Positions 1-64,000 of a stretch of 64,000 nucleotides of DNA are shown piece by piece (positions within the stretch are counted from its first letter, which is position 1; each line of letters starts with the position of its first letter). The notes below the pieces were generated by a model, which did no database searches, had not been told where the DNA came from, and was given only the letters and a program-made list of their open reading frames with translations. Made by a program: the position numbers and the translations under genes. Source of the stretch: an uncultured Hormoscilla sp. (GTDB lineage Bacteria > Cyanobacteriota > Cyanobacteriia > Cyanobacteriales > Desertifilaceae); the NCBI GenBank assembly GCA_963921275.4, contig OZ001293.3, positions 5,024,001-5,088,000 of the forward strand, given 5' to 3'.

Positions 1-240
1 CATGCTTGACAACATAAGGACTGGCGCTAGGAACATCCAAAAGCAGGTATTCTTTGGGGTTTTTGGACTTAGGGTTACCCCCCAGCCAAAGAGCAAATTT
101 CGCAACCGGTTACCCCAGAGGGTTTGCCACGACGGTTGGGGGTTGCTTCGTCCATAAAGTGAATGGTGTGTTGCAGTCGCTGACCCATTTTTATCCTTGC
201 CATCGGTCGAGTTGTCGGTGGGTCAACCCGGGTGCGACCT

Positions 241-255
241 ACCGTTCCGGAAAAA
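241..255 (-). mobile_element. 15-nt micro-insertion, variant E (TTTTTCCGGAACGGT)
   Basis: Exact second copy at 58577-58591. Both follow CCGA on the minus strand and contain a CCG-GAA-CGG mini-hairpin. Confidence 0.6.
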
Positions 256-475
256 TCGGTCGGTACATTCATCAAGGGATGGTAGGGGGCGTGAGTCAGC
301 AGGATCGAGGGTGATAGCGGGACTTTGAGATTTTCTCAGGCAAAAAACGGCTTCTTAGCTTACGGGGTGTGGATTTTACGTCGAAGGGGTGAATCGGCAG
401 CAAACCCGCTCGCCTGGGTCGAGCTCGACCAGCTCGACCCCACTGTGGCTCCAATACTTCAAGGGCATTTTATTT

Positions 476-713
476 GTCATTGCGAGGGGGGGGTACCGTG
501 GCGATTAACTTATGCTCAAGCGAGTTAACCCCCCCCGAAGCAATCCCCCTCGCCCTGTATGAGATGAAGATCATGCGCGGCGTCGTCGGTGAGATTGCTA
601 GCCCTCCTGGCGTCGGGCCGCTGCGAAGGCCGGGGGGATCATCGCTTGGAGCCCTAAAATGTCAGTTTTAATTTCCCCCTGGCTCCGGACAGATTGTTAA
701 CCGAGAAGTATTG
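476..713. repeat. REP/MITE-like palindromic repeat (GTCATTGCGAG...GAAGCAATC...GAGATTGCT) carrying a variant-B micro-insertion
   Basis: Related inverted copy at ~24505-24795 and partial copy at ~26485-26600. Confidence 0.55.
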
Positions 714-761
714 ACTGTGGCTCTGTGAAAGGGTTTGATGCCATTTTACGCCTATTTTTTC

Positions 762-1844
762 TCAAAGTCCCAATAGACTGATCCATGAGGTGATACGACT
801 CTTCCGTTCCTCTTCACGACTCATCCGTGAGCGATACGACTCATCCGTGAGCGAGTACAACTCTTCCGTTTCTATGAGCATTCTGGGTGGAGCAGTCGGA
901 GATATTACTGGTGTTCCGGACTGTAGATGGCTTCTCGCTCTGACCCTATATGGATATGACTCCGGTAGATGTAGACGTGGTGCCGCGGTGATATCAGGCT
1001 GGGCAATTTTTGCCAACTAAGTTTTAACCGTTTTCTTGCTTCACTTTCCACTCTTTCAATTGGAAAGCGAAGATTTCGGACATCGTCATCCCATAATACT
1101 TCCGGAGCCAGATATTCTAACACCCCCAAGGAGTCTAGCAATTCGATGCGCTTGGTTAATTTGACCTAGCTCTTGGGATCGCGCCCGTAGATATGTTGCT
1201 TCATCCGGTCTTCGATCAGTGACATTGTACCAGTCTGTTGGGATAACTGAAAATAATCACTGTCAATCAGTTCCGCACTGCGATCGCGCAATTCCTGAAG
1301 CAAAGTATCTACTTCGGTATCTGACCTCCCCTGCCATGCTAATATTGCTTTCAGTTTGGCGACTGTTCTCAGATATGCCTCTGTATTGCGATAGGGTTCA
1401 ATCCCCTTAATGAAATCATAGCTTAAACCTGCCTCGTTAAACAAGAACAAAAAGCTGATTTTCCGATTAAAGAAGTCTAACTGACTCTGCCATCCTTGGA
1501 CTGCTAAATACTCCCGACTCCCAAAAATCTGTACAGCAAGTTTAGCCTCTTCTGTGCCAACCTGCTGAGCGAACTTTTACCTGATTGTTGCTAAACTTGC
1601 TGTCTGTCACTTCAAATGGAGGATCCTCGAACAATATCTCGATGCTTTTTTGGTGCAACTCCTGTAGTAATACTTCCACTTCTGGCAGTTGTAAGCCACC
1701 TTTTTTTAACTCCTGTTCTAGGGTCTCTACTGTTTTCACATAGTCCTTTTGGCGAGTCTGACGCGATCGAGTCCAGTAGCTCTGGGCCTGCAGATAAACT
1801 GGACGGGCTTTCACATAAGTGATGTCAAACACCACTAAGCCCAC
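762..1844 (-). pseudogene. Fragmented gene(s) of unknown function
   Basis: Consecutive short minus-strand ORFs with an internal repeat (EVEVLLQELHQKSIE / EVDTLLQELRDRSAE). No family recognised. Confidence 0.3.
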
Positions 1845-1920
1845 ATTGTTCTACTTCATACACCAGGTATTCTGCAAAGCTAATGCTCTTGGGCAAATTC
1901 TCAACGGTCGAATGTACCAT
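1845..1920 (-). pseudogene. 5' remnant of a third Uma2-family paralog
   Basis: MVHSTVENLPKSISFAEYLVYEVE and its upstream DNA match the starts of the genes at 2887 and 3874. Confidence 0.7.
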
Positions 1921-2095
1921 ATCTTTTTTCCCTCTTTTCTTCGATCTGATTATAACATATTAATTCAGGTGGCAGAGCTTCTATATTCTCGCGGGCGAAT
2001 TTCTGTCCCAGGCAGAACCTGGAAACGAGGCTTTGCGCTCTTACCAGTGCCCGATCGCCAGGGAAGCGATCGCCTGTCCAAGGGGACGCAAGACA

Positions 2096-2887
2096 TCAGT
2101 TAATTGTATCAGGATTTATCCCCAGGGCCCGTAACCGTTGAGCTAATTGTTCGGCACGTTGACGTTCGGCATTCCTTTGCTGTTCAATTTGTTGTCGCAG
2201 TTCTTGTTCGGCCTCAGCACGTTCACTTTCCCCCTCAGCACGTTGATTTGCTGCCTCAGCACGTTGACGTTCCTCCTCAGCACGTTGATGTTCCTCATCA
2301 GCACGCTGTTCCAGTTGTTGTCGCAGTTCTTGTTCTTCTTGGAACAACTCTTCTACAACGGGTGGAGATAGTACTTGATTTACAGGTAAAGTAAATCCTG
2401 GAAACTGTACAGATTGGACATCATCTCCTGGTAAAAAATCCCTCACGGAATAAATTTCTTCACCTGAAAATTTACTACACAGCCTGATCCTAGACTGGTT
2501 CGGGTCTACTATCCAATACTCAGGAATATTAATCCTATCGTATTCTGCCCTTTTGTTGAAGTAGTCCTGACGCCAATTTTGACTGGTCACTTCTACCACT
2601 TTCCAGAGACTGTGAGTACAAACCACTACATCTGGAATTCTCGATGTCTTCTCTTCTGTTCTTACTCCCGTAAAGGCTTTTGCTATTAATCTCATTTTTT
2701 GAGAGCTAAAGTAGCGACGAAACTGATCGCTTAAAAATTCACAAATATTGGTGTGTAAACCTGTTGTTGCCATTTCGATCAACTGACCGCGATAAAGTTC
2801 GTATCTTACACCATGTTCTACTTCATAAACCAGGTATTCTGCAAAGCTAAGGGTCTTGGGCGAACTTTCAACGGTCGAATCTACCAT
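2096..2887 (-). CDS. Uma2-family (DUF820) putative endonuclease with coiled-coil tail; carries an in-frame 19-aa deletion
   Basis: RIPDVVV, VVEVTS and IPEYWIVDP motifs; QRAEEER heptads. Lacks KVCARKGAAVLDFDEKPLL, which is present in the adjacent paralog. Confidence 0.8.
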   Translation of the reverse strand: MVDSTVESSPKTLSFAEYLVYEVEHGVRYELYRGQLIEMATTGLHTNICEFLSDQFRRYFSSQKMRLIAKAFTGVRTEEKTSRIPDVVVCTHSLWKVVEVTSQNWRQDYFNKRAEYDRINIPEYWIVDPNQSRIRLCSKFSGEEIYSVRDFLPGDDVQSVQFPGFTLPVNQVLSPPVVEELFQEEQELRQQLEQRADEEHQRAEEERQRAEAANQRAEGESERAEAEQELRQQIEQQRNAERQRAEQLAQRLRALGINPDTIN

Positions 2888-3065
2888 ATCTTTTTCCATC
2901 TTTTCTGCGATCTGATTATAACATATTAATTCAGGTGGCAGAGCTTCAATATTCTCGCGATCGGGCAAATTTTATTTCCAGATTCTGCCTGGAAACGAGG
3001 CGTTGCGCTAGAGACAGATCCTGATCGCGAGGCAAGCGATCGCCGGTCCCAGGGGAGGCAAGACA

Positions 3066-3874
3066 TCAGTTAATTGTATCAGGATCTATCCCCAGGGCCT
3101 GTAACCATTGCGCTAATTGTTCTGCACGTTGACGTTCGGCATCAGCACGTTGACGTTCGGCATTCATTTGCTGTTCGAGTTGTTGTCGCAGTGCTTGTTC
3201 GGCATCAGCACGTTGACGTTCGGCATCAGCACGTTGTTCGAGTTGTTGTCGCAGTTCTTGTTCCTCTCGGATCAACTCTTCTACAACCGGTGGAGATAGC
3301 ACTTGATTTACAGGTAAAGTCAATCCCGAAAACTGTACAGATTGAACATTATCTCCTGGTAAAAAATCCCTCACTGAGTAATTTTCTTCACCTAAAAATT
3401 TACTACACAGCCGAATCCTAGACTGTTCTGGGTCTACGATCCAATACTCGGGAATATCAATTTGATCGTATTCTGCCCGTTTGCTGGTGTAGTCCTGACG
3501 CCAATTTTGACTGGTTACTTCTACCACCAAGAGCGGTTTTTCATCAAAGTCTAGCACTGCTGCGCCTTTTCGAGCACAAACTTTTTTCCAGAGACTCTGA
3601 GTACAAACAACTACATCGGGAATTCTCGATGTATTCTCTTCTGTTCTTACTCCAGTAAAGTATTTTGCTACTAAGTTCAGGTTTTGAGACCCAAAGTAGC
3701 GACGAAACTGCTCCGTTAAAAATTCACAAATATTGGTGTGTAAACCTGTCGTTGTGGCATTTCGATCAACTGACCGCGATAAAGTTCGTACCGAACACCC
3801 GGTTCTCCTTCATAAACCAAGTATTCTGCAAAGCTAAGGGTCTTGGAAGAAATCTCAACTGGAGACTGTACCAT
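3066..3874 (-). pseudogene. Uma2-family paralog, frameshifted near 3750
   Basis: Tandem duplicate of 2096-2887. The ATG at 3874 is out of frame with the C-terminal ORF 3066-3557. Confidence 0.8.
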
Positions 3875-4144
3875 ATCTTTTTCCCTCTTTTCTCTAATTT
3901 GATTATAACATAGTAATTCATGTGTTAGAGCCCTGGGAGGGGCGACATTCTCCTGACTAGGCTTTGCCTCTAGATTCTCGTGACTAGGCTCTGCCTGGTC
4001 ACGGATTTTGGGAGGCAGAGCCTCCAGGCTTAACTAGAGGCTCTGCCTGGTGTAATTTCATTCCCAGGCAGAGCCTGGGAACGAGGAAAGAGCCTGGGAA
4101 CGAGGGAAATCACGCCTGTCCAGTGATACTTGAGCGGGCTACAA

Positions 4145-5782
<1,638 letters not shown>

Positions 5783-5940
5783 TTAGCAGTAAAGCAAAAA
5801 TCTGACGTCCAGCATTTCCTGGCCGATCGCCTGGAAATGCTAACTGCCTAGGATTATCTTACCTGCACGACTCAACGTCCAGCAACGTGATTTCGTAGTT
5901 CTGACATCTTGCACCATTCTCGATTAGCCTCATGGCCCGC

Positions 5941-6027
5941 CTTCGGTGTATCGTGGTCGCTCGATGTCTCCGGGAGCGCGCACTACCCGGGGGACATTGT
6001 ACTCGCACTACCCACGATACACCGAGG
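5941..6027. repeat. Nested GCACTACCC hairpin repeat (two levels)
   Basis: Outer arms CTTCGGTGTATCGTGG / CCACGATACACCGAGG enclose an inner CGATGTCTCCGGG...CCCGGGGGACATTG hairpin. Both levels have GCACTACCC before the right arm. Confidence 0.7.
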
Positions 6028-6373
6028 GTTCAAACCCACGGCTAATAGCTAAAGTCGGTTGAAAACCGACTGAAAGCCTTGTGGATAAAGTGTTTTTTAC
6101 CCTCGTTCCCCGGCGGAGCCAGGGAACGAGCGACCCGAGGCAGAGCCTCTAGTTGAGAATGGTGCAAGATATGAGTAGTTCGTAGTTCTCCGTTAGGATA
6201 CTTCTGACTCCATCATGCGGGTTTGAGGCTTTTCGATCGACAAGACCTTAATCTCAGGAGAGAGTAACTGTCGAACTGACGTCCAGCAAGTTGGCTCCCG
6301 GTTGCGTACAGACCAGAAACCGGGTTGGGAGCGGAGATTTTCGCCTTCCCACCGAGCTCGTCAAAGAAACCCG

Positions 6374-6535
6374 GGCGTTGCACAATCACGGGATGATGAG
6401 CATAGTTGCAAAAGTTTTAAACTTAGGCGTTGCACAATCACGGGATGATGAGCATAGTTGCAGAAGTTTTAAACTTAGACTACAAGCTATTTTCAGTTAT
6501 GTGCAAAAAATAGTATCATCCCCAAAATGTGCAAC
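6374..6535. mobile_element. ~110-bp MITE with a 52-bp duplicated left end
   Basis: GGCGTTGCACA...GGGATGAT / ATCATCCC...TGTGCAAC inverted ends; related copy at 7328-7441. Confidence 0.65.
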
Positions 6536-6971
6536 AATTATTGGTTTGTATCATCCTCAACACGAGCAAGGCCGGGTTTTTATGGAAGTGTTTTTCAAGT
6601 AAGTTTTTGAGTGAGGGGAACGCTGCGCGAAAAATAGAACTGTGCGGCTGACAACGGTCGCTCCTTTTTTCGCTTTTATCACATGAGTGATATAGTCCCC
6701 AAGATGGCGAAAGTAGTTCTTCCTACCATTAGCTAATCGAGTTCGATATGGGTAAATAATGCTTTAAATTATTACATGAAAAGGGTTTGAGCGAATCGGC
6801 AGCCACGGAAACTTACCAGCAGCAGTGGAAGTCACCTGCTGCATATGCTTGTGGCCCCGAAGACAAACCTGCTTGGTGGAGAATGGGTATGCTTTTCTCA
6901 CATGAATTAAGCAACATTTTCCTGGTTAAACTCACGTGAATGATATTTTGCGGCCACATATATCTAGATTA

Positions 6972-7290
6972 AAGTCACATTGATTGAGAAAATAGTCACA
7001 TGACTCTATGACAAAGTCACATGAAGTGAGAGCTTTTTCACGTGACTCTATGGCAAAGTTGCGTTACTCTATGGCAAAGTAACGCAACTTAAACGCAGAG
7101 TTGCGCAACTTTATTGCAGAGTCATGCAATTTAAACGCAGAGTTGCGCAACTCTATTGCAGAGTTACGCAACTTAAACGCAGAGTCACGCAACTTAAACG
7201 CAGAATCACGCAACTTAAACGCAGAGTCACGCAACTTAAACGCAGAGTCACGTTACTTAATATACTGGTCATGTGACTTTTACGCAGATG
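6972..7290 (+). repeat. Degenerate 21-nt tandem array (GCAGAGTCACGCAACTTAAAC; AESRNLN heptads)
   Basis: 21-nt period is directly visible; in-frame stops occur in the 5' part. Confidence 0.75.
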
Positions 7291-7327
7291 ATCCGATAAC
7301 AGTTGCTCAAAACCTCATGTAAGGGTT

Positions 7328-7441
7328 GGTGTTGCACTTCGGACGGGATGATGAGCATCGTTGCAGAAGTTTTAAACGTAGACTACAAGCCACTTTCAGT
7401 TATATGCCAAAAATGGCATCATCCCCAAAATGTGCAACGCC
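7328..7441. mobile_element. MITE copy, followed by an IS1-family transposase fragment (7442-7510)
   Basis: TIRs GGTGTTGCAC / GTGCAACGCC. The downstream KKIWIWTVVDHFQPGILGWVVGD resembles IS1 InsB. Confidence 0.6.
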
Positions 7442-7550
7442 AAAAAAGATTTGGATCTGGACGGTCGTTGACCACTTTCAACCTGGTATTCTCGGATGGG
7501 TAGTGGGAGACCAGTTACAGCATTAGCCCTAAATCGGGAAAGAGTTATTC

Positions 7551-7673
7551 CTATCCGTGAGGCAGACAAAGCATTAGGGCGGCATCCACCACTAGGCGAT
7601 TTAATTCAGTCCGACAATTGACAATCAGGTACGATATCGCCGTGACTATATTTGTATCGAGCAGGTAACTCAT
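7551..7673 (-). pseudogene. Truncated PIN/VapC toxin
   Basis: MSYLLDTNIVTAI is a typical PIN N-terminus; stop after 40 codons. Confidence 0.6.
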
Positions 7674-7681
7674 GTTGCCAA

Positions 7682-7975
7682 CTATCTCCCTTCTACTGCT
7701 GCCTCGAAGATTTCCATTTGCTCTGGCGTGAGCAGGTTTAATGTTCCAGAAACAGCCTCTATCACCATTATTCTATCCACCCTTACTGTCAGTTCGTCAT
7801 GGTCTAGATAGAGCAGTTTTTCTGGAGAAACCCGTTCTAACAGATTTGAGAAAACTTGCATTATTTCGTCTTTGTCTAATCGCTCCCGGAATAGATACTC
7901 CCTTTGCATCAACTTATCCACTATCTCCGAAATTCGGCTTATGACTGTATCCTTGGTCGTAGAAAATTGGGTCAT
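7682..7975 (-). CDS. Hypothetical protein, probable antitoxin of the adjacent PIN remnant
   Basis: 97 aa, AGAGG RBS, close paralog at 9652-9945; both copies precede a DTNIV remnant. Confidence 0.6.
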   Translation of the reverse strand: MTQFSTTKDTVISRISEIVDKLMQREYLFRERLDKDEIMQVFSNLLERVSPEKLLYLDHDELTVRVDRIMVIEAVSGTLNLLTPEQMEIFEAAVEGR

Positions 7976-8304
7976 AATTTCCTCTTTGTCAAGTTGACAC
8001 TAAAAATTTTCTCGTTCCCTGACTCCGGCAGGGAACGCCCCTCTTGAGGCTCTGCCTCCTGAGAATAAAGGGAGGCGGGAGCCTCCCTATACCCGTTCCC
8101 AGCGAGGACGCGCTCGATCGACGATACATGACCGTGTAGATATCGCCTCCGAGGCTTTTGTCCGATCGGCGTTGGCAATAAAAGCTGCTGCTGCGACTGA
8201 CTAGGAGTCCGCCATTAAAGAAATAGTAAACTCCAGCCCCAGCTATTGCCAGCAAAGCAATTACCGTTGCAACGACAACTGAGTTGAGTCCGTTTCTTGA
8301 GCTT

Positions 8305-9199
8305 GTTAAACTAAGCCAGGGTGTTGCCACCCCGTCTCGTCTTCAGAACCGGACGATCTGCTTTTCATCTCATCCGGCTCCTCAGTAATGCCATCCCTGT
8401 CATGGATACGGCGACTACCATCGCTGGCAGTTTTTTTTTACATCGTAGCAGTTGTCGCCACGTTGTGCCGCTCTGTAAATTCTCAGAAGCAAAAGACTTT
8501 CCTTTCCAGCTTTCGCCAGGGGGGGTTGTCCTCCATTCATTCATCGGTTTGATTACCGTGCTCATAAGGTTTTTACTGCTACTTACAACTTCACATTTGA
8601 CATTACCGTGGTCGGCTTATCCTGTCCATTACAGATAGGCGTTTGCTTCTCCACGAAATCCTTCCTAATCATGACCTGCCTGATGAAGGCAGAGGTTGCG
8701 CCTTTGGTGGCTACTCTCTCTATCGACTCGATAGAGAGTACATGATCAGGTTACTTCGTTCCTACAGATGATTAGTTGTAGCTAAGGATGGATTCCTTAC
8801 GCCGAATTTGTTGTCGGTGCTTACTGGTCGGTGAGCAGAACCGCCAGCGACCTGTATCCTTTCCCTTTTGGGCCGTCAGCCTTATTTCACTGGTTTTATG
8901 TTACGACGCTGCAAATCTTTGCTTTATGCTCATCATGGCTACTTGCTTGGCTTCGATGCCTGAGGGATGCAAGGCAGGCAACCCCTCAGGCATCGGACCG
9001 GTGTAGGCTACCAGTCGCCTTTCATTCCCGCTTTACGGATTGATACCATCGCTACCGTCGGGAATGTGCTGTCACTCCTACACCTGGAGGGGTGGGCTTT
9101 CACCACCATCATCTGTAAGTTGTCAGGGTTTTGTGTTACCCTGCTAGCGGTCCCTTTTACCGGTTATCACCGGTGGAATTTACGCTAAACGAATCGCAC
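8305..9199 (-). mobile_element. Group II intron (IIB/CL-like) with an internally deleted IEP, 895 nt
   Basis: GTGCGATTCG start at 9199; D5/D6 and TTAGTTTAAC end at 8305. The first ~40 IEP codons are joined directly to the last codons. EBS1 loop CTGCTC versus 5' exon TAGCAG. Confidence 0.9.
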
Positions 9200-9311
9200 C
9201 TGCTACCCCTGCCAAAGTCAGGGAACGCATTTTTGAGGCAAAGCCTCCAGCCCTTGACAATTATGGCATATTGAGTATACTAAAGTTCGTACTTGTTCCT
9301 AGAAGATAGCG

Positions 9312-9584
9312 ATGAATATTTTGCTGACACCAGAACTAGAGCAATTTGTCAATGAACGGGTAGAAAAGGGTGAATATCAAGATGCGCTGTCGGTTATTAG
9401 TGCCAGGTTGCGGCTGTTGTCAGAACGGGAACGCATCTATAAAGGACGCTTTGCTGAACTGAAACGGGATGTGATGATTGGAAAAGAACAGCTTGAACGT
9501 GGCGAGGTAATTGATGGAGAAGCTGTGTTTGATGAAATGGAAGAAGATATTTGGCTTCTAGAATCCGTTCGTAGGTTGGGTTGA
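9312..9584 (+). CDS. ParD-like ribbon-helix-helix antitoxin; no toxin partner seen
   Basis: MNILLTPELEQFVNERVEKGEY...GEVIDGEAVF pattern. Confidence 0.75.
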   Translation: MNILLTPELEQFVNERVEKGEYQDALSVISARLRLLSERERIYKGRFAELKRDVMIGKEQLERGEVIDGEAVFDEMEEDIWLLESVRRLG

Positions 9585-9651
9585 CGCCAGGAAACCCAAC
9601 AAAAATCCCATAGCCGTGACTATATTTGTATCGGGTAAATCATGTCGCAAA

Positions 9652-9945
9652 CTATCTCCCTTCTACTGCTGCATCGAAGATATCCATTTGCTCTGTCGTG
9701 AGCTGGTTTAATGTTCCAGAAACGGCCTCTATCACCATTATCCTATCCACCCTTGCTGTCAGTTCGTCATCCTCTAGATAGAGCAATTTGTCTGGAGAAA
9801 CCCGTTCTAACAGATTTGAGAAAACTTGCATTACTTCGTCTTTGTCTAATCGCTCCTGGAATAGATACTCGCTTTGCATCAACCTATCCACTATATCCGA
9901 GATCCGATTAATGACTGTATCTTTGGTCGTATAAATTTGGGTCAT
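9652..9945 (-). CDS. Paralog of 7682-7975
   Basis: Same length and high identity, with a GGAGG RBS. The longer N-terminus in the ORF track runs through repeat and intron DNA. Confidence 0.6.
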   Translation of the reverse strand: MTQIYTTKDTVINRISDIVDRLMQSEYLFQERLDKDEVMQVFSNLLERVSPDKLLYLEDDELTARVDRIMVIEAVSGTLNQLTTEQMDIFDAAVEGR

Positions 9946-10036
9946 AATGTCCTCCTTGTTCAGTAGGTTCGTAGGTGGGGTTGACGCCAGGAAACCCCAA
10001 CAAAGATCGCAGTAACACGGGTTGGGTTGAGGAACG

Positions 10037-10907
10037 GGATGGGGTCGAGCCGGGAATCGCTTCCCGACCCTCCCTTGAGGAACCGGACTTGCGATTTTCA
10101 CCGCATCCGGCTACTGGGTACTAGGCCCTTTTCATAGGTAGACTTAATAGGAATTACTTCCGTTAGCCCTTGCCGCCTGTCTTTTCTTCCCTTTCCTGGT
10201 TTAGCGAGTGGTTGTTCTGATAACCGTTAGTATCACCATTTTCAAGTCAGTTTTACCAGTTATCCATACCTTATCCTCCACTTGCGTTTCGGATTAGTTC
10301 CGTGGCTTTTTAGGATTACTCATTCCAGCAGCTTCCTAGTATCACCGACCCACGTCAGCGCTGGCTACCCAGCATCATCTACATTACTGTAGATGTTATC
10401 CCAGGAATTACCCCGGGCATTCGCTTCTTGGGCCATCCCTCCCCCCGTGGCTTGCGCTTAACATCTAACTTGTCCTGATGGACAGCACACGAGAGGTTAC
10501 TTCGTTCCCTAACAACATTTCGCGATACCTTTAGGTCCACACTATACCCCGGGAGCTATTTGAGTACTATATTAGCCAGAGTCTAAAACTAATACTAGCT
10601 ACCATTTCCTTTTTAGGCCAGCGCATATAGCCTTATTTCGCTGGTTCCTTATAACGAGGCTTGCACATGTTTGCCTGCTCTAACCTTGGATATCTTTCCT
10701 AGCGGCGTCACCGGCTTAGGCTGCCAGTTATCCTACATTTGAGTCCTCGCTTAGCACCACGATGATGTCGCTTCGTAGCACCGAGGACCGGTGTCACCCC
10801 CGTACCTGGGGGGAGGGGAATTTAACCCCCATGCGGTCAGAGTTCCCGGCTAATGAAACCGGGCTAGCGTTCCGTGTTTGACCACGTTAGGCTAGAACGA
10901 ATCGCAC
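10037..10907 (-). mobile_element. ORF-less group II intron, copy 1 (871 nt), inserted in a REP-like repeat
   Basis: GTGCGATTCGTT start; D5 TAGCCGGATGCGGTGAAAATCGCAAGTCCGGTT; D6. An empty-site allele is visible at ~11172-11200. Confidence 0.92.
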
Positions 10908-11203
10908 AAACCCAACCTACAGCCATTAGCCATTCGCAATTAGCAATTAGACCATTTTGTCAAAATGTGGTTACAATTTTTAACCATTATCCTATTAGTC
11001 GGTTTTAACCGACTTTAGCTATTAGCCGGGGGTTTGAACCCCCGGCGGGCTGACGGCGGGCTGACGGCAGGCTGACAGCGAAGTGAGTAAGTTCGGTTGA
11101 CGCCAGTTTTTAGTTCGTAGGTTGGGTTGACGCCAGGAAACCCAACAAAGATCGCAGTAACACGGGTTTGCTTGAGGAACGAAACCCAACCTACAGCCAT
11201 TAG

Positions 11204-11347
11204 CTAAAGTGCTTACTACAAACCTTCGGAAGCACTAAAGTGCTTACTACAAACCTTCGGAAGCACTAAAGTGCTTACTACAAACCTTCGGAAGCACTAA
11301 AGTGCTTACTACAAACTGCAAACAAAGGTTCGTAGTAAGCACTTTAG
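11204..11347. repeat. 31-nt tandem repeat (3.6 units) plus an inverted copy
   Basis: CTAAAGTGCTTACTACAAACCTTCGGAAGCA units start at 11204, 11235, 11266 and 11297. Related motifs occur at ~23030, ~23490 and ~51150. Confidence 0.8.
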
Positions 11348-11362
11348 TCCTTCTTAATAAGG

Positions 11363-13775
11363 TCACTTCCACTCCCGCACTTCGGGCATATCCTGACCGT
11401 GCTTTGCGATATAATGCTTGTGTTCGATCAGCCGATCGCGGATATTCTGTTTAGCATAAGCAGCAGCATATCCCAATTGGGGCACCCGATCGATCGCATC
11501 CGCCGCTAGGTGAAAGCGATCAAGGTCATTGCGGACGACCATATCAAAGGGAGTAGTAGTAGTACCCTCTTCCTTATAGCCTCGGACATGGAGATTTTGG
11601 TGGTTAGTCCGGCGATAGGTAAGGCGATGGATCAGCCAGGGATAGCCGTGATAGACGAAGACGATCGGTTTATCAGTAGTAAAGATAGTATCGAAGTCTC
11701 GATCGGACAGACCGTGGGGATGTTCGCTTTGAGGTTGCAGGGTCATCAAGTCAACCACATTCACCACGCGGATCTTCAGTTCCTGAAATTGTTGACGGAG
11801 AAAGTCCACTGCTGCTAGAGTTTCCAAGGTAGGAACATCCCCAGCGCAAGCCATCACCACATCGGGTTCCGAACCCTGGTCGTTACTGGCCCATTCCCAA
11901 ATGCCAATTCCAGCAGTACAATGCTCCATCGCCGCCTTCATGTCCAGGTATTGTAAGGAGGGTTGCTTACCCGCGACAATTACATTCACATAGTTGCGGC
12001 TCCGCAGACAATGGTCGGTCACGGACAGGAGAGTATTAGTATCAGGGGGTAGGTAAACCCGAATCACGTCCGCCTTCTTGTTGATTACGTGATCGATAAA
12101 GCCAGGGTCTTGGTGGGAAAAGCCATTGTGGTCTTGTCGCCAGACATGGGAAGTCAGCAGGTAGTTCAGAGAGGCGATCGGGCGACGCCAAGGAATTTCG
12201 TTGCGAGTAGTTTTCAGCCACTTAGCATGTTGGTTAAACATGGAGTCGATCAGGTGAATGAACGCCTCGTAGCAGGAGAAGAAGCCGTGGCGACCGGTGA
12301 GGAGATAGCCTTCCAGCCAGCCTTGGCAGGTATGTTCGCTGAGAATTTCCATCACCCGACCGTTGCTAGCCAGGTGGTCGTCTTCGGGGAGAAAATCAGC
12401 TACCCAGGTGCGATCGGTGGCTTCAAACAGGGCGCTGAGACGGTTAGAAGCAGTTTCGTCGGGACCGAACACCCGGAAGTTGGTCATGTTTTGCTTCATC
12501 ACGTTCCGCATAAAACCTCCCATGACTCGGATGGCTATGGCTGCGCCACGCTGCGCGATCGGCGAAGGTGGTGGCTGGTTTGGAGACTTCGATCCCATAG
12601 TCCCGGAAGTCGGGCATTTTCAAGTCCCTCAGCAGGATGCCACCGTTAGCGTGGGGGTTGGCACCCATGCGCCGACCGCCCTTGGGTGCCAGTTCTGCCA
12701 ATTCTGGAATTAATGTGCCATTCTCGTCAAAGAGTTCTTCGGGTTTGTAACTCTTCATCCAGTCTTCCAGCAGTTGGACGTTTACTGGTTTCGTTGCCAT
12801 TTCCGAGAACGGTACTTGGTGACTGCGCCAGTAATCTTCCGTTTTCTTGCCATCCACTTCCTTGGGACCTGTCCAACCCTTGGGCGATCGCAAGACAATC
12901 ATCGGCCATTGGGGGCGCTGGGTAAAGCCCTTGCGGCGGGCATCCTGCTGAATGGCTTTGATATCTGCGATCGCCCGTTCCAGGGTGGCCGCCATCAACT
13001 GGTGCATAGTTTCCGGGTCGGACCCCTCAACAAAATAGGGTTTATAACCGTAACCGACAAACAAGCTTTCCAACTCTGAATGGGAGATCCGGGCCAAAAC
13101 CGTAGGATTAGCAATTTTATAGCCATTCAGGTGTAAAATGGGCAGGACCGCACCATCATGAACCGGGTTAAGGAACTTATTAGAATGCCAACTGGTAGCC
13201 AGGGGACCAGTTTCCGCCTCCCCGTCACCAACAACGCAAGCAACGATCAAGTCCGGGTTATCGAAAGCAGCGCCATAAGCATGAGAAAGAGCATAACCCA
13301 GTTCGCCCCCCTCGTGGATAGAACCCGGGGTTTCCGGGGCTACGTGACTGGGGATCCCGCCGGGGAAAGAGAACTGCTTGAAAAGTTTCTTCATCCCCTC
13401 AGCATCCTGGGAAATATTCGGGTAAACTTCAGTGTAAGTACCCTCCAGGTAAGTATTAGCAACCAACCCGGGACCGCCATGACCCGGACCTGCAATATAG
13501 ATAATATTCAGGTCTAGAGCCTTAATCATCCGGTTGAGGTGAACGTAGATAAAATTAAGACCTGGAGTAGTGCCCCAATGTCCCAACAGCCGAGGTTTAA
13601 CATGTTCTAGTTTCAGAGATTCTTTGAGCAGGGGGTTGTCAAACAGATAAATTTGTCCCACCGAAAGGTAGTTCGCCGCCCGCCAGTAAGCATTCATCGA
13701 GCGCAACTCTTCTGGGGCGAGGGTTTTTTCTGAAGTTATCGCCGTAGCTATGGGTCTTTCCGTTGTAACTGTCAT
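11363..13775 (-). pseudogene. xfp: Phosphoketolase, frameshifted by a 22-nt insertion
   Basis: [16 protein letters not shown] and [17 protein letters not shown] motifs are split over two frames. Removing 12537-12558 restores ...[13 protein letters not shown]. Confidence 0.92.
12537..12558 (-). mobile_element. 22-nt micro-insertion, variant A (TCGCGCAGCGTGGCGCAGCCAT)
   Basis: Other copies at 14436-14457 and 24540-24561; all lie in a CCGW^AGC context. Confidence 0.85.
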
Positions 13776-14043
13776 ATTCCTACTCTAAGCTATTGGTCAT
13801 TATTCTCCAACTTAAAGGCTGCTGCCATGAAGTGAATAATAATTTTAGTATCTTTTAACTTTAACTCAGACTTAACCTAAAATTAAGTAAATGTTGAGAT
13901 ATAAAAAGAAGGGGAGATAAAAGAAAAATGTTGTATAATCAAAAAAACGCGATCACTCTAGGATGGTGGGGCGAGAGGATGTGAGGATGGTCCGATCGCC
14001 TGTCTAGACAAGGAAACAGATAGAGGTTAAGAAAAGGATAACC

Positions 14044-14704
14044 ATGAGCTTAAAATTGTATTTTATCCGACATGGGGAAACGGTTTACAGCCAGAAAGGG
14101 GGCTACTGCGGCTCCCTAGATCCGGAGTTAACCAGCGTGGGGATAAAAATGGCAGAATAGTTTGCCGCAGCCTATCATTCTCTCCCCTGGGTAGCAGCCT
14201 ATGTAAGTCCCATGCAGCGGACGATCGCGACGGCGAAACCCTTTATGTGCAGCAGTGGGACTGGAAATGCAACTGCGGGAGGGCTTAAAAGAGATAGCCT
14301 ATGGGAAGTGGGAAGGTCAGTTACCAGAAACGGTAAATAGAGATTTCCACGATGACTACGTCCGCTGGTTAACGGATCGGGTTGGAATGCACCGACAGGG
14401 GGGGAAAGAGGAGTAGATATCGCCCGTCGTTCCGTTCGCGCAGCGTGGCGCAGCCATAGCAGTGATTCACGAGATATGCGAGAATTATCAAACAGGCAAT
14501 GTTTTGGTAGTCTCCCACAAGGCAACTATTAGAATAATGCTATGTAACCTATTGGGAATAGATGTGGGACGCTTCCGCGATCGCATAGCCATGCCAGTTG
14601 GGGGAGTCAGCCTGGTGGAGTTAGGAGTTCACGGTCCTCTGATGCATGCATTGGCAGACCGCAGCTATCTGGAGGAAAACCTGTGATCTTTACCTGGTCA
14701 TTAA
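14044..14704 (+). pseudogene. Histidine phosphatase (phosphoglycerate-mutase family), multiply disrupted
   Basis: RHGET and VVSHKATIR motifs; TAG at 14158, frameshifts, and a 22-nt insertion at 14436-14457. Confidence 0.85.
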
Positions 14705-14932
14705 TATATTGATAGTTACGCGATAAAAATCGAGGCGGGCCATGAGAATAAGAGACAATATTTGTAGTCGGTTAAAACCGACTATAGCTATGACGCGGGG
14801 GTTTGATCCCCCGCCGGGTCAGGAGGCTAAGAGACAATATTTGTAGTCGGTTTTAACCGACTTCAGCTATTAGCCGGGGGTTTGAACTGCGGGCCAGGAG
14901 GCTAAGAGACTGTTTAGTTGGGAAGAAATGGG

Positions 14933-16149
14933 ATGAAAATATTGGTACTAAACGCGGGTTCGGTTCTCAGAAAAGTTGTCTGTATGAAATAGCTGAGAAG
15001 ACATTACCCCAACAACCTCCCAAACCACTTTGGGAAGCGAATATAGACTGGAGTGGAACGCTGCGCGAAAAATCGACAGATTTTGGAGAAATGAAGGTTA
15101 AAGCTAAAGGAGTTAAGCTAGAAGTTAAACTGCCAGGGCGAGAAGGGGCAATCGCCCAAATGCTAGAGACTCTCAGTCAGGAAAAAACCCAGGTATTGCA
15201 GCAGTTATCAGAAATAGATATCGTCGGACATCGGGTGGTACATGGAGGTGCAGAATATACGAGGGCTACCTTCATTACTCCCGAAGTTAAAGAGGCGATC
15301 GCCCGCCTAGTACCCCTAGCACCCAGTCACAACCCAGCCCATTTAGAGGGAATAGAAGCGATCGAGGAAGTATTAGGCAAGGTGCCCCAGGTAGCAGTAT
15401 TTGATACAGCCTTTCACAGCCAGATGCCGAAAGCCGCTGTAGTGTATCCGATCCCCTACGAGTGGTTTGAGCAAGGCATCCGTCGCTATGGGTTTCACGG
15501 CACGAGTCATAAATATGCATCAGGAAGGGCGGCCCAAATACTGGGAAAATCCCTAGGAGAACTGCGACTGATTACTTGTCATTTGGGCAATGGCTGCTCC
15601 TTGACAGCCGTCAAGAATGGAGTAAGTATTGATACAACAATGGGGTTCACGCCCCTGGAAGGGTTAATGATGGGAACTCGCAGTGGTTCCATCGACCCAG
15701 CAATCATAATCTACTTGATGCGCCAGCATAATTACGACGTCGATAAATTAGATCGAATGCTGAACAAGGCTTCGGGGTTAAAAGGAATTATGGGAAAATC
15801 CGGAGATATGCGCCATGTTTTGCAGGCGATCGCCGAGGGTGACGAACAGGCGCAACTGGCCTTTGACATGTACGTGCATCGCCTGCGTGCAAGCATAGGA
15901 TCTATGGTTGCGAGTCTGGGCGGTTTAGAGGCGATAGTCTTTACCGCAGGCGTTGGCGAAAATGCAGCAGCAGTAAGGGAGGCCACTTGCGCCGGGTTTG
16001 AGTTCCTGGGGTTGAAACTGGACAAAGAAAAAAATCTCTCATCCCCAAAAGACATAGATATTGCTACCCTAGACTCAGCGGTGCGCGTGTTGGTGGTGCA
16101 GACAGCAGAAGATTGGGCGATCGCCTGCGAATGTTGGTATCTTGGTTAA
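14933..16149 (+). pseudogene. ackA: Acetate kinase, frameshifted near codon 11
   Basis: MKILVLNAGS at 14933 is out of frame with the GHRVVHGG / GFHGTSH / FTAGVGEN body. In-frame 15-nt insertion at 15058-15072. Confidence 0.88.
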
Positions 16150-16370
16150 TGGCTAATGGCTAATATAATAACTAATGGCTAATGGGACTTGGGGAAAAAC
16201 GTCGGGCGGGCGGATCGCCTGCCCGAGGTTCAGTTGGCGCAGTTGGGTTTCGTGCTCGGGACTCAACCTACAGTTGCTAACTGGGGATGGGAGAGCGTTA
16301 GTAGTTAAATGGAGGAAAAACGAATGCAGAACAAAATCCGAGAGCGAGCACTCAGTTACATTGAGATCTT

Positions 16371-17738
16371 GGGTGCATCTCAGTTAGGCGATGAGTATAT
16401 TTACTCAGCAAAAGTGGATTTACTGAGTCTGATTAGGCAACTAATGCGCCATTCAGGTAGGCACAGCGATGCTTCAACACCTACGGTCCGCGGACGGCCC
16501 GAAAAATCGGCACATTCTCGGCTCGCCATTGTGCCCCCGGTAATTTCACCCTTAACCCAATTTGTTTCACCAGGGACTCAACCCGACCAGAGCCAATCGA
16601 GTGCCGAGCTGCCTGCCCGTTCGCGCAGCGGCCCGACGCCAGGAGGGCTAGCCTGGTAGTCAATGATGCGCGTCTGATGGTGCTTCAAGTAGTTGATCAA
16701 CCCTGTGGCTCCCCGACATTGCTGTTGGCGCAGATAACTAATCGCCCTCTGGGTCTCCCCTCGCCACAGGAGTGCACGGTCCGCGGACGGCCCGAAAAAT
16801 CGGATCTGCACGGTCCGCGGACGGCCCGAAAAATCGGATTGAGCCGGTGTCCCTTGCACCTTATTGGCATTTTCCATTAGGTGATACCAATCGAGCACTT
16901 CGATACGTTGTTCTGGTGTCCCGATACCACTGAAAATGTTCCACACCCCATCATGACCATCTCCGAGACCGGTGAACTGCGCCCCGAGGGGCTGGGCATT
17001 CACCCACTCAAGCAGCCCTTGATTATCCTTGAAGAAAGCCACACTGCCTTGCTCATGGACATTTAAGGCTTTGTATTCTCGCCACTCACCAGGTTGACCC
17101 TCCACGGTCCGCGGACGGCCCGAAAAATCGGTACGAAGGCGAATCATGCCGCCATCCAAGCTGAGCTCCTGAATCGGTTCAGCTATCTCTACCTCAGACC
17201 AGTCCTCTCGTTGAACAAAGCGTTGGAGCGTACTGTGGGAGATGCTCACCCCAGTCAGCATCGCGAGATCTTGTACGGTCCGCGGACGGCCCGAAAAATC
17301 GGCTCTCTGGTAAGAGGCATTGGCACTGACGACCCAACAACATTTTTCCACATACGGACTCCAACGAGTTCCCGGTTTAACTTGCAGTTGTTGGGCTTGA
17401 GCAGTGGTGAGGGTTAGTTTGCCCAGGATACTGGTCAGGGTGCGCTGTTTTCCGGTGCGGCGGGAAGTCGCCGTGTTGATAAAAAAATTCCTAGTTGAGG
17501 CCAGACGTGTTCTTGGGCAAGCGCACGAACGTTTTTCTCAATGCCTTCAAGGGTGGTGAGTTCAGTGGGGTCGGCTTCCTGGTAGAGAATCGCGGCAATC
17601 GCGTCAAGATGTTGCTGGAGTTCAGCCTGCTTTTGGGAGTTCATGGGTCAAGGGTGGTCAACAGTGCCTAAATTATGTACCGTTTTGAGGGAGACAAGCA
17701 CTATGTATAATTACTCATTGCCTAACTGAGATGTACCC
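16371..17738 (-). mobile_element. ISKra4-family IS, degenerate, carrying six micro-insertions
   Basis: TIRs GGGTGCATCTCAGTTAGGC / GCCTAACTGAGATGTACCC; 8-bp TSD GAGATCTT; LGDGHDGVW, LDWYHL and SIGSGRVES motifs. Confidence 0.88.
16483..17298 (-). mobile_element. Five exact 24-nt micro-insertions (variant C) at 16483, 16776, 16810, 17104 and 17275, plus a 29-nt variant B at 16621-16649
   Basis: TTTTTCGGGCCGTCCGCGGACCGT follows CCGA each time. Removal gives transposase-like YQRAEQD, RLRTEEG, QSEQIRALL and ENVPKVLK. Confidence 0.92.
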
Positions 17739-18722
17739 GAGATCTTCGGCACTGGGTTTGAGATTTTCAAAGACAACATTACCACGATTGCAGCGATCAC
17801 GCTAGCTGTCACCATTCCCTTTAGTCTGATTGATGAGATCATTATGGGATCGCTATTTCGTCCTCTTGCCGAACTGGATGCTGGGGGCCGTGAACCCGAA
17901 TTAGAGGAAATACTTGTTGCGTTTTCTCAAGTTCCCATGAAGGATTGGATCGTCTATAGCGGATTTACCATTGTGTGGGTAGTCGCCATTATTCTCATAA
18001 ATATGGCAATTTGCTACGTTGTCGAGCAATCCATTTTAAGGCGATCGGTCAGTTGGCAAGATGCCTTGAAACATTCCTTTTCTCGGTTGGGAAGTGCCAT
18101 TGGCACCTGCTTTTTAGTGGTCGCTTTCATTGCCCTGTGGTCGTTTCTGTTCATCGTCGGGGCGCTAATTCCCCTATTTTACTATCAATATGCCATCTAT
18201 GTGGTGGCACTGCGGGGTAAGGGAGGCGGAAATGCGTTAAAACACAGCAGCGATTTCGTTAAAAAGCGATCAGGAACCATATTTATAGTTCTACTGACGA
18301 TTGTTATTGCAAATATAATTGTCTGGAACGTTCTATCGAACTTGATGCAACCGCCGGTTTGGAAAACTGATTGGAACGGATTTGTTTTGGCCATTATGTC
18401 CGATTTACTTATGGCATTTCACATCACCATTGAAACCGTTTTGTTTTTGAATATAGATTACTCGCACGATGGCGAAACAGTCTAATCTTAACAGCAAGCA
18501 AGGTGCGAGCGTCGCTCTATTGTTGACAAAGGAACGCATGAGGAAGAGCGATCGCACTGAGGCCCTGCTGCTGCGATCGCTTCCATTTTAATCGGTTTGC
18601 TAATATAATCTCCATAGCATCAGTCTTGAAGAAAAGAGCATGAATGTTCAGGAAATGGGCATTGATGATTCATGTGATATGGTTAAAGGATGATAGTTAT
18701 CGTAATTAGCACATAGCAATAT

Positions 18723-19400
18723 ATGCTACTACTGCAATTTAGTACCTCTCACTATTGTCGCAAAGCAAGACTAGTCCTGGGCTACAAAAAAATTGCCTAC
18801 CAGATAGAAAACCTCACTCCTAGTCTGCATGTCCTGAAGCTGAAACCCCTCACCGGACTGACGACAGTGCCAGTGCTATTACCCCAATTAGAAGGTCAAC
18901 CCCAGGCGATCGCCGACTCGACCAGAATATGGCAATATCTAGAAAGCTACAGCCCCGATCCGCCCTTAACTTTACCCGAGGCGCAACTACAACAGGAAGC
19001 CCAGATGCTAGAAGACTGGTTAGATGAAAGCATCGGTACTGCCACTCGCTTTGTTTACTATCACTTCCGCGCCGGTGCCGGTAAAGACATCGACCCCTCT
19101 TGGTTTAGTCAGCTCGTGATTCAGGTGGTGATTCGTCAATACTCGATTACACCAGCAGCAGTGGAATTAGCCCGATCGCGCCTCAATTTAGCAATGGACG
19201 TGCTAAAATCCCGATGGCAAGACAGCCCCTATCTGGTAGGATCCAATCTCAGCCTAGCAGATATCGCCGCTGCGGCCCTGCTGAGTCCCCTAGCCCTGAT
19301 AGAGGACTACCGCCAATCATATCCCTGGCTGTTCTCACGCATTGCCCAGGTACACAAAACTTGCCGCGAACCCTTGCCCCCAGGACTTGCTGAAGGATAA
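18723..19400 (+). CDS. Glutathione S-transferase family protein
   Basis: SHYCRKARL, TVPVL, DSTRI and LSLADIA motifs. Confidence 0.85.
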   Translation: MLLLQFSTSHYCRKARLVLGYKKIAYQIENLTPSLHVLKLKPLTGLTTVPVLLPQLEGQPQAIADSTRIWQYLESYSPDPPLTLPEAQLQQEAQMLEDWLDESIGTATRFVYYHFRAGAGKDIDPSWFSQLVIQVVIRQYSITPAAVELARSRLNLAMDVLKSRWQDSPYLVGSNLSLADIAAAALLSPLALIEDYRQSYPWLFSRIAQVHKTCREPLPPGLAEG

Positions 19401-19403
19401 TCA

Positions 19404-19685
19404 ATGTATAAATATACTCCCCTGGCCCTGCTTTGGGCGATCTGTACCCTTTCTCTCGCTAGGGCCTTACCGCCACCCTCCGATGTCTCCGAAGAAATCT
19501 TGCGCACCGAGATCCTTACCGAAGCCCGATCGCCAGTTGACGGTAAACCCCTGACCGCCGCCGAGTACGTCCTCTTGCAAGGGAGGCTACAGTCGGAACC
19601 ATCCCCCAAGATCGACCCCCAAATCGAGGAACTGATTTTTCTCCTGCGCATACGTCGTGCCATCCGTACCATCATACCCTTCTGA
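19404..19685 (+). CDS. Hypothetical protein with a signal-peptide-like N-terminus
   Basis: 93 aa, starting 3 nt after the GST stop codon. Confidence 0.65.
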   Translation: MYKYTPLALLWAICTLSLARALPPPSDVSEEILRTEILTEARSPVDGKPLTAAEYVLLQGRLQSEPSPKIDPQIEELIFLLRIRRAIRTIIPF

Positions 19686-19690
19686 TGTCA

Positions 19691-20562
19691 GTGCGATTCG
19701 TTCTAGCCTAACGTGGTCAAACACGGAACGCTAGCCCGGTTTCATTAGCCGGGAACTCTGACCGCATGGGGGTTAAATTCCCCTCCCCCCAGGTACGGGG
19801 GTGACACCGGTCCTCGGTGCTACGAAGCGACATCATCGTGGTGCTAAGCGAGGACTCAAATGTAGGGATAACTGGCAGCCTAAGCCGGTGACGCCGCTAG
19901 GAAAGATATCCAAGGTTAGAGCAGGCAAACATGTGCAAGCCTCGTTATAAGGAACCAGCGAAATAAGGCTATATGCGCTGGCCTAAAAAGGAAATGGTAG
20001 CTAGTATTAGTTTTAGACTCTGGCTAATATAGTACTCAAATAGCTCCCGGGGTATAGTGTGGACCTAAAGGTATCGCGAAATGTTGTTAGGGAACGAAGT
20101 AACCTCTCGTGTGCTGTCCATCAGGACAAGTTAGATGTTAAGCGCAAGCCACGGGGGGAGGGATGGCCCAAGAAGCGAATGCCCGGGGTAATTCCTGGGA
20201 TAACATCTACAGTAATGTAGATGATGCTGGGTAGCCAGCGCTGACGTGGGTCGGTGATACTAGGAAGCTGCTGGAATGAGTAATCCTAAAAAGCCACGGA
20301 ACTAATCCGAAACGCAAGTGGAGGATAAGGTATGGATAACTGGTAAAACTGACTTGAAAATGGTGATACTAACGGTTATCAGAACAACCACTCGCTAAAC
20401 CAGGAAAGGGAAGAAAAGACAGGCGGCAAGGGCTAACGGAAGTAATTCCTATTAAGTCTACCTATGAAAAGGGCCTAGTACCCAGTAGCCGGATGCGGTG
20501 AAAATCGCAAGTCCGGTTCCTCAAGGGAGGGTCGGGAAGCGATTCCCGGCTCGACCCCATCC
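19691..20562 (+). mobile_element. ORF-less group II intron, copy 2 (872 nt), intergenic
   Basis: Matches the other copies apart from one extra G near 19865. Confidence 0.92.
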
Positions 20563-20721
20563 AAAGAGGGCTGTTGTGGCTCAAGGTGTATTGATTTGCC
20601 TCAGAATGTTAAAATATATGTATAAAAATAAAGAAACATAAATCAAACCACAGCTCATCCTAGACGGTGGATAATTCTGTAACTTGTTCAGTAATTTCAT
20701 GGAGATAGGTAGGATAGCCTC

Positions 20722-23022
20722 ATGTCAACGACCATTGCCCCCGATCAAATAGACCGGATTGTCTGGAATCAGCATCACGACCCATTTGAGGTTCTCGGAG
20801 CCCACAGAATTGAAAATAATGGTAAAATCAGCTGGGTAGTACGAGCCTATCAACCGACAGCAGAGGCCGTCTGGGTAGTCTGCCCGGACTCACGGACTGA
20901 GTACCCGATGCAGTCGGTACATAATCGGCACTTCTTTGAATGTACCATTGAGAAGCCGGAACTGGCCAACTATCAGTTGCGGATTAAGGAAGGGGAACAC
21001 GAACGGGTAATCTACGACCCCTACGCCTTTCGTTCTCCCAAGCTAACAGACCTTGACATTCACCTGTTCGCCGAAGGTAACCATCACCGCATCTATGAGA
21101 AACTAGGTGCCCACCCCATGAAACTGGGCGGCGTCCAAGGAGTTTACTTTGCTGTCTGGGCACCCAATGCCCGCAACGTCTCAGTGCTGGGGGATTTTAA
21201 CCAGTGGGATGGTCGCAAGCACCAGATGCGGAAAACAGGTAACGGTGTCTGGGAATTGTTTATTCCCGACTTGGATGTGGGCGAACATTATAAATACGAA
21301 GTGAAAAACTACGAGGGGCATATTTACGAGAAGTCCGACCCCTACGGGTTTCAGCAGGAAGTCCGGCCCAAAACCGCGTCCATTGTCACCGACTTAGATT
21401 CCTATAGCTGGAATGACGATGAATGGATGGAACGCCGTCGCCACACTGATGTCCTGAAAGAGCCGATCTCTGTCTATGAGGTGCATTTGGGTTCCTGGAT
21501 GCATGCAGATGCATCACAACTTGCCCAGCTTGATAATGGTGAAACAGAGCTAGTAGTAGTGGTCTCGGATTATAAACCCTATGCGCGCTTCCTGACATAC
21601 CGAGAACTGGCGGCAAAGCTAATTCCCTATGTCAAGGAACTGGGATTTACTCATATTGAGTTGATGCCTATAGCAGAGCATCCCTTTGATGGTAGCTGGG
21701 GTTATCAGGTGACGGGGTACTATGCTTGCACCTCTCGTTATGGAACGCCACAAGATTTCATGTATTTTATGGACCAATGTCACCAAAATGGTATTGGGGT
21801 GATTGTAGACTGGGTTCCGGCCCACTTCCCCAAGGACGGTCACGGTTTGGCATTCTTTGATGGCACCCATCTTTACGAACATGCGGACCCCCGCAAAGGC
21901 GAACATAAGGAATGGGGCACCCTGGTGTTCAACTATTCCCGCAATGAGGTGCGGAATTTCTTGGTGGCCAACGTGCTGTTCTGGTTCGACAAGTACCATA
22001 TCGATGGCATCCGGGTAGATGCGGTGGCGTCCATGCTTTACCTGGACTACGCCCGCAAGGATGGAGAATGGGTAGCAAATCAGTACGGAGGCCGGGAAAA
22101 TATTGAAGCGGCTAATTTCCTGCGTCAGGTGAATCATCTGTTGTTTAGCTATTTCCCTGGTACCATGTCGATCGCGGAGGAGTCCACAGACTGGGCGATG
22201 GTATCCTGGCCCACCTATGTGGGGGGTTTGGGCTTTAACCAGAAATGGAATATGGGCTGGATGCACGATATGCTGGACTACTTCAGTATGGACCCGTGGT
22301 TTCGGCAGTTCCACCAGAATAACGTGACTTTCAGTATGTGGTATCACCACTCTGAGAACTATATGCTAGCCCTATCTCACGATGAGGTGGTCCATGGTAA
22401 AAGCCCTCTGATTGGCAAGATGCCCGGGGATGAGTGGCAGAAATATGCTAACGTGCGCAGCTTGCTAGCCTATATGTTCGCCCACCCAGGCAAAAAGACT
22501 CTGTTTATGAGCATGGAGTTTGGCCAGTGGAGTGAGTGGAATGTCTGGGGGGATCTGGAGTGGCATTTACTGCAGTATGGGCCTCATCAGCAACTGAGGC
22601 AGTTTATGAGTGATTTGAATAAACTATATCGCAGCCAACCAGCCCTTTATACCCGAGATTTTGAGCAAGAAGGGTTTACCTGGATTGATTGTACCGACAA
22701 TCGCCATAGCGTGGTGTCCTTTATCCGCCGCGCCAAAGATCCGAATGATTTTGTGGTAACGGTTTGCAATTTCACTCCCCAGCCTCATTCCCATTATCGC
22801 ATTGGAGTGCCAGAACCGGGATTCTACACGGAGTTATTTAATAGCGATGCTAATCAGTATGGTGGCAGCAATATGGGGAATTTGGGCGGCCAGTGGACTG
22901 ATGAGTGGTGGTTCCACAATTATCCTAATTCCTTGGATTTGTGTTTGCCCCCCTTGAGCGTGCTGATCTTGAAGCTCGATCGCCAAAAGACCCAGGCGGT
23001 GATCGCATCTTCCGATGATTAA
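20722..23022 (+). CDS. glgB: 1,4-alpha-glucan branching enzyme
   Basis: 766 aa with GH13 motifs [15 protein letters not shown] and LSHDEVVH. Confidence 0.96.
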
Positions 23023-23554
23023 TTTAGCCCGTTCGTAGTAAGCGCTAAAGCGCTTGCCGTCGGGAGAATCTCAATGCAAGACTTAATCAACCAGGTTTTG
23101 ATAAAAAACCTGATTTCTGGGCTACTTGCGGTGAGCGAAAAAGAAACCAGGTTTTGACAAAAACCTGATTTCTGGGCTACTTGCGGTGAGCGAAAAAGCA
23201 CTCTTGCCGTCTTACTGGGTTGATTGAAACTGGCTTAATAACCACGACTTCTCCTTGATTCATTCTGCGAGTCCGCTGCAATGCTTCCGAGATCGCTGAA
23301 ATAGCTAATCCTGGTAATAGCTGAGATTCAGGAATCCGCTGACTGCCTTTGGGTAGGGCTATGGGGTCGGGAGACACCGACATCTCTGTCCTACTGTCGC
23401 GATCGCGGCGTTGCATTTGGGTACCTTATCTCTCTTTTATCCAGATATACGATCGCCCAAATGCGAGAGCCTTTACAGCTTCGCTAAGGACTAAAGTCCT
23501 GACTACGAAGGGCGATGATGGTAAAGACTTAAGTCCTTACTACGAACGACGATA

Positions 23555-24503
23555 TTAGGACTGTTTAATCGGAATATCGATGACAAACTTCGTCCCTTGT
23601 CCTGGTGTAGAAAAGCATTCCATCTGACCGCAGTGCTTGTCCACAACGATTTGGTAGCTGATGGATAATCCCAAACCAGTACCCTTACCCACGGGTTTGG
23701 TGGTAAAGAAGGGGTCAAAGAGTCGCTGCTTGACGCTTTCAGGTATGCCAGGGCTATTGTCAGCAATCCGAATCTGGACCCGCGAGCCTGCTCGTGCTGT
23801 GTGAATCTGAATCTGGGGATTGCGGATATTTTCCCGAAAACAGGAGATATCGAAGCCATGCTGACAGTCTTCCAGGGCATCAATAGCATTAGCGAGGATG
23901 TTCATAAACACCTGATTTAGTTGTCCCGCATAACATTCAACTTGGGGTAAATTGCCATAGTTTTTGACAACCTCAATGCCGGGATGATTGGGCTGAGCTT
24001 TTAAGCGGTTATGAAGAATCATTAAGGTGCTATCTATGCCATCATGGAGATCGATGTTTTTCACCTCCGCTTCATCCAGACGAGAGAAAGTCCGCAGGGA
24101 TTTGACAATCTCGCGAATCCTTTCGGCACCCACTTTCATCGATTTCAGCAAATTGGGCAAGTCTTCTCTCACGAAATCCAACTCCATCTCCTCGATTTCG
24201 GCAGCGATATCTGGGTGAGGTTGGGGGTAGTGACGATCGTACAGCCCGATTATTTCTAACAGATTCTTGATATACTCTTCGGCGTGGGTAAGGTTGCCGT
24301 AAATAAAGTTAACAGGGTTGTTAATTTCGTGGGCAACCATCTGGCCGAGAGAAGACATTTTTTCAGCTTGAATTAGCTGTAACAGGGTGCGTTTTAAGTC
24401 CCCCAGAGTCTGTCTGAGCTGCTTATTTTTCTGTTTCAGCAGTTCTCCCGATCGCCGTCGGGCCTCTTCTGCCCGTTTCCGCTCGGTAATATCGCGTCCT
24501 TCT
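23555..24503 (-). pseudogene. Sensor histidine kinase C-terminal part, 5'-truncated at a repeat
   Basis: AHEINNP H-box, NAIDA and FFTTKPVGKGTGLGL. The upstream EGRDITERK (PAS end) abuts the repeat. Confidence 0.8.
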
Positions 24504-25040
24504 GCGCTGGAGGGCTAGCAATCTCACCGACGACGCCGATCGCGTAGCGTGGCGCAGCCATAGCGCTCTTTCTCTCATACGGGGCGGGGGGATTGCTTCG
24601 GGGGGGTTAACTCAATTTAGCATGAGTTAATCGCTCCGTACCCCCCTCGCAATGACAACCTATATCTTTAACCGAGAAGTATTGTAGCGGCTCCCCCCGA
24701 AGCAATCTCCAGGTGCTGAGCGTCCAGATTGCTTCGGGGGGGAATTACTCCTACTGAAAAAGGATCTCTCAATTATCCCCTCCCTCGCAATGATATGATT
24801 TACTGCCCCAAAAAACGCAGTTTCTGACCGTTCGCAGTATGTCAAAATACTGAGCTGAAAGCTAAAATTGATACTATCAAACCAAGTAACCGGTGTGAAA
24901 GGGTTAGGGAGGCTTGGGGAGGCGATCACCCACACGTAGGAGCAGAGGGCTGCCGGTGGTAGGCTCGGGAAATTACCTCACAAATCTTGGTAAAGTTCTC
25001 TCATAATAGTGGTGCTACCCAACAACCGAAAATAATTTCT

Positions 25041-26018
25041 ATGACTTTAATCCGCGTACCAAAATCCTGGGAAATTCCCGAACGGGAGGCAACGCCCCAA
25101 GAGGCTTTTTTCAACCGACGCCGGTTTATGAAATCCTTGCTTGGCGCTGGTTTGACTGGCAGTATCTTGCCCGTAGCAGGCTGTGGCCAGTCTCCGGTAT
25201 CATCGACGGAAAGCTCCTATGAGTCCTATCCTAATCTAGTGCGCAATCCGGCTTTTGCCAAGGTCGATCGACCGATTACCGCCGAGGAGTTGGCAGCGAA
25301 GTACAACAACTTCTATGAATTCGGCAGCGGGAAATCGATTTGGAAGGCCGCACAGGCATTGCCAACGGCAGACTGGAAAGTGGAAGTCGGGGGTTTGGTG
25401 AACAAGCCCCGAGTGTATGATTTGGATGATATCCATAAAAGGTTTCCCATAGAGGAACGGGTTTATCGCTTCCGCTGCGTGGAAGCTTGGGCCATGGTGG
25501 TACCCTGGGTAGGATTTCCCATGAGGTTGCTAGTAGAAGATGTAGAACCGACCTCTAAGGCGAAGTTCGTGCGTTTTACCTCCTGGTACGACGCCAAGAT
25601 TAGCTTAGGAGGATATGGGTTACCTTTTGCCAGATATCCCTGGCCCTACAAGGAAAGTCTGCGCCTGGATGAAATGATGAATGAGTTGGCGTTTTTTGCT
25701 ACGGGTATCTATGGTCACACCCTGCCGAAGCAGCATGGTGCGCCAATTCGAGAGGTGGTTCCCTGGAAGTATGGGTTCAAGGGCGCTAAGTCGATCGTGA
25801 AGATTGAGTTTTTGGAGTCACAACCAGCAACTTTCTGGAATACCCTAGTGCCAAATGAGTATGATTTCGAGGCGAATGTGAATCCGAAGAAACCTCATCC
25901 GAGATGGTCCCAGGCGACGGAACGGCTTATTACTTCTGGTTCGCCTTTTTCCTGGCCCAGACGCCCGACTTTGCCTTATAACGGCTATGGCGAGTATGTG
26001 GCGCAGCTTTACATTTAA
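25041..26018 (+). CDS. msrP: Protein-methionine-sulfoxide reductase catalytic subunit
   Basis: Tat motif NRRRFMK; YNNFYEF, FRCVEAW and PWKYGFKGAKSI motifs. Confidence 0.92.
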   Translation: MTLIRVPKSWEIPEREATPQEAFFNRRRFMKSLLGAGLTGSILPVAGCGQSPVSSTESSYESYPNLVRNPAFAKVDRPITAEELAAKYNNFYEFGSGKSIWKAAQALPTADWKVEVGGLVNKPRVYDLDDIHKRFPIEERVYRFRCVEAWAMVVPWVGFPMRLLVEDVEPTSKAKFVRFTSWYDAKISLGGYGLPFARYPWPYKESLRLDEMMNELAFFATGIYGHTLPKQHGAPIREVVPWKYGFKGAKSIVKIEFLESQPATFWNTLVPNEYDFEANVNPKKPHPRWSQATERLITSGSPFSWPRRPTLPYNGYGEYVAQLYI

Positions 26019-26197
26019 GCAGCTACCACCGCCGCCCTCACCCTAAGGGGCTACACGAACAAAGCCCGCCTGCGCGGGCTAGATTACTTGCATCGAGATG
26101 TTCCCCTAGGATTCGTTTTTCAGAGTATATCCCTGAACTTCGATATCAGGTCGCAATTTCACTTCAATTCGAGTTCTAGTCTGCTCAATATCAGGTG

Positions 26198-26479
26198 CTA
26201 CGACAAAGCAAATTGTCCTCGATCGAAATCGATGATTTCAATAGCATCAACTAACTCAAAGCTGAGAGTTACTAGGGATAAACCAGAAACTTTTAGGTCA
26301 ATCTGAACGGACTCCTGAATTACATCCATGCAAAAACGGATGACCCTACCGGCATCATCTGTAGCTTCGTAACACCAATAACCATATTCATGATTGGCAA
26401 TTTTGGGTTCGGACCAAAACAGTTCTAGTAAAGTCAGTTCGTCAATTTTTTCGCGTAGTTTCATTTGCATTATGCTCAA
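26198..26479 (-). CDS. Hypothetical protein, possibly truncated
   Basis: 93-aa ORF with no recognised motif. Confidence 0.35.
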   Translation of the reverse strand: MSIMQMKLREKIDELTLLELFWSEPKIANHEYGYWCYEATDDAGRVIRFCMDVIQESVQIDLKVSGLSLVTLSFELVDAIEIIDFDRGQFALS

Positions 26480-26875
26480 TTAAGTTAACCCCCCCGTAGC
26501 GCTGCGCGCACTTCGTAAAAGCGCAGCGGCCCGACGCTAGGAGGGCTAGCAATCTCACCGACGAAGCAGGAGCGCTCTTGATCTAATACGGGGCGGGGGG
26601 ATGGTGGGCGGTGCCCTACATCTATTTGCTCTTTCCTCGATATGCGATCGCCATGCTCGTGGGCGGTGCCTACATCTAATTGCACTTTTCCCGAGATCCG
26701 ATCGCGATGCAGTCTCGCCCCATTACATTATCAAAGAATGCGACAAAATTCCGATCGTATTTGCTCTCCCTCCCCAGATTACCCTGGAATAACAGGTAAA
26801 TTATTATACTTTTACACCCAATTGCCTCAAAATAAAGTCAAATCAAAATAGCGCTCAATCTAGGAGAGATAATTA

Positions 26876-27085
26876 TGAGTAAGGAATCTGCGATCGCCAG
26901 ACTACTGGGAACCAGATGTCAGTAATTTCATCACGGAGGATGATACTCCTGTAGATTTAGCCTCGGGGAAACAAGAAAGATTATTGGTAAGCTCAATTTA
27001 CAGTTCTCCACCAAGGCAGACTTTTGTCGCTGCAGCAAATGTAGGTATATTTCATACAGCATCCCAACCAGCGATCGTGCCAATT
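26876..27085 (+). pseudogene. Uma2-like N-terminal fragment
   Basis: Broken frames read PDVSNFITEDDTPVD...ERLLVSSIYSS...AANVGIF...AIVP. Confidence 0.5.
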
Positions 27086-27157
27086 GCATTTCAGCCCTCT
27101 GACAGCTAGGAGTCCTCGCAAAACCTTGAGGTATTGACGCGGTTTCTGGCTCCTGGC

Positions 27158-27560
27158 GCGATCGCCCCTCCGACCGGAAGACCAAGAAACCGGGTTAGAG
27201 CGATAATTTGGGCTCCTGACGCCAGATTTGGTAAAAGAAACAAAGGTGATGGCTTCTGGCGCGATCGCCTCTCTGACCCGAAGACCAAGAAACCGGGTTT
27301 CACCTGATAATTTGGGCTCCTGGCGACAGATTTGATAAAAGAAACAAAGGTGATGGCAAGACCGTGATCGCCTCTCCGACCCGAAGACCAAGAAACCGGG
27401 TTTTACCCGATAATTTTGGCTCGGCAGATTTGATAAAAGAAACAAAGGTGATGGCAAGACCGCGATCGCCCCTCCGACCCGAAGACCAAGAAACTGGGTT
27501 AGAGCGATAATTTTGGATCCTGGCGACAGATTTGATAAAAGAAACAAAGGTGATGGCAAG
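27158..27560. repeat. Four ~100-bp tandem units, each starting at a HIP1 or HIP1-like site
   Basis: Units begin at 27158, 27261, 27364 and 27462. Confidence 0.85.
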
Positions 27561-27771
27561 GTAACAGCAGGACTTAGGAAACAAATTAGTTATTCGACTA
27601 AAGCATGTTTCTACTTGTTTTCTAGTTACGTTATGTACATATTGAACCCGCGTTCTTTTACGCAAAGGTTTGAACATTATATTCATTGATTCTTTTAGTA
27701 AATCTTCTAATTGATAATTGTTATAAATTTTGTCTCCATAAACTTTTGATGGCAAATCAAAGCAATTGGAG

Positions 27772-30161
27772 ATTAAACTAAGCCAGTCCGTCACCGGACC
27801 GACTCGTCTTCAGAACCGGACGTGAGACTTTCACCTCATCCGACTCCTCGGCAACATCACCCTTGTCATGGGTACGGCTGTTTTTGCTGCCACCGTTGAC
27901 AGTCTTTGAGTCGTGGCAATGCTTGTGCAGTAATTGTAGGTTGTCATACCGGTCCTTACCTCCTAATGAAAGGGGCTTGATCTGGTCAACTTCCCATTTG
28001 TCACTGTCCTTGAATGTTAGTCCGCAGTGTTGGCATTTTCCTTTTTGCTTCTTAAGTAGCGTTGCTACCCTCTTACTCAATTCGGGGTTTTTGCCTAACC
28101 TTGTACTCCAATATGTAAGGTTCCCGTCATATGGGCTTGCTATTCCTTTCACTTTTACGTGTCTGACTATCTCAGTTTCGGAGTGTTTGCGCAGCGTTAT
28201 CTCTCCCTCTCCTGTCTTACATCGGAATCGCCATTTACCATCCTGGTCTACGGACCAGTACTTACGGGCTATCCAGTGACTTGACTTATTAGGGTGCCTC
28301 CTTTTGGCCCATTGCCATAGGATGTTCCATAGGTATTTATCCATATCGTTGTAAGTTTCCTTACTTACCACTGTCCTGTAATAGTTTGACCATCCCCGTA
28401 TTATTGGGTTTAGCCTACTTATCAAGGCCTCTTGCGGTATTGTTTTATGGCTAGTTACCACTTCTGATAACCGTTCTTTATGTTTCCCTATGGACTTTTT
28501 ACTGGGTTTGATTAGGGTTTTGTAGCCTAGGGGTGTTCCCTGAGTTGATTTGCCGGTTCTGTGTTTTCCCACCTGATGTTGCCTTACGTTGAATCCTAGG
28601 AAATCAAACCCCGGGTTTTCTTCGATTAGTGTGTGGGCTATCTTTGTCTTTTCGGCTTTCAGCTCTAACCCCATTCCTTTTAGCCACTCTGCTACCACTG
28701 TCTGCGCTCTGTCTATCATCTCCCTATCCTCGTGCATTATCACAAAGTCGTCTGCATATCTAACTACTGTTAGCTTCTGCTTTTCCCTTTGTGTCATAGC
28801 GAGTTTCTTTACTGCCTCCTCTAACCCGTGGAGGGCTATGTTGGCTAGCAGTGGGGATATGACACCCCCTTGGGGCGTTCCCGCCTCGGTTGCGTGCCAC
28901 TCCCCTTTGTCCATCACACCGGCTTTTAACCATGCCCGTATTTGTCTAGGAATGGGTGATGTTGTATTCAGTTTTTCCAGTAGCGCCCTGTGGTCTATCT
29001 TGTCAAAACATTTTGCAATATCAGCATCCAATACCCACTTTGATTTTTGTTTGATGCTTCCGAATATTGCCTGTATTGCATCGTGACATCCCCTACCCGG
29101 TCTGAAACCATAGGAGTTTCCTTCCATATGCGCCTCCCATTCGGGTTCAAGCGCAATTTTGAGGAGTCCTTGTGTCGCCCGGTCGTACATCGTTGGTATT
29201 CCTAGTGGACGCTTTTCGTCTCTCCCTGGTTTTGGTATCCATACACGACGTGTAGGTTTGGCCTTGTTTGAGATTTCAATTTGTCCTACCAGTTCTAAGC
29301 GTTGCTTTGGGGTCAGTGCTTTTACACCGTCCACTCCCGCTGTCTTCTTTCCCTGGTTGTCTTGAGTTACCTGTCGTACCGCTAGACTTTTGGCAGCCCG
29401 GGATTTTACCAGTAACCTTTGGAGTCTGCGAACCGTTCGCTTATTGCCTTCCATTGCCGCTCTGTAAATTCGTTTTTGCAACTTAAAGACTACCCGATCC
29501 AACTTTCGCCAGGGGGTATCCTTCCATTCATTCATCGATTCGGAGATCGTGCTCATGACGTATGCATTGCTACTTACAACTTCACAATTGACGTTACCGT
29601 GAGGGCGTCAGCATATCCCGTCCATTACAGAAGGGCGTTAGCTTCTCCACGAAATCTCTCCCAGATACAACCTGCCAAATAAAAGCAGATGTTGCGCCTG
29701 TGGTGGCTACTCAACCTATCGACCTGTGGTTGAGAGTATGTACCTGGTTTACTTCGTTCCTCTAGATGATTGGTCGTAGTTTTAGGTGGACTTTCTATGC
29801 CGGGTTTATTGTCAGTGCTTATTGGTCGGAAAAACAACCGCCAATGACCTGTATCCTTTCCCTTTTGGGCCAGCGCATCAGCCTTTTCGCTGGTTCAATG
29901 TAACGACACTTATATGAGTCTTTGCTTTCGCTCACCATGACTACTTGCTTGGCGGTAACTGGTTCAGGCTACCAGTTATTGCGCCTTTCTTACCCGCTTT
30001 ACGGATTGATGCCATCGCTACCGTCGGGTAAGTGCTGTCACTCCTGCACCTGGAGGGGTGGACTTTCACCACCATCATCTAGAAGTTGTCAGGGCTGATG
30101 GAACCCTGCCAGTGGTCCCCCATCGACTTATCGCCGGTGGTTTACACTAAACGAATCGCAC
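27772..30161 (-). mobile_element. Full-length group II intron (IIB/CL-like), 2390 nt
   Basis: GTGCGATTCG at 30161 and TTAGTTTAAT at 27772. The exons rejoin as NDAKI|LQ of the IS982 transposase. Confidence 0.95.
27778..29556 (-). CDS. ltrA: Group II intron reverse transcriptase/maturase with C-terminal HNH domain
   Basis: 592 aa with RPLGIP, GTPQGG, YADD, X domain (LNPIIRGWSNYY) and CQHC...DNLQLLHKHCH. Confidence 0.95.
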   Translation of the reverse strand: MSTISESMNEWKDTPWRKLDRVVFKLQKRIYRAAMEGNKRTVRRLQRLLVKSRAAKSLAVRQVTQDNQGKKTAGVDGVKALTPKQRLELVGQIEISNKAKPTRRVWIPKPGRDEKRPLGIPTMYDRATQGLLKIALEPEWEAHMEGNSYGFRPGRGCHDAIQAIFGSIKQKSKWVLDADIAKCFDKIDHRALLEKLNTTSPIPRQIRAWLKAGVMDKGEWHATEAGTPQGGVISPLLANIALHGLEEAVKKLAMTQREKQKLTVVRYADDFVIMHEDREMIDRAQTVVAEWLKGMGLELKAEKTKIAHTLIEENPGFDFLGFNVRQHQVGKHRTGKSTQGTPLGYKTLIKPSKKSIGKHKERLSEVVTSHKTIPQEALISRLNPIIRGWSNYYRTVVSKETYNDMDKYLWNILWQWAKRRHPNKSSHWIARKYWSVDQDGKWRFRCKTGEGEITLRKHSETEIVRHVKVKGIASPYDGNLTYWSTRLGKNPELSKRVATLLKKQKGKCQHCGLTFKDSDKWEVDQIKPLSLGGKDRYDNLQLLHKHCHDSKTVNGGSKNSRTHDKGDVAEESDEVKVSRPVLKTSRSGDGLA

Positions 30162-30800
30162 AATTTTCGCATCATTACAACTACCAGGAGCAAAATAAAA
30201 TTGGTTTACCAGTTTTGTTGACTAACATATGAACTCTCAATAAAAATAACGTTTTTTGCTGGCGATATATCCTCTATATTCTTCTTCTGTATAAATTTTA
30301 CATCGCTCGTGTTGTCACATCCTGGCACAGGGAAACTATCGATAATATATTCTTGACCCGGATTTAGCGAATGATTGAGCCATTGCTTGAAATAAACTCC
30401 CATACAATTGTTTCATCAATCTTATGTTTTCGACGATTAAACCTACTTTTACTTAACAGATTTTTGATCTAGTTATGTTCTGCCATAAATTGACGAGCTC
30501 TATCGCCCTCCCAAAAAATAAGCAGCAACTAATCCTACTGTCATCACCTCCGCACTATTCATTTTTACTTGTGGATCTTCTTTGATATTGAGTGCTTTTA
30601 GCAGTTCATCGCCAAGAACAAAAATTGTTATAATCATATTTTCCATAATCTACCGCAATCAACTGTTATTTTAGTACATTATAACCTATAAACAGGGATG
30701 GCTACTGATAGCATAAAAATAATATATTTCTGTATCCTACCAAAAATATCGGAAATCTCTAAGTGGGTAATCCATTTTTTTTAATAGGTAGCAACTTGAG

Positions 30801-31736
30801 TTATATATAAAAGGTTGTTCTGAACTCCTGCACCCTCTGCCACACTATTTCTAATAAATTAGGACTATCCGCATCAAACCATTCAATCTGCGGATCAGCC
30901 CGAAACCAGGTCCGCTGTCGCTTGGCAAATTGCCGCGTGTGCAACGCCGTTAATTCTTTCGCTTCGAGCAACTCAATATCTCCGGCCAGATATTGTTTGA
31001 TTTCCTGATAACCTAGGGTATCTAACAGGGGCAAATCAGCTCCATATTTCTGACAGAGATATTCTACTTCCTCGACAAACCCAGCCCCTAGCATTTGTTC
31101 TGTCCGCTGGGCAATTCTCTGTGTCAGTCTGTCAGCATCTGCACATTCTAAACCAATTTGCAGAATGGGATAGTTGGGCGGATCGGTCCCTTGCTGTTGG
31201 GAAATGGGAATTCCAGTGACATAAAATACTTCTAATGCTCGTAATGTACGCACAGCATCATTGGCGTGAATCTTCCTGGCTGCCCCTGGATCTACTTGTT
31301 GCAGCATCCCGTAACATTGACTTTGCGATAGTTCGGACAACTGCGCTCGCAACTCTGTCTGGGGTGCGACTCGGGGAATCTTCATTCCTTGCACTACGGA
31401 ACGGATGTATAATCCAGTACCTCCCACCAAGAGGGGAATGCACCCTCCTGGTTGGAAAGATGCGATCGCCCCTTGGGCCTGCTGCTGGTAATCTGCTAAA
31501 GTCAGAGTTTCCCTCGGATCGCAGATATCAATCAGGTAATGGGGCACCAGCAGGCGATCGGCCCTTGTGGGCTTGGCCGTACCAATGTTAAACTCTCGGT
31601 ACACCTGTCGGGAGTCAGCACTCAGAATTATTGTCTCCAGTCGCTGGGCCAAAGTCAAAGCCAGCCCCGACTTACCGGTAGCCGTGGCCCCACAGATTGT
31701 AATCAAACCGTAACCGCCTCCATATGGTGGGTGCAT
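30801..31736 (-). CDS. miaA: tRNA dimethylallyltransferase
   Basis: GATATGKS, DSRQVY, GGTGLY and TRQFAKRQRTWF motifs. Confidence 0.95.
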   Translation of the reverse strand: MHPPYGGGYGLITICGATATGKSGLALTLAQRLETIILSADSRQVYREFNIGTAKPTRADRLLVPHYLIDICDPRETLTLADYQQQAQGAIASFQPGGCIPLLVGGTGLYIRSVVQGMKIPRVAPQTELRAQLSELSQSQCYGMLQQVDPGAARKIHANDAVRTLRALEVFYVTGIPISQQQGTDPPNYPILQIGLECADADRLTQRIAQRTEQMLGAGFVEEVEYLCQKYGADLPLLDTLGYQEIKQYLAGDIELLEAKELTALHTRQFAKRQRTWFRADPQIEWFDADSPNLLEIVWQRVQEFRTTFYI

Positions 31737-31863
31737 CCCCTAAATAAATTTGCCCCGATCCTGCCCTGAGATTGTCTCAGACCCTTTGATGTTATAATTT
31801 CTGAGAGATTTTTCCAGCAAATGTAGAAAGGCGGCTAAAAGCCCGAAATTGGAGAAGACATAC

Positions 31864-34800
31864 ATGACCACCAGCTACAGCGCCGAGCAAATTCAAGTGC
31901 TCGAAGGTTTAGAACCGGTCAGAAAAAGACCGGGGATGTACATCGGCACTACTGGCCCCAGAGGACTCCATCATCTAGTATACGAGGTAGTTGACAACTC
32001 GATCGATGAAGCCCTAGCTGGCCACTGCTCCCATATCGAAGTAGATATCAATGCCGAGGGTTCTGTTACCGTCACAGATGATGGCCGGGGTATCCCCACA
32101 GACATTCATCCCCGTACTGGCAAGTCGGCATTGGAAACGGTGATGACCGTACTCCACGCTGGCGGTAAGTTTGGTGGCGGTGGCTACAAGGTTTCCGGAG
32201 GATTGCACGGTGTCGGGGTCTCGGTGGTGAATGCCCTGTCTGAATGGTTGGAAGCTACCGTTTGGCGATCGGGGCAGATCCATACCCAACGCTTTGAACG
32301 GGGCATCCCCATCAAGGAACTTACTTCCCAACCCGATACAGAAACCCGCACTGGCACTTCCATCTCCTTCATGCCCGATATCCAAATCTTTACTACGGGC
32401 ATCGAGTTCGATTACGATACCTTGGCCAGGCGCTTGCGGGAGTTGGCCTACTTGAACGCTGGGGTCAAAATTACCTTTAGCGATCGCCGACTGGAAGAAC
32501 CACGGATCGAAAGCTATCAATACAATGGGGGCATTCAAGAATATGTTGCCTACATGAATCGGGAAAAGCAAGCCTTGCATGAGGAAATTATCTATATGCA
32601 GGGAGAAAAAAATGATGTCCAGGTAGAAGTGGCTTTGCAGTGGTGCGTCGATGCCTATACGGACAATTTGCTGGGGTTTGCCAATAATATCCGCACTATT
32701 GATGGCGGTACTCACCTGGAGGGGTTGAAGACTGTCCTGACTCGGACCATGAATTCGATCGCCCGCAAGCGCAATAAGCTGAAAGAAAATGAATCCAACC
32801 TGAGTGGGGAGAATATCCGCGAAGGTTTAACAGGGGTAATTTCTGTCAAGGTGCCCGATCCGGAATTTGAAGGACAGACGAAAACCAAGCTGGGGAATAC
32901 AGAAGTGCGGGGCATTGTTGATTCCCTCGTGGGAGAACGTCTCACTGAGTATCTGGAATTTAGCCCCGCTGTCGCCCATGGGATCTTAGAGAAGGCAATT
33001 CAAGCTTTTAATGCGGCAGAAGCGGCACGACGGGCCCGGGAATTAGTCCGCCGTAAATCAGTCTTAGAATCCTCTACTTTACCAGGTAAATTGGCTGATT
33101 GCAGCGAACGAAACCCCGCAGAAACAGAGATATTTCTGGTCGAAGGCGATAGCGCTGGCGGTTGTTTTTTTGGAGATACACTTGTAGCCTTGGCAGATGG
33201 GCGCTCTCTCAGCTTCAAAGACATTATTGCCGAACAAGCCCAAGGAAAAGAACATTTTTGCTATACCGTTCGCCCTAGCGGAAAAATCGCGATCGAACGC
33301 ATCATTAACCCCCGGATGACTAAGGCAAATGCTGAAGTCGTCCAAGTGACATTAGATAATGGGGAAACTCTAATATGCACTCCCGATCACCCGTTCATGT
33401 TGCGGGATAGCAGCTATAAACCAGCGGCATTGCTGACACCAGCAGATTCCCTCATGCCACTCTATCGCCAGCTCTCCCGCAAGCATGAAAACTGTTCGGG
33501 AATAGATGGCTACGAAATGGTTTGGAATACCCATCAGAATCAGTGGATTTATACACATCTGTTGGCGGATTTTTATAACCTCCGCAATAATGTATATCTG
33601 TCATCAGATGGCAATCATAGCCATCATGTCGATTTCAATAAACTCAACAACAACCCGACAAATATAAAACGGCTGCCTGCGGAGGAACACTTGGCCTTAC
33701 ATCGCGCTAACCTTGAATTCACCCTGCATCGTCCGGACGTGATAGAAAAAAGCCGCCAAGTTCACAGGAGTGAAGAGTTTCGTGCGATGATGAGCGAACG
33801 GATGCAGCAACCAGAAACGCGGAAAATTCTCTCGGAACAGGCTAAGGCCCAGTGGGAAGATGAAGCCTACAAAGCTTATATGCAAGGCAAGTGGCGCGAG
33901 TTTTATGAAGGCAATGAAACTTATCGGCAGGATTTGCACGATCGATTGTACCAAGCGCAGTTAGAGTATTGGAGTGATGAAGCAAACCGTATAACTCAAG
34001 CCGAACGGGTTCGCAACTACTATGCAAATAATCCCGAAGCACGGTCCGAACTTTCATCAATTGCCCAACAGCAATGGCAAGATGAAGAATTGTTGGAGTG
34101 GTGCTCTCAAAAGACACGGGAACAATGGACGCCAGAATTTCGGACCAAGCGTCGTGTTGCACTCAATGAAACATATTACCGCAAAACTATCGAGGCATTA
34201 AAAAAAGTTCACCGCCAGGAAGGTTATATGGATCTGGAACTGTACGCTCGTTACCGTCGCCAAACCCGAGACAAGTCTCTGTTGAAATTCCAGACGTTCT
34301 GCGATCGCTATTTTGCAGGGGATGACGTGCTAGCGCGTCAAGCAATTCGCAATTACAACCATCGCATTGTGTCCGTCGAACGGGTGGAAGAACGGGTGGA
34401 TGTTTACGACATCGAAGTTCCCCATACTCATAACTTCGCGCTAGCAAGTGGAGTGTTTGTCCATAATAGTGCTAAGCAAGGACGAGACAGGCGTTTTCAG
34501 GCCATTCTGCCTCTGCGGGGGAAAATTCTCAATATTGAGAAGACTGATGACGCGAAAATCTACAAGAACAATGAAATTCAGTCCTTGATTACAGCCCTAG
34601 GTTTGGGGATTAAGGGTGAGGAATTTGACCCGAATAATCTGCGCTATCATCGGATCGTGATCATGACGGACGCTGATGTAGATGGCGCGCACATCCGCAC
34701 CCTGTTGTTGACCTTTTTCTATCGCTATCAGCGGAATCTTGTCGATCGCGGCTATGTCTATATTGCCTGTCCTCCTCTCTATAAGGTGGAACGGGGACGC

Positions 34801-35091
34801 AATCATTTCTATTGCTATAGCGATCGGGAACTGCAAGAACGCCTCAAGGAGTTGCCCCAGAATGCCAATTATAACATTCAGCGGTTCAAAGGTTTGGGTG
34901 AAATGATGCCCCAACAGCTGTGGGATACTACTATGAACCCGGACACGAGGACCATGAAACGGGTGGAAATTGAAGATGCTGCTGAAGCTGACCGCATCTT
35001 TACGGTGCTGATGGGCGATCGGGTGGCCCCCCGCCGCGAATTTATCGAAACCTACGGACCCAAACTTAATCTGACTGATTTGGATATCTAA
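31864..35091 (+). CDS. gyrB: DNA gyrase subunit B precursor with intein
   Basis: VRKRPGMYIG, GGLHGVG, EGDSAGG|intein|SAKQ, PLRGKILN and MTDADVDG motifs. Confidence 0.97.
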   Translation: MTTSYSAEQIQVLEGLEPVRKRPGMYIGTTGPRGLHHLVYEVVDNSIDEALAGHCSHIEVDINAEGSVTVTDDGRGIPTDIHPRTGKSALETVMTVLHAGGKFGGGGYKVSGGLHGVGVSVVNALSEWLEATVWRSGQIHTQRFERGIPIKELTSQPDTETRTGTSISFMPDIQIFTTGIEFDYDTLARRLRELAYLNAGVKITFSDRRLEEPRIESYQYNGGIQEYVAYMNREKQALHEEIIYMQGEKNDVQVEVALQWCVDAYTDNLLGFANNIRTIDGGTHLEGLKTVLTRTMNSIARKRNKLKENESNLSGENIREGLTGVISVKVPDPEFEGQTKTKLGNTEVRGIVDSLVGERLTEYLEFSPAVAHGILEKAIQAFNAAEAARRARELVRRKSVLESSTLPGKLADCSERNPAETEIFLVEGDSAGGCFFGDTLVALADGRSLSFKDIIAEQAQGKEHFCYTVRPSGKIAIERIINPRMTKANAEVVQVTLDNGETLICTPDHPFMLRDSSYKPAALLTPADSLMPLYRQLSRKHENCSGIDGYEMVWNTHQNQWIYTHLLADFYNLRNNVYLSSDGNHSHHVDFNKLNNNPTNIKRLPAEEHLALHRANLEFTLHRPDVIEKSRQVHRSEEFRAMMSERMQQPETRKILSEQAKAQWEDEAYKAYMQGKWREFYEGNETYRQDLHDRLYQAQLEYWSDEANRITQAERVRNYYANNPEARSELSSIAQQQWQDEELLEWCSQKTREQWTPEFRTKRRVALNETYYRKTIEALKKVHRQEGYMDLELYARYRRQTRDKSLLKFQTFCDRYFAGDDVLARQAIRNYNHRIVSVERVEERVDVYDIEVPHTHNFALASGVFVHNSAKQGRDRRFQAILPLRGKILNIEKTDDAKIYKNNEIQSLITALGLGIKGEEFDPNNLRYHRIVIMTDADVDGAHIRTLLLTFFYRYQRNLVDRGYVYIACPPLYKVERGRNHFYCYSDRELQERLKELPQNANYNIQRFKGLGEMMPQQLWDTTMNPDTRTMKRVEIEDAAEADRIFTVLMGDRVAPRREFIETYGPKLNLTDLDI
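33163..34467 (+). mobile_element. GyrB intein, 435 aa, with HNH-type endonuclease domain
   Basis: Starts CFFGDT, block B CTPDHPF, ends FVHN followed by Ser; internal HHVDFNKLNNNPTN. Confidence 0.93.
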
Positions 35092-35381
35092 GATCCTGTT
35101 GGGCATCGATAGCAGCCCAGAAACCCGGTTTTCGGTAAAAACCGGGTTTCTTATTCCAGCAGAGTAGTCCTGAAGACATCCGCAAAAAAAATCTTGCCTA
35201 GTTACGGAAGTATGATATATTATAATCCGAAAGGAATCGACTTGCGCACGAGTGGGAATTTGTTGTCATATTGGCTGCATGAAAAAGCTCAGTTTCCGAC
35301 CGTTCGCAGTATAGATATCGTAGTCTCGAAACAGCTACACCATTACCAATAAACTAGTACATCGTCCAATTTCCGAGTATT

Positions 35382-35669
35382 ATGGTCTGGAAACCGGGTT
35401 ACCAATTGCAAGGGGGGAAGTACATCATCGCCAAAAAGCTAGGCCGAGGCGGTTTTGGCATTACCTATCTAGCGTCAGAACCCACGGGAAAGCTGGTGGT
35501 GATTAAAACCCTCAATGCAAAAGTACAGCAGCGACCGGACCTCTTCCATAAATGTCAGCAAGACTTCCTGAATGAGGCCCTGCGTCTGGCAAAATGCTGT
35601 CATCGGCATATCGTGGGCGTGGATGAGTTAATCCAAGAGTCGGACCGCTGGTGTATGGTGATGGAATAA
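35382..35669 (+). pseudogene. Ser/Thr kinase N-lobe fragment
   Basis: LGRGGFGITY and VVIKTL motifs; stops after VME. Confidence 0.8.
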
Positions 35670-35842
35670 GTAGTTGGACAAAATTAATTGCACAAAGTCT
35701 GCAAAACTTGTTATACTAGATATAGCTACTCGTACATGTAGCAGATTTTCGTGGCTACTAACAGGGAGTCTGTTTTCACGCTCATCTCTTGCACGATGTC
35801 TTTGTGATATATGACATTAAATGACTAAATTAATCGAAGGAG

Positions 35843-37031
35843 GGGTCTCCTGGACTTATGGTGATAAGTTTTTCTTATCATAGAAGCAAGCTAATAAACG
35901 TAAACGGAAGTTCTCAAAGTTTGTAAATCCGTATCCTTGACGCTTAATCAGCTTAAGAATATTGTTAATTCCTTCCATTACTCCACTTGTTGTATGACTA
36001 ATAAAATAATTACAAATTCCCGCAAGATGATTGTCAATCATCTGAGCTGATTTTTGATAAAAAAACTTAGCATACCATTTTTTTAATTGACCTTTAGCTG
36101 ATTTCAATGTTTTACTGGTTTCATAGATAGGACGAGGTTCTTCTTTTAGCTGATAAGCAATAGCGCTCCCGCTTGTGCTAAAATTACTTCTAGTTTTTCT
36201 TGGGCTTCAACATCAAGATTTGCACCGTTGCTTAACAATAAATATTTACTGCCTCTTTCTGTCACCCCGAGCTTGATGCGCAATTTGTTTAATTCACGAT
36301 TGACATGTTACATAACATGAAATCGAACTATTTGTGCATTTGGGAATATTTTTTCGACAACTAAGAGATAACCTTCCCACATATCTATGCTGACCTCTAC
36401 AACTCCTTCGCGGACCTCTAAGTCAAGCAAGGGTTTCAATTATTTGCCATAAGTTTATGAGAATTGATTACTTCTAATAAATCTCCTGTATCTAGATCGC
36501 TAATGACTGTTACAAAATCGCGTCGCGTAAACTAATCTCATCAAGACTCAAAGGTTTTGGCTGATCCCATTTTTTTTTACTGCTTGGCGCGCTCAATAAA
36601 TCAAATATACTTTGAACCTGAGTTTCAGTTAATTTTTCTTCCCGAGTAACTTGAAGAACTGTAGTTACTTTAACAGGTTCATATATATACTCCACTGGTT
36701 TGACGGCCAATCAATAAAGTCTAATTGCTCGTCAACATAATGTTGACAAGAAGAACAATCTCATTGTCGATGAGGGATTTTTAACTATACGGCTCGCCCC
36801 TGACAAATTATCAATTAAACTTTGACGTTCTTGATGCAGTTTTGTTGTAGTTTCTCCACATTGTATTTTTTTATTAAGCCAGGGAATTTGAAAATAGCTG
36901 ATATCATCAATGATAGAGCAACTTTCAACAGTTGCATGATCGTAAATTCAATAATTTATCGAGATTAAAATCCATTTCACTACTCAAAATGTAACACAGT
37001 ATACATTTTACACCAAAAACCCAGGAGAGCC
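35843..37031 (-). mobile_element. ISL3-family IS, degenerate
   Basis: Ends GGGTCTCCTGG / CCAGGAGAGCC, TSD CGAAGGAG/CGAAGGAA; EGINNILKLIKRQGYGFTNF. Confidence 0.85.
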
Positions 37032-37047
37032 CGAAGGAAGAATTGAG

Positions 37048-37610
37048 AATGATTTTAATGCGCGAAATCAATGAGCTTTCTGCAAAATTACTCTTATCAA
37101 TTTATCGTCTTAGTCGCCATCATCAAGTTCGTCAAAGAGCGTTTACTTTTGATCGAGCAAGGACAGAAAAAAGTTAAAGAACTTATGGAGATTTTTGATG
37201 TTAGTCGTAGAACTATATACAATTGGATTGGGGATTGGGATTCATCGGGGATGGTAGGACTATATAATAAGTCACCGAAGAGGTCGCAAGCAAAGCTTTA
37301 GTCTCGAACAAAAAGAACAAATTAAATTCTGGACTGAAGAAGAACCGAGACAAAAAAGTGGTGGCTAAAATTAAAGAATAATGGGTAATTTAAACAAGTT
37401 TTAAAACTGTTCAGATAATTTTGAAAACGATGGATATGAGTTGGAATCGGATGCGTAAAGGGGTAGCTGTCAGCCCGCCAAGAGTATGAGGAAAAAAAGC
37501 ACAACTTGAAGAACTGAAACGGTTAGACGATTTGGGGGAAATCAACTTGTATTATTTAGATGAAAGTGGATTTTATTTAATTCCTTGTGTGCCTTATGGA
37601 TGGCAAAACA
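37048..37610 (+). mobile_element. IS630-family transposase remnant
   Basis: VSRRTIYNW HTH and LDESGFYLIPCVPYGWQ in broken frames. Confidence 0.7.
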
Positions 37611-37949
37611 GATGGGGATGACTATCTGGTAGGAGGTTCCGGAGATGACTCTCTGGTAGGCGGCGATGGGGATGACACCTTGATCGGTGGCATTGTCTGC
37701 GATGGCGGTGACGGCAATGATATGCTCGTGGGTGGCTCTTTCAATGCTACCCTGATTGGTGGTGCTGGCATTGACGTTGTCTCCTTTGCAGAGTTCTCGG
37801 TCGGCATAGACATTGATCTTTCTCTGGGTATAGCTGTAGATATAGATGTCAACTTCACCAATAGCATCTCGGGATTTGAAGTAGTCATCGGTTCGGACTT
37901 TGACGATACCATAACTGTTGGTGCTTCTTCAGCCATCATAGCCAGTTAA
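37611..37949 (+). pseudogene. RTX/hemolysin-type Ca-binding repeat fragment
   Basis: GGSGDDSLV, GGDGDDTLI and GGDGNDMLV nonapeptides. Confidence 0.7.
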
Positions 37950-37959
37950 AAAAAGTGCG

Positions 37960-39230
37960 GTTTCCGGGGTCGAGAGCTATTACCATATCGGAACCTGTCG
38001 TTAACTCCGGAACGTATTGTGGAAAGCAAGCGAACCACTTTCCCCGTTGATAGATTAACTCAGTCCCGTATACACAGTTAGCTGGTAGCTCGTAGCCTTT
38101 AGCTATTGTAAACTGTAGGTCGCCAATCTTAGAGCGGAACCACGTTCCGTTTCGATAAGCCGCATTCTTAAACTGAATAGCTTGGGACTTCTTTTTGCAA
38201 GAGCGAAATCTTAGGTAACACTTGCCATTATTAGTTTTGCGGGATTGACGACTAGCATTTTGAGCTTCACAACATTTTGAGCTTCACAAACAGCTTCTTG
38301 TCTGCTGTTACCTAGGCACTTTGTCCACTCATTAGCTGGTAAATTTTGCAACGGCTGTATGTACTGGTCTAAAGATTGCCCGAGTGAAAGCGAACGACTG
38401 TTATTGTAAAACTCTACGCATTGATTGTAAACCCAGCGACTGCTAGCCATTTTTTCCAAATAGCATGTAATTCCGGCTCTGGAAATAACGGTATTTTAAG
38501 GACGCTGTTCGGTCTGATGTTTTGGCTTATCTTGAATGGGTTATTCCCGTACTTTTTCGCTGATTTATTTTCTGTACTTTCGCAAACCGTAGAGCCAAGA
38601 ACTGAAACAGTGGACGGACGATCGACAAAATATCCAGAACAAGCTCTTGTTCTGGACTGAGTTGTTGCTCGTTGAGAACCACGAGTTGGACCGCATTGTA
38701 TTTGCATAACCACTCAACCAGTTCCCATCCAAATCGGCAGAGTCTATCGCGGTGGGCAACGACAAGCCGCTGGATATCCTGCTTGACAATTCGTTCCAGA
38801 ATGGCTTTAATTTTTCGCCGTCTAAAATTAAGCCCTCCTCCAATTTCAGAAATGAATTCCGCCTCTGGATAGTGGAGGCGCAGGTACTCAAGTTGTCGGC
38901 TCTTGCATCGTCACGTTGGGAATAACTTGATACCCTTGCATAGCAAACAGTTGTAGTTGGCAACTCGATGCCTGTAAATCTTTCAATTTCCCTTTTGAGG
39001 AAACGGCGCTGCTCACCTGGTGTCCTGTAAGATTGGATTTTTCCTTCTCGCTCCCATCTTCTGAGGGACTCTGGATGTACTCCCAGAAGGTTAGCTGCCT
39101 GGGCTGAAGTATAATACTCATGTTTCATTTATAATCGAGCAGCAAATGCTCGTTTCTTGTTGGATTACATTAGTTTCATTAGCTTTATATTTATAACTAT
39201 AGCCACAACCAAACTCCGCTGTGTTGAGCA
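37960..39230 (-). mobile_element. IS607-family remnant: frameshifted serine-recombinase TnpA (start 39128) and broken TnpB
   Basis: MerR-like HTH (SLRRWEREGKI), CYARVSS, HCFSSWLYGLRKY; downstream IPLFPEPEL...SRWVYNQ. Ends are approximate. Confidence 0.8.
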
Positions 39231-39462
39231 AAAACACGTAAGTTAGAGAATATTTTTATTACCGCTCACGACCCTATCTTACTGATTTTTCGCCCAAATA
39301 TGAGAGATGTGTAGGTTTTTGGGTACTTAGTCGCAATTTCAAGGACTTGCTACCAGAGCCCATGTACTGTCCGAAGCGATCGGATCCACTGTAGCAGAGT
39401 CCAAGAGTCAGCCCCAGCAAGAGTCGGGAGATGCTGCTAAACAGCAGCATCGCGATCGGCTA

Positions 39463-39867
39463 ATGTTGTTGCTGTTTGCTGGACCAGACAATCGACGCAT
39501 GGCAATTAGCCTGTCCCGGGTGGCCCGCTTAGAGGAGTTTCTCGGTCACGCCATCGAACGCACCGGTCACCAGGATGTCATCCAATATCGTAACCAAATT
39601 CTGCCCCTGATTTATCTGTCCGCCTGCTTTTTCACTGGCAGTTACAAGCCGATCCCGGCTACCGCAGATGATAAAATCCAGGTGGTCGTGGTGCATATGA
39701 ATGAAGAGAATATGGTAGGATTGGTGGTCGATCGCATCCTCGACATTGTCGAGCAAGAATATCCGTCAAAGGCGCCGCCACCCAAGAAGAAGTGCTTTAT
39801 TCGGCAGTCATTCAGGGTCGGGTCACTGAACTTATAGATGTCGAAGCTGTAATCCGAAATAATTTAG
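39463..39867 (+). pseudogene. CheW-like domain fragment
   Basis: IQYRNQILPL and VGLVVDRILDIVE, then a frameshift. Confidence 0.65.
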
Positions 39868-39894
39868 TCGGTGTATACCATAAGTGCTAACAAA

Positions 39895-40326
39895 ATGGGT
39901 AAAGCAATAGAAATTATCTTAGTTGAAGACAACCCCGGGGATGTTTTTTTGACCCAAGCTGCCCTGGAAGATGCTAAGATTAATAATAATCTGCACGTAG
40001 CTGTAGATGGAAAAGAGGCTATCGCCTTTCTGTACCAACAGGGAGAGTATGGTGATGCGCCTCGTCCCGACGTTATCCTCCTGGACTTAAACTTGCCGAA
40101 AAAATCTGGTCGGGAAGTATTGGCGGAAATTAAGAATGACGATAATCTCAGGCGGATCCCAGTAGTTATTCTCACTAGCTCAAGTTCTGACCAAGACATC
40201 CTCAGAAGCTACAACCTCCACGCTAACTGCTACATCACTAAACCCATTGACCTAGAACAATTTGCTCATGTGGTTAAGTCGATTGAAAATTTTTGGTTCA
40301 AGATCGTCACCCTACCACGGCCATGA
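39895..40326 (+). CDS. Single-domain response regulator (Rcp1-like)
   Basis: [21 protein letters not shown] and YITKP motifs. Confidence 0.9.
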
Positions 40327-40333
40327 TAATATT

Positions 40334-41157
40334 GTGCGATTCGTTCCGGTGTAAACCAGTATGGTGAAAATCGGGTCTGGTTCCATTAGCCAGATAACTC
40401 TGGTAATCATGGGGGTTAAATTCCCCTCCCCCAGGTGCGGGGGTGACACCGGTCCTCGGTGCTGCGTGGCGACATCGACGTGGTGCTAAGCGAGGACTTA
40501 AATGTAGGATCGCTGGCAGCCTAAGCCGGTGACGCCGCTAGGAAAGATGCTAATGGTTAGAAGAAGCGAACCTATATAAGCCTCATCACATGGAAGCAGC
40601 GGAATAAGGCTAAAGCGCTGGCCCAAAAGGGAAATGGTAGTTGGTATTAGTGGTAGTATTTCACTAATAACTTACTCGAAGAACTCCCGGGGTAAAGTAG
40701 GGACCTAAAAGCATCGTGAAATGATATCAGGGAACGAAGTAACCCCTCGTTAGCTGTCCTCATTTGGACAAGTTAGATGTTAAGCGAAAGCAACGAGGGT
40801 AGGGATGTCCTAAGAAGCTAATGCTCGGAGTAATATTCGTAGATATGCTGACGTCGGACGGTGATCGTAGGAAATTTCAGGCTAAAGTACCTCTAATAAG
40901 CCTCGATACCAAGTTTAAGCTATGGTTGGATAACTGGTAAAACGGACCTAGAAAACGGTGAAACTAAAGGTTATCTGGCAGCGCCACTCACCGACCAGGA
41001 AAGGGGAGAAATTACATGAGATGAGGGAGAACGGGAGTAATCCCGAGTAATCCTATCAATGACAAGGCCTACTGCCCAGTAGCCGGGTGCGGTGAAAGTC
41101 GCAAGCCCGGTTCCGCTCTTGGAGGGTTGGGGAGTGATTCCCAGCTCGACCCCGACC
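40334..41157 (+). mobile_element. ORF-less group II intron, diverged sister variant (824 nt)
   Basis: GTGCGATTCGTT start; D5 TAGCCGGGTGCGGTGAAAGTCGCAAGCCCGGTT. EBS1 AGTATT pairs fully with 5' exon AATATT (one G-T). The 3' end is placed by homology. Confidence 0.88.
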
Positions 41158-41176
41158 GACAATGGTTAGTTGTTGG

Positions 41177-43555
41177 GGTTCTTCTCAATCTAGTATGCTA
41201 AAATAGGTCTTGAAGTTGATGCGCCCGCTCAACGGGAGATCCTGAAAGCCGGAAAACCTTTCCCACCTTGACATTCAGCAACTATTTGTGGTATAATCTA
41301 GCTCTCTAGAAAAAACAGGAGAATTTATAAGATGCCACGCTCGAAAAAATACTAACAACATTGTTAAACATTCCAGAGGTGAAAGTTGTCGGGTATACCA
41401 AGACTCATTTAACAGAAGTGATGATGACAATTGAGGCAGAAAAAAAAGAAGCAATTTGCCCTAGATGTCATCAGAAAAGTCAGCGATTGCATCAGAACCA
41501 TCATTATTTAATTAAGGATTTACCCTGGGGAGAAAAAAAGTTTTTCATCAATCGCCGACAAGTGCGCTCGCTGTTTGAAACCGTGAGAAATTGTCATATG
41601 TAGAAGGTCGGCGTAAATATACGAAGAGACTGGGAGAACAAGTGGTTCGAGAAGTATTAAATGGGGATATTATTAATATAGCGCTTCGGTATGACTTAAA
41701 AGAATCTGAGGTTCAACAAATGCTATCGGGACAGGTGAAAATTGAACCGAACTAAAAAAGTTAGGGATCGATGAAATTGCGTTGGTAAAAGGGCAACGTA
41801 ATTATTTAGCTGTTTTAGCCGTGTCTCCTGGGAGCGCTATTCGCACTACCCAGGAGACACGGCGTGGACATTGAGAATAGCAAACTTCTGGAAATAGTTA
41901 ACTCAAGTTGCGACCTATAAAAATTGGATACAAAAAGCTATGATAAAGAGAATTATTTTCAACTCTAATCCCTTAGATGTAACAGCATGAATTGACTTGG
42001 GAAACAAATTGGTGATTCGACTAAAACAGGTTTCAACTTGTTTTCTTGTTACTTTTTGTATATATTCAAAACAAGAATATTCTTTTCTTTTTGAGTTCTT
42101 TTTTCGCAAAGGTTTTAACATTATACTTGACGACTCTTTTAGTAAATCCTCTAATTGATAATCATTATAAGCTTTATCTCCATAAACTATTGAATTTGAT
42201 GGTAAGTCAAAGCCAAAAGATTGCAAAACTTTAACATCATTATAACTACCAGGATCTAGATAAAATTCTATTGGCTTTCCATTTTTGTTTACCAACATAT
42301 GAACTCTTAATCCATAAAAATAACGTTTTTTACTGGCAATATACCCTCGATATTCTTCCTTGTTATAAATTTGGCATCTATCAATCCTAATATTATCACA
42401 TACTGGCACCGGAAAACTATCAAGAATATATTCTTGACCCGGATTGAGCTCTTTAAATGTTTGAGCTATAACTTGGAAGAAAAACATCCAAATTGGTTCG
42501 TCAATATTGTGTAATCGACGATTGAACCTACTTTTACTTAACAGATTTTTTATATACTTGTGTTGGACCATAAATTGACAAGAGCGATCGTGGTGTCCTC
42601 CGAAAAAATATGCAGCAACTAATCCGACTGTCATCACTTCGGCATTGTTCATTTTTACTTGTGGATCTTCTTTTATATTTAACGCTTTTAGTAGCTCGTC
42701 ACAAAGAACAAAAATTGTTGTAATCATATCTTCCATCATCTACATCCCCCAGCAATTAACTATTATTTTAGTACATTATAACCTATAAACAGCCAACCCG
42801 CCGTCTAGCACAAAAAAAATATAATTTTGTATCAAAAGCTACGAAATATCCTAAATATCTGTAAAGTCTAAGTGGGTAATTCATATTTTTTTTAATAGGT
42901 CGCAACTTAGGTTAGTTAAGTCTCGGCGACGATCTGCGAGAAGTCTTGCTATCATGGGATGTTGAATGCTATTGAAGAAGTGAGTATAGATATGTGGAAA
43001 CCGTATCAAAGTTTAGTGGAAGAATTGATGCCTAATGCTGAAGTTATAGCTGACCGTGTGACTAAGCAAGTAAATGAGGAATTAGATAATTGTCGAAAAC
43101 AAAAATGAAGCCCCAAAAATCAAGAAAGAGTCAGAAAAAAAATAATTATTATCGGGATTAAATAAAAATAAAAAATGAAGAAAATTTTAAAAAAACAATA
43201 AATTAAGCTGAAATAAATTCAAAAATAAATTACAAAATTGGGAAAAATGCACCGAGGATCAGCTACATATATGAGAGGTCCGAAAAGTCGAAAAATCCCA
43301 CCTTACAAATGAGCGATTGGCTTCTAGATGCAAAAGAATATTTTTCCGTGTGAGGACAATTATTAGATGGTTCGGAGAAATTGTCGGTTATTTTGAATCA
43401 GGGAAAACTCAAGGAACTGTGTCAGGAATAAATAACCGTCTCAAGTTAATTAAGCGTAGGGGATATGGGTTCAGAAATCTGGAAAATTTTTGCTTGCGTA
43501 GTCTACTTTCCTGGTGCTTTTAGCATCAATCTAGCATACTAGATTGAGAAGAGCC
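41177..43555 (+). mobile_element. ISL3-family IS, degenerate, with a nested hairpin repeat (41819-41864) and a nested IS982
   Basis: TIRs GGTTCTTCTCAATCTAGTATGCTA / TAGCATACTAGATTGAGAAGAGCC; LGIDEIA and GINNRLKLIKRRGYGFRN. Confidence 0.85.
41901..42912 (-). mobile_element. IS982-family IS with an open transposase ORF (41915-42739)
   Basis: TIRs ACTCAAGTTGCGACCTA / TAGGTCGCAACTTAGGT, 6-bp TSD TAGTTA; ILDSFP, YGDKAY and RKQVET. Confidence 0.9.
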
Positions 43556-43556
43556 G

Positions 43557-44208
43557 TAAATTCTAGAGTTGAAAAACACCCTCAACACAATGGTCGATCG
43601 CCTGAATACCTTTTCTAACGAAGTCACCCGCATGGCGCGGGAGGTAGGCACAGAAGGAAAACTGGCTCTTCGGTACTTAGTATGGTATTTTAGCAATAGA
43701 TTTAGGCTGAAAGCTTTGCTGCGCAAGGCTTTGAGACGATAGACTGTCTTTTTTAGGCAACTATTGGGTCTAGCAAGTCGCCAAAGCTTTACAGAGCAAG
43801 GCTTTCGGATATTTTTGAACCCCTAATTTGCAAACCAAGTACCGAAGAGCCGGAAAACTGGGCGGTCAAGCCCAAGTAGAGGGCGTTGCAGGCACTTGGA
43901 AGGAATTGACGGATAATGTAAATTTCATGGCGGCTAACCTGACTGACCAAGTACGGAATATCGCCGAAGTATCCACAGCAGTGGCACAAGGTGATTTATC
44001 CAATAAAATCACGGTGGAGGCCGAAGGAGAAATTTTGGAGTTGAAGAATACCCTCAACACGATGGTAGATCAACTCAATGCCTTTGCTAGTGAAGTAACG
44101 CGGGTGGCGAGTGAAGTCGGAATAGAAGGAAAACTGGGCGGTCAAGCTAAGGTGGAAGGTGTATCGGAAACCTGGCTGGGGAGAATTGAAAATAGAGAAA
44201 TATTGTAG
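43557..44208 (+). pseudogene. Poly-HAMP sensor kinase fragment
   Basis: Repeated [11 protein letters not shown]...[17 protein letters not shown] units. Confidence 0.8.
43664..43851. mobile_element. ISL3-type MITE, 188 bp
   Basis: TIR GGCTCTTCGGTACTT / AAGTACCGAAGAGCC; 8-bp TSD GGAAAACT. Confidence 0.9.
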
Positions 44209-44560
44209 GTTGGGTTTCGTGCCTCAACCCAACCAATATCTGAACAATTTGTTCGCAACTCATGCCCAGTAATGGTGAATTTATAGTGACCCGGTTGAGG
44301 CTCTGCCTCCAGACCTTCCGAAGAGGAGCAACAAACTATTCCTTAACAGAGAAGTATTGAGGTATAACAAGGGTAACGAGAGGGTAACGAGAGAGGAAGA
44401 GATAAAATGGAAAGATTGCAGAATATCCAGATATAGAAGCTACCAGAAAGAGTTTATCTGGCAAAATATGATGATTTGCTAGGGTTAGCAAAGGATTTAA
44501 TTTGCATGAAATCACCAATTTTATTGACGGTAGAAACTTGGCAACATATTAACCTATTCT

Positions 44561-45080
44561 TTATGCAGCAAGGCAACATATATGAAACCTTGAGGAATAT
44601 TCACCAACAACTCACTAAGCTGGTATTGCTTACGTTGTAATTGGTGGGATGGCTTTAGCATTACATGGCTGTTTGACTGAAGATATCAACTTATTAATGT
44701 CATCAGAAGGCTTAAACTAATTTCGTCAAACTTTTGTCGGTCGAGGATATGTTTTGGCTTTTACAGGCGCACGGAAAACTTTCACAAACACGGCAACGGG
44801 AGTTAGAATAGAGGTAATTACAACAGGGGAGTTTCCCGGCGATGGTGCGCCCAAAGCAGTTTGTTTCCCAGATCGGCAAGAAGTCGCTGTTGAGTTAGAT
44901 GGATTAATGGCGATCAGGCTTTCTAGCCTGATCGAATTAAAATTAGCATCGGGTTTAAGCGCACCCGATCGCCTGAAAGATTTAGCCGACGTTCAGGAGT
45001 TGATTCTGGTTCTGGAACTGACTGAGGATGTAGGCGATCGCCTACATGTTTCAGTCCGACCAGAATATCTGCGTCTTTGA
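44561..45080 (+). pseudogene. Nucleotidyltransferase-like gene remnant
   Basis: YVVIGGMALALHG...TEDI and LIELKLASG...DLADVQELI in broken frames. Confidence 0.55.
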
Positions 45081-45484
45081 TCAGCATTGAACCAGCGATC
45101 GTAGTCAGTAAGTAGGGTGGGCACCGCCCACCAACCTTAAGTTAGTGCCATTCGATGGATTGCTATATTCTCCCTGGAAATGATATCCTATGGTAGAGTA
45201 AGAACCGGAGGTGGCAATTGTATATACTTAGCAAAAATATCTGGATTACCAAACTAGAGGTCTACGAAGAAGGGATCGCAGATTTTTGCGGCAAGTGGAA
45301 AATTACTGAATTTGCCCTATTTGCATCTATCCTCCGGGTTGATTCAACAATTAGAACCGCCGCTTCCACCTATGCCACCGGAGATAGAATAATCTGGATG
45401 GCGATCGCCTCTTCGGACAGAGCATTTCCAGGGTAAAACAATTAGCAAAACAAAAATGGTTAGATCGGAGCACAGTATAAATAT

Positions 45485-45868
45485 ATGGTGATAGCAGGTT
45501 ATTGTCTAGCAGTAGCAGCCACGGCGATCTGGGCAGGAAGTTTCATCGTCGCCAGAGCATTTAATCAGGATATACCGCCAATAAGTCTAGCATTTTGGCG
45601 ATGGACAATTGCCGCCATCACCTTAGCACCATTCGCACTGCCCGGGACAATCAAAGACTGGAAACTGGTGAAAAAGCATCTGCCATACTTAGCTGGAACT
45701 GCCCTGTTAGGGGTGACAGCTTTTAACACCTTGATCTACATAGCGAGTCACACAACCCAGGCAATAAATATGGCCTTAATAGCCACGGCTTCTCCCATTT
45801 TTATGGTAATCATGTCTCGGATATTTTATGGCGAACGGATTACCTGTAAAAAAGCGGCAGTAATGTAG
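45485..45868 (+). pseudogene. EamA/DMT transporter, N-terminal half only
   Basis: IWAGSFIVAR and PISLAFWRW motifs; 127 aa. Confidence 0.7.
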
Positions 45869-46060
45869 TCGCAGTCAGGGTTTGACCCCCCCTATATCTA
45901 GTAGCTGGAGTGGGCTTACTGCTGAGTTTTCTTCAGCCTTAACATATTTTTCTCTGATTAGGCGAATGATAACCATAAGAAATTGTGAAGAAAATTGAGG
46001 GCATTAATGTTTCTAAACAAAACTTAACAAGACTATCATGGAAACATCGTACCCCAGAGG

Positions 46061-48695
46061 TTGAAGTGCTCGTATCAGGACCTTACCGTTATAAAAGTGT
46101 TTAATCGGATACATTTCAGGAATCTGCGCGGCGACATCTTCGGAGGTGTCACAGCCGCAGTTATCGCTCTACCAATGGCTCTAGCCTTCGGGGTCGCCTC
46201 GGGCGCTGGAGCAGAAGCCGGTCTTTACGGAGCCGTATTAGTAGGATTGTTTGCCGCCCTGTTCGGCGGCACCCCGACCTTGATTTCCGAACCCACCGGT
46301 CCGATGACCGTGGTGATGACGGCAGTAATCGCCTCTCTGACTGCCGCTAACCCAGAAAACGGTTCAGCAATGGCCTTTACCGTGGTGATGCTGGCAGGAA
46401 TATTTCAGATCGTCTTCGGTTTATTGAAGTTGGGTAAGTACATTACCCTGATGCCCTACACCGTGATTTCCGGTTTCATGTCGGGAATTGGACTGATCAT
46501 GATCTTCCTTCAGATCGGTCCTTTCCTGGGACAAGCTAACCCCAAGGGCGGCGTTATCGGGGTAATTAGCAACTTGCCCAACTTATTGGCAAATATGAAT
46601 CCGGTCTCGACCGGTTTGGCAGGCTTGACAGTGGCCATTCTGTTCTTAACACCAAAGCAAATGAAGCGAGTGGTGCCGCCGCAACTGATGGCATTAATCG
46701 TGGGGACCGTGGTTTCTCTGATGTTCTTCCCGGATGTTGATATTCGACGAATTGGCGAGATCCCGAGTGGTTTGCCCAGCTTACAAATGCCTTTCTTTAC
46801 TGTAGAGCAACTACAGACGATGTTAGTCGATGCTGTAGTGCTAGCAATGCTCGGTTGCATTGACGCTTTGCTAACCTCGGTGATCGCTGACAGCTTGACT
46901 AGTACTCAACATGACTCGGATAAAGAATTGATCGGTCAAGGCATCGGTAACCTGGCTTCTGGACTATTTGGAGGAATTGCTGGAGCTGGTGCGACGATGG
47001 GAACCGTGGTCAATATCCAAGCGGGTGGAAAAACCGCCGTATCTGGCTTAACTCGCGCTGGCATCTTGCTGATTGTTGTCTTGTGGGCAGGGGGTTTGAC
47101 CCAGAATATTCCCCTGGCAGTCCTCGCTGGCATCGCCCTCAAGGTCGGGATTGATATTATCGATTGGAGTTTCCTCAAACGCGCTCATCAAGTATCCATT
47201 AAGGGTGCCTTGATTATGTATGGGGTGATCGGACTAACCGTATTTGTTGACTTGATTGCGGCTGTGGGGCTGGGAGTTTTTGTCGCTAATCTGTTGACGA
47301 TTAAGCGCCTGACGGATCTGCAATCTCAGGATGTCAAGACGGTTACCGATGCTGATGATGAAATCCTCTTGAGTCCGGAAGAGAAAGAACTACTCAATCA
47401 AGCTGACGGTCGCGTGCTCTTGTTCCACCTCAGCGGTCCGATGATCTTTGGGGTTTCTAAGGCGATCTCCCGCCAGCAAACAGCAATGAAAGACCACGAG
47501 GTGCTGATTCTGGATCTCAGCGACGTGCCCCTGCTAGGCGTCACTTCTTCTCTGGCGATCGAGAATGCGATCAAAGAAGCTTGCGATAACGGTCGTCACG
47601 TCTTCATTGTCGGTGCCGCAGGCGAAATCAAACGGCGGTTGGAAAAATTTTGCATTTTGCAAATGTTACCTCCGCAACACCTGGTGATGGAGCGCAAGGA
47701 CGCACTCAAGCAAGCAGTTGCCCTGGTTAATGGCTATGATGCCAATGATACTCTTAATGGGTATGTGCGATTCGTTCTAGCCTAACGTGGTCAAACACGG
47801 AACGCTAGCCCGGTTTCATTAGCCGGGAACTCTGACCGCATGGGGGTTAAATTCCCCTCCCCCCAGGTACGGGGGTGACACCGGTCCTCGGTGCTACGAA
47901 GCGACATCATCGTGGTGCTAAGCGAGGACTCAAATGTAGGATAACTGGCAGCCTAAGCCGGTGACGCCACTAGGAAAGATATCCAAGGTTAGAGCAGGCA
48001 AACATGTGCAAGCCTCGTTATAAGGAACCAGCGAAATAAGGCTATATGCGCTGGCCTAAAAAGGAAATGGTAGCTAGTATTAGTTTTAGACTCTGGCTAA
48101 TATAGTACTCAAATAGCTCCCGGGGTATAGTGTGGACCTAAAGGTATCGCGAAATGTTGTTAGGGAACGAAGTAACCTCTCGTGTGCTGTCCATCAGGAC
48201 AAGTTAGATGTTAAGCGCAAGCCACGGGGGGAGGGATGGCCCAAGAAGCGAATGCCCGGGGTAATTCCTGGGATAACATCTACAGTAATGTAGATGATGC
48301 TGGGTAGCCAGCGCTGACGTGGGTCGGTGATACTAGGAAGCTGCTGGAATGAGTAATCCTAAAAAGCCACGGAACTAATCCGAAACGCAAGTGGAGGATA
48401 AGGTATGGATAACTGGTAAAACTGACTTGAAAATGGTGATACTAACGGTTATCAGAACAACCACTCGCTAAACCAGGAAAGGGAAGAAAAGACAGGCGGC
48501 AAGGGCTAACGGAAGTAATTCCTATTAAGTCTACCTATGAAAAGGGCCTAGTACCCAGTAGCCGGATGCGGTGAAAATCGCAAGTCCGGTTCCTCAAGGG
48601 AGGGTCGGGAAGCGATTCCCGGCTCGACCCCATCCATATCGCAGATCAATGATACTTCATCCAATCAGGATATAGTCAATGCCAATAACTTTTGA
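46061..48695 (+). CDS. bicA: SulP-family Na+-dependent bicarbonate transporter; C-terminal tail interrupted by an intron (exon 2 = 48636-48695)
   Basis: IHFRNLRGDIFGGVTAA, LISEPTGPMT, STAS domain; followed by a Na+/H+ antiporter remnant. Start codon uncertain. Confidence 0.88.
47765..48635 (+). mobile_element. ORF-less group II intron, copy 3 (871 nt), sense orientation in bicA
   Basis: One G>A difference near 47969 versus the other copies; phase-0 insertion. Confidence 0.92.
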
Positions 48696-48779
48696 TCTCC
48701 AGACAAGGTCGCAGGCAACAGTGCTAGTAATTTAAGTATTTGCACCAAATGAAATACTTTGTTATTGTCAAGTTGGCGA

Positions 48780-49230
48780 GAATATCTAATTGAGAACCAG
48801 CCAACCTGCCAAGTAATTCGTTTCCAGTTCGTCAACCCTATGAAGAGCGAGCAAGACTACTTCAAATCAACTGTTGCGATCGGAATACTACTTGTAGTAT
48901 TATTCCTGCAATTCATTGGCGGCCTCACTCCCGAATCCGTTATCAGTCTTCCAAAATCAAAGCGAAGTAATCTCGGTTTTATCGGAACTGGGCGTGATCG
49001 TTCTCTTATTTGAAATAGGTCTGGAATCAGACTTAAGAGAATTGAAGGAAGTCGGTTACCAAGCAGCAATTGTGGCTGTAGTCGGAGTAGCAGCCCCTTT
49101 TGGTGCGGGCACGGCGGGGCTAATGTTATTGTTTGGCATACCCGCAATTCCGGCAATTTTTGCAGGGGTGGCCCTGACTGCTACCAGTATCGGGATTACT
49201 TCTAAAGTTCTATCAGAACCCAGAAGCTAA
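48780..49230 (+). pseudogene. CPA2 Na+/H+ antiporter (NhaS3-like) fragment
   Basis: ELGVIVLLFEIGLESDL and ALTATSIGITSKVLSE; frameshifted and truncated. Confidence 0.75.
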
Positions 49231-49377
49231 AATCTGAGCGCGGATTCCGATTTCAGAGCTTAGCTAGCATGACGATCTTTCCTCACTGACAGAAGAGCGC
49301 TATAACCATCTCTCTGGTAAAATTTAGACAATAATATTAGACTTGACATTACTGAGAAAGTTGGGGAACCTGAAAAT

Positions 49378-49611
49378 ATGTCACAGAAAACTTTTGAGAT
49401 TACTAAGTTATCTGAGAACTTAATAGATTTATTGTCTGATATTCAGAATCAAACAGAGGTGCTGTTGATTCGTGAGGGACTGCCTTTGGCTAAGGTTATG
49501 CCATTGCCAGTTGAGCAACCAGTGACACCCAAGGTCGGGTTAAATTATGGGGCAATGGTGATGAGTGATGATTTTGATGAGCCTTTACCTGATGCTTTTT
49601 GGGGTCTATGA
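49378..49611 (+). CDS. Antitoxin of a PIN-type toxin-antitoxin pair
   Basis: MSDDFDEPLP C-terminal motif; ATGA overlap with the PIN gene. Confidence 0.7.
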   Translation: MSQKTFEITKLSENLIDLLSDIQNQTEVLLIREGLPLAKVMPLPVEQPVTPKVGLNYGAMVMSDDFDEPLPDAFWGL

Positions 49612-49832
49612 AAGTTTTATATGATACTCATGCGTTTATTTGGTGGGATAGTCAGCAACAACAGTTATCAAATGAGATTGTGGAGTTTTTGCTACAACCG
49701 GATACAATGAAAGTTGTTAGTGTTGTGAGTTTGTGGGAAATTAAAATTAAAAGTCAGTTGGGAAAGTTAACCCTCAATCAACCTTTAGAAAAATTTACCA
49801 GAGTCAAAGTCAAAATGGAATCTCCTTTTTAG
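49608..49832 (+). pseudogene. PIN/VapC toxin, frameshifted and truncated
   Basis: MKVLYDTHAFIWW and SVVSLWEIKIK; lacks the C-terminal half. Confidence 0.7.
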
Positions 49833-49871
49833 CGGTGAATCCTGGGTGTGGTCAAAACCCGTTGATCTTGC

Positions 49872-51131
49872 CTGGCTCCTTTGCGGGCACCGCCGAGCTA
49901 GTCTTCCCCACCGAGAGTGCTGCAACCCTAGTAGCAGTGCTCACGAGGGAGGATCCCGAAAGTCCGGAACTGGATGGGGTCGAGCCGGGAATCGCTTCCC
50001 GACCCTCCCTTGAGGAACCGGACTTGCGATTTTCACCGCATCCGGCTACTGGGTACTAGGCCCTTTTCATAGGTAGACTTAATAGGAATTACTTCCGTTA
50101 GCCCTTGCCGCCTGTCTTTTCTTCCCTTTCCTGGTTTAGCGAGTGGTTGTTCTGATAACCGTTAGTATCACCATTTTCAAGTCAGTTTTACCAGTTATCC
50201 ATACCTTATCCTCCACTTGCGTTTCGGATTAGTTCCGTGGCTTTTTAGGATTACTCATTCCAGCAGCTTCCTAGTATCACCGACCCACGTCAGCGCTGGC
50301 TACCCAGCATCATCTACATTACTGTAGATGTTATCCCAGGAATTACCCCGGGCATTCGCTTCTTGGGCCATCCCTCCCCCCGTGGCTTGCGCTTAACATC
50401 TAACTTGTCCTGATGGACAGCACACGAGAGGTTACTTCGTTCCCTAACAACATTTCGCGATACCTTTAGGTCCACACTATACCCCGGGAGCTATTTGAGT
50501 ACTATATTAGCCAGAGTCTAAAACTAATACTAGCTACCATTTCCTTTTTAGGCCAGCGCATATAGCCTTATTTCGCTGGTTCCTTATAACGAGGCTTGCA
50601 CATGTTTGCCTGCTCTAACCTTGGATATCTTTCCTAGCGGCGTCACCGGCTTAGGCTGCCAGTTATCCTACATTTGAGTCCTCGCTTAGCACCACGATGA
50701 TGTCGCTTCGTAGCACCGAGGACCGGTGTCACCCCCGTACCTGGGGGGAGGGGAATTTAACCCCCATGCGGTCAGAGTTCCCGGCTAATGAAACCGGGCT
50801 AGCGTTCCGTGTTTGACCACGTTAGGCTAGAACGAATCGCACAGATTCCCTGAAGATTGGCAAACTGAAGTAGGCAATATCGCGATCAATGGTGTTATGG
50901 GTTCAATAGGCAATGTGCTAGATAAGCCCCCTAACCTATGTTCTTCCCACTTACATAGAGGAGGAAGTGGAGCATTTGATGCCAGTCAAGCAGTCTGATG
51001 CTAACACAACTGTGCTCTTGGCACAAGCGCGTTTTGATATCGAAGAACTGCAAGTTCAAGGAGACATTGTGCTGTTTTTCGATGTCGGTTCTTTCAATGC
51101 CTTGCTCGCGGCGATCGAGCAGGTAGGATGA
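49872..51131 (+). pseudogene. CheC-like chemotaxis phosphatase remnant, interrupted by intron copy 4 in antisense
   Basis: AELVFPTESAATLVAVLT...EL|DSLKIG...EVGNIAINGVMGSIGNVL...YVLPTYIE...GDIVLFF. Confidence 0.7.
49972..50842 (-). mobile_element. ORF-less group II intron, copy 4 (871 nt)
   Basis: No differences from copy 1 noticed by eye. Confidence 0.92.
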
Positions 51132-51532
51132 ATTGGGTCCCGTTCGTACTGTTCGTAGTAAGCACTTTAGTGCTTCGGGGTTCGTAGTAAGCACTTTAGT
51201 GCTTCCCAGGCGCGAAAGCGCCTAGCTAGCCTGTCCAGCGTAAGCAAGAAGTCAGAAATAATTTTTGAGAATATCTTCCCATGAAGTACGAATCATATTT
51301 GCTGGGATGGGTATCTCTGAGTTTTTGGTATTAGCTATGACAAAGGCATTGTCTGAAAGAGATAAAATACCTGAATCATTCCCCTGAGGATCGTCACCAG
51401 AAACTGAATCTGTATAACTAGATAGTTCGTCAATTGGAATTCTCAATGCTTTAGAGAAACCAGTAATCTTGCTTTTCCCCATGTTTCAAAAGTAGCGAAC
51501 TCCTTAAGTTTAGCAGATGCAAATTTGCAACT

Positions 51533-52000
51533 TCAAATTTGCAACAAATATTGATTTCTATTCATCGCTAAAAAACGTTCTGCACCTCTATAAATGATAT
51601 TGAGATCACTTCCATAATCTATAAATAAAAAATTCTTGCCATCTACTTTTTCAAACTGACAACCAAAAATTACATTCAAGTAAAGTCCCATAGTATCAAC
51701 AGCATTACTTGTACTGATTTCCTCGACTTGCTTCAACTGAATAAATAAATATAGGCTTTCATTAACTATAGAGATATTTTGCTTAATTTCATTGGGCAGC
51801 CAAACTGGATCCCATTTAATTGCTAGGGTTGCAGTTTGTTGGACTACATCATAAAAAATCCCTATCCAGTAGGAATCATGTAACGTGTATTTATCTTTGA
51901 ACTCTTTGAAGCTCATATTTATTCCATAATGCCAAGGTAAAGCATCCTCAACAAGCTGACGATGCCACCAATCTGGATAACTATTAAAATCTACATTCAT
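51533..52000 (-). CDS. Hypothetical protein, AT-rich
   Basis: 155-aa ORF with no recognised family. Confidence 0.55.
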   Translation of the reverse strand: MNVDFNSYPDWWHRQLVEDALPWHYGINMSFKEFKDKYTLHDSYWIGIFYDVVQQTATLAIKWDPVWLPNEIKQNISIVNESLYLFIQLKQVEEISTSNAVDTMGLYLNVIFGCQFEKVDGKNFLFIDYGSDLNIIYRGAERFLAMNRNQYLLQI

Positions 52001-52402
52001 ATCAATAACCTGAAATTACAATGTTCTCCCAAACCTAAGCCTTAGCGCAGCGCTTTGTTTGGATAAGATGGTTAGATATTTCTCTGGCCCGTTGTTTGAT
52101 GCGAGATGCATTGCTGTTCTTGCCCATGCATTAATAGCCTTTTGCATCATCAACTTAGATAATTCATAGGGACATGTTCCATCCTTAAAGTTATGATTAC
52201 ACGCTCTAATATATTAGTCAAATATGCTGATTTATTCAGACAAATAACGGGTCGTCAAATACTAGAAATCATTGTTTGGTTTGATGATGGTGCCGTTTAT
52301 ATCGTAGATGCGTAATCAATGCATAATCCTGGTCGAATGGATTAAATTCTTAATGGTTCATGGCTAACAAGTAACCATAAACCATTAAGCAATAATTAAC
52401 AA

Positions 52403-53824
52403 CTAACTAACAGCTTTCTCTGCTAATTTGGGTTCCGAAGGTACCAGACGACTTGCCACTTGCTTGACAAAACTCTGTAAAAATGCCATGCGGTTATTTT
52501 GTTGAAACACATTTTTCAGGGTTTCTCCCAGCTTGTCAAGATTGAAACCTTCCTCTACACTCAGATCCTGAGCTTGGAAATATTCAATCAAGCTTAAACC
52601 CGCTAATCGAGTTAAATAAGCAGCACTGACTCCCTGGGCGACTCCACCGGCAACGTAGGTGACGGCATGACTTTTCAGGATGCCACTAATGGTTTGGGTG
52701 GTAAGTTCCACTAAACCCAGTTTCAGCATCAGACTGCCGATGGTGCTAGCAGCTTTTTGCGCCCGATCGAGGTCAAATTTTTGCTGATAAACTGCTCCCA
52801 AATCCATCACCAACTGGCCATTAATTGCCCCAGTTGCCAGTAAATCCAAGGCCGGAACGGGGTTGGCGAAGGCCGCCGCGGCGGCGATGTACTGATATTG
52901 CTCAATAATGGGAAGGGCCAGATCGCGTCGCAGTCCATTTAGAACTTCTTTTACCTCAACTGTGAGGATATCAGCTTGACGCTTCGTTGTGGCCCACACC
53001 AACTGTTGAGCTTCCGTTTCCAGGATGTGACTTAACCTTTCTGTTAGGGGAGAGATCTGCGGTTCTTGGTTTTCCATCCATTCCTTTACCTCCCCATCTT
53101 CAGAATGCTTGCGCACCTTGATGGCATCCGGAGAGGCGGCGATCGCCACCACATCTTTTGACTCCAAGATTCCTGCGGTCCGCTGCCGCAACTGCTCCAA
53201 TATCATCGGTTGTTCCTCTGGTAAATACTGGTCTTGCTTGTTGAATGCCAGTACAGTCCGCTGGTGGACTGCTGCTAGTTGCTGCAAGGTTTGAAATTCT
53301 GAGTCAGTCAGGTCTCCCGCCGTCACAAACACCACTAAATCTGAGTTGGACAAGATCCCCTCTGCTGCTGTGGTTTCTCCATCATCAGCAACAAATAAGG
53401 CGGGTGTTTCCTGGATCTCCCAGTGAGAGTCTAGTCTTTGGATCAAGCTAGTTTTACCCACGCTTTTACCACCGGTGACAGCCAGGCGAATTTCCTTTCT
53501 GTCTAATTGAGCAGTCAGTTGTTCAACCCCTTTCCGCCAGGTCGAGACATCCTGGTTTTCCGCTTCCAACTGCTTAATGGCCCCGTTAATTTTGGCGATC
53601 GCCTTTTCCACCGTCTCTTTTTCTACCGGCACATATCCCAAGGGCAAATCCAGATTCTTCGCCGTTTTTTGCTTGAACCACCAGAGTCCAGTCAGGGCGA
53701 TCGCGCCCATCATTGTCAACTCTGACAGCTGACTCATTTCCTGCTGGATACTTTTCCATAACCATAGTGCCAGAGATAGACCAACTCCACCGATTAAAAT
53801 CGGGCGTTTCAATTTAATATCCAT
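52403..53824 (-). CDS. P-loop GTPase-like / DUF697-type protein
   Basis: GGKSVGKTS, ETPAL and NKQD; C-terminal ANPVPALDLL domain. Confidence 0.75.
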   Translation of the reverse strand: MDIKLKRPILIGGVGLSLALWLWKSIQQEMSQLSELTMMGAIALTGLWWFKQKTAKNLDLPLGYVPVEKETVEKAIAKINGAIKQLEAENQDVSTWRKGVEQLTAQLDRKEIRLAVTGGKSVGKTSLIQRLDSHWEIQETPALFVADDGETTAAEGILSNSDLVVFVTAGDLTDSEFQTLQQLAAVHQRTVLAFNKQDQYLPEEQPMILEQLRQRTAGILESKDVVAIAASPDAIKVRKHSEDGEVKEWMENQEPQISPLTERLSHILETEAQQLVWATTKRQADILTVEVKEVLNGLRRDLALPIIEQYQYIAAAAAFANPVPALDLLATGAINGQLVMDLGAVYQQKFDLDRAQKAASTIGSLMLKLGLVELTTQTISGILKSHAVTYVAGGVAQGVSAAYLTRLAGLSLIEYFQAQDLSVEEGFNLDKLGETLKNVFQQNNRMAFLQSFVKQVASRLVPSEPKLAEKAVS

Positions 53825-54135
53825 TTTTTCCTCTCCCCTGTACTGTCTTTACCTACTTATCTCTATGCTATACTCAACCTCTTTTTCTCAACTATTCATG
53901 CTACCATTTCCAATTATTTATTTATATTATAGCATCATCCAATTTCATAATGCAACTCTATTATGATAATTTTACAATTAATAATCTTTATTCCCTTGTC
54001 CTAACATTACCATTATTTGTTCCCGGTCAATAAATATATTTTCCTTCTACATCGTTTACGATTTATAAAAATCTACCTTGTTCCTGAGCCCCTTGTTAGT
54101 TATCACCGCGAACAACCGACAACTGATAACCGATT

Positions 54136-54449
54136 AGACCTCTCCAAAAATTGAAATCCTTACCAGCCTTGGGTTTCAAGTATGTATCTCACTTGCTCAC
54201 ATATGTTACTCAAGCGACAAAATCGGAGTTTAATAGAGTTCCTGTAAATATTGCACTCTCTCGATGGTATTGGTTAACTTCAAAGTTTTCAGCGCCATCA
54301 CCCCTATCTACTACTTCTAAAATCAACGCACCAATTCGCAATCTTACTAACCCACAAATTGTGGAAATCACAGAGTTGAATTTTTCAGTATTTAAACGAA
54401 ATCTTTCACTGGCAACATGGCTAACGCCACGTGATCGAAAAATTTTCAC
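54136..54449 (-). mobile_element. IS5-like transposase 3' remnant
   Basis: VKIFR...ASERFRL...ICGLVRLRIG. Confidence 0.55.
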
Positions 54450-55070
54450 GTAACTGCTCACCGCAAAAAGTAGGGCTTGTTGAGAAAGGAAGAAAGAGAT
54501 AAATTACAAGCCCTATGCATCTGTTAAGTAGATTGCCATCATGGACCGCAACCAGCAAAAAGTAAGGCTTGTTGAGAAAGGAAGAAATAAATAAATTACA
54601 AGCCCTATGCATCTGTTAAGTAGATTGTTATCGGTGGCGGACCGCGACCAACAAAAAGTAGGGCTTGTTGAGATTAAGATAAATTACAAGCCCTATGCAT
54701 CTGTTAAGTAGATTGCAAGGTGGACCGCGACTAGCCAAGGACAAAAGTTCACGGCGCTCGCCGATGATTCTTGCAACCGCATAGTTTCGCTTGAGCTAAA
54801 CATCATTGCGACTAACTTAGCCCCCCAATCACTTCTGGCTCCACCGCTAACTTTGCGATGTACTACTACAGGACGCAATACCCGCTCGGCATCATTATTG
54901 TCCGGTTTAACTTCCTATGGGAGTTAGAAATGTGAACCATTCATCCCAATGGCGTTCAAGTCTATTAGCAAGTCTTTGGGCGTCCGCAGGCCATCCAGCA
55001 GATGGAGGCTGATCTAAAATTGTTTTCAGTTGCGTTTCTACACTTGGACGTTTTTGCGCTCTGTTGTAAG
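54450..55070 (-). mobile_element. IS66-family 3' remnant with a triple ~91-96-bp subterminal tandem repeat (54470-54735)
   Basis: GTAACTGCTCA end; DNNDAERVLRPVVVHRKVSGG and HWDEWFTFL. Confidence 0.7.
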
Positions 55071-55135
55071 TTGCAACTATTCGATCGAGAATAAGCTTAT
55101 TCCCCATATTCCGCACGACAAGCTGTAACATGATA

Positions 55136-57506
55136 GTGCGATTCGTTTAGTGTAAACTAACTTGACACAGGTCAAGGAAGGGGACCACTAGCAGGGTATC
55201 ATTAGCCCTGACAACTTATAGATGATGGTGGTGAAAGCCCACCCCTCCAGGTGCAGGAGTGAAAGCGTAATCCCTACGGTAGCGATGGCATCAATCCGTA
55301 AAGCGGGATTAAAAGGCACCCTGACTGCTAGCCTAAACCGGTCATTGTCGAGCAAGTAACTATGATGAGCGAAAGCAAAGACTTATAAGTGTCGTCATGC
55401 AGAACCAGCGAAAATGCTGAAACGCTGGCCTAAAAGGGAAAGGATAAAGGTCATTGGCGGTTTGTCATCCGACCAATAAGCACTGACAATAAACCCGGCA
55501 TATAGAGTCCATCTAAGGTTACAACCAATCATCTATAGGAACGAAGTAAACCAGGTATGCACTCTCTACCACCGGTCGATAGGTAGAGTAGCCACCAAAG
55601 GCGCAACATCTGCTTTCATCAGGCAGGTCATACTTGGGAGAGATTTCGCGGAGAAGCAAACGACCACCGGTAATAGGTGGTATACGCTGACGCCCTCACG
55701 GTAATGTCAATTGTGAAGTTGTAAGTAGCAATGCATACGTCATAAGCACGATGAACACATCGATGAATGAATGGAAGGATATCTCCTGGCGAAAGCTGGA
55801 ACGGGTAGTCCTCAAGTTGCAAAAACGAATTTACAGAGCGGCACAACGTGGCGACAAGCGGACAGTTCGCAGGCTCCAGAGGTTACTGGTAAAATCCCGG
55901 TCAGCCAAATGTCTAGCGGTACGACAGGTAACACAGGACAACCAGGGAAAAAAGACTGCCGGTGTGGACGGTGTAAAATCACTGACCGTAGAACAACGTC
56001 TAGAACTGGTAGGACAAATAGAAATCTCAAACAAGGCCAAACCCGCACGACGAGTGTGGATACCAAAGCCAGGGAGAGACGAAAAACGCCCATTAGGGAT
56101 ACCGACAATGTACGACCGTGCGACACAGGGGTTGCTAAAAATTGCGCACTTATCCTGAGTGGGAAGCGTACTTTGAAGCAAACTCCTACGGCTTCAGACC
56201 GGGAAGGGGATGCCACGACGCAATCGGAGCAATCTTTATTAGTATCAACAAAAAACCCAAATGGGTGTTAGATGCTGACATCGCAAAATGCTTAGATAAA
56301 ATTAACCACAAAGCGCTAATGGAAAAACTAAATACAACATCACCAATCCGTAAACAAATACGGGCATGGTTAAAAGCCGGGGTGATAGACAAGAGAGAAT
56401 GGTATGCAACCGAAGAGGGAACACCTCAAGGTGGAGTCATATCACCATTACTGGCAAATATAGCCCTACAGGGGTTAGAAAGAGCAGTAATAGAAATTGC
56501 CAAAACACAAAGAGAAAAGAAAAAACTGACAGTAGTCAGATATGCCGACGACTTTGTGGTAATGCATGATGAGAAAAAGAAGGTGGAAGAAGCACAAGTG
56601 GTTATAGCGAAATGGCTAAAGGGGATTGGACTAGAACTTAAGCCTGAAAAGACGAAGATAGCTCATACGCTGCACGGCGATAATCCAGGATTTGATTTCC
56701 TAGGATTCAACGTAAAGCAATATGAGGTAAGTAAAAACAAAAGCGGTAAGAACAACGGACAACCCCGAGGTTTCAAAACCCTCATAAAACCCAGTATAAA
56801 GTCCATAGGTAAGCAGAAAGAAAGGCTAGCGGAAGTACTGGCCAGCCATAAAGCAGCTCCGCAAGCTGCCCTGATAAACAAACTCAACCTAATAATACGG
56901 GGATGGGCAAACTATTACAGGACTGTGGTAAGCAAAGAAACTTACACAGATATGGACACCTACCTATGGAACATCCTGTGGAATTGGGCAAAAAGAAACA
57001 CCCCAACAAATCAAGTGAATGGATAGCCAAAAAGTACTGGACAATAAACCAGGACGTCGAATGGAGATTCAAAGAAGGGGAAGCCAAACTATACCAACAT
57101 GCAAGTACTAAGATAGTAAGGCATATCAAAGTAAAAGGAACAGCTAGCCCATACGACGGGAACCTCACTTACTGGAGCACTAGACTAGGCAGGAACCCAG
57201 AATTGAGCAATCTAGTAACAAAGCTGCTCAAAAGGCAAAAAGGGAAATGTCAATACTGCGGACAGACATTCAGAGATAGCGACAAGTGGGAAGTAGACCA
57301 CAGTAAGCCACTCTCATTAGGTGGTAAGGACCGGTGGGATAATCTACAACTACTACATAAACACTGCCACGACATAAAGACTGCCAATGATGGTAGCAGC
57401 CGTATCCGTGACAAGGATGGCATTACTGAGGAGCCGGATGAGGTGAAAAGCAGATCGTCCGGTTCTGAAGACTCCTCGGGGAGGTGACTCCCTGGCTTAG
57501 TTTAAT
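55136..57506 (+). mobile_element. Full-length group II intron with a frameshifted IEP
   Basis: GTGCGATTCG...TTAGTTTAAT; EBS1 TGTCAT pairs with 5' exon ATGATA. Confidence 0.93.
55751..57500 (+). pseudogene. ltrA: Intron RT/maturase/HNH ORF in three pieces
   Basis: Frameshifts near 56150 and 57000; YADD retained. Confidence 0.9.
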
Positions 57507-57635
57507 AGGATAGTGGGTCACAAGTAGTGATTTTAGCGCCTGAAACCCGGGCTGTGTCCCCCGGGAGCGCCTTAAGCACTACCCGGAGGACACAGAACCG
57601 TAGTCAAATCACTACATCTTGACCACTACCAAGTA

Positions 57636-58115
57636 TTAATTCTCAATTATTAATGAATAAAATTCTTCATCAAGAATTTGTTCGTTATCAAAAGGACAAA
57701 CTTGAGGATATTCGGACTCATTAGGAATGGGAATGTCAGAACTTGCTCGTTTTCCTTCTTTAATCGCCAGATCTCGACCATCACGATAAGATTCCTCTAA
57801 AATTTTGGGTAAATAGGATTTTAAGGAAGGGGTTTTACTCAGTTGTTTATTGATTCGCTTGCGATGTTCGTCAACAGAACTGTACCAGCTTTTTTTCATC
57901 GTTTCTGGGGCATCAGCTTGTACCGTTAATTTAAGCAGATGGGCGAGAAGTATCATTAAATTGCTTTCGAGGGCATTTTTTTCTGATTTACCCAAGTCTT
58001 TAAGTTCCTCAATCAAGTGTTCGATATCCAGTTCGGAGAAGCGATGATTTTTGAGTTTTTTGATATGATCTTCAATCCATAAGTTGAAGTCTAGATCGTA
58101 TAGTGTTTGTTTCAT
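57636..58115 (-). CDS. DUF29-family protein
   Basis: LYDLDFNLW...LDIEHLIEEL...LLAHLLK...SW...CPF. Confidence 0.85.
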   Translation of the reverse strand: MKQTLYDLDFNLWIEDHIKKLKNHRFSELDIEHLIEELKDLGKSEKNALESNLMILLAHLLKLTVQADAPETMKKSWYSSVDEHRKRINKQLSKTPSLKSYLPKILEESYRDGRDLAIKEGKRASSDIPIPNESEYPQVCPFDNEQILDEEFYSLIIEN

Positions 58116-58360
58116 TGAGAATTGTTCATTGAGAATTGTTCATTGAGAATTGAAAAAAACCGAGAGAAAGTCAATTAAATATTACTAAAGTTACAATAAA
58201 TACAGTTATACTGAAAATACTGTTTAAATTACTTAGATGACAAGCGGCGGAGAGGAGCAAGGCACGCCAGCACTACCACAAGGATAGCCGCTAAGATTGT
58301 TTTTCCTTACTCTCGACAGTTACCATTATATCATCCATCTAATCTCTCTCAAATAAAATT

Positions 58361-59731
58361 GTGGAAGTGGTCGTTACTGGCATTTGTCTGGTGTCAGCTT
58401 TAGGGATGCTACAGACCAGTTGGCAGCGCCTGATCGCTGGTGAATCTGGCATCAGGCTTTCACAACCTTTTCGGGAACTGCCACCACGACCTCTGGCCCT
58501 AATTGGCAAAACTCCGATGTATCCTGGTGCTGCATCTCCTGGGAGCTTGATGTCCCCCGGACGCACTTCGATGCCTACCGTTCCGGAAAAATCGGGATGC
58601 TACGCTGCGCGAAAAATCGCAAAAACCTACGATGCCTTCCGGACGCACGGCGAAAACCCGGAAGGCATCGCTCAGACATCGTCGAAACCCGGGGGACATC
58701 ATCTGAGCACTACCCAGGAGATGCAGTGCGCTAATCCCACAACCCAGGATACCTCGGCAGCTGACTTAACTACTCTCACTCAGCTGGTGGTGACCGAGGC
58801 GATCGCCGATGCAGGTCTAGTCCTACCATTGCCAGATGCTGGGGTGGCGATCGGGTCTAGTCGCGCTCATCAGGCTTCCTGGGAACAGCTAGCTAGACAA
58901 TTACAAGAGGATTCTCTCATGTCCGGTGCCCATTGGTTGGATACCCTTCCGCATATGGTGGCGATCGCCTCGGCCCGGACGATCGGCTCTACTGGTCCGG
59001 TGTTAGCGCCAATGGCTGCTTGTGCTACGGGCCTCTGGGCGATCGCCCAAGGCTTCCATCTGATCCAGACTGGTCAATGCCAGCGGGCTATCGCCGGGGC
59101 AGTGGAAGCTCCGGTGACGCCCTTAACCCTGGCAGGCTTTACCCGGATGGGAGCCTTAGCTGCCACTGGTGCCTATCCTTTTGACAAAAATCGCGAAGGT
59201 TTGGTTTTGGGGGAGGGTGCAGCTGTCTTGGTGCTGGAGTCAGCAACGGTAGCTAGGCGTCGCGGAGCCCCTATTTATGGACGAGTGCTCGGGTTTGGCT
59301 TGACAAATGATGGTTATCATGCTATTGCGCCCCAACTGGGAGGCAAGAGAGCGATCGGGGCTGTGAAGCAATGTCTGGAGCGATCGGGCCTGGAGACAGC
59401 TGACATTGACTACATCCATGCTCACGGCACCAGTACGAGGTTGAATGACCAGAACGAAGCAAAATTAATTCAATATTTATTTCCTCAAGGCGTTCCTGTC
59501 AGTTCCACCAAGGGAGCTACAGGTCACAGCCTGGGAGCATCTGGGGCCTTGGGAGTAGCTTTCTGTCTGATGGCGTTACAGGAGCAGCTATTGCCCCCTT
59601 GTGTAGGATTGAAAGCACCAGAGTTTGATTTAGATTTACTGATGGCACCGCGTCGGTGTCAGGTGCGGCGAGTGCTGTGTTTGAGTTTTGGCTTTGGGGG
59701 CCAAAATGGGGCGATCGTCTTAGGAAAGTAA
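58361..59731 (+). CDS. Beta-ketoacyl-ACP synthase (FabF-like) with an ~81-aa repeat-derived insertion
   Basis: [23 protein letters not shown] and SFGFGG motifs all intact. Confidence 0.88.
   Translation: MEVVVTGICLVSALGMLQTSWQRLIAGESGIRLSQPFRELPPRPLALIGKTPMYPGAASPGSLMSPGRTSMPTVPEKSGCYAARKIAKTYDAFRTHGENPEGIAQTSSKPGGHHLSTTQEMQCANPTTQDTSAADLTTLTQLVVTEAIADAGLVLPLPDAGVAIGSSRAHQASWEQLARQLQEDSLMSGAHWLDTLPHMVAIASARTIGSTGPVLAPMAACATGLWAIAQGFHLIQTGQCQRAIAGAVEAPVTPLTLAGFTRMGALAATGAYPFDKNREGLVLGEGAAVLVLESATVARRRGAPIYGRVLGFGLTNDGYHAIAPQLGGKRAIGAVKQCLERSGLETADIDYIHAHGTSTRLNDQNEAKLIQYLFPQGVPVSSTKGATGHSLGASGALGVAFCLMALQEQLLPPCVGLKAPEFDLDLLMAPRRCQVRRVLCLSFGFGGQNGAIVLGK
58514..58759. repeat. Four-level nested hairpin repeat plus two 15-nt micro-insertions, in frame
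   Basis: Arm pairs: CCGATGTATCCTGG/CCAGGATACCTCGG, CTGCATCTCCTGGG/CCCAGGAGATGCAG, GATGTCCCCCGG/CCGGGGGACATC, CGATGCCTTCCGG/CCGGAAGGCATCG. Confidence 0.85.
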
Positions 59732-59775
59732 GTAAGATAAATGTGTTATACTGCTGAAAAAAGAGGAGTCATTTT

Positions 59776-59997
59776 ATGCTAAAGACACATAGACAAAAAG
59801 CGATAATCCAGTCCGGAGGTGTGATAAGTATTAGCTCGCCAGAACTTCCAGCTGGTACGATAGCAGAGGTGATTGTGATTGTGGATGCATCGATTGAAGA
59901 GCCTAAAAAGTCCTTAACTAGCTTCATTGGGGCTGGTAAAGGTAGTTTGGCAACGCCAGAAGAAGCTGATGATTTTATCCGTCAACTGCGAGGATAA
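59776..59997 (+). CDS. Probable antitoxin, followed by a PIN toxin remnant (59997-60110)
   Basis: SFIGAGKGSLATPEEADDFIRQ; next ORF reads RVYQDTNIWIY then stops. Confidence 0.65.
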   Translation: MLKTHRQKAIIQSGGVISISSPELPAGTIAEVIVIVDASIEEPKKSLTSFIGAGKGSLATPEEADDFIRQLRG

Positions 59998-60110
59998 TGA
60001 ATATCTTAAACGCTATCCAGGGAAGGCGGGTGTATCAAGATACCAACATCTGGATTTATACCTGAGAAGAATATCCGACCTTTGTCACTGATTTAAGGGA
60101 ATTATTTCAA

Positions 60111-60570
60111 ATTTATGGACGAGTGCTCGGGTTTGGCTTGACAAATGATGGTTATCATGATAACGCGCCCGAACTGGGAGGGAAGAGGGCGATCGCAGCT
60201 GTCAAGCAATGTCTGGAGCGATCGGGCCTGGAGAGAGCTGACATTGACTACATCCATGCTCACGGCACCAGTACGAGGGAATGACCAGAACGAAGCAAAA
60301 TTAATTCAATATTATTTCCTCAAGGCGTTCCTGTCAGTTCCACCAAGGGAGCTACAGGTCACAGCCTGGGAGCATCTGGGGCCTTGGGAGTAGCTTTCTG
60401 TCTGATGGCGTTACAGGAGCAGCTATTGCCCCTTTGTGTAGGATTGAAAAGCACCAGAGTTTGATTTAGATTTACTGATGGCACCGCGTCGGTGTCAGGT
60501 GCGGCGGGTGCTGTGTTTGAGTTTTGGCTTTGGGGGCCAGAATGGGGCGATCGTCTTAGGAAAGTAAGTA
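60111..60570 (+). pseudogene. Frameshifted duplicate of the fabF-like 3' end (59273-59735)
   Basis: Near-identical direct repeat with several indels. Confidence 0.9.
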
Positions 60571-60675
60571 AACGTTCCTTACAGACAATTTATTTATCTT
60601 TAGAAGCAACCGCGCTTACTTATTTTTTCCATCGTTTTGAGAATAAATAAAAATCACGAAATTTAGAGGAGGCAA

Positions 60676-61368
60676 GTCATTCTCATTCAGTTTACAGATT
60701 TCAACGCTGCTTGTACTATCATCAGTACCGACTGCAATTCTCAATGGAACGATATTAGCAATGTACTCGATGCTATGCCACTACACCTAAAAGCTTCATC
60801 CCAGGCGGGACTTCAAGGCTATCCCATTTTCGATCCTGTAGGAACGAATGAATACATCAAAACCGAATTAGTTAACCTGGGATGGGAACCGAATAGTCCC
60901 ATTCCCAAACAATACAATTTTTTAGGAACCCATATTGATGCTGGTAAAGCAGGCGCGATCGTCGAGAATCAATTTTCCAACTATCCGTTTCTTCTCAATA
61001 ATACCATAAGATCCGATTTTTCGGGCCGTCCGCGGACCGTGCTTTTCTTTAACGCTGAGACCATGTTTTCTGGGTCAGCCACTAAACTGGTAATTATTAT
61101 CACAAAAGCTCATATGTTTCCTGCTTCTAACAGCACTCTATATTACGAACAAGCTGTCAACTGGTTGACAGCATTAGCTCAATATAATGTATTTGATGTA
61201 CCAATACGACTTGTGGGGTTGTTTGCACCGCAAAATTATACTGTATCTGTAAAATGGACTGTGTACCAGGCACAACGATCAAGAACTGTGATCGCGCAAC
61301 AAAATCGCCAATGCCAAATCATTTCCGGAACTAGACCTGACAGTCGTTGTGTTCTGAATTTACTCTAG
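60676..61368 (+). CDS. BglII-like type II restriction endonuclease, probably inactive
   Basis: MPLHLKAS, IFDPVGTN, QFSNYPFLLNNTIRS, HMFPASNS.LYYEQA and YNVFDVPIRLVGL match R.BglII as recalled. 24-nt insertion at 61017-61040. No canonical start codon after the RBS. Confidence 0.8.
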   Translation, partial: VILIQFTDFNAACTIISTDCNSQWNDISNVLDAMPLHLKASSQAGLQGYPIFDPVGTNEYIKTELVNLGWEPNSPIPKQYNFLGTHIDAGKAGAIVENQFSNYPFLLNNTIRSDFSGRPRTVLFFNAETMFSGSATKLVIIITKAHMFPASNSTLYYEQAVNWLTALAQYNVFDVPIRLVGLFAPQNYTVSVKWTVYQAQRSRTVIAQQNRQCQIISGTRPDSRCVLNLL

Positions 61369-61384
61369 CAACAATAGGTTAATT

Positions 61385-62494
61385 CTACAAGTCAAGCTCC
61401 AGTTGCTGATTTTTCGGGCCGTCCGCGGACCGTGCAACTTGAGTTTTTTCTGGTGTCTTTTTTCCCTTTCCATTCAGCGTAGAATCTACTGGACGTTCTT
61501 CCCCTCGTAAATCAGCAGCAAAGGCTGCTTCTTCATAATATAATCTTTCTTCCATTTCCTGCAAGTGGTATTCTTCTGGGTATATCTTTGCCTTTGAACG
61601 TTCCGACGGTCTTTTCCCAATTTGGACGTCAAACCGGAATTTATCAATAGGTTCACCCGTTCTTTCTATGTAGTTTCGCAAGGTTTTCAAGTTTGGAAAA
61701 CATCCATTTTCATCTGGTTCACCACTCAGACGCCGCATCGCTATTTGATGATAGGTTGGATTCATTTCTGCACCGATAAAATGTCGTTCCCAGTCTCTGG
61801 CAACAACTGCTACTGTACCAGCCCCCATATAGGGATCGAAAACTACTTCATTTTTGTAAGTTGTTGCTAAAATAATTCTCGCTATCAAGTCTTCTGGAAA
61901 TTGACAAGGATAAATTGTTTGTTCTTCGTGGTTGTGTTTGACATTCGAAAATAACCAGATATCCCCAGGATTTTTTCCCTTTGGGTTACAAGATAGTTGA
62001 CCTTTGCGATCTCCTCGGTAATGTTTTTTATTCTGGTATTTCTGCGGTACTCTAATCTCATCTAGATTAAAGGTATAGTCTTTAGATTTCGTAAACCACA
62101 AAATTGTTTCGTGGCGACAGGAAAATTTATTTTGCGCGTGCAGTTCATGTTGTCTAGCCCAAATAATCCGGTTTCTGGGAATTAATCCACAAGATTCTAT
62201 AATTGGGAAAAAGCGGATATCTAAGGGAATTAACATTCCCCGATCTGAAAAAGCCCCTATTTGCAAAAATAGCGCTCCAGTCTGTTTGAGAATTCTGCTA
62301 CATTCTTTTAGGACAATAGTCTGTTCTCTTAAATAATTATCCAATGCTTGCTTAGCTTCGTATTCCTTACCTAAATTATAACGTGGCGAGGAGACAACTA
62401 AGTCCACACACTCATCAGGTAATTCTTTGAGTACATTCAAGCAATTTCCTAGAAATATTTTGTCCAGCGGTAGTTTTTCTTTATCCATCGTCAT
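61385..62494 (-). CDS. Beta-class N4/N6 DNA methyltransferase, cognate of the BglII-like enzyme
   Basis: Motif IV reads SPRY (SPPY expected); motif I FDPYMGAGT; 24-nt insertion at 61410-61433. Confidence 0.85.
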   Translation of the reverse strand: MTMDKEKLPLDKIFLGNCLNVLKELPDECVDLVVSSPRYNLGKEYEAKQALDNYLREQTIVLKECSRILKQTGALFLQIGAFSDRGMLIPLDIRFFPIIESCGLIPRNRIIWARQHELHAQNKFSCRHETILWFTKSKDYTFNLDEIRVPQKYQNKKHYRGDRKGQLSCNPKGKNPGDIWLFSNVKHNHEEQTIYPCQFPEDLIARIILATTYKNEVVFDPYMGAGTVAVVARDWERHFIGAEMNPTYHQIAMRRLSGEPDENGCFPNLKTLRNYIERTGEPIDKFRFDVQIGKRPSERSKAKIYPEEYHLQEMEERLYYEEAAFAADLRGEERPVDSTLNGKGKKTPEKTQVARSADGPKNQQLELDL

Positions 62495-62510
62495 TTAACT
62501 AGAACATCAC

Positions 62511-63116
62511 TCATTTGTCTCCGGCCATCCAAACTAGGTAACCTAACATCCGATCTACTGGTGGCAAGGAATACACATTCAGGTCTATTGTGAGGGTTGA
62601 TTGCACTAAGCTCATAAACTGCCATTGAATCCCATTACTCACACTACCATAAATCCTCGGGATGGGATGAGATTGCGCCTCATTAAACCGTTGAACGGCA
62701 ACCATCTCAGCAATGCACTGACCAAAACCTGTTTTCAGATCGGTTCTATTCGCTTCCACCACCACAACCGCTGGCGCTTCAATTTCTAGGACTGCTGTTG
62801 AACGGGTAAGCAAAAAATCACAGACCCCATTTAGCCCCGCTGATTCATCGACATTAAATTCTTCTCCAGAAAATAGGCTAACCTGACGATCTAACTGTCG
62901 TCTTACTTCGAGCAGCATTGGGTAGATAATTCCTTCTGAACGGGCTTTCTCACTTCCCGATATCGCTACTATTGGTAAGCTTTCTTGGAGATAGCCCTCT
63001 AGGATGGGGGAAGGTTCGATCGCCTCTATCTCTGGCAAAAAGCGATCGCCCTCAACCACGGTCAAGTTGAAAGCTGTTTTGGCGCTGCTAATGGTTTTGA
63101 ACTGACTGTAAGACAT
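62511..63116 (-). CDS. Hypothetical PD-(D/E)xK-like protein
   Basis: SEKARSE.II.P.L, LNGVCDF, VVEA and GQCIAEMVA. Confidence 0.65.
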   Translation of the reverse strand: MSYSQFKTISSAKTAFNLTVVEGDRFLPEIEAIEPSPILEGYLQESLPIVAISGSEKARSEGIIYPMLLEVRRQLDRQVSLFSGEEFNVDESAGLNGVCDFLLTRSTAVLEIEAPAVVVVEANRTDLKTGFGQCIAEMVAVQRFNEAQSHPIPRIYGSVSNGIQWQFMSLVQSTLTIDLNVYSLPPVDRMLGYLVWMAGDK

Positions 63117-63129
63117 GGGACGATCGAGT

Positions 63130-63567
63130 TTACTCGTGACTAGGTAGAACCTAGTCACGAACCCCAGAGGCTCTGCCTCAAAAGAGGCTGATGGCTTGAT
63201 AGTATGATAACATGAGGCTCTGCCTCACACAAGACGTTCCCAGACTCTGGCTGGGAACGCGAGTTAAAATAACTTACTCGTTACTCGTGACTAGGTAGAA
63301 CCTAGTCACGAACCCCAGAGGCTCTGCCTCTTTTGAGGCCGATGGCTTGATAGTATGATAACATGAGGCTCTGCCTCACACAAGACGTTCCCAGACTCTG
63401 GCTGGGAACGAGTTAAAATAACTTACTCGTTACTCGTGACTGGGTTCTACCTAGTCACGAACCCCAGAGGCAGAGCCTCTTTTGAGGCTGATAGCTTGAT
63501 AGTATGATAACATGAGGCTCTGCCTCATACCAGGCGTTCCCAGCGGTCGTCTGGTGTGAACGAGTTA
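63130..63567. repeat. Three ~150-bp tandem palindromic REP-like units
   Basis: Units begin at ~63130, 63281 and 63430 with CGTGACTAGG/CCTAGTCACG and GAGGCTCTGCCTC motifs; related to 3950-4105. Confidence 0.85.
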
Positions 63568-63577
63568 ATTGAATTGT

Positions 63578-64000
63578 TTATATTCCCATTGCCTGACCTG
63601 CCAACCAACCAGTAGTCCAGGCACTCTGGAAATTGAACCCGCCAGTAACGCCATCAATATCCAGAATTTCCCCGGCAAAATATAAACCCCGACAACAGCG
63701 ACTCTCCATTGTTTGAAAATTCACTTCCTGCAAACTCACTCCACCACAAGTGACAAACTCTTCGTTAAACGCCCCTTTACCTGTAATTTGATAAGTTCCT
63801 TGGTTCAGTTCTAGCACTAACTCGTGCAATAATTTATTAGATAACCCTGCCCATCTATCCTGTTCCCTAATACCGACATTATACAGTAACTGCTGCCAAA
63901 GACGGCGGGGCATGGGAACAGGACAGCTAGATGCGATCGCCCGCTTGGGCAGTTGGGACTTGACCTGCAACAGCATTTTCCGCAATTGTTCTTGCTGGTA
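63578..64000 (-). CDS. HI0933/BaiN-family flavoprotein, C-terminal part (runs off the window)
   Basis: VTCGGV and YFAGEILDIDGVTGGFNFQSAW. Confidence 0.88.
   Translation of the reverse strand, partial: YQQEQLRKMLLQVKSQLPKRAIASSCPVPMPRRLWQQLLYNVGIREQDRWAGLSNKLLHELVLELNQGTYQITGKGAFNEEFVTCGGVSLQEVNFQTMESRCCRGLYFAGEILDIDGVTGGFNFQSAWTTGWLAGQAMGI

Follow-up and report, generated by a model that had tools for sequence, protein, structure and literature searches.

How repeats shorter than 30 nt move has been a standing question since 2008, when Elhai et al. reportedly described the small dispersed repeats SDR1-8 in Nostoc/Anabaena. The 64-kb stretch analysed here (hereafter the window), from a sponge-symbiont Hormoscilla, offers a cleaner handle on it, as it holds many hairpin modules of 15-29 nt, some of them within genes. 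A sequence-only reading had taken five variants, A to E, for one structure-defined family of mobile micro-insertions and for the best candidate there for an undescribed system. The first claim is supported by empty alleles and by stems that are swapped yet remain paired; the second was overstated, since SDRs, one of which inserts into HIP1, have been known in Nostocaceae since 2008. Overall, this is a real SDR-like micro-mobile family, whose elements are among the smallest mobile DNA seen.

Architecture and copy number of the elements

All five variants are exact repeats, and their copies lie where the sequence-only reading had placed them (Table 1). Element C, of 24 nt (TTTTTCGGGCCGTCCGCGGACCGT), has seven exact copies in the window, five on the minus and two on the plus strand; a 7-bp stem (CGGGCCG/CGGACCG), which contains a single G.A mismatch and is capped by a TCCG loop, describes it better than the earlier CGG-[12]-CCG. 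The 15-nt elements D (T5-CGC-GCA-GCG-T; three window copies) and E (T5-CCG-GAA-CGG-T; two) occur there on the minus strand only, while the 22-nt A has three copies, one carrying a C>T change, and the 29-nt B a single copy. Two further stretches that had been read as variants of B turned out to be native to a larger repeat, R, and not 29-nt inserts.

Table 1. Elements and associated features of the window.
Feature	Position	Strand	Description
E1	241..255	-	T5-CCG-GAA-CGG-T, 15 nt, inserted 3' of CCGA
B-like stretch	600..628	-	native to repeat R (copy 543-700); no separate insert
D1	6620..6634	-	T5-CGC-GCA-GCG-T, 15 nt, preceded by TCTA
xfp (phosphoketolase)	11363..13775	-	two ORFs because of A1
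A1	12537..12558	-	22 nt, two hairpins, 3' of GCCGA; frameshift in xfp
A2	14436..14457	+	22 nt, 3' of CCGT
ackA (acetate kinase)	14933..16149	+	D2 in frame; separate small frameshift right after codon 10
D2	15058..15072	-	15 nt, adds TLREK to AckA
Decayed IS transposase gene	16440..17640	-	contains C1-C5 and B1
C1	16483..16506	-	24 nt, 3' of CCGA
B1	16621..16649	+	29 nt, 3' of CCGT
C2	16776..16799	-	exact C copy
C3	16810..16833	-	exact C copy, 10 nt from C2
C4	17104..17127	-	exact C copy
C5	17275..17298	-	exact C copy
A3	24540..24561	+	C>T variant, within repeat R copy 2
B-like stretch	26519..26547	+	native to repeat R copy 3
Nested palindromic composite	58513..58755	+	in ketoacyl-ACP synthase gene, net +243 nt
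E2	58577..58591	-	in central loop region of the composite
D3	58602..58616	-	3' of GCGA, 10 nt from E2
C6	61017..61040	+	exact 24-nt insert at CCGA|G
C7	61410..61433	+	3' of CTGA, in 3' end of DNA methylase gene

The elements fall into two modular series. The first, T5-hairpin-T, spans 15 to 50 nt (E, E', D, C, C' and F) with stems of 3 to 20 bp and a constant target; the second consists of T-CGCGCAGCG followed by a second hairpin, for which six distinct stems were found, all perfectly paired and all closing on a GCA or GCCA loop. Stem sequences change while pairing is kept, as had been claimed: CCG/CGG in E becomes CGG/CCG in E' and CGC/GCG in D, and the G.A mismatch of C appears as A.G in C'. 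The 50-nt hairpin F occurs with its loop in either orientation, GGAA and TTCC; its stem includes an internal, not terminal, GTAG. Every element begins with T, the run being strictly one or five residues with no intermediate lengths, and the majority also finish in T; on the complementary strand, every element has A at its start and GA or GAAAAA at its end. Hairpins number one in C, D, E and E' and two, abutting, in A and B. C copies that are not exact differ for the most part by point changes.

By nearest-neighbour DNA folding, single mini-hairpins were no better than shuffles (z from -1.4 to +1.3); the case for structure is comparative, not thermodynamic. DNA mini-hairpins of the type d(GCGNAGC) are extraordinarily stable as oligonucleotides, and a GCGCAGC core (N = C) is present in the first hairpin of D, A and B and in most second hairpins; that closing pair is absent from E, E' and C, and the motif is not itself a mobile element.

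Enrichment over dinucleotide-shuffled sequence (100 shuffles), the check that had been proposed, was confirmed. C and A gave no matches in shuffles even with up to three mismatches tolerated, and the degenerate D/E pattern was observed five times against a shuffle mean of 0.42 (maximum 2). Searched in its general form, CGA-T{1,5}-stem-G(N)A-stem, the motif occurred 7 times in the window (shuffle mean 1.4, maximum 3) and 88 times in four related genomes (mean 19.0, maximum 24). Besides the window, the sampled DNA took in every exact C copy of four assemblies together with its 10-kb flanks on either side (~0.9 Mb). Exact copies in these 0.89 Mb numbered 74 for C (8, 12, 45 and 2 by assembly, and 7 in the window), 26 for E, 8 for D, 6 for A and 3 for B. 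Among 185,579 species genomes scanned, the exact C 24-mer was confined to four Hormoscilla assemblies, and no Nostocaceae genome had it.

Target site and empty alleles

Insertion occurs as a rule directly 3' of 5'-YCGA; in the window, D1 follows TCTA, D3 GCGA and C7 CTGA, and A2 and B1 follow CCGT. Target composition (%) was C97 C82 G99 A100 for C (n = 68), C92 C76 G100 A100 for E (n = 25) and G62 C100 G88 A100 for D (n = 8). One D copy follows CTA in place of the CGA or CGT that the sequence-only reading had given for most copies. The junctions CGATCGCG attributed to A copies were likewise seen. That A and B precede AGC was true within the window and for B generally (3/3), but not for A elsewhere, its 3' flank in other genomes reading aga, gcc or tcc. 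Two of the eight D copies split HIP1 as GCGA|TCGC, one base off the cut position reported for SDR5 (PMC4390886); most copies lie at non-HIP1 CCGA followed by a purine rather than at CGATCG. The 3' flank differed within the C family: TCG follows in 24 of the 30 contexts of copies ending in A (CGA|TCG), which have CCGA at both junctions, and in only 3 of the 76 contexts of copies ending in T, where no homology was found at the 3' junction.

Empty alleles of all five elements were found in related Hormoscilla genomes or orthologous proteins, an outcome whose absence for D, E or B the sequence-only reading had named as evidence against itself. Empty sites were recovered for 6 of 73 C copies tested (five of them between genomes, at 89-97.5% flank identity), 1/7 C', 2/26 E, 2/6 A and 1/3 B, the last between SP12 and GUM202 with an identical 29 nt and 100% identical flanks. 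Junctions were base-exact in every clean empty-site pair, and target-site duplication was seen in none. The C6 site is empty at the orthologous locus of SP12, again without duplication, and C7 is shared with GM7 and SP12 (one SNP in SP12) and hence represents an older insertion. Repeat R has three copies in the window, of which only copy 2 carries A3. An unbiased catalogue of ~120 kb of aligned orthologous DNA listed 45 indels, at least 11 of them from these element families; some one-off inserts (17-nt and 21-nt cases) match the complement of their own flank. Insertions have hit genes, IS elements and other palindromes as well as inverted copies of the elements themselves, the CCGA of inverted C copies carrying further C insertions.

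These are mobile, non-autonomous micro elements of the SDR kind: it is all but certain that identical modules of 15-29 nt, and of up to 50 nt in relatives, have been copied widely to sites 3' of YCGA without duplication. Immobility, with the repeats due to chance similarity, assembly artefact or parallel mutation, is rejected as exceedingly improbable by filled and empty alleles with exact boundaries, by the zero shuffle matches and by the occurrence of the 24-mer in four independent assemblies.

Enzyme genes and orientation

No Y1_Tnp/Y2_Tnp (HUH) domain was detected among 39 ORFs of the window or in the 436 ORF clusters scanned (133-520 aa; ORFs of at least 110 aa) out of the 640 that lie no more than 10 kb from a C copy in the four genomes. 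A query with E. coli RayT returned a best E-value of 0.088 for a Pfam-negative match, and no Y1 domain marking a RAYT gene with flanking REPs was present in the scanned clusters around exact C copies (C flanks only). The HUH/RAYT-type ssDNA mechanism previously suggested is something we still infer.

Orientation pairs revealed no clear local strand coherence. Among pairs of T5 elements separated by over 1.5 kb on one segment, 73 had the same orientation and 53 the opposite (p = 0.09, for non-independent pairs compared irrespective of replication direction); the corresponding figures for the A family were 4 and 10.

Relation to described repeats

SDRs are the closest match by description: tiny (~20-nt), high-copy, hairpin-forming dispersed repeats of HIP1-rich filamentous cyanobacteria, with presence/absence between related genomes, nested insertions and no known enzyme. 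Precise insertion in or beside HIP1 is reported for SDR5 (PMC4390886), which the D copies that split HIP1 may parallel. SDR sizes are given as 21-27 nt (PMC13756078, PMC3116915), and no SDRs are recorded outside Nostocaceae (PMC5861425). Against these descriptions of SDR1-8, the Hormoscilla elements are set apart by a host outside Nostocaceae, a length of 15-29 nt that places D and E below the published range, a general YCGA target not limited to HIP1, and the T5 head with its modular one- and two-hairpin series. Host lineage, 15-nt size, YCGA rule and modular series are what is new.

With IS200/IS605 elements and their palindrome-associated miniatures, which move as ssDNA by 'peel and paste' with an HUH Y1 transposase, they share insertion directly 3' of a specific tetranucleotide without target duplication, hairpins that mark the element, the stem being imperfect in C (G.A mismatch), and a 3' end that is itself a target-like tetranucleotide. 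They differ in being ten times smaller and often having one hairpin, not subterminal hairpins at both ends, in having no Y1 gene near scanned copies and no clear strand coherence, and in the 3'-flank dependence of one subfamily. REP/REPIN-RAYT systems (PMC3116915; PMC3733652) are similar in that their repeats are palindromic (20-40 nt), occur as inverted doublets and have a lineage-specific sequence. The Hormoscilla elements, in contrast, end in T..T (A..A on the other strand) and not in a GTAG or CGTC tag, lie in coding sequence and not extragenically, show no RAYT in the 10-kb flanks scanned around C copies, and form doublets that resemble self-nesting and not a replicative unit. A classical MITE moved by a DDE transposase was rejected as a match, terminal inverted repeats with duplication being its hallmark and clean pairs having no duplication.

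Mechanism of insertion

The explanation we tentatively favour, at somewhat less than an even chance as a whole, is that these SDR-kind elements are moved by a trans-acting, ssDNA-cutting enzyme of HUH-like type. Such an enzyme would cut single-stranded target DNA 3' of YCGA and cut again 3' of a target-like tetranucleotide at the element end (CCGT, CCGA, GCGT, CGGT or CCAT), after which the hairpin-bearing strand would be joined in, as by IS200/IS605 or other HUH transposases at left-flank/right-end tetranucleotides. Recognition would be of the hairpin rather than its sequence, together with the T-rich head. Pairing of the target with element positions 5-8 may assist in C, E' and D, where CCGA or GCGA is complementary to TCGG or TCGC; this pairing rule is not general, because E (26 copies) uses CCGA yet has TCCG at these positions. 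Several observations count against the HUH-like enzyme, besides the negative Y1/Y2 and RayT searches: strict lagging-strand targeting would lead one to expect strand coherence, classic IS200/IS605 targeting does not predict the 3'-flank dependence of A-ending C copies, and folding with DNA parameters was no better than in shuffles. Units of 15 nt whose only stem is 3 bp long fall, moreover, far short of the minimal ends known for IS608-type elements.

Possible but doubtful is an enzyme outside both the classical HUH transposases and the reverse transcriptases (RTs), one that recognises nothing beyond a short T-rich head, a YCGA target and a hairpin of any kind (3 to 20 bp). If true, it would represent a previously unrecognised form of DNA movement, no mobile DNA smaller than the 15-nt units would be known, and the SDRs of Nostocaceae, with their connection to HIP1, may depend on the same chemistry.

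Retro-insertion, in which small RNAs that read A-hairpin-(A)5 from the complementary strand would be copied by one of the many group II intron RTs, primed at a nick 3' of YCGA, is unlikely. The window does contain seven matches to group II intron domains 5/6 and at least two RT-maturase-HNH genes, with one more in L042, and the A start and GA/GAAAAA end of the complementary strand would fit a transcript's start and its short A tail. The invariance of the T-run, however, argues against retro-insertion, as do the point variants that predominate among non-exact C copies in place of a truncation series at the end distal to the T head; a promoter-bearing master copy was not found. To our knowledge, insertion of foreign 15-nt RNAs by group II RTs has no precedent.

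Unlikely, too, is movement with no dedicated enzyme, by replication template switching or short-patch gene conversion in which a nascent ..YCGA pairs with TCGG/TCGC of a resident copy. The target-element complementarity in C, E' and D counts for it; A-ending C copies with CCGA at both junctions resemble a microhomology product, and the flank-complementary one-off inserts and the two orientations of the F loop point the same way. Yet E breaks the complementarity, A and B have no TCGG and keep the same target, the 76 T-ending contexts lack 3' junction homology, and all clean pairs have base-exact junctions.

We regard as very unlikely that a HIP1/CGATCG-directed nuclease, restriction-like or a Uma2 PD-(D/E)xK enzyme, cuts CGA^ and that repair then joins stable hairpin oligonucleotides into the break. 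The split HIP1 sites of D and the CGA|TCG contexts of A-ending copies agree with it, and Uma2 genes are frequent in the sampled DNA; Uma2 abundance is general across cyanobacteria, though, and no specific link was found. Targets are mostly CCGA plus purine, and a source of the oligonucleotides is not known. Directed cutting at HIP1 was proposed earlier to account for the SDR5 insertions there (PMC4390886).

How the elements move can be approached through a one-line target rule (YCGA, with the cut behind the A and no duplication), exact element boundaries, a graded set of natural variants (15-50 nt; one hairpin or two; stems exchanged), which indicates what recognition requires, and at least five closely related genomes with widely differing copy numbers. 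Together these make a comparative enzyme hunt and a simple oligonucleotide cleavage test feasible.

Effects on genes

For annotation, the elements matter in two ways: they disrupt genes, such as that of phosphoketolase, and they add stop-free in-frame codons to acetate kinase, ketoacyl synthase and DNA methylase. Three intact xfp orthologues read TTFAE|AIRV across the site at which A1 splits the gene by frameshift, and the five codons that D2 adds to AckA are absent from 7/7 Hormoscilla-like orthologues. The decayed IS transposase gene has taken up five C copies and one B copy. The composite in the ketoacyl-ACP synthase gene adds 81 codons with the frame still open; the site is empty in GM7 and holds a 45-nt core hairpin in SP12.

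Recurrence and folding of the micro-insertions

The micro-insertions of Hormoscilla, a sponge-symbiotic filamentous cyanobacterium, are a real family of micro mobile elements, active or recently active. All five variants distinguished by the sequence-only reading (A, 22 nt; B, 29 nt; C, 24 nt; D and E, 15 nt each) were confirmed as exact repeats at the positions it had assigned to them. The enrichment over shuffled sequence that it proposed to test was also observed: C and A were absent from the shuffles, the degenerate D/E pattern occurred 5 times against a shuffle mean of 0.42, and a generic search for CGA-T{1,5}-stem-G(N)A-stem returned 7 matches in the window (shuffle mean 1.4) and 88 in four related genomes (shuffle mean 19.0, maximum 24). 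This excess is carried by few discrete sequence families, with a T-run of either 1 or 5. Nearest-neighbour folding did not distinguish single elements from shuffles, and thermodynamics, not being significant, was rejected as support for the mini-hairpins; the nested composite of copies E2 and D3 folds far better than shuffles (z = -8.6).

Two stretches previously read as separate B variants proved instead to be portions of a larger repeat, R (..GGAGGGCTAGCAATCTCACCGACGA..CTCATACGGGGCGGGGGGAT..), present in three window copies. The 3' two-thirds of element B is nearly identical to a stretch in two R copies; B may derive from R, or R may contain an old B.

Two structural series

The elements fall into two architectures. 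Series 1 consists of T5, a hairpin and a final T, and comprises E (CCG-GAA-CGG), E' (CGG-GAA-CCG), D (CGC-GCA-GCG), C (a 7-bp stem with a G.A mismatch), C' (the stem of C with A.G in place of G.A) and the 50-nt F, with a 20-bp stem and a loop of AGAA, GGAA, TTCC or GAAC; this T5 series holds only about five distinct sequences, too few for a covariance model to improve on a regex census. Series 2, of which B is a member, consists of T, CGCG(C/T)AGCG and a second hairpin, whose stem takes six forms: TGCGC/GCGCA, TGGC/GCCA with loop GCA, TGGC/GCCA with loop GCCA, CGGC/GCCG, ACTGC/GCAGT and TGCTC/GAGCA. Among the 27 distinct 16-mers lying downstream, 21 contain a perfect stem of at least 4 bp, where shuffles average 1.2; since many of these 16-mers are one element set in different flanks, the fair tally is six stems.

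Empty sites

At C6, a C copy in the window, the orthologue in the related assembly SP12 reads AAGATCCGA|GTTTTT, with the 24 nt of the window inserted at the bar. For a systematic search, the 60-nt flanks of all 127 sampled copies were joined and queried against other genomes, which yielded spanning empty sites for 12 copies, all families together. C accounted for 6 (of 73 copies), five of them between genomes (flank identity 89-97.5%) and one a within-genome paralogue; C' contributed 1/7, and A 2/6 at paralogue level. Of the empty alleles sought for D, E and B, those of E (2/26, one clean and one a weak paralogue) and B (1/3, with 100% flank identity) were recovered; this search gave none for D (0/8), but the copy D2 is absent from orthologues. 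E' likewise had none among 4 copies. The empty-site pairs have exact boundaries and no duplication, and in one C pair the empty allele carries CCGT where the filled allele carries CCGA. Pairwise alignment of approximately 120 kb of DNA gave an unbiased catalogue of 45 indels (8-90 nt), at least 11 of which belong to these families; several other hairpins were among the rest, including four elements of 72-73 nt.

These 72-73-nt near-perfect hairpins (CGTTTCC..GGAAACG and CGTGTCC..GGACACG) vary in presence between genomes; one lies just upstream of the KAS (ketoacyl-ACP synthase) gene in the GM7 assembly and is missing from the window. Further inserts in relatives include a perfect 29-nt hairpin placed mid-palindrome (GGCCCCC|GGGGGCC) and one-off inserts of 17 nt and 21 nt, each in part reverse-complementary to its own flank.

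Target rule

C, E, E', C', F, A and B have CCGA (or CTGA) at positions -4 to -1, while D targets are GCGA (5/8), TCGA (2/8) and TCTA (1/8); the downstream flanks are variable. Element positions 5-8 form the complement of CCGA or GCGA in C, E' and D; in E they do not. A rule equating the target with the 3' arm of the element followed by A fits C, E' and D and does not hold for E, A and B. TCG directly follows C-family copies in 24 of 30 contexts when they end in A, compared with 3 of 76 when they end in T (background after YCGA, 11.5%), and one subfamily therefore sits in the core of the HIP1 site, CGA|TCG. Every T5 element creates CCGA on its complementary strand, where C also inserts, which gives rise to inverted doublets.

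Effects on genes and reading frames

None of the elements contains a stop codon in any of the six frames, and lengths are multiples of three in series 1 and not in series 2. In three phosphoketolases that are intact (identity 96, 95 and 91%), the sequence across the site of the A copy A1 is TTFAE|AIRV, which places A1 as 22 nt after GCCGA and accounts for the two overlapping xfp (phosphoketolase) ORFs of the window. Translational hopping over A1 was dropped as pure speculation. D2 and E2/D3 were placed through orthologue searches, PDB alignments being too distant: the motif DWSG|STDFG of 7/7 Hormoscilla-like acetate kinases becomes DWSG-TLREK-STDFG at D2, and the KAS composite adds 243 nt in the window and a 45-nt core in SP12, both multiples of three with the frame open. 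The window ackA (acetate kinase) gene has, independently of D2, a separate small frameshift right after the codons NAGS (14955-14970). The phosphoketolase-acetate kinase gene pair, intact in relatives, is disrupted in both its members in the window genome.

Candidate mechanisms

We rank first a trans-acting ssDNA cut-and-join enzyme, which would move the elements by cutting at 5'-..CCGA^TTTTTCGG..CCGT^.. (^, presumed cut), because the elements follow the formal logic of HUH single-strand transposons, with a tetranucleotide fixed on the left flank, a similar tetranucleotide ending the element on the right, recognition of hairpins, and insertion without duplication. Several observations count against this model, namely the pairing rule broken by E, the dependence of the A-ending subfamily on its 3' flank, and the orientation of the elements, whose coherence is not significant. 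So does the lack of a Y1/Y2 domain among the 436 ORF clusters scanned (of 640 near C copies) and 39 window ORFs, as well as the result with an Escherichia coli RayT probe, whose best match (E-value 0.088) fell on an ORF that overlaps a C copy (locus L038) and was negative in Pfam.

The rivals to such an enzyme are retro-insertion by group II reverse transcriptases (RTs), which are abundant, template switching without an enzyme, and HIP1-directed cutting. TnpB was rejected as a source, since the fragment 240 nt upstream of a C copy in assembly GUM202 belongs to an IS607-like element (MerR-type HTH with TnpB), beside which C appears to be a further insertion. A comparison of the dead IS region with a plasmid collection gave a sole, uninformative match of 147 nt at 69% in a Kovacikia plasmid.

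Distribution and comparison with known repeats

The exact C 24-mer was found in 61 stretches of genome_contigs, all within four Hormoscilla assemblies; with overlapping loci merged, exact copies numbered 8 in GM7, 45 in SP12, 12 in GUM202, 2 in the sediment bin and 7 in the window. No Rfam family covers the elements.

The nearest described things are the small dispersed repeats (SDRs) of Nostocaceae, likened here by the citing papers' descriptions and not by sequence; by that measure the Hormoscilla elements are a variant of the SDR kind whose target rule is clear and whose structural series is modular. According to these papers, SDR5 is 21 nt long (PMC13756078), SDRs were not found outside Nostocaceae (PMC5861425), and the REPIN authors count SDRs among unexplained repeats (PMC3116915). 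No title or abstract opening among the papers listed by full-text searches describes the present elements, and term look-ups in two Hormoscilla genome papers (PMC6520454, PMC7313196) gave no such description.

Gene content of the window

The window has a G+C content of 46% and 34 HIP1 sites, and its 57.6-63.1 kb portion is 98% identical to the Hormoscilla sp. GM7CHS1pb assembly, from which the window is nevertheless distinct. Its genes include phosphoketolase, acetate kinase, GlgB, an intein-bearing GyrB, several group II intron RTs and Uma2 nucleases.

Coordinates of repeats, hairpins and other features in the window and related loci
Feature	Location	Strand	Remarks
Repeat R	window 543-700	-	
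Repeat R	window 24505-24640	+	
Repeat R	window 26519-26640	+	
72-73-nt hairpins	L045 (GUM202) 11698, 12108, 14014		
72-73-nt hairpin	L058 (SP12) 762		
29-nt hairpin	L044 (GUM202) 3237		
IS607-like element	window ~37000-39350		decayed; TnpB fragments
MerR-type HTH ORF	window 38565-39128		of the decayed IS607-like element
IS607-like copy	L032 (GUM202) 10266-12372		C element downstream of TnpB fragment
GyrB intein	window 31849-35091	+	Intein_splicing domain between GyrB and Toprim domains
Group II intron domain 5/6	window 10039-10115, 20484-20560, 27772-27849, 41078-41156, 48557-48633, 49974-50050		7 Rfam matches at six places
Exact 300-nt repeat	window 10031-10330 = 49966-50265		
Exact 300-nt repeat	window 19866-20165 = 47939-48238		
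RT-maturase-HNH gene	window 27778-29556		intact
RT-maturase-HNH gene	window 56142-57487		split
CRISPR-DR28 (Rfam)	window 26058-26081	+	single match, 36.6 bits (threshold 35); no array evident
21-nt-unit tandem array	window 7003-7296		at least 10 copies, 64-82% identity
Tandem repeat	window 27157-27557		3 copies of ~100 nt, HIP1 inside
Tandem repeat	window 63130-63559		3 copies of ~150 nt
Uma2-family nuclease genes	window 1542-3931		

The Uma2-family nuclease genes are three diverged paralogues in tandem with internal 63-nt repeats, and the related loci are likewise rich in Uma2 genes.

Follow-up and report, generated by a model that had tools for sequence, protein, structure and literature searches.

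Introns of the window

The stretch of Hormoscilla DNA analysed here, called the window throughout, is 64,000 nt long and harbors eight introns, which account for 15.6% of its bases. The first-pass annotation had named five of them, all of which stand, but the window has three more: a related ORF-less intron (c5), an intron with a frameshifted IEP and a deletion derivative. The features discussed below are, in order of position:

8305-9199, minus strand: ORF-less deletion derivative of an IEP-type intron, D5 under the Rfam threshold
10037-10907, minus strand: S-family copy 1 (871 nt), which interrupts a short dispersed repeat and has an RF00029 match and an empty site (internal parts: EBS2 10646-10651, EBS1 10579-10584, D5 10081-10112)
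11100-11205, no strand given: uninterrupted copy of that repeat, the empty site for copy 1, from alignment to the copy-1 flanks
19691-20562, plus strand: S-family copy 2, 872 nt with one extra G, between a GST gene and glgB
27772-30161, minus strand: group II intron of 2390 nt with an ORF, lying within an IS element copy
27778-29556: IEP of that intron, 592 aa, the sole intact one in the window
40334-41157, plus strand: c5, related ORF-less intron, 824 nt, 75% identity to the S family
46061-47764, plus strand: bicA exon 1 of 568 codons, with the full Sulfate_transp and STAS domains
47765-48635, plus strand: S-family copy 3, 871 nt with one SNP, in bicA, sense
48636-48695, plus strand: bicA exon 2, 19 codons and the stop, matching the C-terminus of the ortholog P0001
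49972-50842, minus strand: S-family copy 4, 871 nt, in cheC, antisense
55136-57506, plus strand: second ORF-containing intron, 79.5% identity to the intron at 27772-30161

The four copies of the 871-nt ORF-less intron, here termed the S family, lie where the first-pass annotation had placed them, with lengths of 871, 872, 871 and 871 nt, and the one indel and one SNP that it had reported between them were confirmed by comparison. Indeed, copies 1 and 4 show no sequence difference when compared pairwise, copy 2 has its additional G at intron position 175, inside a G run, and copy 3 has a G>A change at intron position 205, the pairwise differences among the four amounting to 0-2 positions. Both variants fall in columns that are unpaired in the consensus fold. 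The longest stretch without a stop codon in the intron is 58 aa, and the list of ORFs of the window has none of 80 aa or more that lies wholly within a copy. The copies have no terminal inverted repeats, and a search of the 64,000-nt window with an nhmmer profile of the family returned no further copy or fragment of this type.

Insertion sites and intron boundaries

When we compared the insertion sites with uninterrupted counterparts, three of the four could be resolved to the base. The repeat that carries copy 1 occurs three times within the window, and its uninterrupted copy at 11100-11205 has 94% identity with the occupied one; in the alignment to the copy-1 flanks the break-points are contiguous, query positions 82/83 corresponding to window positions 10036/10908. 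Copy 3 is inserted 19 codons upstream of the bicA stop. If bicA is read unspliced, 6 extra residues follow exon 1 before a stop at 47785. In the BicA ortholog of Hormoscilla sp. GM102CHS1 (P0001, 97% identity) the site is empty, and the protein reads ...LNGY followed by ISRINDTSSNQDIVNANNF; the BicA of the window reads ...LNGY followed by ISQINDTSSNQDIVNANNF, and it does so only in the frame left by removing 871 nt.

The third case is cheC. The CheC homolog P0121 reads ESPELDSLKIG, and the homology of the window to it, up to ...ESPE, stops where copy 4 starts; once 871 nt are removed the gene continues as L-DSLKIG, as seen when the flanks were translated by hand. The identity of the gene comes from 25 homologs of the upstream piece that carry Pfam PF13690 and PF04509 and that are called CheC wherever their source names them, while the alignment of the downstream piece to CheC homologs falls in two overlapping, different reading frames. 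The frames of the flanks had first suggested a removal of 870 nt; the alignment to homologs gave 871 and showed a further change of frame a few codons past the site. Neither the short cheC pieces nor the ORFs that neighbour copies 1 and 2 had a relevant match in Pfam. Copy 2 begins 5 nt past the stop of an unassigned 93-aa ORF, and the open frames that run across its site do not exceed 68 codons.

We also considered an intron of 869 nt, in which the element would end at ...CAU as the Rfam model does and the CC would belong to the 3′ exon. This was rejected by four empty-site comparisons, namely those of the copy 1 repeat, bicA, cheC and a nested intron in Hormoscilla sp. GUM202 (see below), whose empty site places the two-base CC tail within the insert.

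The boundaries given in the first-pass annotation are thus exact to the base by the three empty sites of the window (repeat, bicA and cheC), and its statement that target-site duplications are lacking is confirmed at the same sites, each of which holds an exact 871-nt insertion. The contexts that it had assigned to the copies (a repeat, an intergenic region, bicA in sense and cheC in antisense) all hold when homologs and repeats are compared. As observations that would speak against it, it had named transposase-type target-site duplications and flanking homology; we looked for both at the four copies and found neither a duplication nor a common flanking sequence.

Ribozyme identity and fold

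All four copies match the Rfam model of group II D5/D6 (RF00029), whose gathering score is 40, with 44.4 bits. In this alignment D6 has a GA bulge, and the first D5 pair is flagged as non-standard. Group II introns start with the motif GUGYG, and GUGCG is found at the start of the four copies, of c5 and of the GUM202 relatives. By consensus, the 3′ end of group II introns is AY, located a few bases past the branch A. The S-family intron does not end in this way: its ...CAUCC lies 2 bases beyond the 'Au' at which the Rfam model ends, with 8 nt following the bulged A, and its relatives end in AGCC and GACC. Group II families for D1-D4 exist in Rfam as well, and a search of the window at E <= 1 returned none of them and no additional intron.

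The consensus fold comprises six domains and 247 pairs. Changes on both sides were found in 53 of the 247 pairs, compared with 18.7 +/- 3.4 in 500 shuffles (none of which reached 53) and with 2-7 pairs in slid-partner controls, the consensus structure having been predicted from the same 7 sequences that served for the covariation test. These counts support a six-domain fold that is maintained through compensatory changes. The RF00029 matches, the covarying fold and the missing ORF bear out the earlier description of the element as an ORF-less group II intron and, at the level of sequence and predicted structure, establish the S family as a group II ribozyme. We conclude with good confidence that all four elements represent a single non-autonomous, ORF-less group II intron of the Hormoscilla genome.

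Pairing of EBS1 and EBS2 with the 5′ exons

The EBS1 of the S family is AGACUC. Its EBS2, newly placed by covariation at intron positions 257-262, is UAAGGA, and both covary with the 5′ exons across four subfamilies. For copies 1 to 4 we reproduced the 6, 3, 5 and 5 pairs (of 6) that the first-pass annotation had counted for EBS1. EBS2 forms 3, 4, 5 and 5 of 6 pairs, which brings the pairing to 9, 7, 10 and 10 of 12. As a null we took all 127,972 sites of the window, which pair at a mean of 4.3 of 12 (sd 1.63); at least 9 pairs are reached by 0.6% of them and at least 10 by 0.1%. The only poor match is copy 2, whose 7 pairs are reached by 9.1% of window sites. Compared with the chance mean, the targets are therefore degenerate, yet not unrelated, and the earlier wording of 'unrelated targets' and 'very relaxed' specificity was overstated once EBS2 is included. 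The window also contains 13 sites that pair at 11 or more of 12 positions; all of them are empty, and pairing alone is therefore no predictor of insertion.

The related intron c5 begins 7 nt past the stop of a response-regulator gene, and its EBS1 (AGUAUU) and EBS2 (CAUGGA) form 6 of 6 and 5 of 6 pairs, respectively, with its own 5′ exon. When we searched the four subfamilies for an EBS3 column, one candidate was obtained, intron position 364, which fits two of the four.

Relatives in Hormoscilla sp. GUM202

Relatives with 91% identity to the S family were found in public genomes at no fewer than five loci, all of which, among the matches listed, belong to Hormoscilla sp. GUM202. The EBS1 and EBS2 of this subfamily differ from those of the S family, and none of the five GUM202 sites is in the window; the presence of a retargeted subfamily at five other sites therefore points to independent, lineage-specific spread. 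In the outer GUM202 introns EBS1 pairs 6/6 in five of five copies, and EBS2 forms 6, 6, 4, 4 and 3 of 6 pairs. A nested intron of 925 nt, which forms 5+5 pairs (EBS1+EBS2) with its 5′ exon, is inserted in antisense within the EBS1 loop of an outer intron, and because of this orientation it could not be spliced from the RNA of the outer intron. The ORF-less introns fall into at least four subfamilies, 824-925 nt in length and 71-91% identical.

The candidate helper

The intact IEP at 27778-29556 contains RVT_N, RVT_1, GIIM and HNH domains, and among solved structures the best relative is 6ME0 chain C (E 4.5e-113), annotated as a maturase reverse transcriptase, which we take to be T. elongatus TeI4h. 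Its RT, X (GIIM) and HNH endonuclease domains are those of CL/IIB1 introns such as T.el4h and EcI5, and judging from its sequence the protein is T.el4h-like, but of a diverged lineage. The second ORF-containing intron has a D5 under the Rfam threshold, and its IEP (55742-57497) is broken by at least three frameshifts. The first-pass annotation had called the protein at 27778-29556 the only local candidate helper, which is correct for intact proteins but passes over this broken IEP. Of the full-length form, the deletion derivative at 8305-9199 retains intron positions 1-707 and 2284-2389.

The profile of the S family matches D1 of ORF-containing CL/IIB1-type introns, and both use EBS1 and EBS2; unlike these introns, the S family has no ORF and its 3′ end lies 2 nt past the common D6 model. 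The IEP-type introns of the window resemble it in D1 and D5 only (nhmmer E 6e-31 and 2.3e-07), and the intron at 27772-30161 shares about 72-76% identity with the 871-nt family in stretches of 131 and 62 nt. When the local IEP was used as the tblastn query, no ORF remnant emerged in the S family and its relatives (best E 1.2), nor did we find any recognisable shared sequence in domain IV between the S family and the local IEP-type introns. The contig of 6,879,066 bp from which the window is taken carries 11 of the 120 listed IEP clusters, that of the window included, and three of these 11 are 588-596 aa long. The IEP at 27778-29556 could be the helper of the S family, but we hold this to be rather doubtful.

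Spread of the S family

The near-identity of the copies and the empty bicA site in a 97%-identical ortholog bear out the earlier claim of recent spread, by a mechanism whose products have exact ribozyme ends and lack a target-site duplication. We infer that the S family splices, that it is mobilised in trans and that it moves by an RT-dependent pathway. Three of the four copies, as well as c5, have the same orientation as the neighbouring genes, and the intron would be transcribed along with the genes that surround it. Its RNA would fold into the six-domain ribozyme, and an RT/maturase from an ORF-containing intron elsewhere in the genome would promote splicing and yield a lariat RNP. This RNP would reverse-splice into DNA wherever the 5′ exon pairs adequately with EBS1 and EBS2, G-T wobbles counted, after which target-primed reverse transcription would copy the intron into DNA and leave no duplication.

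The copies could instead be old insertions whose near-identity is held by gene conversion, with no recent burst. Identical 871-nt repeats within 41 kb could indeed recombine, and bicA is the sole site of the four that is demonstrably empty in another strain. However, that empty site belongs to an ortholog with 97% amino-acid identity, the empty repeat beside copy 1 and the occupied one share 94% identity, and GUM202 has its retargeted 91%-identity subfamily at five sites that are not those of the window, so that we find gene conversion improbable. Movement without a dedicated IEP, by reverse splicing with a host or unrelated RT or by reverse splicing at the RNA level followed by recombination, would agree with the missing ORF remnant and with the lack of a recognisable D4 shared with the local IEP-type introns. 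It would also agree with an ORF-less state that seems to predate the divergence of the subfamilies, which are 71-75% identical and have an alignable D4. Against it, related IEP clusters are present on the same contig and, to our knowledge, every bacterial ORF-less intron tested for mobility needed a related IEP; we regard such movement as very unlikely.

The window does contain DDE transposase genes (at 41915-42739 and in the IS copy interrupted by the IEP intron), which could hint at spread at the DNA level, through segmental duplication or as a MITE moved by a transposase, with no retromobility. Yet terminal inverted repeats, target-site duplications and common flanks are all absent, the repeat unit starts with GUGCG and has its 3′ end set by empty sites in three of the four copies, and the fold is conserved through covariation, all of which leaves this explanation hardly credible. 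Finally, one or two real copies might have been pasted into several places during assembly. Frameshifted genes of the window (xfp, cheC and the second IEP) could be indel errors, and the additional G of copy 2 falls in a G run; but the unique flanks of each copy rejoin into a known protein or repeat, two copies have private variants, and an unresolved 871-nt repeat is unlikely because the source contig spans 6.88 Mb. The chance of such an artefact seems to us minimal.

Comparison with other mobile introns

Mobilisation of the S family in trans by an IEP, the reading that we prefer, would have a counterpart in T. elongatus. According to the sections of Mohr, Ghanem & Lambowitz (2010, PMC2882425) drawn on here, the ORF-less TeI3 introns of this species are mobilised in trans, family F3 comprises 7 identical introns, the families differ in EBS1/2/3 and hence in targets, and some insertions lie at poorly matched sites, which is interpreted as retrotransposition. 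The same sections describe clear N- and C-terminal ORF remnants in TeI3 introns and 85-100% identity to ORF-containing relatives, and link intron proliferation in T. elongatus partly to high temperature. By analogy, the S family closely parallels the TeI3 introns, and spread in trans is behaviour already known in a cyanobacterium. As far as these sections go, both are ORF-less, cyanobacterial and present as sets of identical copies, with families that differ in EBS, some poorly matched sites and positions that are mostly intergenic or at gene ends. IEPs of the same kind occur in T. elongatus and in the window, and insertion into introns or IS elements is seen in both, here as the IEP intron in the IS copy and the nested introns of GUM202.

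Set against the same sections, the S family differs from TeI3 in that it has no detectable ORF remnant, and hence none that would record derivation from an ORF-containing intron. It also differs in its 3′ end CC. The Hormoscilla ORF-less subfamilies are only 71-75% identical to one another, unlike those of TeI3, and, unlike the relatives of TeI3, the closest ORF-containing introns of the window resemble the S family in parts of D1 and D5 only. Introns make up 15.6% of the Hormoscilla window and 1.3% of the T. elongatus genome, a window and a genome not being directly comparable.

Few bacteria put up with large numbers of group II introns, and those that do are the sole living models for a multiplication of introns that could have preceded the eukaryotes. 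Among them a thermophile has been studied best, and another such organism would allow a test of which mechanisms of proliferation are general. Hormoscilla is a mesophilic, host-restricted sponge-symbiont cyanobacterium and seems to offer a richer case: it has numerous ORF-less copies that are nearly identical, as well as subfamilies with changed targets and nested introns. In SINE/LINE pairs, non-autonomous retroelements borrow the RT of a partner. By analogy, the S family is like SINEs in being short, protein-less and RNA-derived and in outnumbering its autonomous relatives; unlike them, it is a ribozyme that chooses its target by base pairing and not a Pol III-derived RNA. We put forward only tentatively that Hormoscilla sponge symbionts may host a SINE-like lineage, old and diversified, of group II introns that encode no protein and that were retargeted via EBS1 and EBS2. 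Such a lineage may invade, at ordinary temperatures, sites with no more than 7-10 of 12 positions paired, and may reach a density far above the Thermosynechococcus record. If this is true, Hormoscilla would be a natural model of intron proliferation under relaxed selection. In a literature search we did not find any publication linking Hormoscilla with group II introns or with introns. The 871-nt repeats and the host genes that are broken (cheC here) are relevant to the annotation of Hormoscilla genomes, and the presence or absence of insertions could be used as a strain marker in Hormoscilla.

Group II introns that are nested occur in both GUM202 and Trichodesmium, filamentous marine cyanobacteria; the group II twintron of the latter undergoes sequential splicing according to the part of Pfreundt & Hess (2015, PMC4649490) drawn on here. 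From this sequential splicing, the inner intron of the Trichodesmium twintron is probably in sense, in contrast to the antisense nested intron of GUM202.

Four near-identical introns and their relatives

A repeat search of the window recovered four copies of one group II intron, here called the S family. The first-pass annotation had reported these near-identical copies, and repeat search, alignment and empty sites show them to be real and correctly delimited; its interpretation, that a non-autonomous group II intron has spread recently, is also correct. Eight introns occupy 9,965 nt of the window, or 15.6% of its bases.

Introns in the window
10037-10907, minus strand: S copy 1, 871 nt
19691-20562, plus strand: S copy 2, 872 nt
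47765-48635, plus strand: S copy 3, 871 nt
49972-50842, minus strand: S copy 4, 871 nt
40334-41157, plus strand: c5, a related ORF-less intron, 824 nt
27772-30161, minus strand: ORF-containing intron, 2,390 nt, with an intact 592-aa intron-encoded protein (IEP)
55136-57506: second intron, 79.5% identical to intron 27772-30161, IEP in four alternating frame segments
8305-9199: deletion derivative of an IEP-type intron, positions 708-2283 lost

Alignment and pairwise comparison showed that copies 1 and 4 are identical to each other, while copy 2 has a single additional G at position 175 and copy 3 a single G>A change at position 205. Each of the four scores 44.4 bits with RF00029, the Rfam group II D5/D6 model (gathering score 40). 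The longest stop-free stretch of the element is 58 aa, so that the S element is ORF-less, and a search of the S family for an ORF remnant found none. The c5 intron is 75% identical to the four S copies.

When public genomes were scanned with one 25-base D1 stretch, at least five loci were found, and all those listed belong to Hormoscilla sp. GUM202. Two of the listed loci (L002 and L004) each contain a simple intron of 874 nt that shares 91% identity with the S family, and in the other three (L001:2900-4698, L003:1328-3126 and L005:2900-4698) the EBS1 loop of the same 874-nt intron is interrupted by a 925-nt relative on the opposite strand. None of the flanks of these five loci is present in the window. 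The nested intron, itself ORF-less, occupies an identical site in all three composites, a site that is empty in the two other outer copies. Over 1806 nt, the L001 composite differs by 6 mismatches from that at L003 and likewise from that at L005; the nested intron may have homed repeatedly into each copy, or the composite may have moved as a unit. A further intron of this family is present as a 3′ fragment on the opposite strand, covering profile positions 723-879, just upstream of the L001 intron (L001:2645-2851).

Boundaries and the 3′ end

Empty sites fix the intron boundaries. The short repeat interrupted by copy 1 also occurs as an uninterrupted copy at 11100-11205, whose positions 14-82 match 9967-10036 while positions 83-105 match 10908-10930; since this alignment is contiguous, the DNA inserted at copy 1 is exactly 10037-10907. 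The first exon of bicA ends in ...LNGY, and the frame after removal of 871 nt reads ISQINDTSSNQDIVNANNF and then stops; the BicA ortholog P0001 of Hormoscilla sp. GM102CHS1 (97% identity over the queried part) has ...LNGY followed by ISRINDTSSNQDIVNANNF. CheC homologs read ...ESPELDSLKIG..., the homology to ...ESPE in the window stops at copy 4, and by hand translation of the flanks the frame continues L-DSLKIG once 871 nt are removed. These comparisons show that the first-pass coordinates were right to the base and that target-site duplications are absent, as had been claimed. A perfect 31-nt tandem repeat of 3.6 copies (11204-11316) adjoins the empty repeat copy.

The Rfam alignment stops at ...CAU, two bases short of the end of the shared block, and the CC that follows is common to all S copies and their relatives. 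An exonic origin of this CC was ruled out by the empty sites in the short repeat, BicA, CheC and the GUM202 loop, where comparison of the two uninterrupted with the three interrupted introns shows that the related nested intron includes its own terminal CC. The 3′ end thus lies 8 nt past the bulged A of D6 and differs from the AY end of the model. S-family 3′ ends (e.g. 48628-48635) run on for two bases where the Rfam D6 model stops; relatives end in AGCC or GACC, the CC being conserved and the preceding two bases variable. In three of the four subfamilies (U/U, G/G, A/A), positions 364 and 869 of the intron, the latter being third from its end, carry the same base.

Predicted ribozyme fold

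Seven sequences were aligned (three window copies, c5, two GUM202 introns and the nested intron), and the consensus fold predicted from them shows the standard arrangement of D1-D6 and comprises 247 pairs, 97.5% of cells being paired. Changes on both sides were seen in 53 pairs, against 18.7 ± 3.4 in 500 shuffles (none reaching 53) and 2-7 in slid controls, a count to be read with the caveat that fold prediction and test used one and the same set of sequences. Both variants among the window copies sit in columns unpaired in the predicted fold.

Target recognition

EBS1 lies in a 13-nt terminal loop, at loop positions 5-10, and EBS2 in an internal loop some 60 nt further upstream. Both vary by subfamily, each matching the 5′ exons of its own subfamily.

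EBS sequences and target pairing (pairs as EBS2 + EBS1, each out of 6, wobbles allowed)
S family: EBS2 UAAGGA, EBS1 AGACUC; copy 1, 3+6; copy 2, 4+3; copy 3, 5+5; copy 4, 5+5
c5: EBS2 CAUGGA, EBS1 AGUAUU; 5+6 with its own flank
GUM202 outer intron, five copies: EBS2 AGUAAA, EBS1 UCUAGA; 6+6, 6+6, 4+6, 4+6, 3+6
GUM202 nested intron: EBS2 AGAUGA, EBS1 GUCUUC; 5+5 of 12, same site three times

The S-family pairing score across the window averages 4.30 (sd 1.63; 127,972 positions, both strands), and scores of 7, 9 and 10 are reached by 9.1%, 0.60% and 0.10% of sites. Against this background the S targets have a degenerate complementarity in common, as expected of ectopic retrotransposition, and copy 2 alone among the four pairs at a level near chance, so that the earlier description of the targets as unrelated needs correcting. 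Pairing is nevertheless not sufficient, since the 13 window sites scoring 11 or 12 of 12 are all unoccupied. These sites include 9592, 9993 and 11138 (minus strand) and 10 others; three of the 13 fall within the short repeat into which copy 1 is inserted, but at another GGGTTT. The first 3′-exon base is C, A, A and A in copies 1-4. A column search for EBS3 over the four subfamilies yielded a single candidate, intron position 364, which is consistent with 2 of the 4. For one GUM202 outer copy, by our own reading and outside the counts, pairing looks better with IBS2 shifted by one base.

Insertion contexts

Three of the four S copies, and c5, have the same orientation as their flanking genes. 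Copies 1 and 2 and c5 lie outside recognisable genes, copy 2 being 5 nt and c5 7 nt past a stop codon; for c5 this stop belongs to a response-regulator gene within a cluster of cheW and response-regulator genes. Copy 3 is inserted in sense in bicA, 19 codons before the stop and downstream of both Pfam domains; a protein made from the unspliced transcript would end in 6 different residues instead of its normal last 19. BicA is 97% and 96% identical to the proteins of two Hormoscilla MAGs, and together with the IEP it assigns the window to Hormoscilla. The 560-aa BicA of Hormoscilla sp. GM7CHS1pb (P0002) diverges from the other orthologs immediately past ...LNG, one codon short of the window insertion point, and terminates three residues later (VDR), possibly reflecting another insertion in that strain, at this site or close to it.

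Copy 4 is antisense in cheC, an orientation that rules out its removal from the cheC transcript by splicing. Downstream, homolog alignment places the cheC homology in two overlapping, different reading frames, and hand reading finds one further frame shift a few codons past the insertion site. Broken-looking genes occur at 11363-13775, 15091-16149 and 49751-51131 (a phosphoketolase gene as two overlapping ORFs, an acetate kinase beginning at profile position 49, and cheC with its extra frameshifts), reflecting either decay in a host-restricted symbiont or assembly indel errors.

Candidate helpers

The IEP at 27778-29556 had been proposed as the only local candidate helper. It has RVT_N, RVT_1, GIIM and HNH domains and a TIGR04416 match, its best solved relative is 6ME0_C (E 4.5e-113), and its named relatives, at 66-79% identity, come from Hormoscilla MAGs. 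The ORF passes through D5/D6 and ends 6 nt before the intron end. Its intron interrupts an IS-element copy (DDE transposase; flanks 30162-30400 and 27700-27771), of which an uninterrupted homolog, 76-80% identical, lies 12 kb away at 41915-42739. Introns 55136-57506 and 8305-9199, whose D5 scores fall below the Rfam threshold, are decayed relatives of this intron. Similarity of the S family to this type of intron is confined to D1 (nhmmer E 6e-31) and the vicinity of D5 (E 2.3e-07). The 6.88-Mb contig (6,879,066 bp) that carries this IEP holds 11 of the 120 listed IEP clusters, including that of the window, and three of those listed on the contig are 588-596 aa long; the local IEP is thus one helper candidate among many, and the proposal has to be amended. 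A 103-nt tandem repeat in 4 copies (27157-27560) is separated from the 3′ end of this intron by about 200 nt.

Comparison with Thermosynechococcus elongatus

The present host, which we take to be a mesophilic symbiont, differs in this respect from T. elongatus. According to Mohr et al. 2010 (PMC2882425), T. elongatus has 28 related introns, of which 17 are ORF-less through one deletion event; families are split by EBS sequence, one of them with seven identical copies, some insertions at poorly matched sites are interpreted as retrotransposition, both IS elements and other introns serve as insertion sites, and mobilisation of ORF-less introns occurs in trans. Every element of the first-pass interpretation has a precedent there. 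Compared with that account, the ORF-less subfamilies here diverge more deeply (71-75% identity), the S family lacks ORF remnants, the introns end in CC at the 3′ side, GUM202 shows antisense nesting in the EBS1 loop, and intron density is locally high. A search of the literature library for Hormoscilla together with introns found no report. We consider the case of moderate interest, which would be greater if a genome-wide census confirmed the intron density of the window.

Other features of the window

A lone CRISPR-DR28 match, slightly over threshold and with no array seen, lies at 26058-26081. In the 1080-aa product of gyrB (31849-35091), an intein (Intein_splicing domain, residues 448-873) separates the GyrB domain from Toprim.

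Follow-up and report, generated by a model that had tools for sequence, protein, structure and literature searches.

A probable SDR-type micro-insertion element of 24 nt and its 15-nt sister family in Hormoscilla

The small dispersed repeats (SDRs) of Nostoc punctiforme and its relatives, which Elhai and colleagues in 2008 reportedly described as ranging from 21 to 27 nt, have since that year posed an open question, namely the mechanism by which they move. Elements of the IS200/IS605 type enter DNA on the 3' side of a particular tetra- or pentanucleotide, duplicate no target sequence, lack terminal inverted repeats and depend on hairpins. The Rickettsia palindromic elements (RPEs) are palindromic selfish DNA of a host-associated bacterium and lie in frame in genes, including essential ones. 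According to the available part of Elhai (2015), SDR5 inserts precisely between nucleotides 3 and 4 of HIP1, GCG^ATCGC; the accessible text of Xu et al. (2018) gives no SDR-like repeat outside the Nostocaceae, and an excerpt of a 2026 paper still calls the function of SDR5 unknown.

The element analysed here, the 24-mer TTTTTCGGGCCGTCCGCGGACCGT, is an SDR-type micro-element outside the Nostocaceae and is accompanied by a smaller family; it is likened to the SDRs by description, not by sequence. As in the SDRs, to the extent that the available descriptions cover them, its copies are tens of nucleotides long, dispersed, near-identical, noncoding and precisely inserted. The host differs from that of the SDRs in these sources, being Hormoscilla (Oscillatoriales, Gomontiellaceae) and not a member of the Nostocaceae, which makes Hormoscilla a second, unrelated lineage with SDR-type elements. 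No SDR-like family was found in 200 kb of the N. punctiforme plasmid pNPUN01, where the top repeats were TPR/CHAT genes and Tn7 ends, and a search of PLSDB with a tandem copy gave only chance GC-rich matches (E of at least 2).

Copies of the element in the window

The window, the whole 64-kb stretch of DNA that was analysed, contains seven exact copies of the 24-mer against an expectation of 0 (Table 1). No further match with up to three mismatches was found in the window, and 100 shuffles yielded 0 matches. Exact matching confirmed the copies and flanks listed in the initial annotation, with CCGA on the 5' side of six copies and CTGA on that of the seventh (61410). The next base on the 3' side is G at five sites and A at two, and the 3' flank is otherwise variable. 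The claim that insertion occurs without target duplication is borne out, there being none at any of the window copies, all of which belong to the T-ending form described below and occupy non-HIP1 sites.

Table 1. Copies of the two element families and their host features in the window
Feature	Position	Strand	Remarks
24-nt copy 1, in ISKra4 transposase	17275..17298	minus	encodes DFSGRPRT; target GCCGA^A
24-nt copy 2, in transposase	17104..17127	minus	encodes DFSGRPRT; target ACCGA^G
24-nt copy 3, in transposase	16810..16833	minus	encodes DFSGRPRT; target TCCGA^G
24-nt copy 4, 10 nt from copy 3	16776..16799	minus	different frame, FFGPSADR; target TCCGA^G
24-nt copy 5	16483..16506	minus	frame reads IFRAVRGP; target GCCGA^A
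24-nt copy in BglII-like endonuclease ORF	61017..61040	plus	encodes DFSGRPRT; target TCCGA^G
24-nt copy after CTGA	61410..61433	plus	antisense, in C-terminal tail of N6/N4 DNA methyltransferase ORF
15-nt copy	241..255	minus	after CCGA, A next
15-nt copy	58577..58591	minus	within ~245-nt palindromic insertion of ketosynthase gene
ISKra4-family transposase pseudogene, host of five 24-nt copies	16400..17650	minus	NCBIfam transpos_ISKra4, E=7.8e-32
~30-nt unrelated small repeat (GCTAGCCCTCCTGGCGTCGGGCCGCTGCG...)	16615..16652	minus	between DYQA and QAARHSIGSG
BglII-like endonuclease ORF, host of the 61017 copy	60775..61368	plus	BglII 1d2i, E=1.4e-54
DNA methyltransferase ORF, host of the 61410 copy	61385..62494	minus	PF01555

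It had been proposed from the window that excision of exactly 24 nt in one register leaves plausible protein, and at the five sites for which this was claimed it holds against real homologues. The accompanying test, whether homologues carry the same 8 residues, was run: at six of the seven sites the homologues (ISKra4 transposases at five, BglII at one) are without them, as expected of a precise 24-nt insertion. The ISKra4 transposase is a pseudogene, broken by one frameshift and one stop, in which five of the six sense-strand CCGA^R sites are occupied by the 24-mer; the protein alignment comprised 15 homologues that are without the 24-nt inserts. At copy 1 the 8 residues are missing in all ten covering homologues, and the junction has E in eight of the ten (RAE|QD/ED), the very register proposed earlier. 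The closest homologues read RLRTE|EG at copy 2, where the insert is missing in every covering homologue except P0001, and a 16-residue gap extends across both copies 3 and 4, the Hormoscilla GUM202 paralogue P0032 reading PAQGEQIRALLW there. At copy 5 the last T and the flanking AG form a TAG stop that removes the C-terminus of the transposase; the ORF at 16481..16663 terminates ...AENVPIFRAVRGP* at this copy, and past the stop the homologues read on as ENVPKVLKHRCAYLNGA. No other copies of the window's IS were found in the four-MAG Hormoscilla sample described below, and a transposase search among longer proteins gave no match. The same IS has received a second micro-insertion, the ~30-nt repeat, which lies outside the 24-nt family and is the source of the transposase frameshift.

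In the alignment with BglII (1d2i) an 8-residue gap falls exactly at the 61017 copy, BglII reading NNTVRSEL|F. The site orthologous to that of the 61410 copy is also filled in Hormoscilla GM7CHS1pb, which is 98% identical to the window over 57.6–64 kb, and the search for empty alleles found none for this copy.

Two forms, their targets and a 15-nt sister family

A scan of genome contigs gave at least 108 loci with the 24-mer, and among the matches listed all lie in four Hormoscilla assemblies (MAGs), outside the Nostocaceae. These loci merge to 96 pieces, together 1.15 Mb, of the 4 MAGs. The sample that was searched, of 1.22 Mb, contains 167 matches with up to four mismatches, of which 128 are exact (62 ending in T and 66 in A). 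The counts are not independent, since orthologous copies are among them and nine or more lie inside one larger palindromic repeat. That repeat, which surrounds many T-form copies, was considered as a master element and rejected; the copy is a passenger, or the repeat is an insertion hot spot.

The two forms differ in their last base, T or A, and in their sites, which were classed as TC[CT]GA^R and NCGATCGN. The T-form follows C[CT]GA and has a purine next (n=62: C in 61 at −4; C in 51 and T in 10 at −3; G in 61 at −2; A in all 62 at −1; a purine in 60 at +1), with a strong preference also for T at −5 and for a purine at +1/+3; the purine bias was assessed by a binomial test. The C[CT]GA bias noted in the window, when checked in the four-MAG sample, extends beyond it. 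The A-form lies inside CGA^TCG, a HIP1-like or half-HIP1 site (n=66: CGA at −3 to −1 in 62–66 copies, TCG at +1 to +3 in 57–64). Its register is ambiguous by CGAT, GCG^ATCG being one of five equivalent readings (NCGA|TCGN), and within that ambiguity an A-form placed in NCG^ATCG is compatible with SDR5 in GCG^ATCGC as given in the available part of the SDR5 description. The likeness to Nostoc SDRs that the initial annotation had drawn is strengthened by this placement of the A-form in CGA^TCG, beside that of SDR5 precisely in HIP1. Relative to the same partial description of SDR5, however, the element is 24 nt and not 21 nt long, most of its A-form sites are not true HIP1 (CCGATCGC at 28 of 66, against 7 of 66 for true HIP1, GCGATCGC), and part of its targets form another class outside HIP1, C[CT]GA^R. 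The last base of the element covaries with the base that follows it: the A-form has T next in 64 of 66 cases, and the T-form a purine in 60 of 62. No simple cut-and-paste model accounts for this strict covariation.

Truncated copies are absent, a full 3' half following 142 of 143 5' halves, and point variants exist among the copies. The core of the 24-mer is the 10-bp palindrome GTCCGCGGAC, and the sequence includes CCGCGG and CGGWCCG. It can form one hairpin only, which showed no extra stability over shuffles (z=−1.5; 14 of 200 shuffles were as good), and an Rfam scan of the element sites gave no match.

The sample also contains 61 copies of a 15-nt sister family, TTTTTCCGGAACGGT, shorter than the range that SDRs are said to have. 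Its flank profile equals that of the 24-mer, its target being TC[CT]GA^R with the C/T ambiguity at −3 retained, and no target duplication was found at its copies. Both families start with TTTTT, continue in a GC hairpin and end in T; the hairpin sequences differ, the 15-nt family having TCCGG and no TCGG. The initial annotation had suggested that the TCGG of the element itself pairs with the CCGA target. Such pairing is not general, because the 15-nt family shares the target without TCGG; a trans-acting factor common to both families is therefore the likelier reader of the target's left half. The purine-rich positions +1 to +3 of the target are complementary to the T-run that both families share. 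PDB searches with two host proteins of the 15-nt family returned no match.

Mobility and residence in genes

The proposal of a very small, non-autonomous mobile unit that may target by base pairing has fared differently in its parts, the pairing through its own TCGG failing on the 15-nt family and the mobile unit gaining support from empty alleles. The search for empty alleles gave a candidate for 23 of 166 queries, with 13 usable 24-nt gaps and two cases of tandem versus single copies, among them a tandem pair in RFFC02000005 that faces a single copy in JACOMV010000062. Of eight clean empty alleles for T-ending copies, seven have the sequence C[CTA]GA|R. The empty allele of h46 is a perfect HIP1 and that of h145 reads CCGT, not CCGA; in four empty/occupied pairs (h46, h131, h117 and h156) the left 4 nt are CCGA in the occupied allele only. 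Orthologous and paralogous sites are known both filled and empty, and nested inverted copies arose by insertion into the opposite strand of the element's own T-run (CCGA^AAAA). In the 15-nt family two 5-residue presence/absence polymorphisms among nine Hormoscilla orthologues fall exactly at two copies. At the sequence level, mobility of the element is indicated by the alleles with and without a copy, by the nested self-insertions and by the copies in tandem. In this respect, as judged from the empty alleles, the protein homologues and the 15-nt polymorphisms, it resembles the SDRs, as it does in size and in the dispersal of its copies.

The 24-mer has 0 stop codons over its six frames and a length of 8 codons. 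Of 134 copies, 79 (59%) fall in open frames at least 150 aa long, against 71% of random positions; housekeeping genes carry copies in frame, and the hosts include PolA, DnaX, DnaK, DnaJ, aspartate kinase, DXP synthase and PBP2. One copy adjoins the ExoI motif of PolA, and PolA copies are common to two species. The six frames and the two orientations are all represented among the copies, some of which lie in non-coding DNA. Orthologous copies differ at 1.3% and their flanks at 3.0% of positions, which, in a comparison biased toward conservation, amounts to no conservation signal. The elements are like the RPEs in lying in frame within protein-coding genes, essential ones included; the RPEs, in contrast, measure ~100–150 nt, whereas the Hormoscilla elements measure 15–24 nt and enter at a defined target. 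Essential proteins of this uncultured sponge symbiont are lengthened by 8 or 5 residues where a copy lies in them, a matter of consequence for annotation, pseudogene calls and protein evolution.

Possible mechanisms of insertion

We consider that the 24-mer is probably a non-autonomous SDR-type micro-insertion element that resides in Hormoscilla and is moved in trans. One enzyme, encoded by neither family, would move both; it would recognize their shared architecture of a T5 run, a short GC hairpin and a terminal T, and would cut and join precisely 3' of C[CT]GA. Our preferred guess is a hairpin-recognizing DNA strand-transfer enzyme that would act on single-stranded DNA and be HUH/Y1-like in its logic, not necessarily in its family. 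No candidate enzyme was found among the ORFs of the window, in agreement with the earlier view of a non-autonomous unit, and clustering of the 957 ORFs that lie no more than 2 kb from a copy gave no recurrent neighbour family. In the 1.22-Mb sample of four genomes no TnpA was seen, no RAYT gene was flanked by 24-mer copies, and a tblastn search with E. coli RayT gave no match (best E=0.18). The lack of an enzyme weighs against this explanation, as do the covariation of the last base with the next one, a hairpin no stabler than shuffles, the four pairs in which the left 4 nt are CCGA in the occupied allele only, and the empty allele with CCGT.

Comparison with elements moved by such enzymes gives both likenesses and differences. 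Like the REP/REPIN-RAYT systems, the 24-mer is short, GC-rich and non-autonomous, forms an imperfect hairpin behind a conserved single-stranded 5' lead and is present in many copies, including inverted pairs; unlike the REPs, which are extragenic, it lies mostly in ORFs, and it is inserted precisely at a defined 5–6-nt target. The elements resemble IS200/IS605 and its miniature derivatives, the PATEs, in inserting 3' of a fixed tetra- or pentanucleotide with no duplication, in having no terminal inverted repeats and in a presumed dependence on a hairpin, but one hairpin and a length of 15–24 nt set them apart from the IS200/IS605 type, which has a subterminal hairpin at each end and exceeds 100 nt. 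In addition, neighbouring copies show no concordance of orientation (18 same and 19 opposite within 5 kb; 8 and 6 in the 15-nt family), which argues against the lagging-strand-specific insertion of the IS200/IS605 type, which predicts it; orientation is weakly associated with GC skew (44 against 69, p=0.02). The terminal inverted repeats and target-site duplication of MITEs are not found, the T-form and the 15-nt family being without duplication. It is possible, although on balance doubtful, that Hormoscilla has an undescribed system in which one enzyme or enzyme–guide complex pastes hairpin oligonucleotides of at least 15 nt scar-free at TC[CT]GA^R and HIP1-like sites. If so, the 15-mer would be the smallest mobile DNA known, and the two families, the self-targeting and the base covariation would be the handles for identifying the machinery behind the Nostoc SDRs as well.

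The insertions could instead be templated by RNA, through target-primed reverse transcription or a prime-editing-like flap, but we regard this as unlikely. A nick after CCGA would prime the copying of a short transcript, made from an existing copy and ending ...CCCGAAAAA-UCGG, by one of the many reverse transcriptases encoded in the genome; the window itself has two RT-maturase-HNH ORFs and at least six matches to group II intron domains 5/6. It speaks for such a route that the complementary strand of both families ends in A5, that TCGG, which is complementary to the target, comes directly after it, and that the tolerated variants (T at −3; G or A at +1 to +3) resemble wobble pairs. The A-form flanks, CCGA...CCGA|TCGC, would moreover yield a cDNA flap homologous to HIP1-like targets, and hence placement of the A-form in CGA^TCG(C). 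The lack of truncated copies is not what reverse transcription leads one to expect, nor are an A/T run of fixed length and sharp boundaries, and the 15-nt family has C/T at −3 yet no G for a wobble pair. It could also be argued that no dedicated enzyme is involved and that the element spreads, in the course of replication or repair, through template switching mediated by microhomology or through gene conversion templated by copies already present, via the CCG(A/T) repeats at its ends. The CCGA(T) at both bounds of the A-form, the occurrence of tandem copies, the four pairs with CCGA in the occupied allele only and the CCGT of h145, as expected of slippage between CCG repeats, are all consistent with this process. 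It is nevertheless improbable, since neither the CTGA T-forms (10 of 62) nor the 15-nt family (CCGA...CGGT) has a terminal direct repeat, the preferences at −5 (T) and at +1/+3 (purine) fall outside any microhomology, and hundreds of identical ectopic events on 3–4 nt of homology would be unprecedented.

Selection for a function, as a peptide tag (DFSGRPRT / IGPRTARK) or as a DNA site bound by a protein or a methylase, which would carry CCGCGG and CGGWCCG, appears very improbable. The palindromic core, the PolA copies shared between species and the prevalence of two frames, which account for 48 of the 78 copies in long ORFs, might suggest such a role. The frame bias, however, arises because of the codon frame of the target and the creation of stops by T+AG/AA/GA, and the occurrence of copies in every frame and orientation and in non-coding DNA, the stop codon that one window copy makes in the IS, and orthologous copies conserved no better than their flanks all oppose it. 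Base-identical copies would also arise from an assembly, adapter or contamination artefact, a reading that is refuted for practical purposes by the presence of the element not only in the window but also in four independent assemblies, by orthologous positions with diverged flanks, by point variants and by deposited proteins, P0001 having a substituted copy, DFTGRPRT.

For the preferred explanation, movement in trans by an enzyme that serves both families, a comparative enzyme hunt and a reconstitution assay become practical with these data, which provide two co-resident families with shared target and ends but different hairpins, a sharp target, nested self-insertions and many gain/loss alleles between strains. 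The copies are also usable as strain markers. The palindromic insertion in the ketosynthase gene of the window, within which one of the 15-nt copies lies, is missing from GM7CHS1pb.

Seven copies in the window and their register

An exact-match search of the window recovered all seven copies of TTTTTCGGGCCGTCCGCGGACCGT that the initial annotation had reported (see table); no further match was found in the window when up to three mismatches were allowed, and 100 shuffles returned zero matches. An A immediately precedes all seven copies, and the bases 3' of them differ. The flanks also agree with the earlier reading, six copies following CCGA and one CTGA. The five clustered copies sit in a transposase gene of the ISKra4 family (NCBIfam E=7.8e-32; 234 homologues), which was aligned with 15 homologues lacking the 24-mer and with P0001, a near-identical sequence (99% identity) that carries it. 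Relative to the homologues, the four copies in the main ORF appear as 8-residue insertions, or 16 residues where two copies adjoin, and the fifth, when the ORF is read against homologues, turns ENVP^KVLKHRCAYLNGA into ENVPIFRAVRGP-stop (^ marks the insertion point). Alignment of BglII (1d2i, E=1.4e-54) with the endonuclease host reveals an 8-residue gap at the copy, where BglII reads NNTVRSEL^F. The copy in the methyltransferase tail also occupies the orthologous site in Hormoscilla GM7CHS1pb.

Excising exactly the 24 nt originally proposed yields the family sequences RAE^QD, RTE^EG and AQxEQIRALLW in homologue alignments. An empty homologue is available for six of the seven sites, and the register is CCGA^R (R, purine) every time; an alternative register, in which the empty site reads CCGT, is ruled out at these six sites because the junction codon specifies Glu. 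The 24-mer is real and was correctly described. Within the insertion sequence (IS), five of the six CCGA^R sites on the sense strand are occupied, all in the same orientation, compared with 0/3 on the antisense strand and 1/213 in the rest of the window (Fisher p=1.7e-7); this IS, an ISKra4 pseudogene, is an insertion hot spot. It also contains a small repeat of ~30 nt, GCTAGCCCTCCTGGCGTCGGGCCGCTGCG, unrelated to the 24-mer and present at two JACOMV loci, which there forms an insertion of ~31 nt and puts the transposase out of frame.

Repeats and related features, with positions in the window unless a locus is named
Feature	Position	Strand	Context
24-mer, five copies	16483-17298	-	transposase gene
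24-mer copy	61017	+	within BglII-like endonuclease
24-mer copy	61410	+	after CTGA; C-terminal tail of DNA methyltransferase
15-mer TTTTTCCGGAACGGT	241-255	-	sequence match
15-mer TTTTTCCGGAACGGT	58577-58591	-	sequence match
ISKra4-family IS	16400-17650		hot spot
GCTAGCCCTCCTGGCGTCGGGCCGCTGCG repeat	16615-16652	-	within the IS
GCTAGCCCTCCTGGCGTCGGGCCGCTGCG repeat	597-625	+	
GCTAGCCCTCCTGGCGTCGGGCCGCTGCG repeat	26521-26550	-	
TAGCCCGCGCAGGCGGGCTTTGTT repeat	26058-26081	+	Rfam 'CRISPR-DR28' match
~80-nt palindromic repeat	L009 9850-10500		
~80-nt palindromic repeat	L003 17230-17330		
MITE-like insertion	58512-58759		ketosynthase gene
1.38-kb segment	59736-61117		
Split phosphoketolase gene	11363-13775		

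Distribution, empty alleles and two target classes

Scanning one genome per species with the 21-base core of the 24-mer returned at least 113 stretches; all 108 stored loci among the matches listed belong to four Hormoscilla assemblies (GM7CHS1pb, SP12CHS1, GUM202 and a sediment MAG), of which GM7CHS1pb is collinear with the window and ~98% identical over 57.6-64 kb. The stored loci were combined into 96 pieces (1.15 Mb). This sample and the window together hold at least 167 matches with up to four mismatches, with at least 62 exact copies ending in T (T-form) and at least 66 altered in the last base alone, to A (A-form); these counts are lower bounds and non-independent, as the copies include 16 orthologous pairs and at least nine T-form copies share one position inside a larger palindromic repeat. 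An artefact is excluded, since there are four independent assemblies, the flanks have diverged, point variants occur and deposited proteins carry the element. In a subfamily of 10-11 copies sample-wide the mismatched hairpin bases are exchanged (G9 and A20 to A9 and G20), so that the mismatch is retained and not repaired to a base pair. At many loci a palindromic repeat of ~80 nt (…GTGTCCAGAGACGCCCACCC…GGGTGGGCG…) frequently has a T-form copy in one arm at a constant position, reflecting either the spread of a composite or a preferred target position.

Comparison between genomes provided a candidate empty site for 23 of 166 queried copies, comprising 13 usable 24-nt gaps, two cases of tandem versus single copy and eight discarded as too divergent. 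The eight empty alleles paired with T-ending copies read CTGA^A, CTGA^G, CCGA^A (four times), CAGA^A and CCGT^G; the five paired with A-ending copies are CCGATCGG, GCGATCGC (a perfect HIP1), GCGA^GCA, CCGATTGG and CCGCG^TCGAG. Four of the pairs have CCGA as their left four bases solely in the occupied allele, and the lone CCGT empty allele is what slippage between both CCG triplets would leave. Further signs of mobility are a site that is doubly occupied, in tandem, in one species but singly in another, and nested copies, in which a 24-mer lies within the complementary strand of another at the latter's CCGA^AAAA, generating inverted composites. A full 3' half follows 142 of the 143 5' halves; the copies are therefore not truncated.

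The flanks of the two forms differ, and the last base of the 24-mer covaries with the next base, A preceding T and T preceding a purine. The flank counts place the A-form inside CGA^TCG. Relative to the NCGATCGN sites that serve as background, the A-form under-uses true HIP1 (33% of background, 7 copies) and over-uses CCGATCGC (CCGATCGC/GCGATCGG, 22% of background, 28 copies), with the T-run on the CCGA side in every case (28 to 0). The window is rich in HIP1 (68 GCGATCGC, 204 CGATCG), yet its copies are all T-form.

Base counts flanking the two 24-mer forms and the 15-mer
Position	T-form (n=62)	A-form (n=66)	15-mer (61 matches)
-5	T 35	C 26, T 24	T 36
-4	C 61	C 45, T 11, G 8	C 57
-3	C 51, T 10	C 63	C 46, T 11
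-2	G 61	G 62	G 58
-1	A 62	A 66	A 59
+1	purine 60	T 64	purine 56
+2	purine 40	C 63	
+3	purine 51	G 57	
+4	no clear bias	C 46	

Coding context and a 15-nt sister family

The six frames of the 24-mer contain no stop codon. Open frames of at least 150 aa house 79 of 134 copies (59%; random positions, 71%), and two reading frames, DFSGRPRT and IGPRTARK, dominate (48/78 copies). Host genes include PolA, DnaX, DnaK, DnaJ, aspartate kinase, DXP synthase, PBP2, TamB and COX2. In PolA an antisense copy, read RSVRGRPE, lies directly 3' of the DTETT ExoI motif in two Hormoscilla species (L041, L076) and leaves the open frame intact; one of the two adds a sense copy. Where the frame reads T followed by AG, AA or GA the T-form produces a stop, which is what happens in the IS of the window; no T-form copy in a long ORF (n=42) is read this way.

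By k-mer counting we identified in the sample, which had not been chosen for it, a 15-nt family, TTTTTCCGGAACGGT, with 61 matches. It is made up of a T5 run, a GC stem of 3 bp whose loop is GAA, and a terminal T (last base T in 56 matches). Its flank profile agrees with that of the T-form 24-mer, the target being TC[CT]GA^R and the ends alike. Among nine Hormoscilla orthologues of an acidic repeat protein two 5-residue blocks vary, exactly at both 15-mer copies (ELWS[DFSGT]V versus ELWSE; GSD[TVPKK]SEW versus GSDSEW). Small dispersed repeats (SDRs) range from 21 to 27 nt, and to our knowledge no mobile unit as short as 15 nt is in print.

Mechanism, classification and neighbouring repeats

It had been proposed that the element's TCGG recognizes its target by pairing with CCGA. 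The 15-mer, however, contains TCCGG and lacks TCGG, but still targets CCGA/CTGA, and such pairing cannot therefore be the general rule. That both families have the same target and termini but different hairpin sequences suggests that a shared trans-acting factor reads their architecture. If G.T wobble is allowed, the T-run of both complements the purine-rich target positions +1 to +3, and likewise the element's own best target, reflecting either pairing or protein preference.

In entering 3' of a constant short word with no duplication, and in having a hairpin, the elements recall single-strand transposition of the HUH/Y1 kind. Neighbouring copies, however, are not co-oriented (18 versus 19; 8 versus 6 in the sister family), there is only a single hairpin, of unexceptional energy, and neither RAYT nor TnpA was found in the window, in ORFs near copies or in the sample search. 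RNA-templated insertion by an RT would fit the complementary strand of the element, which ends A5-TCGG, and the numerous group II introns, but the lack of truncation among copies counts against it. These points limit our commitment to a trans-acting enzyme that would recognize the hairpin and cut and join precisely; its class is a guess.

Xu et al. 2018 state that Elhai 2008 put forward HIP1 as the SDR5 insertion site in Nostocaceae and that SDR-like repeats were not found outside this family; a 2026 GBE paper describes SDR5 as a 21-nt sequence of unknown function. Keyword searches of Hormoscilla genome papers turned up no mention of the 24-mer, and no published description was found in the literature searched, in which coverage of subscription journals is thin. 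It is best filed, by analogy of behaviour and not of sequence, as working like the Nostoc SDRs, partly like SDR5; relative to these, the lineage, the target class and, via the 15-mer, the size are new.

Other repeats accompany these families. The TAGCCCGCGCAGGCGGGCTTTGTT repeat (32 matches in the sample) was rejected as a CRISPR array, being a dispersed hairpin repeat whose longer flanks are conserved, and resembles a REP element or a terminator. The ~245-nt palindromic MITE-like insertion is missing from GM7CHS1pb (JACONN010000002.1), which carries two other small insertions nearby that the window lacks. Also missing from GM7CHS1pb is the 1.38-kb segment, in which the 3' end of the ketosynthase gene is duplicated over 469 nt and the BglII-like gene has its N-terminal half; this segment was either gained in the window or lost from GM7CHS1pb. 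Judged from the window, the genome looks degraded. Besides the split phosphoketolase gene, the window contains fragmentary Uma2, kinase and Na/H-exchanger genes, at least six group II intron domain-5/6 matches, two RT-maturase-HNH ORFs and a GyrB intein.
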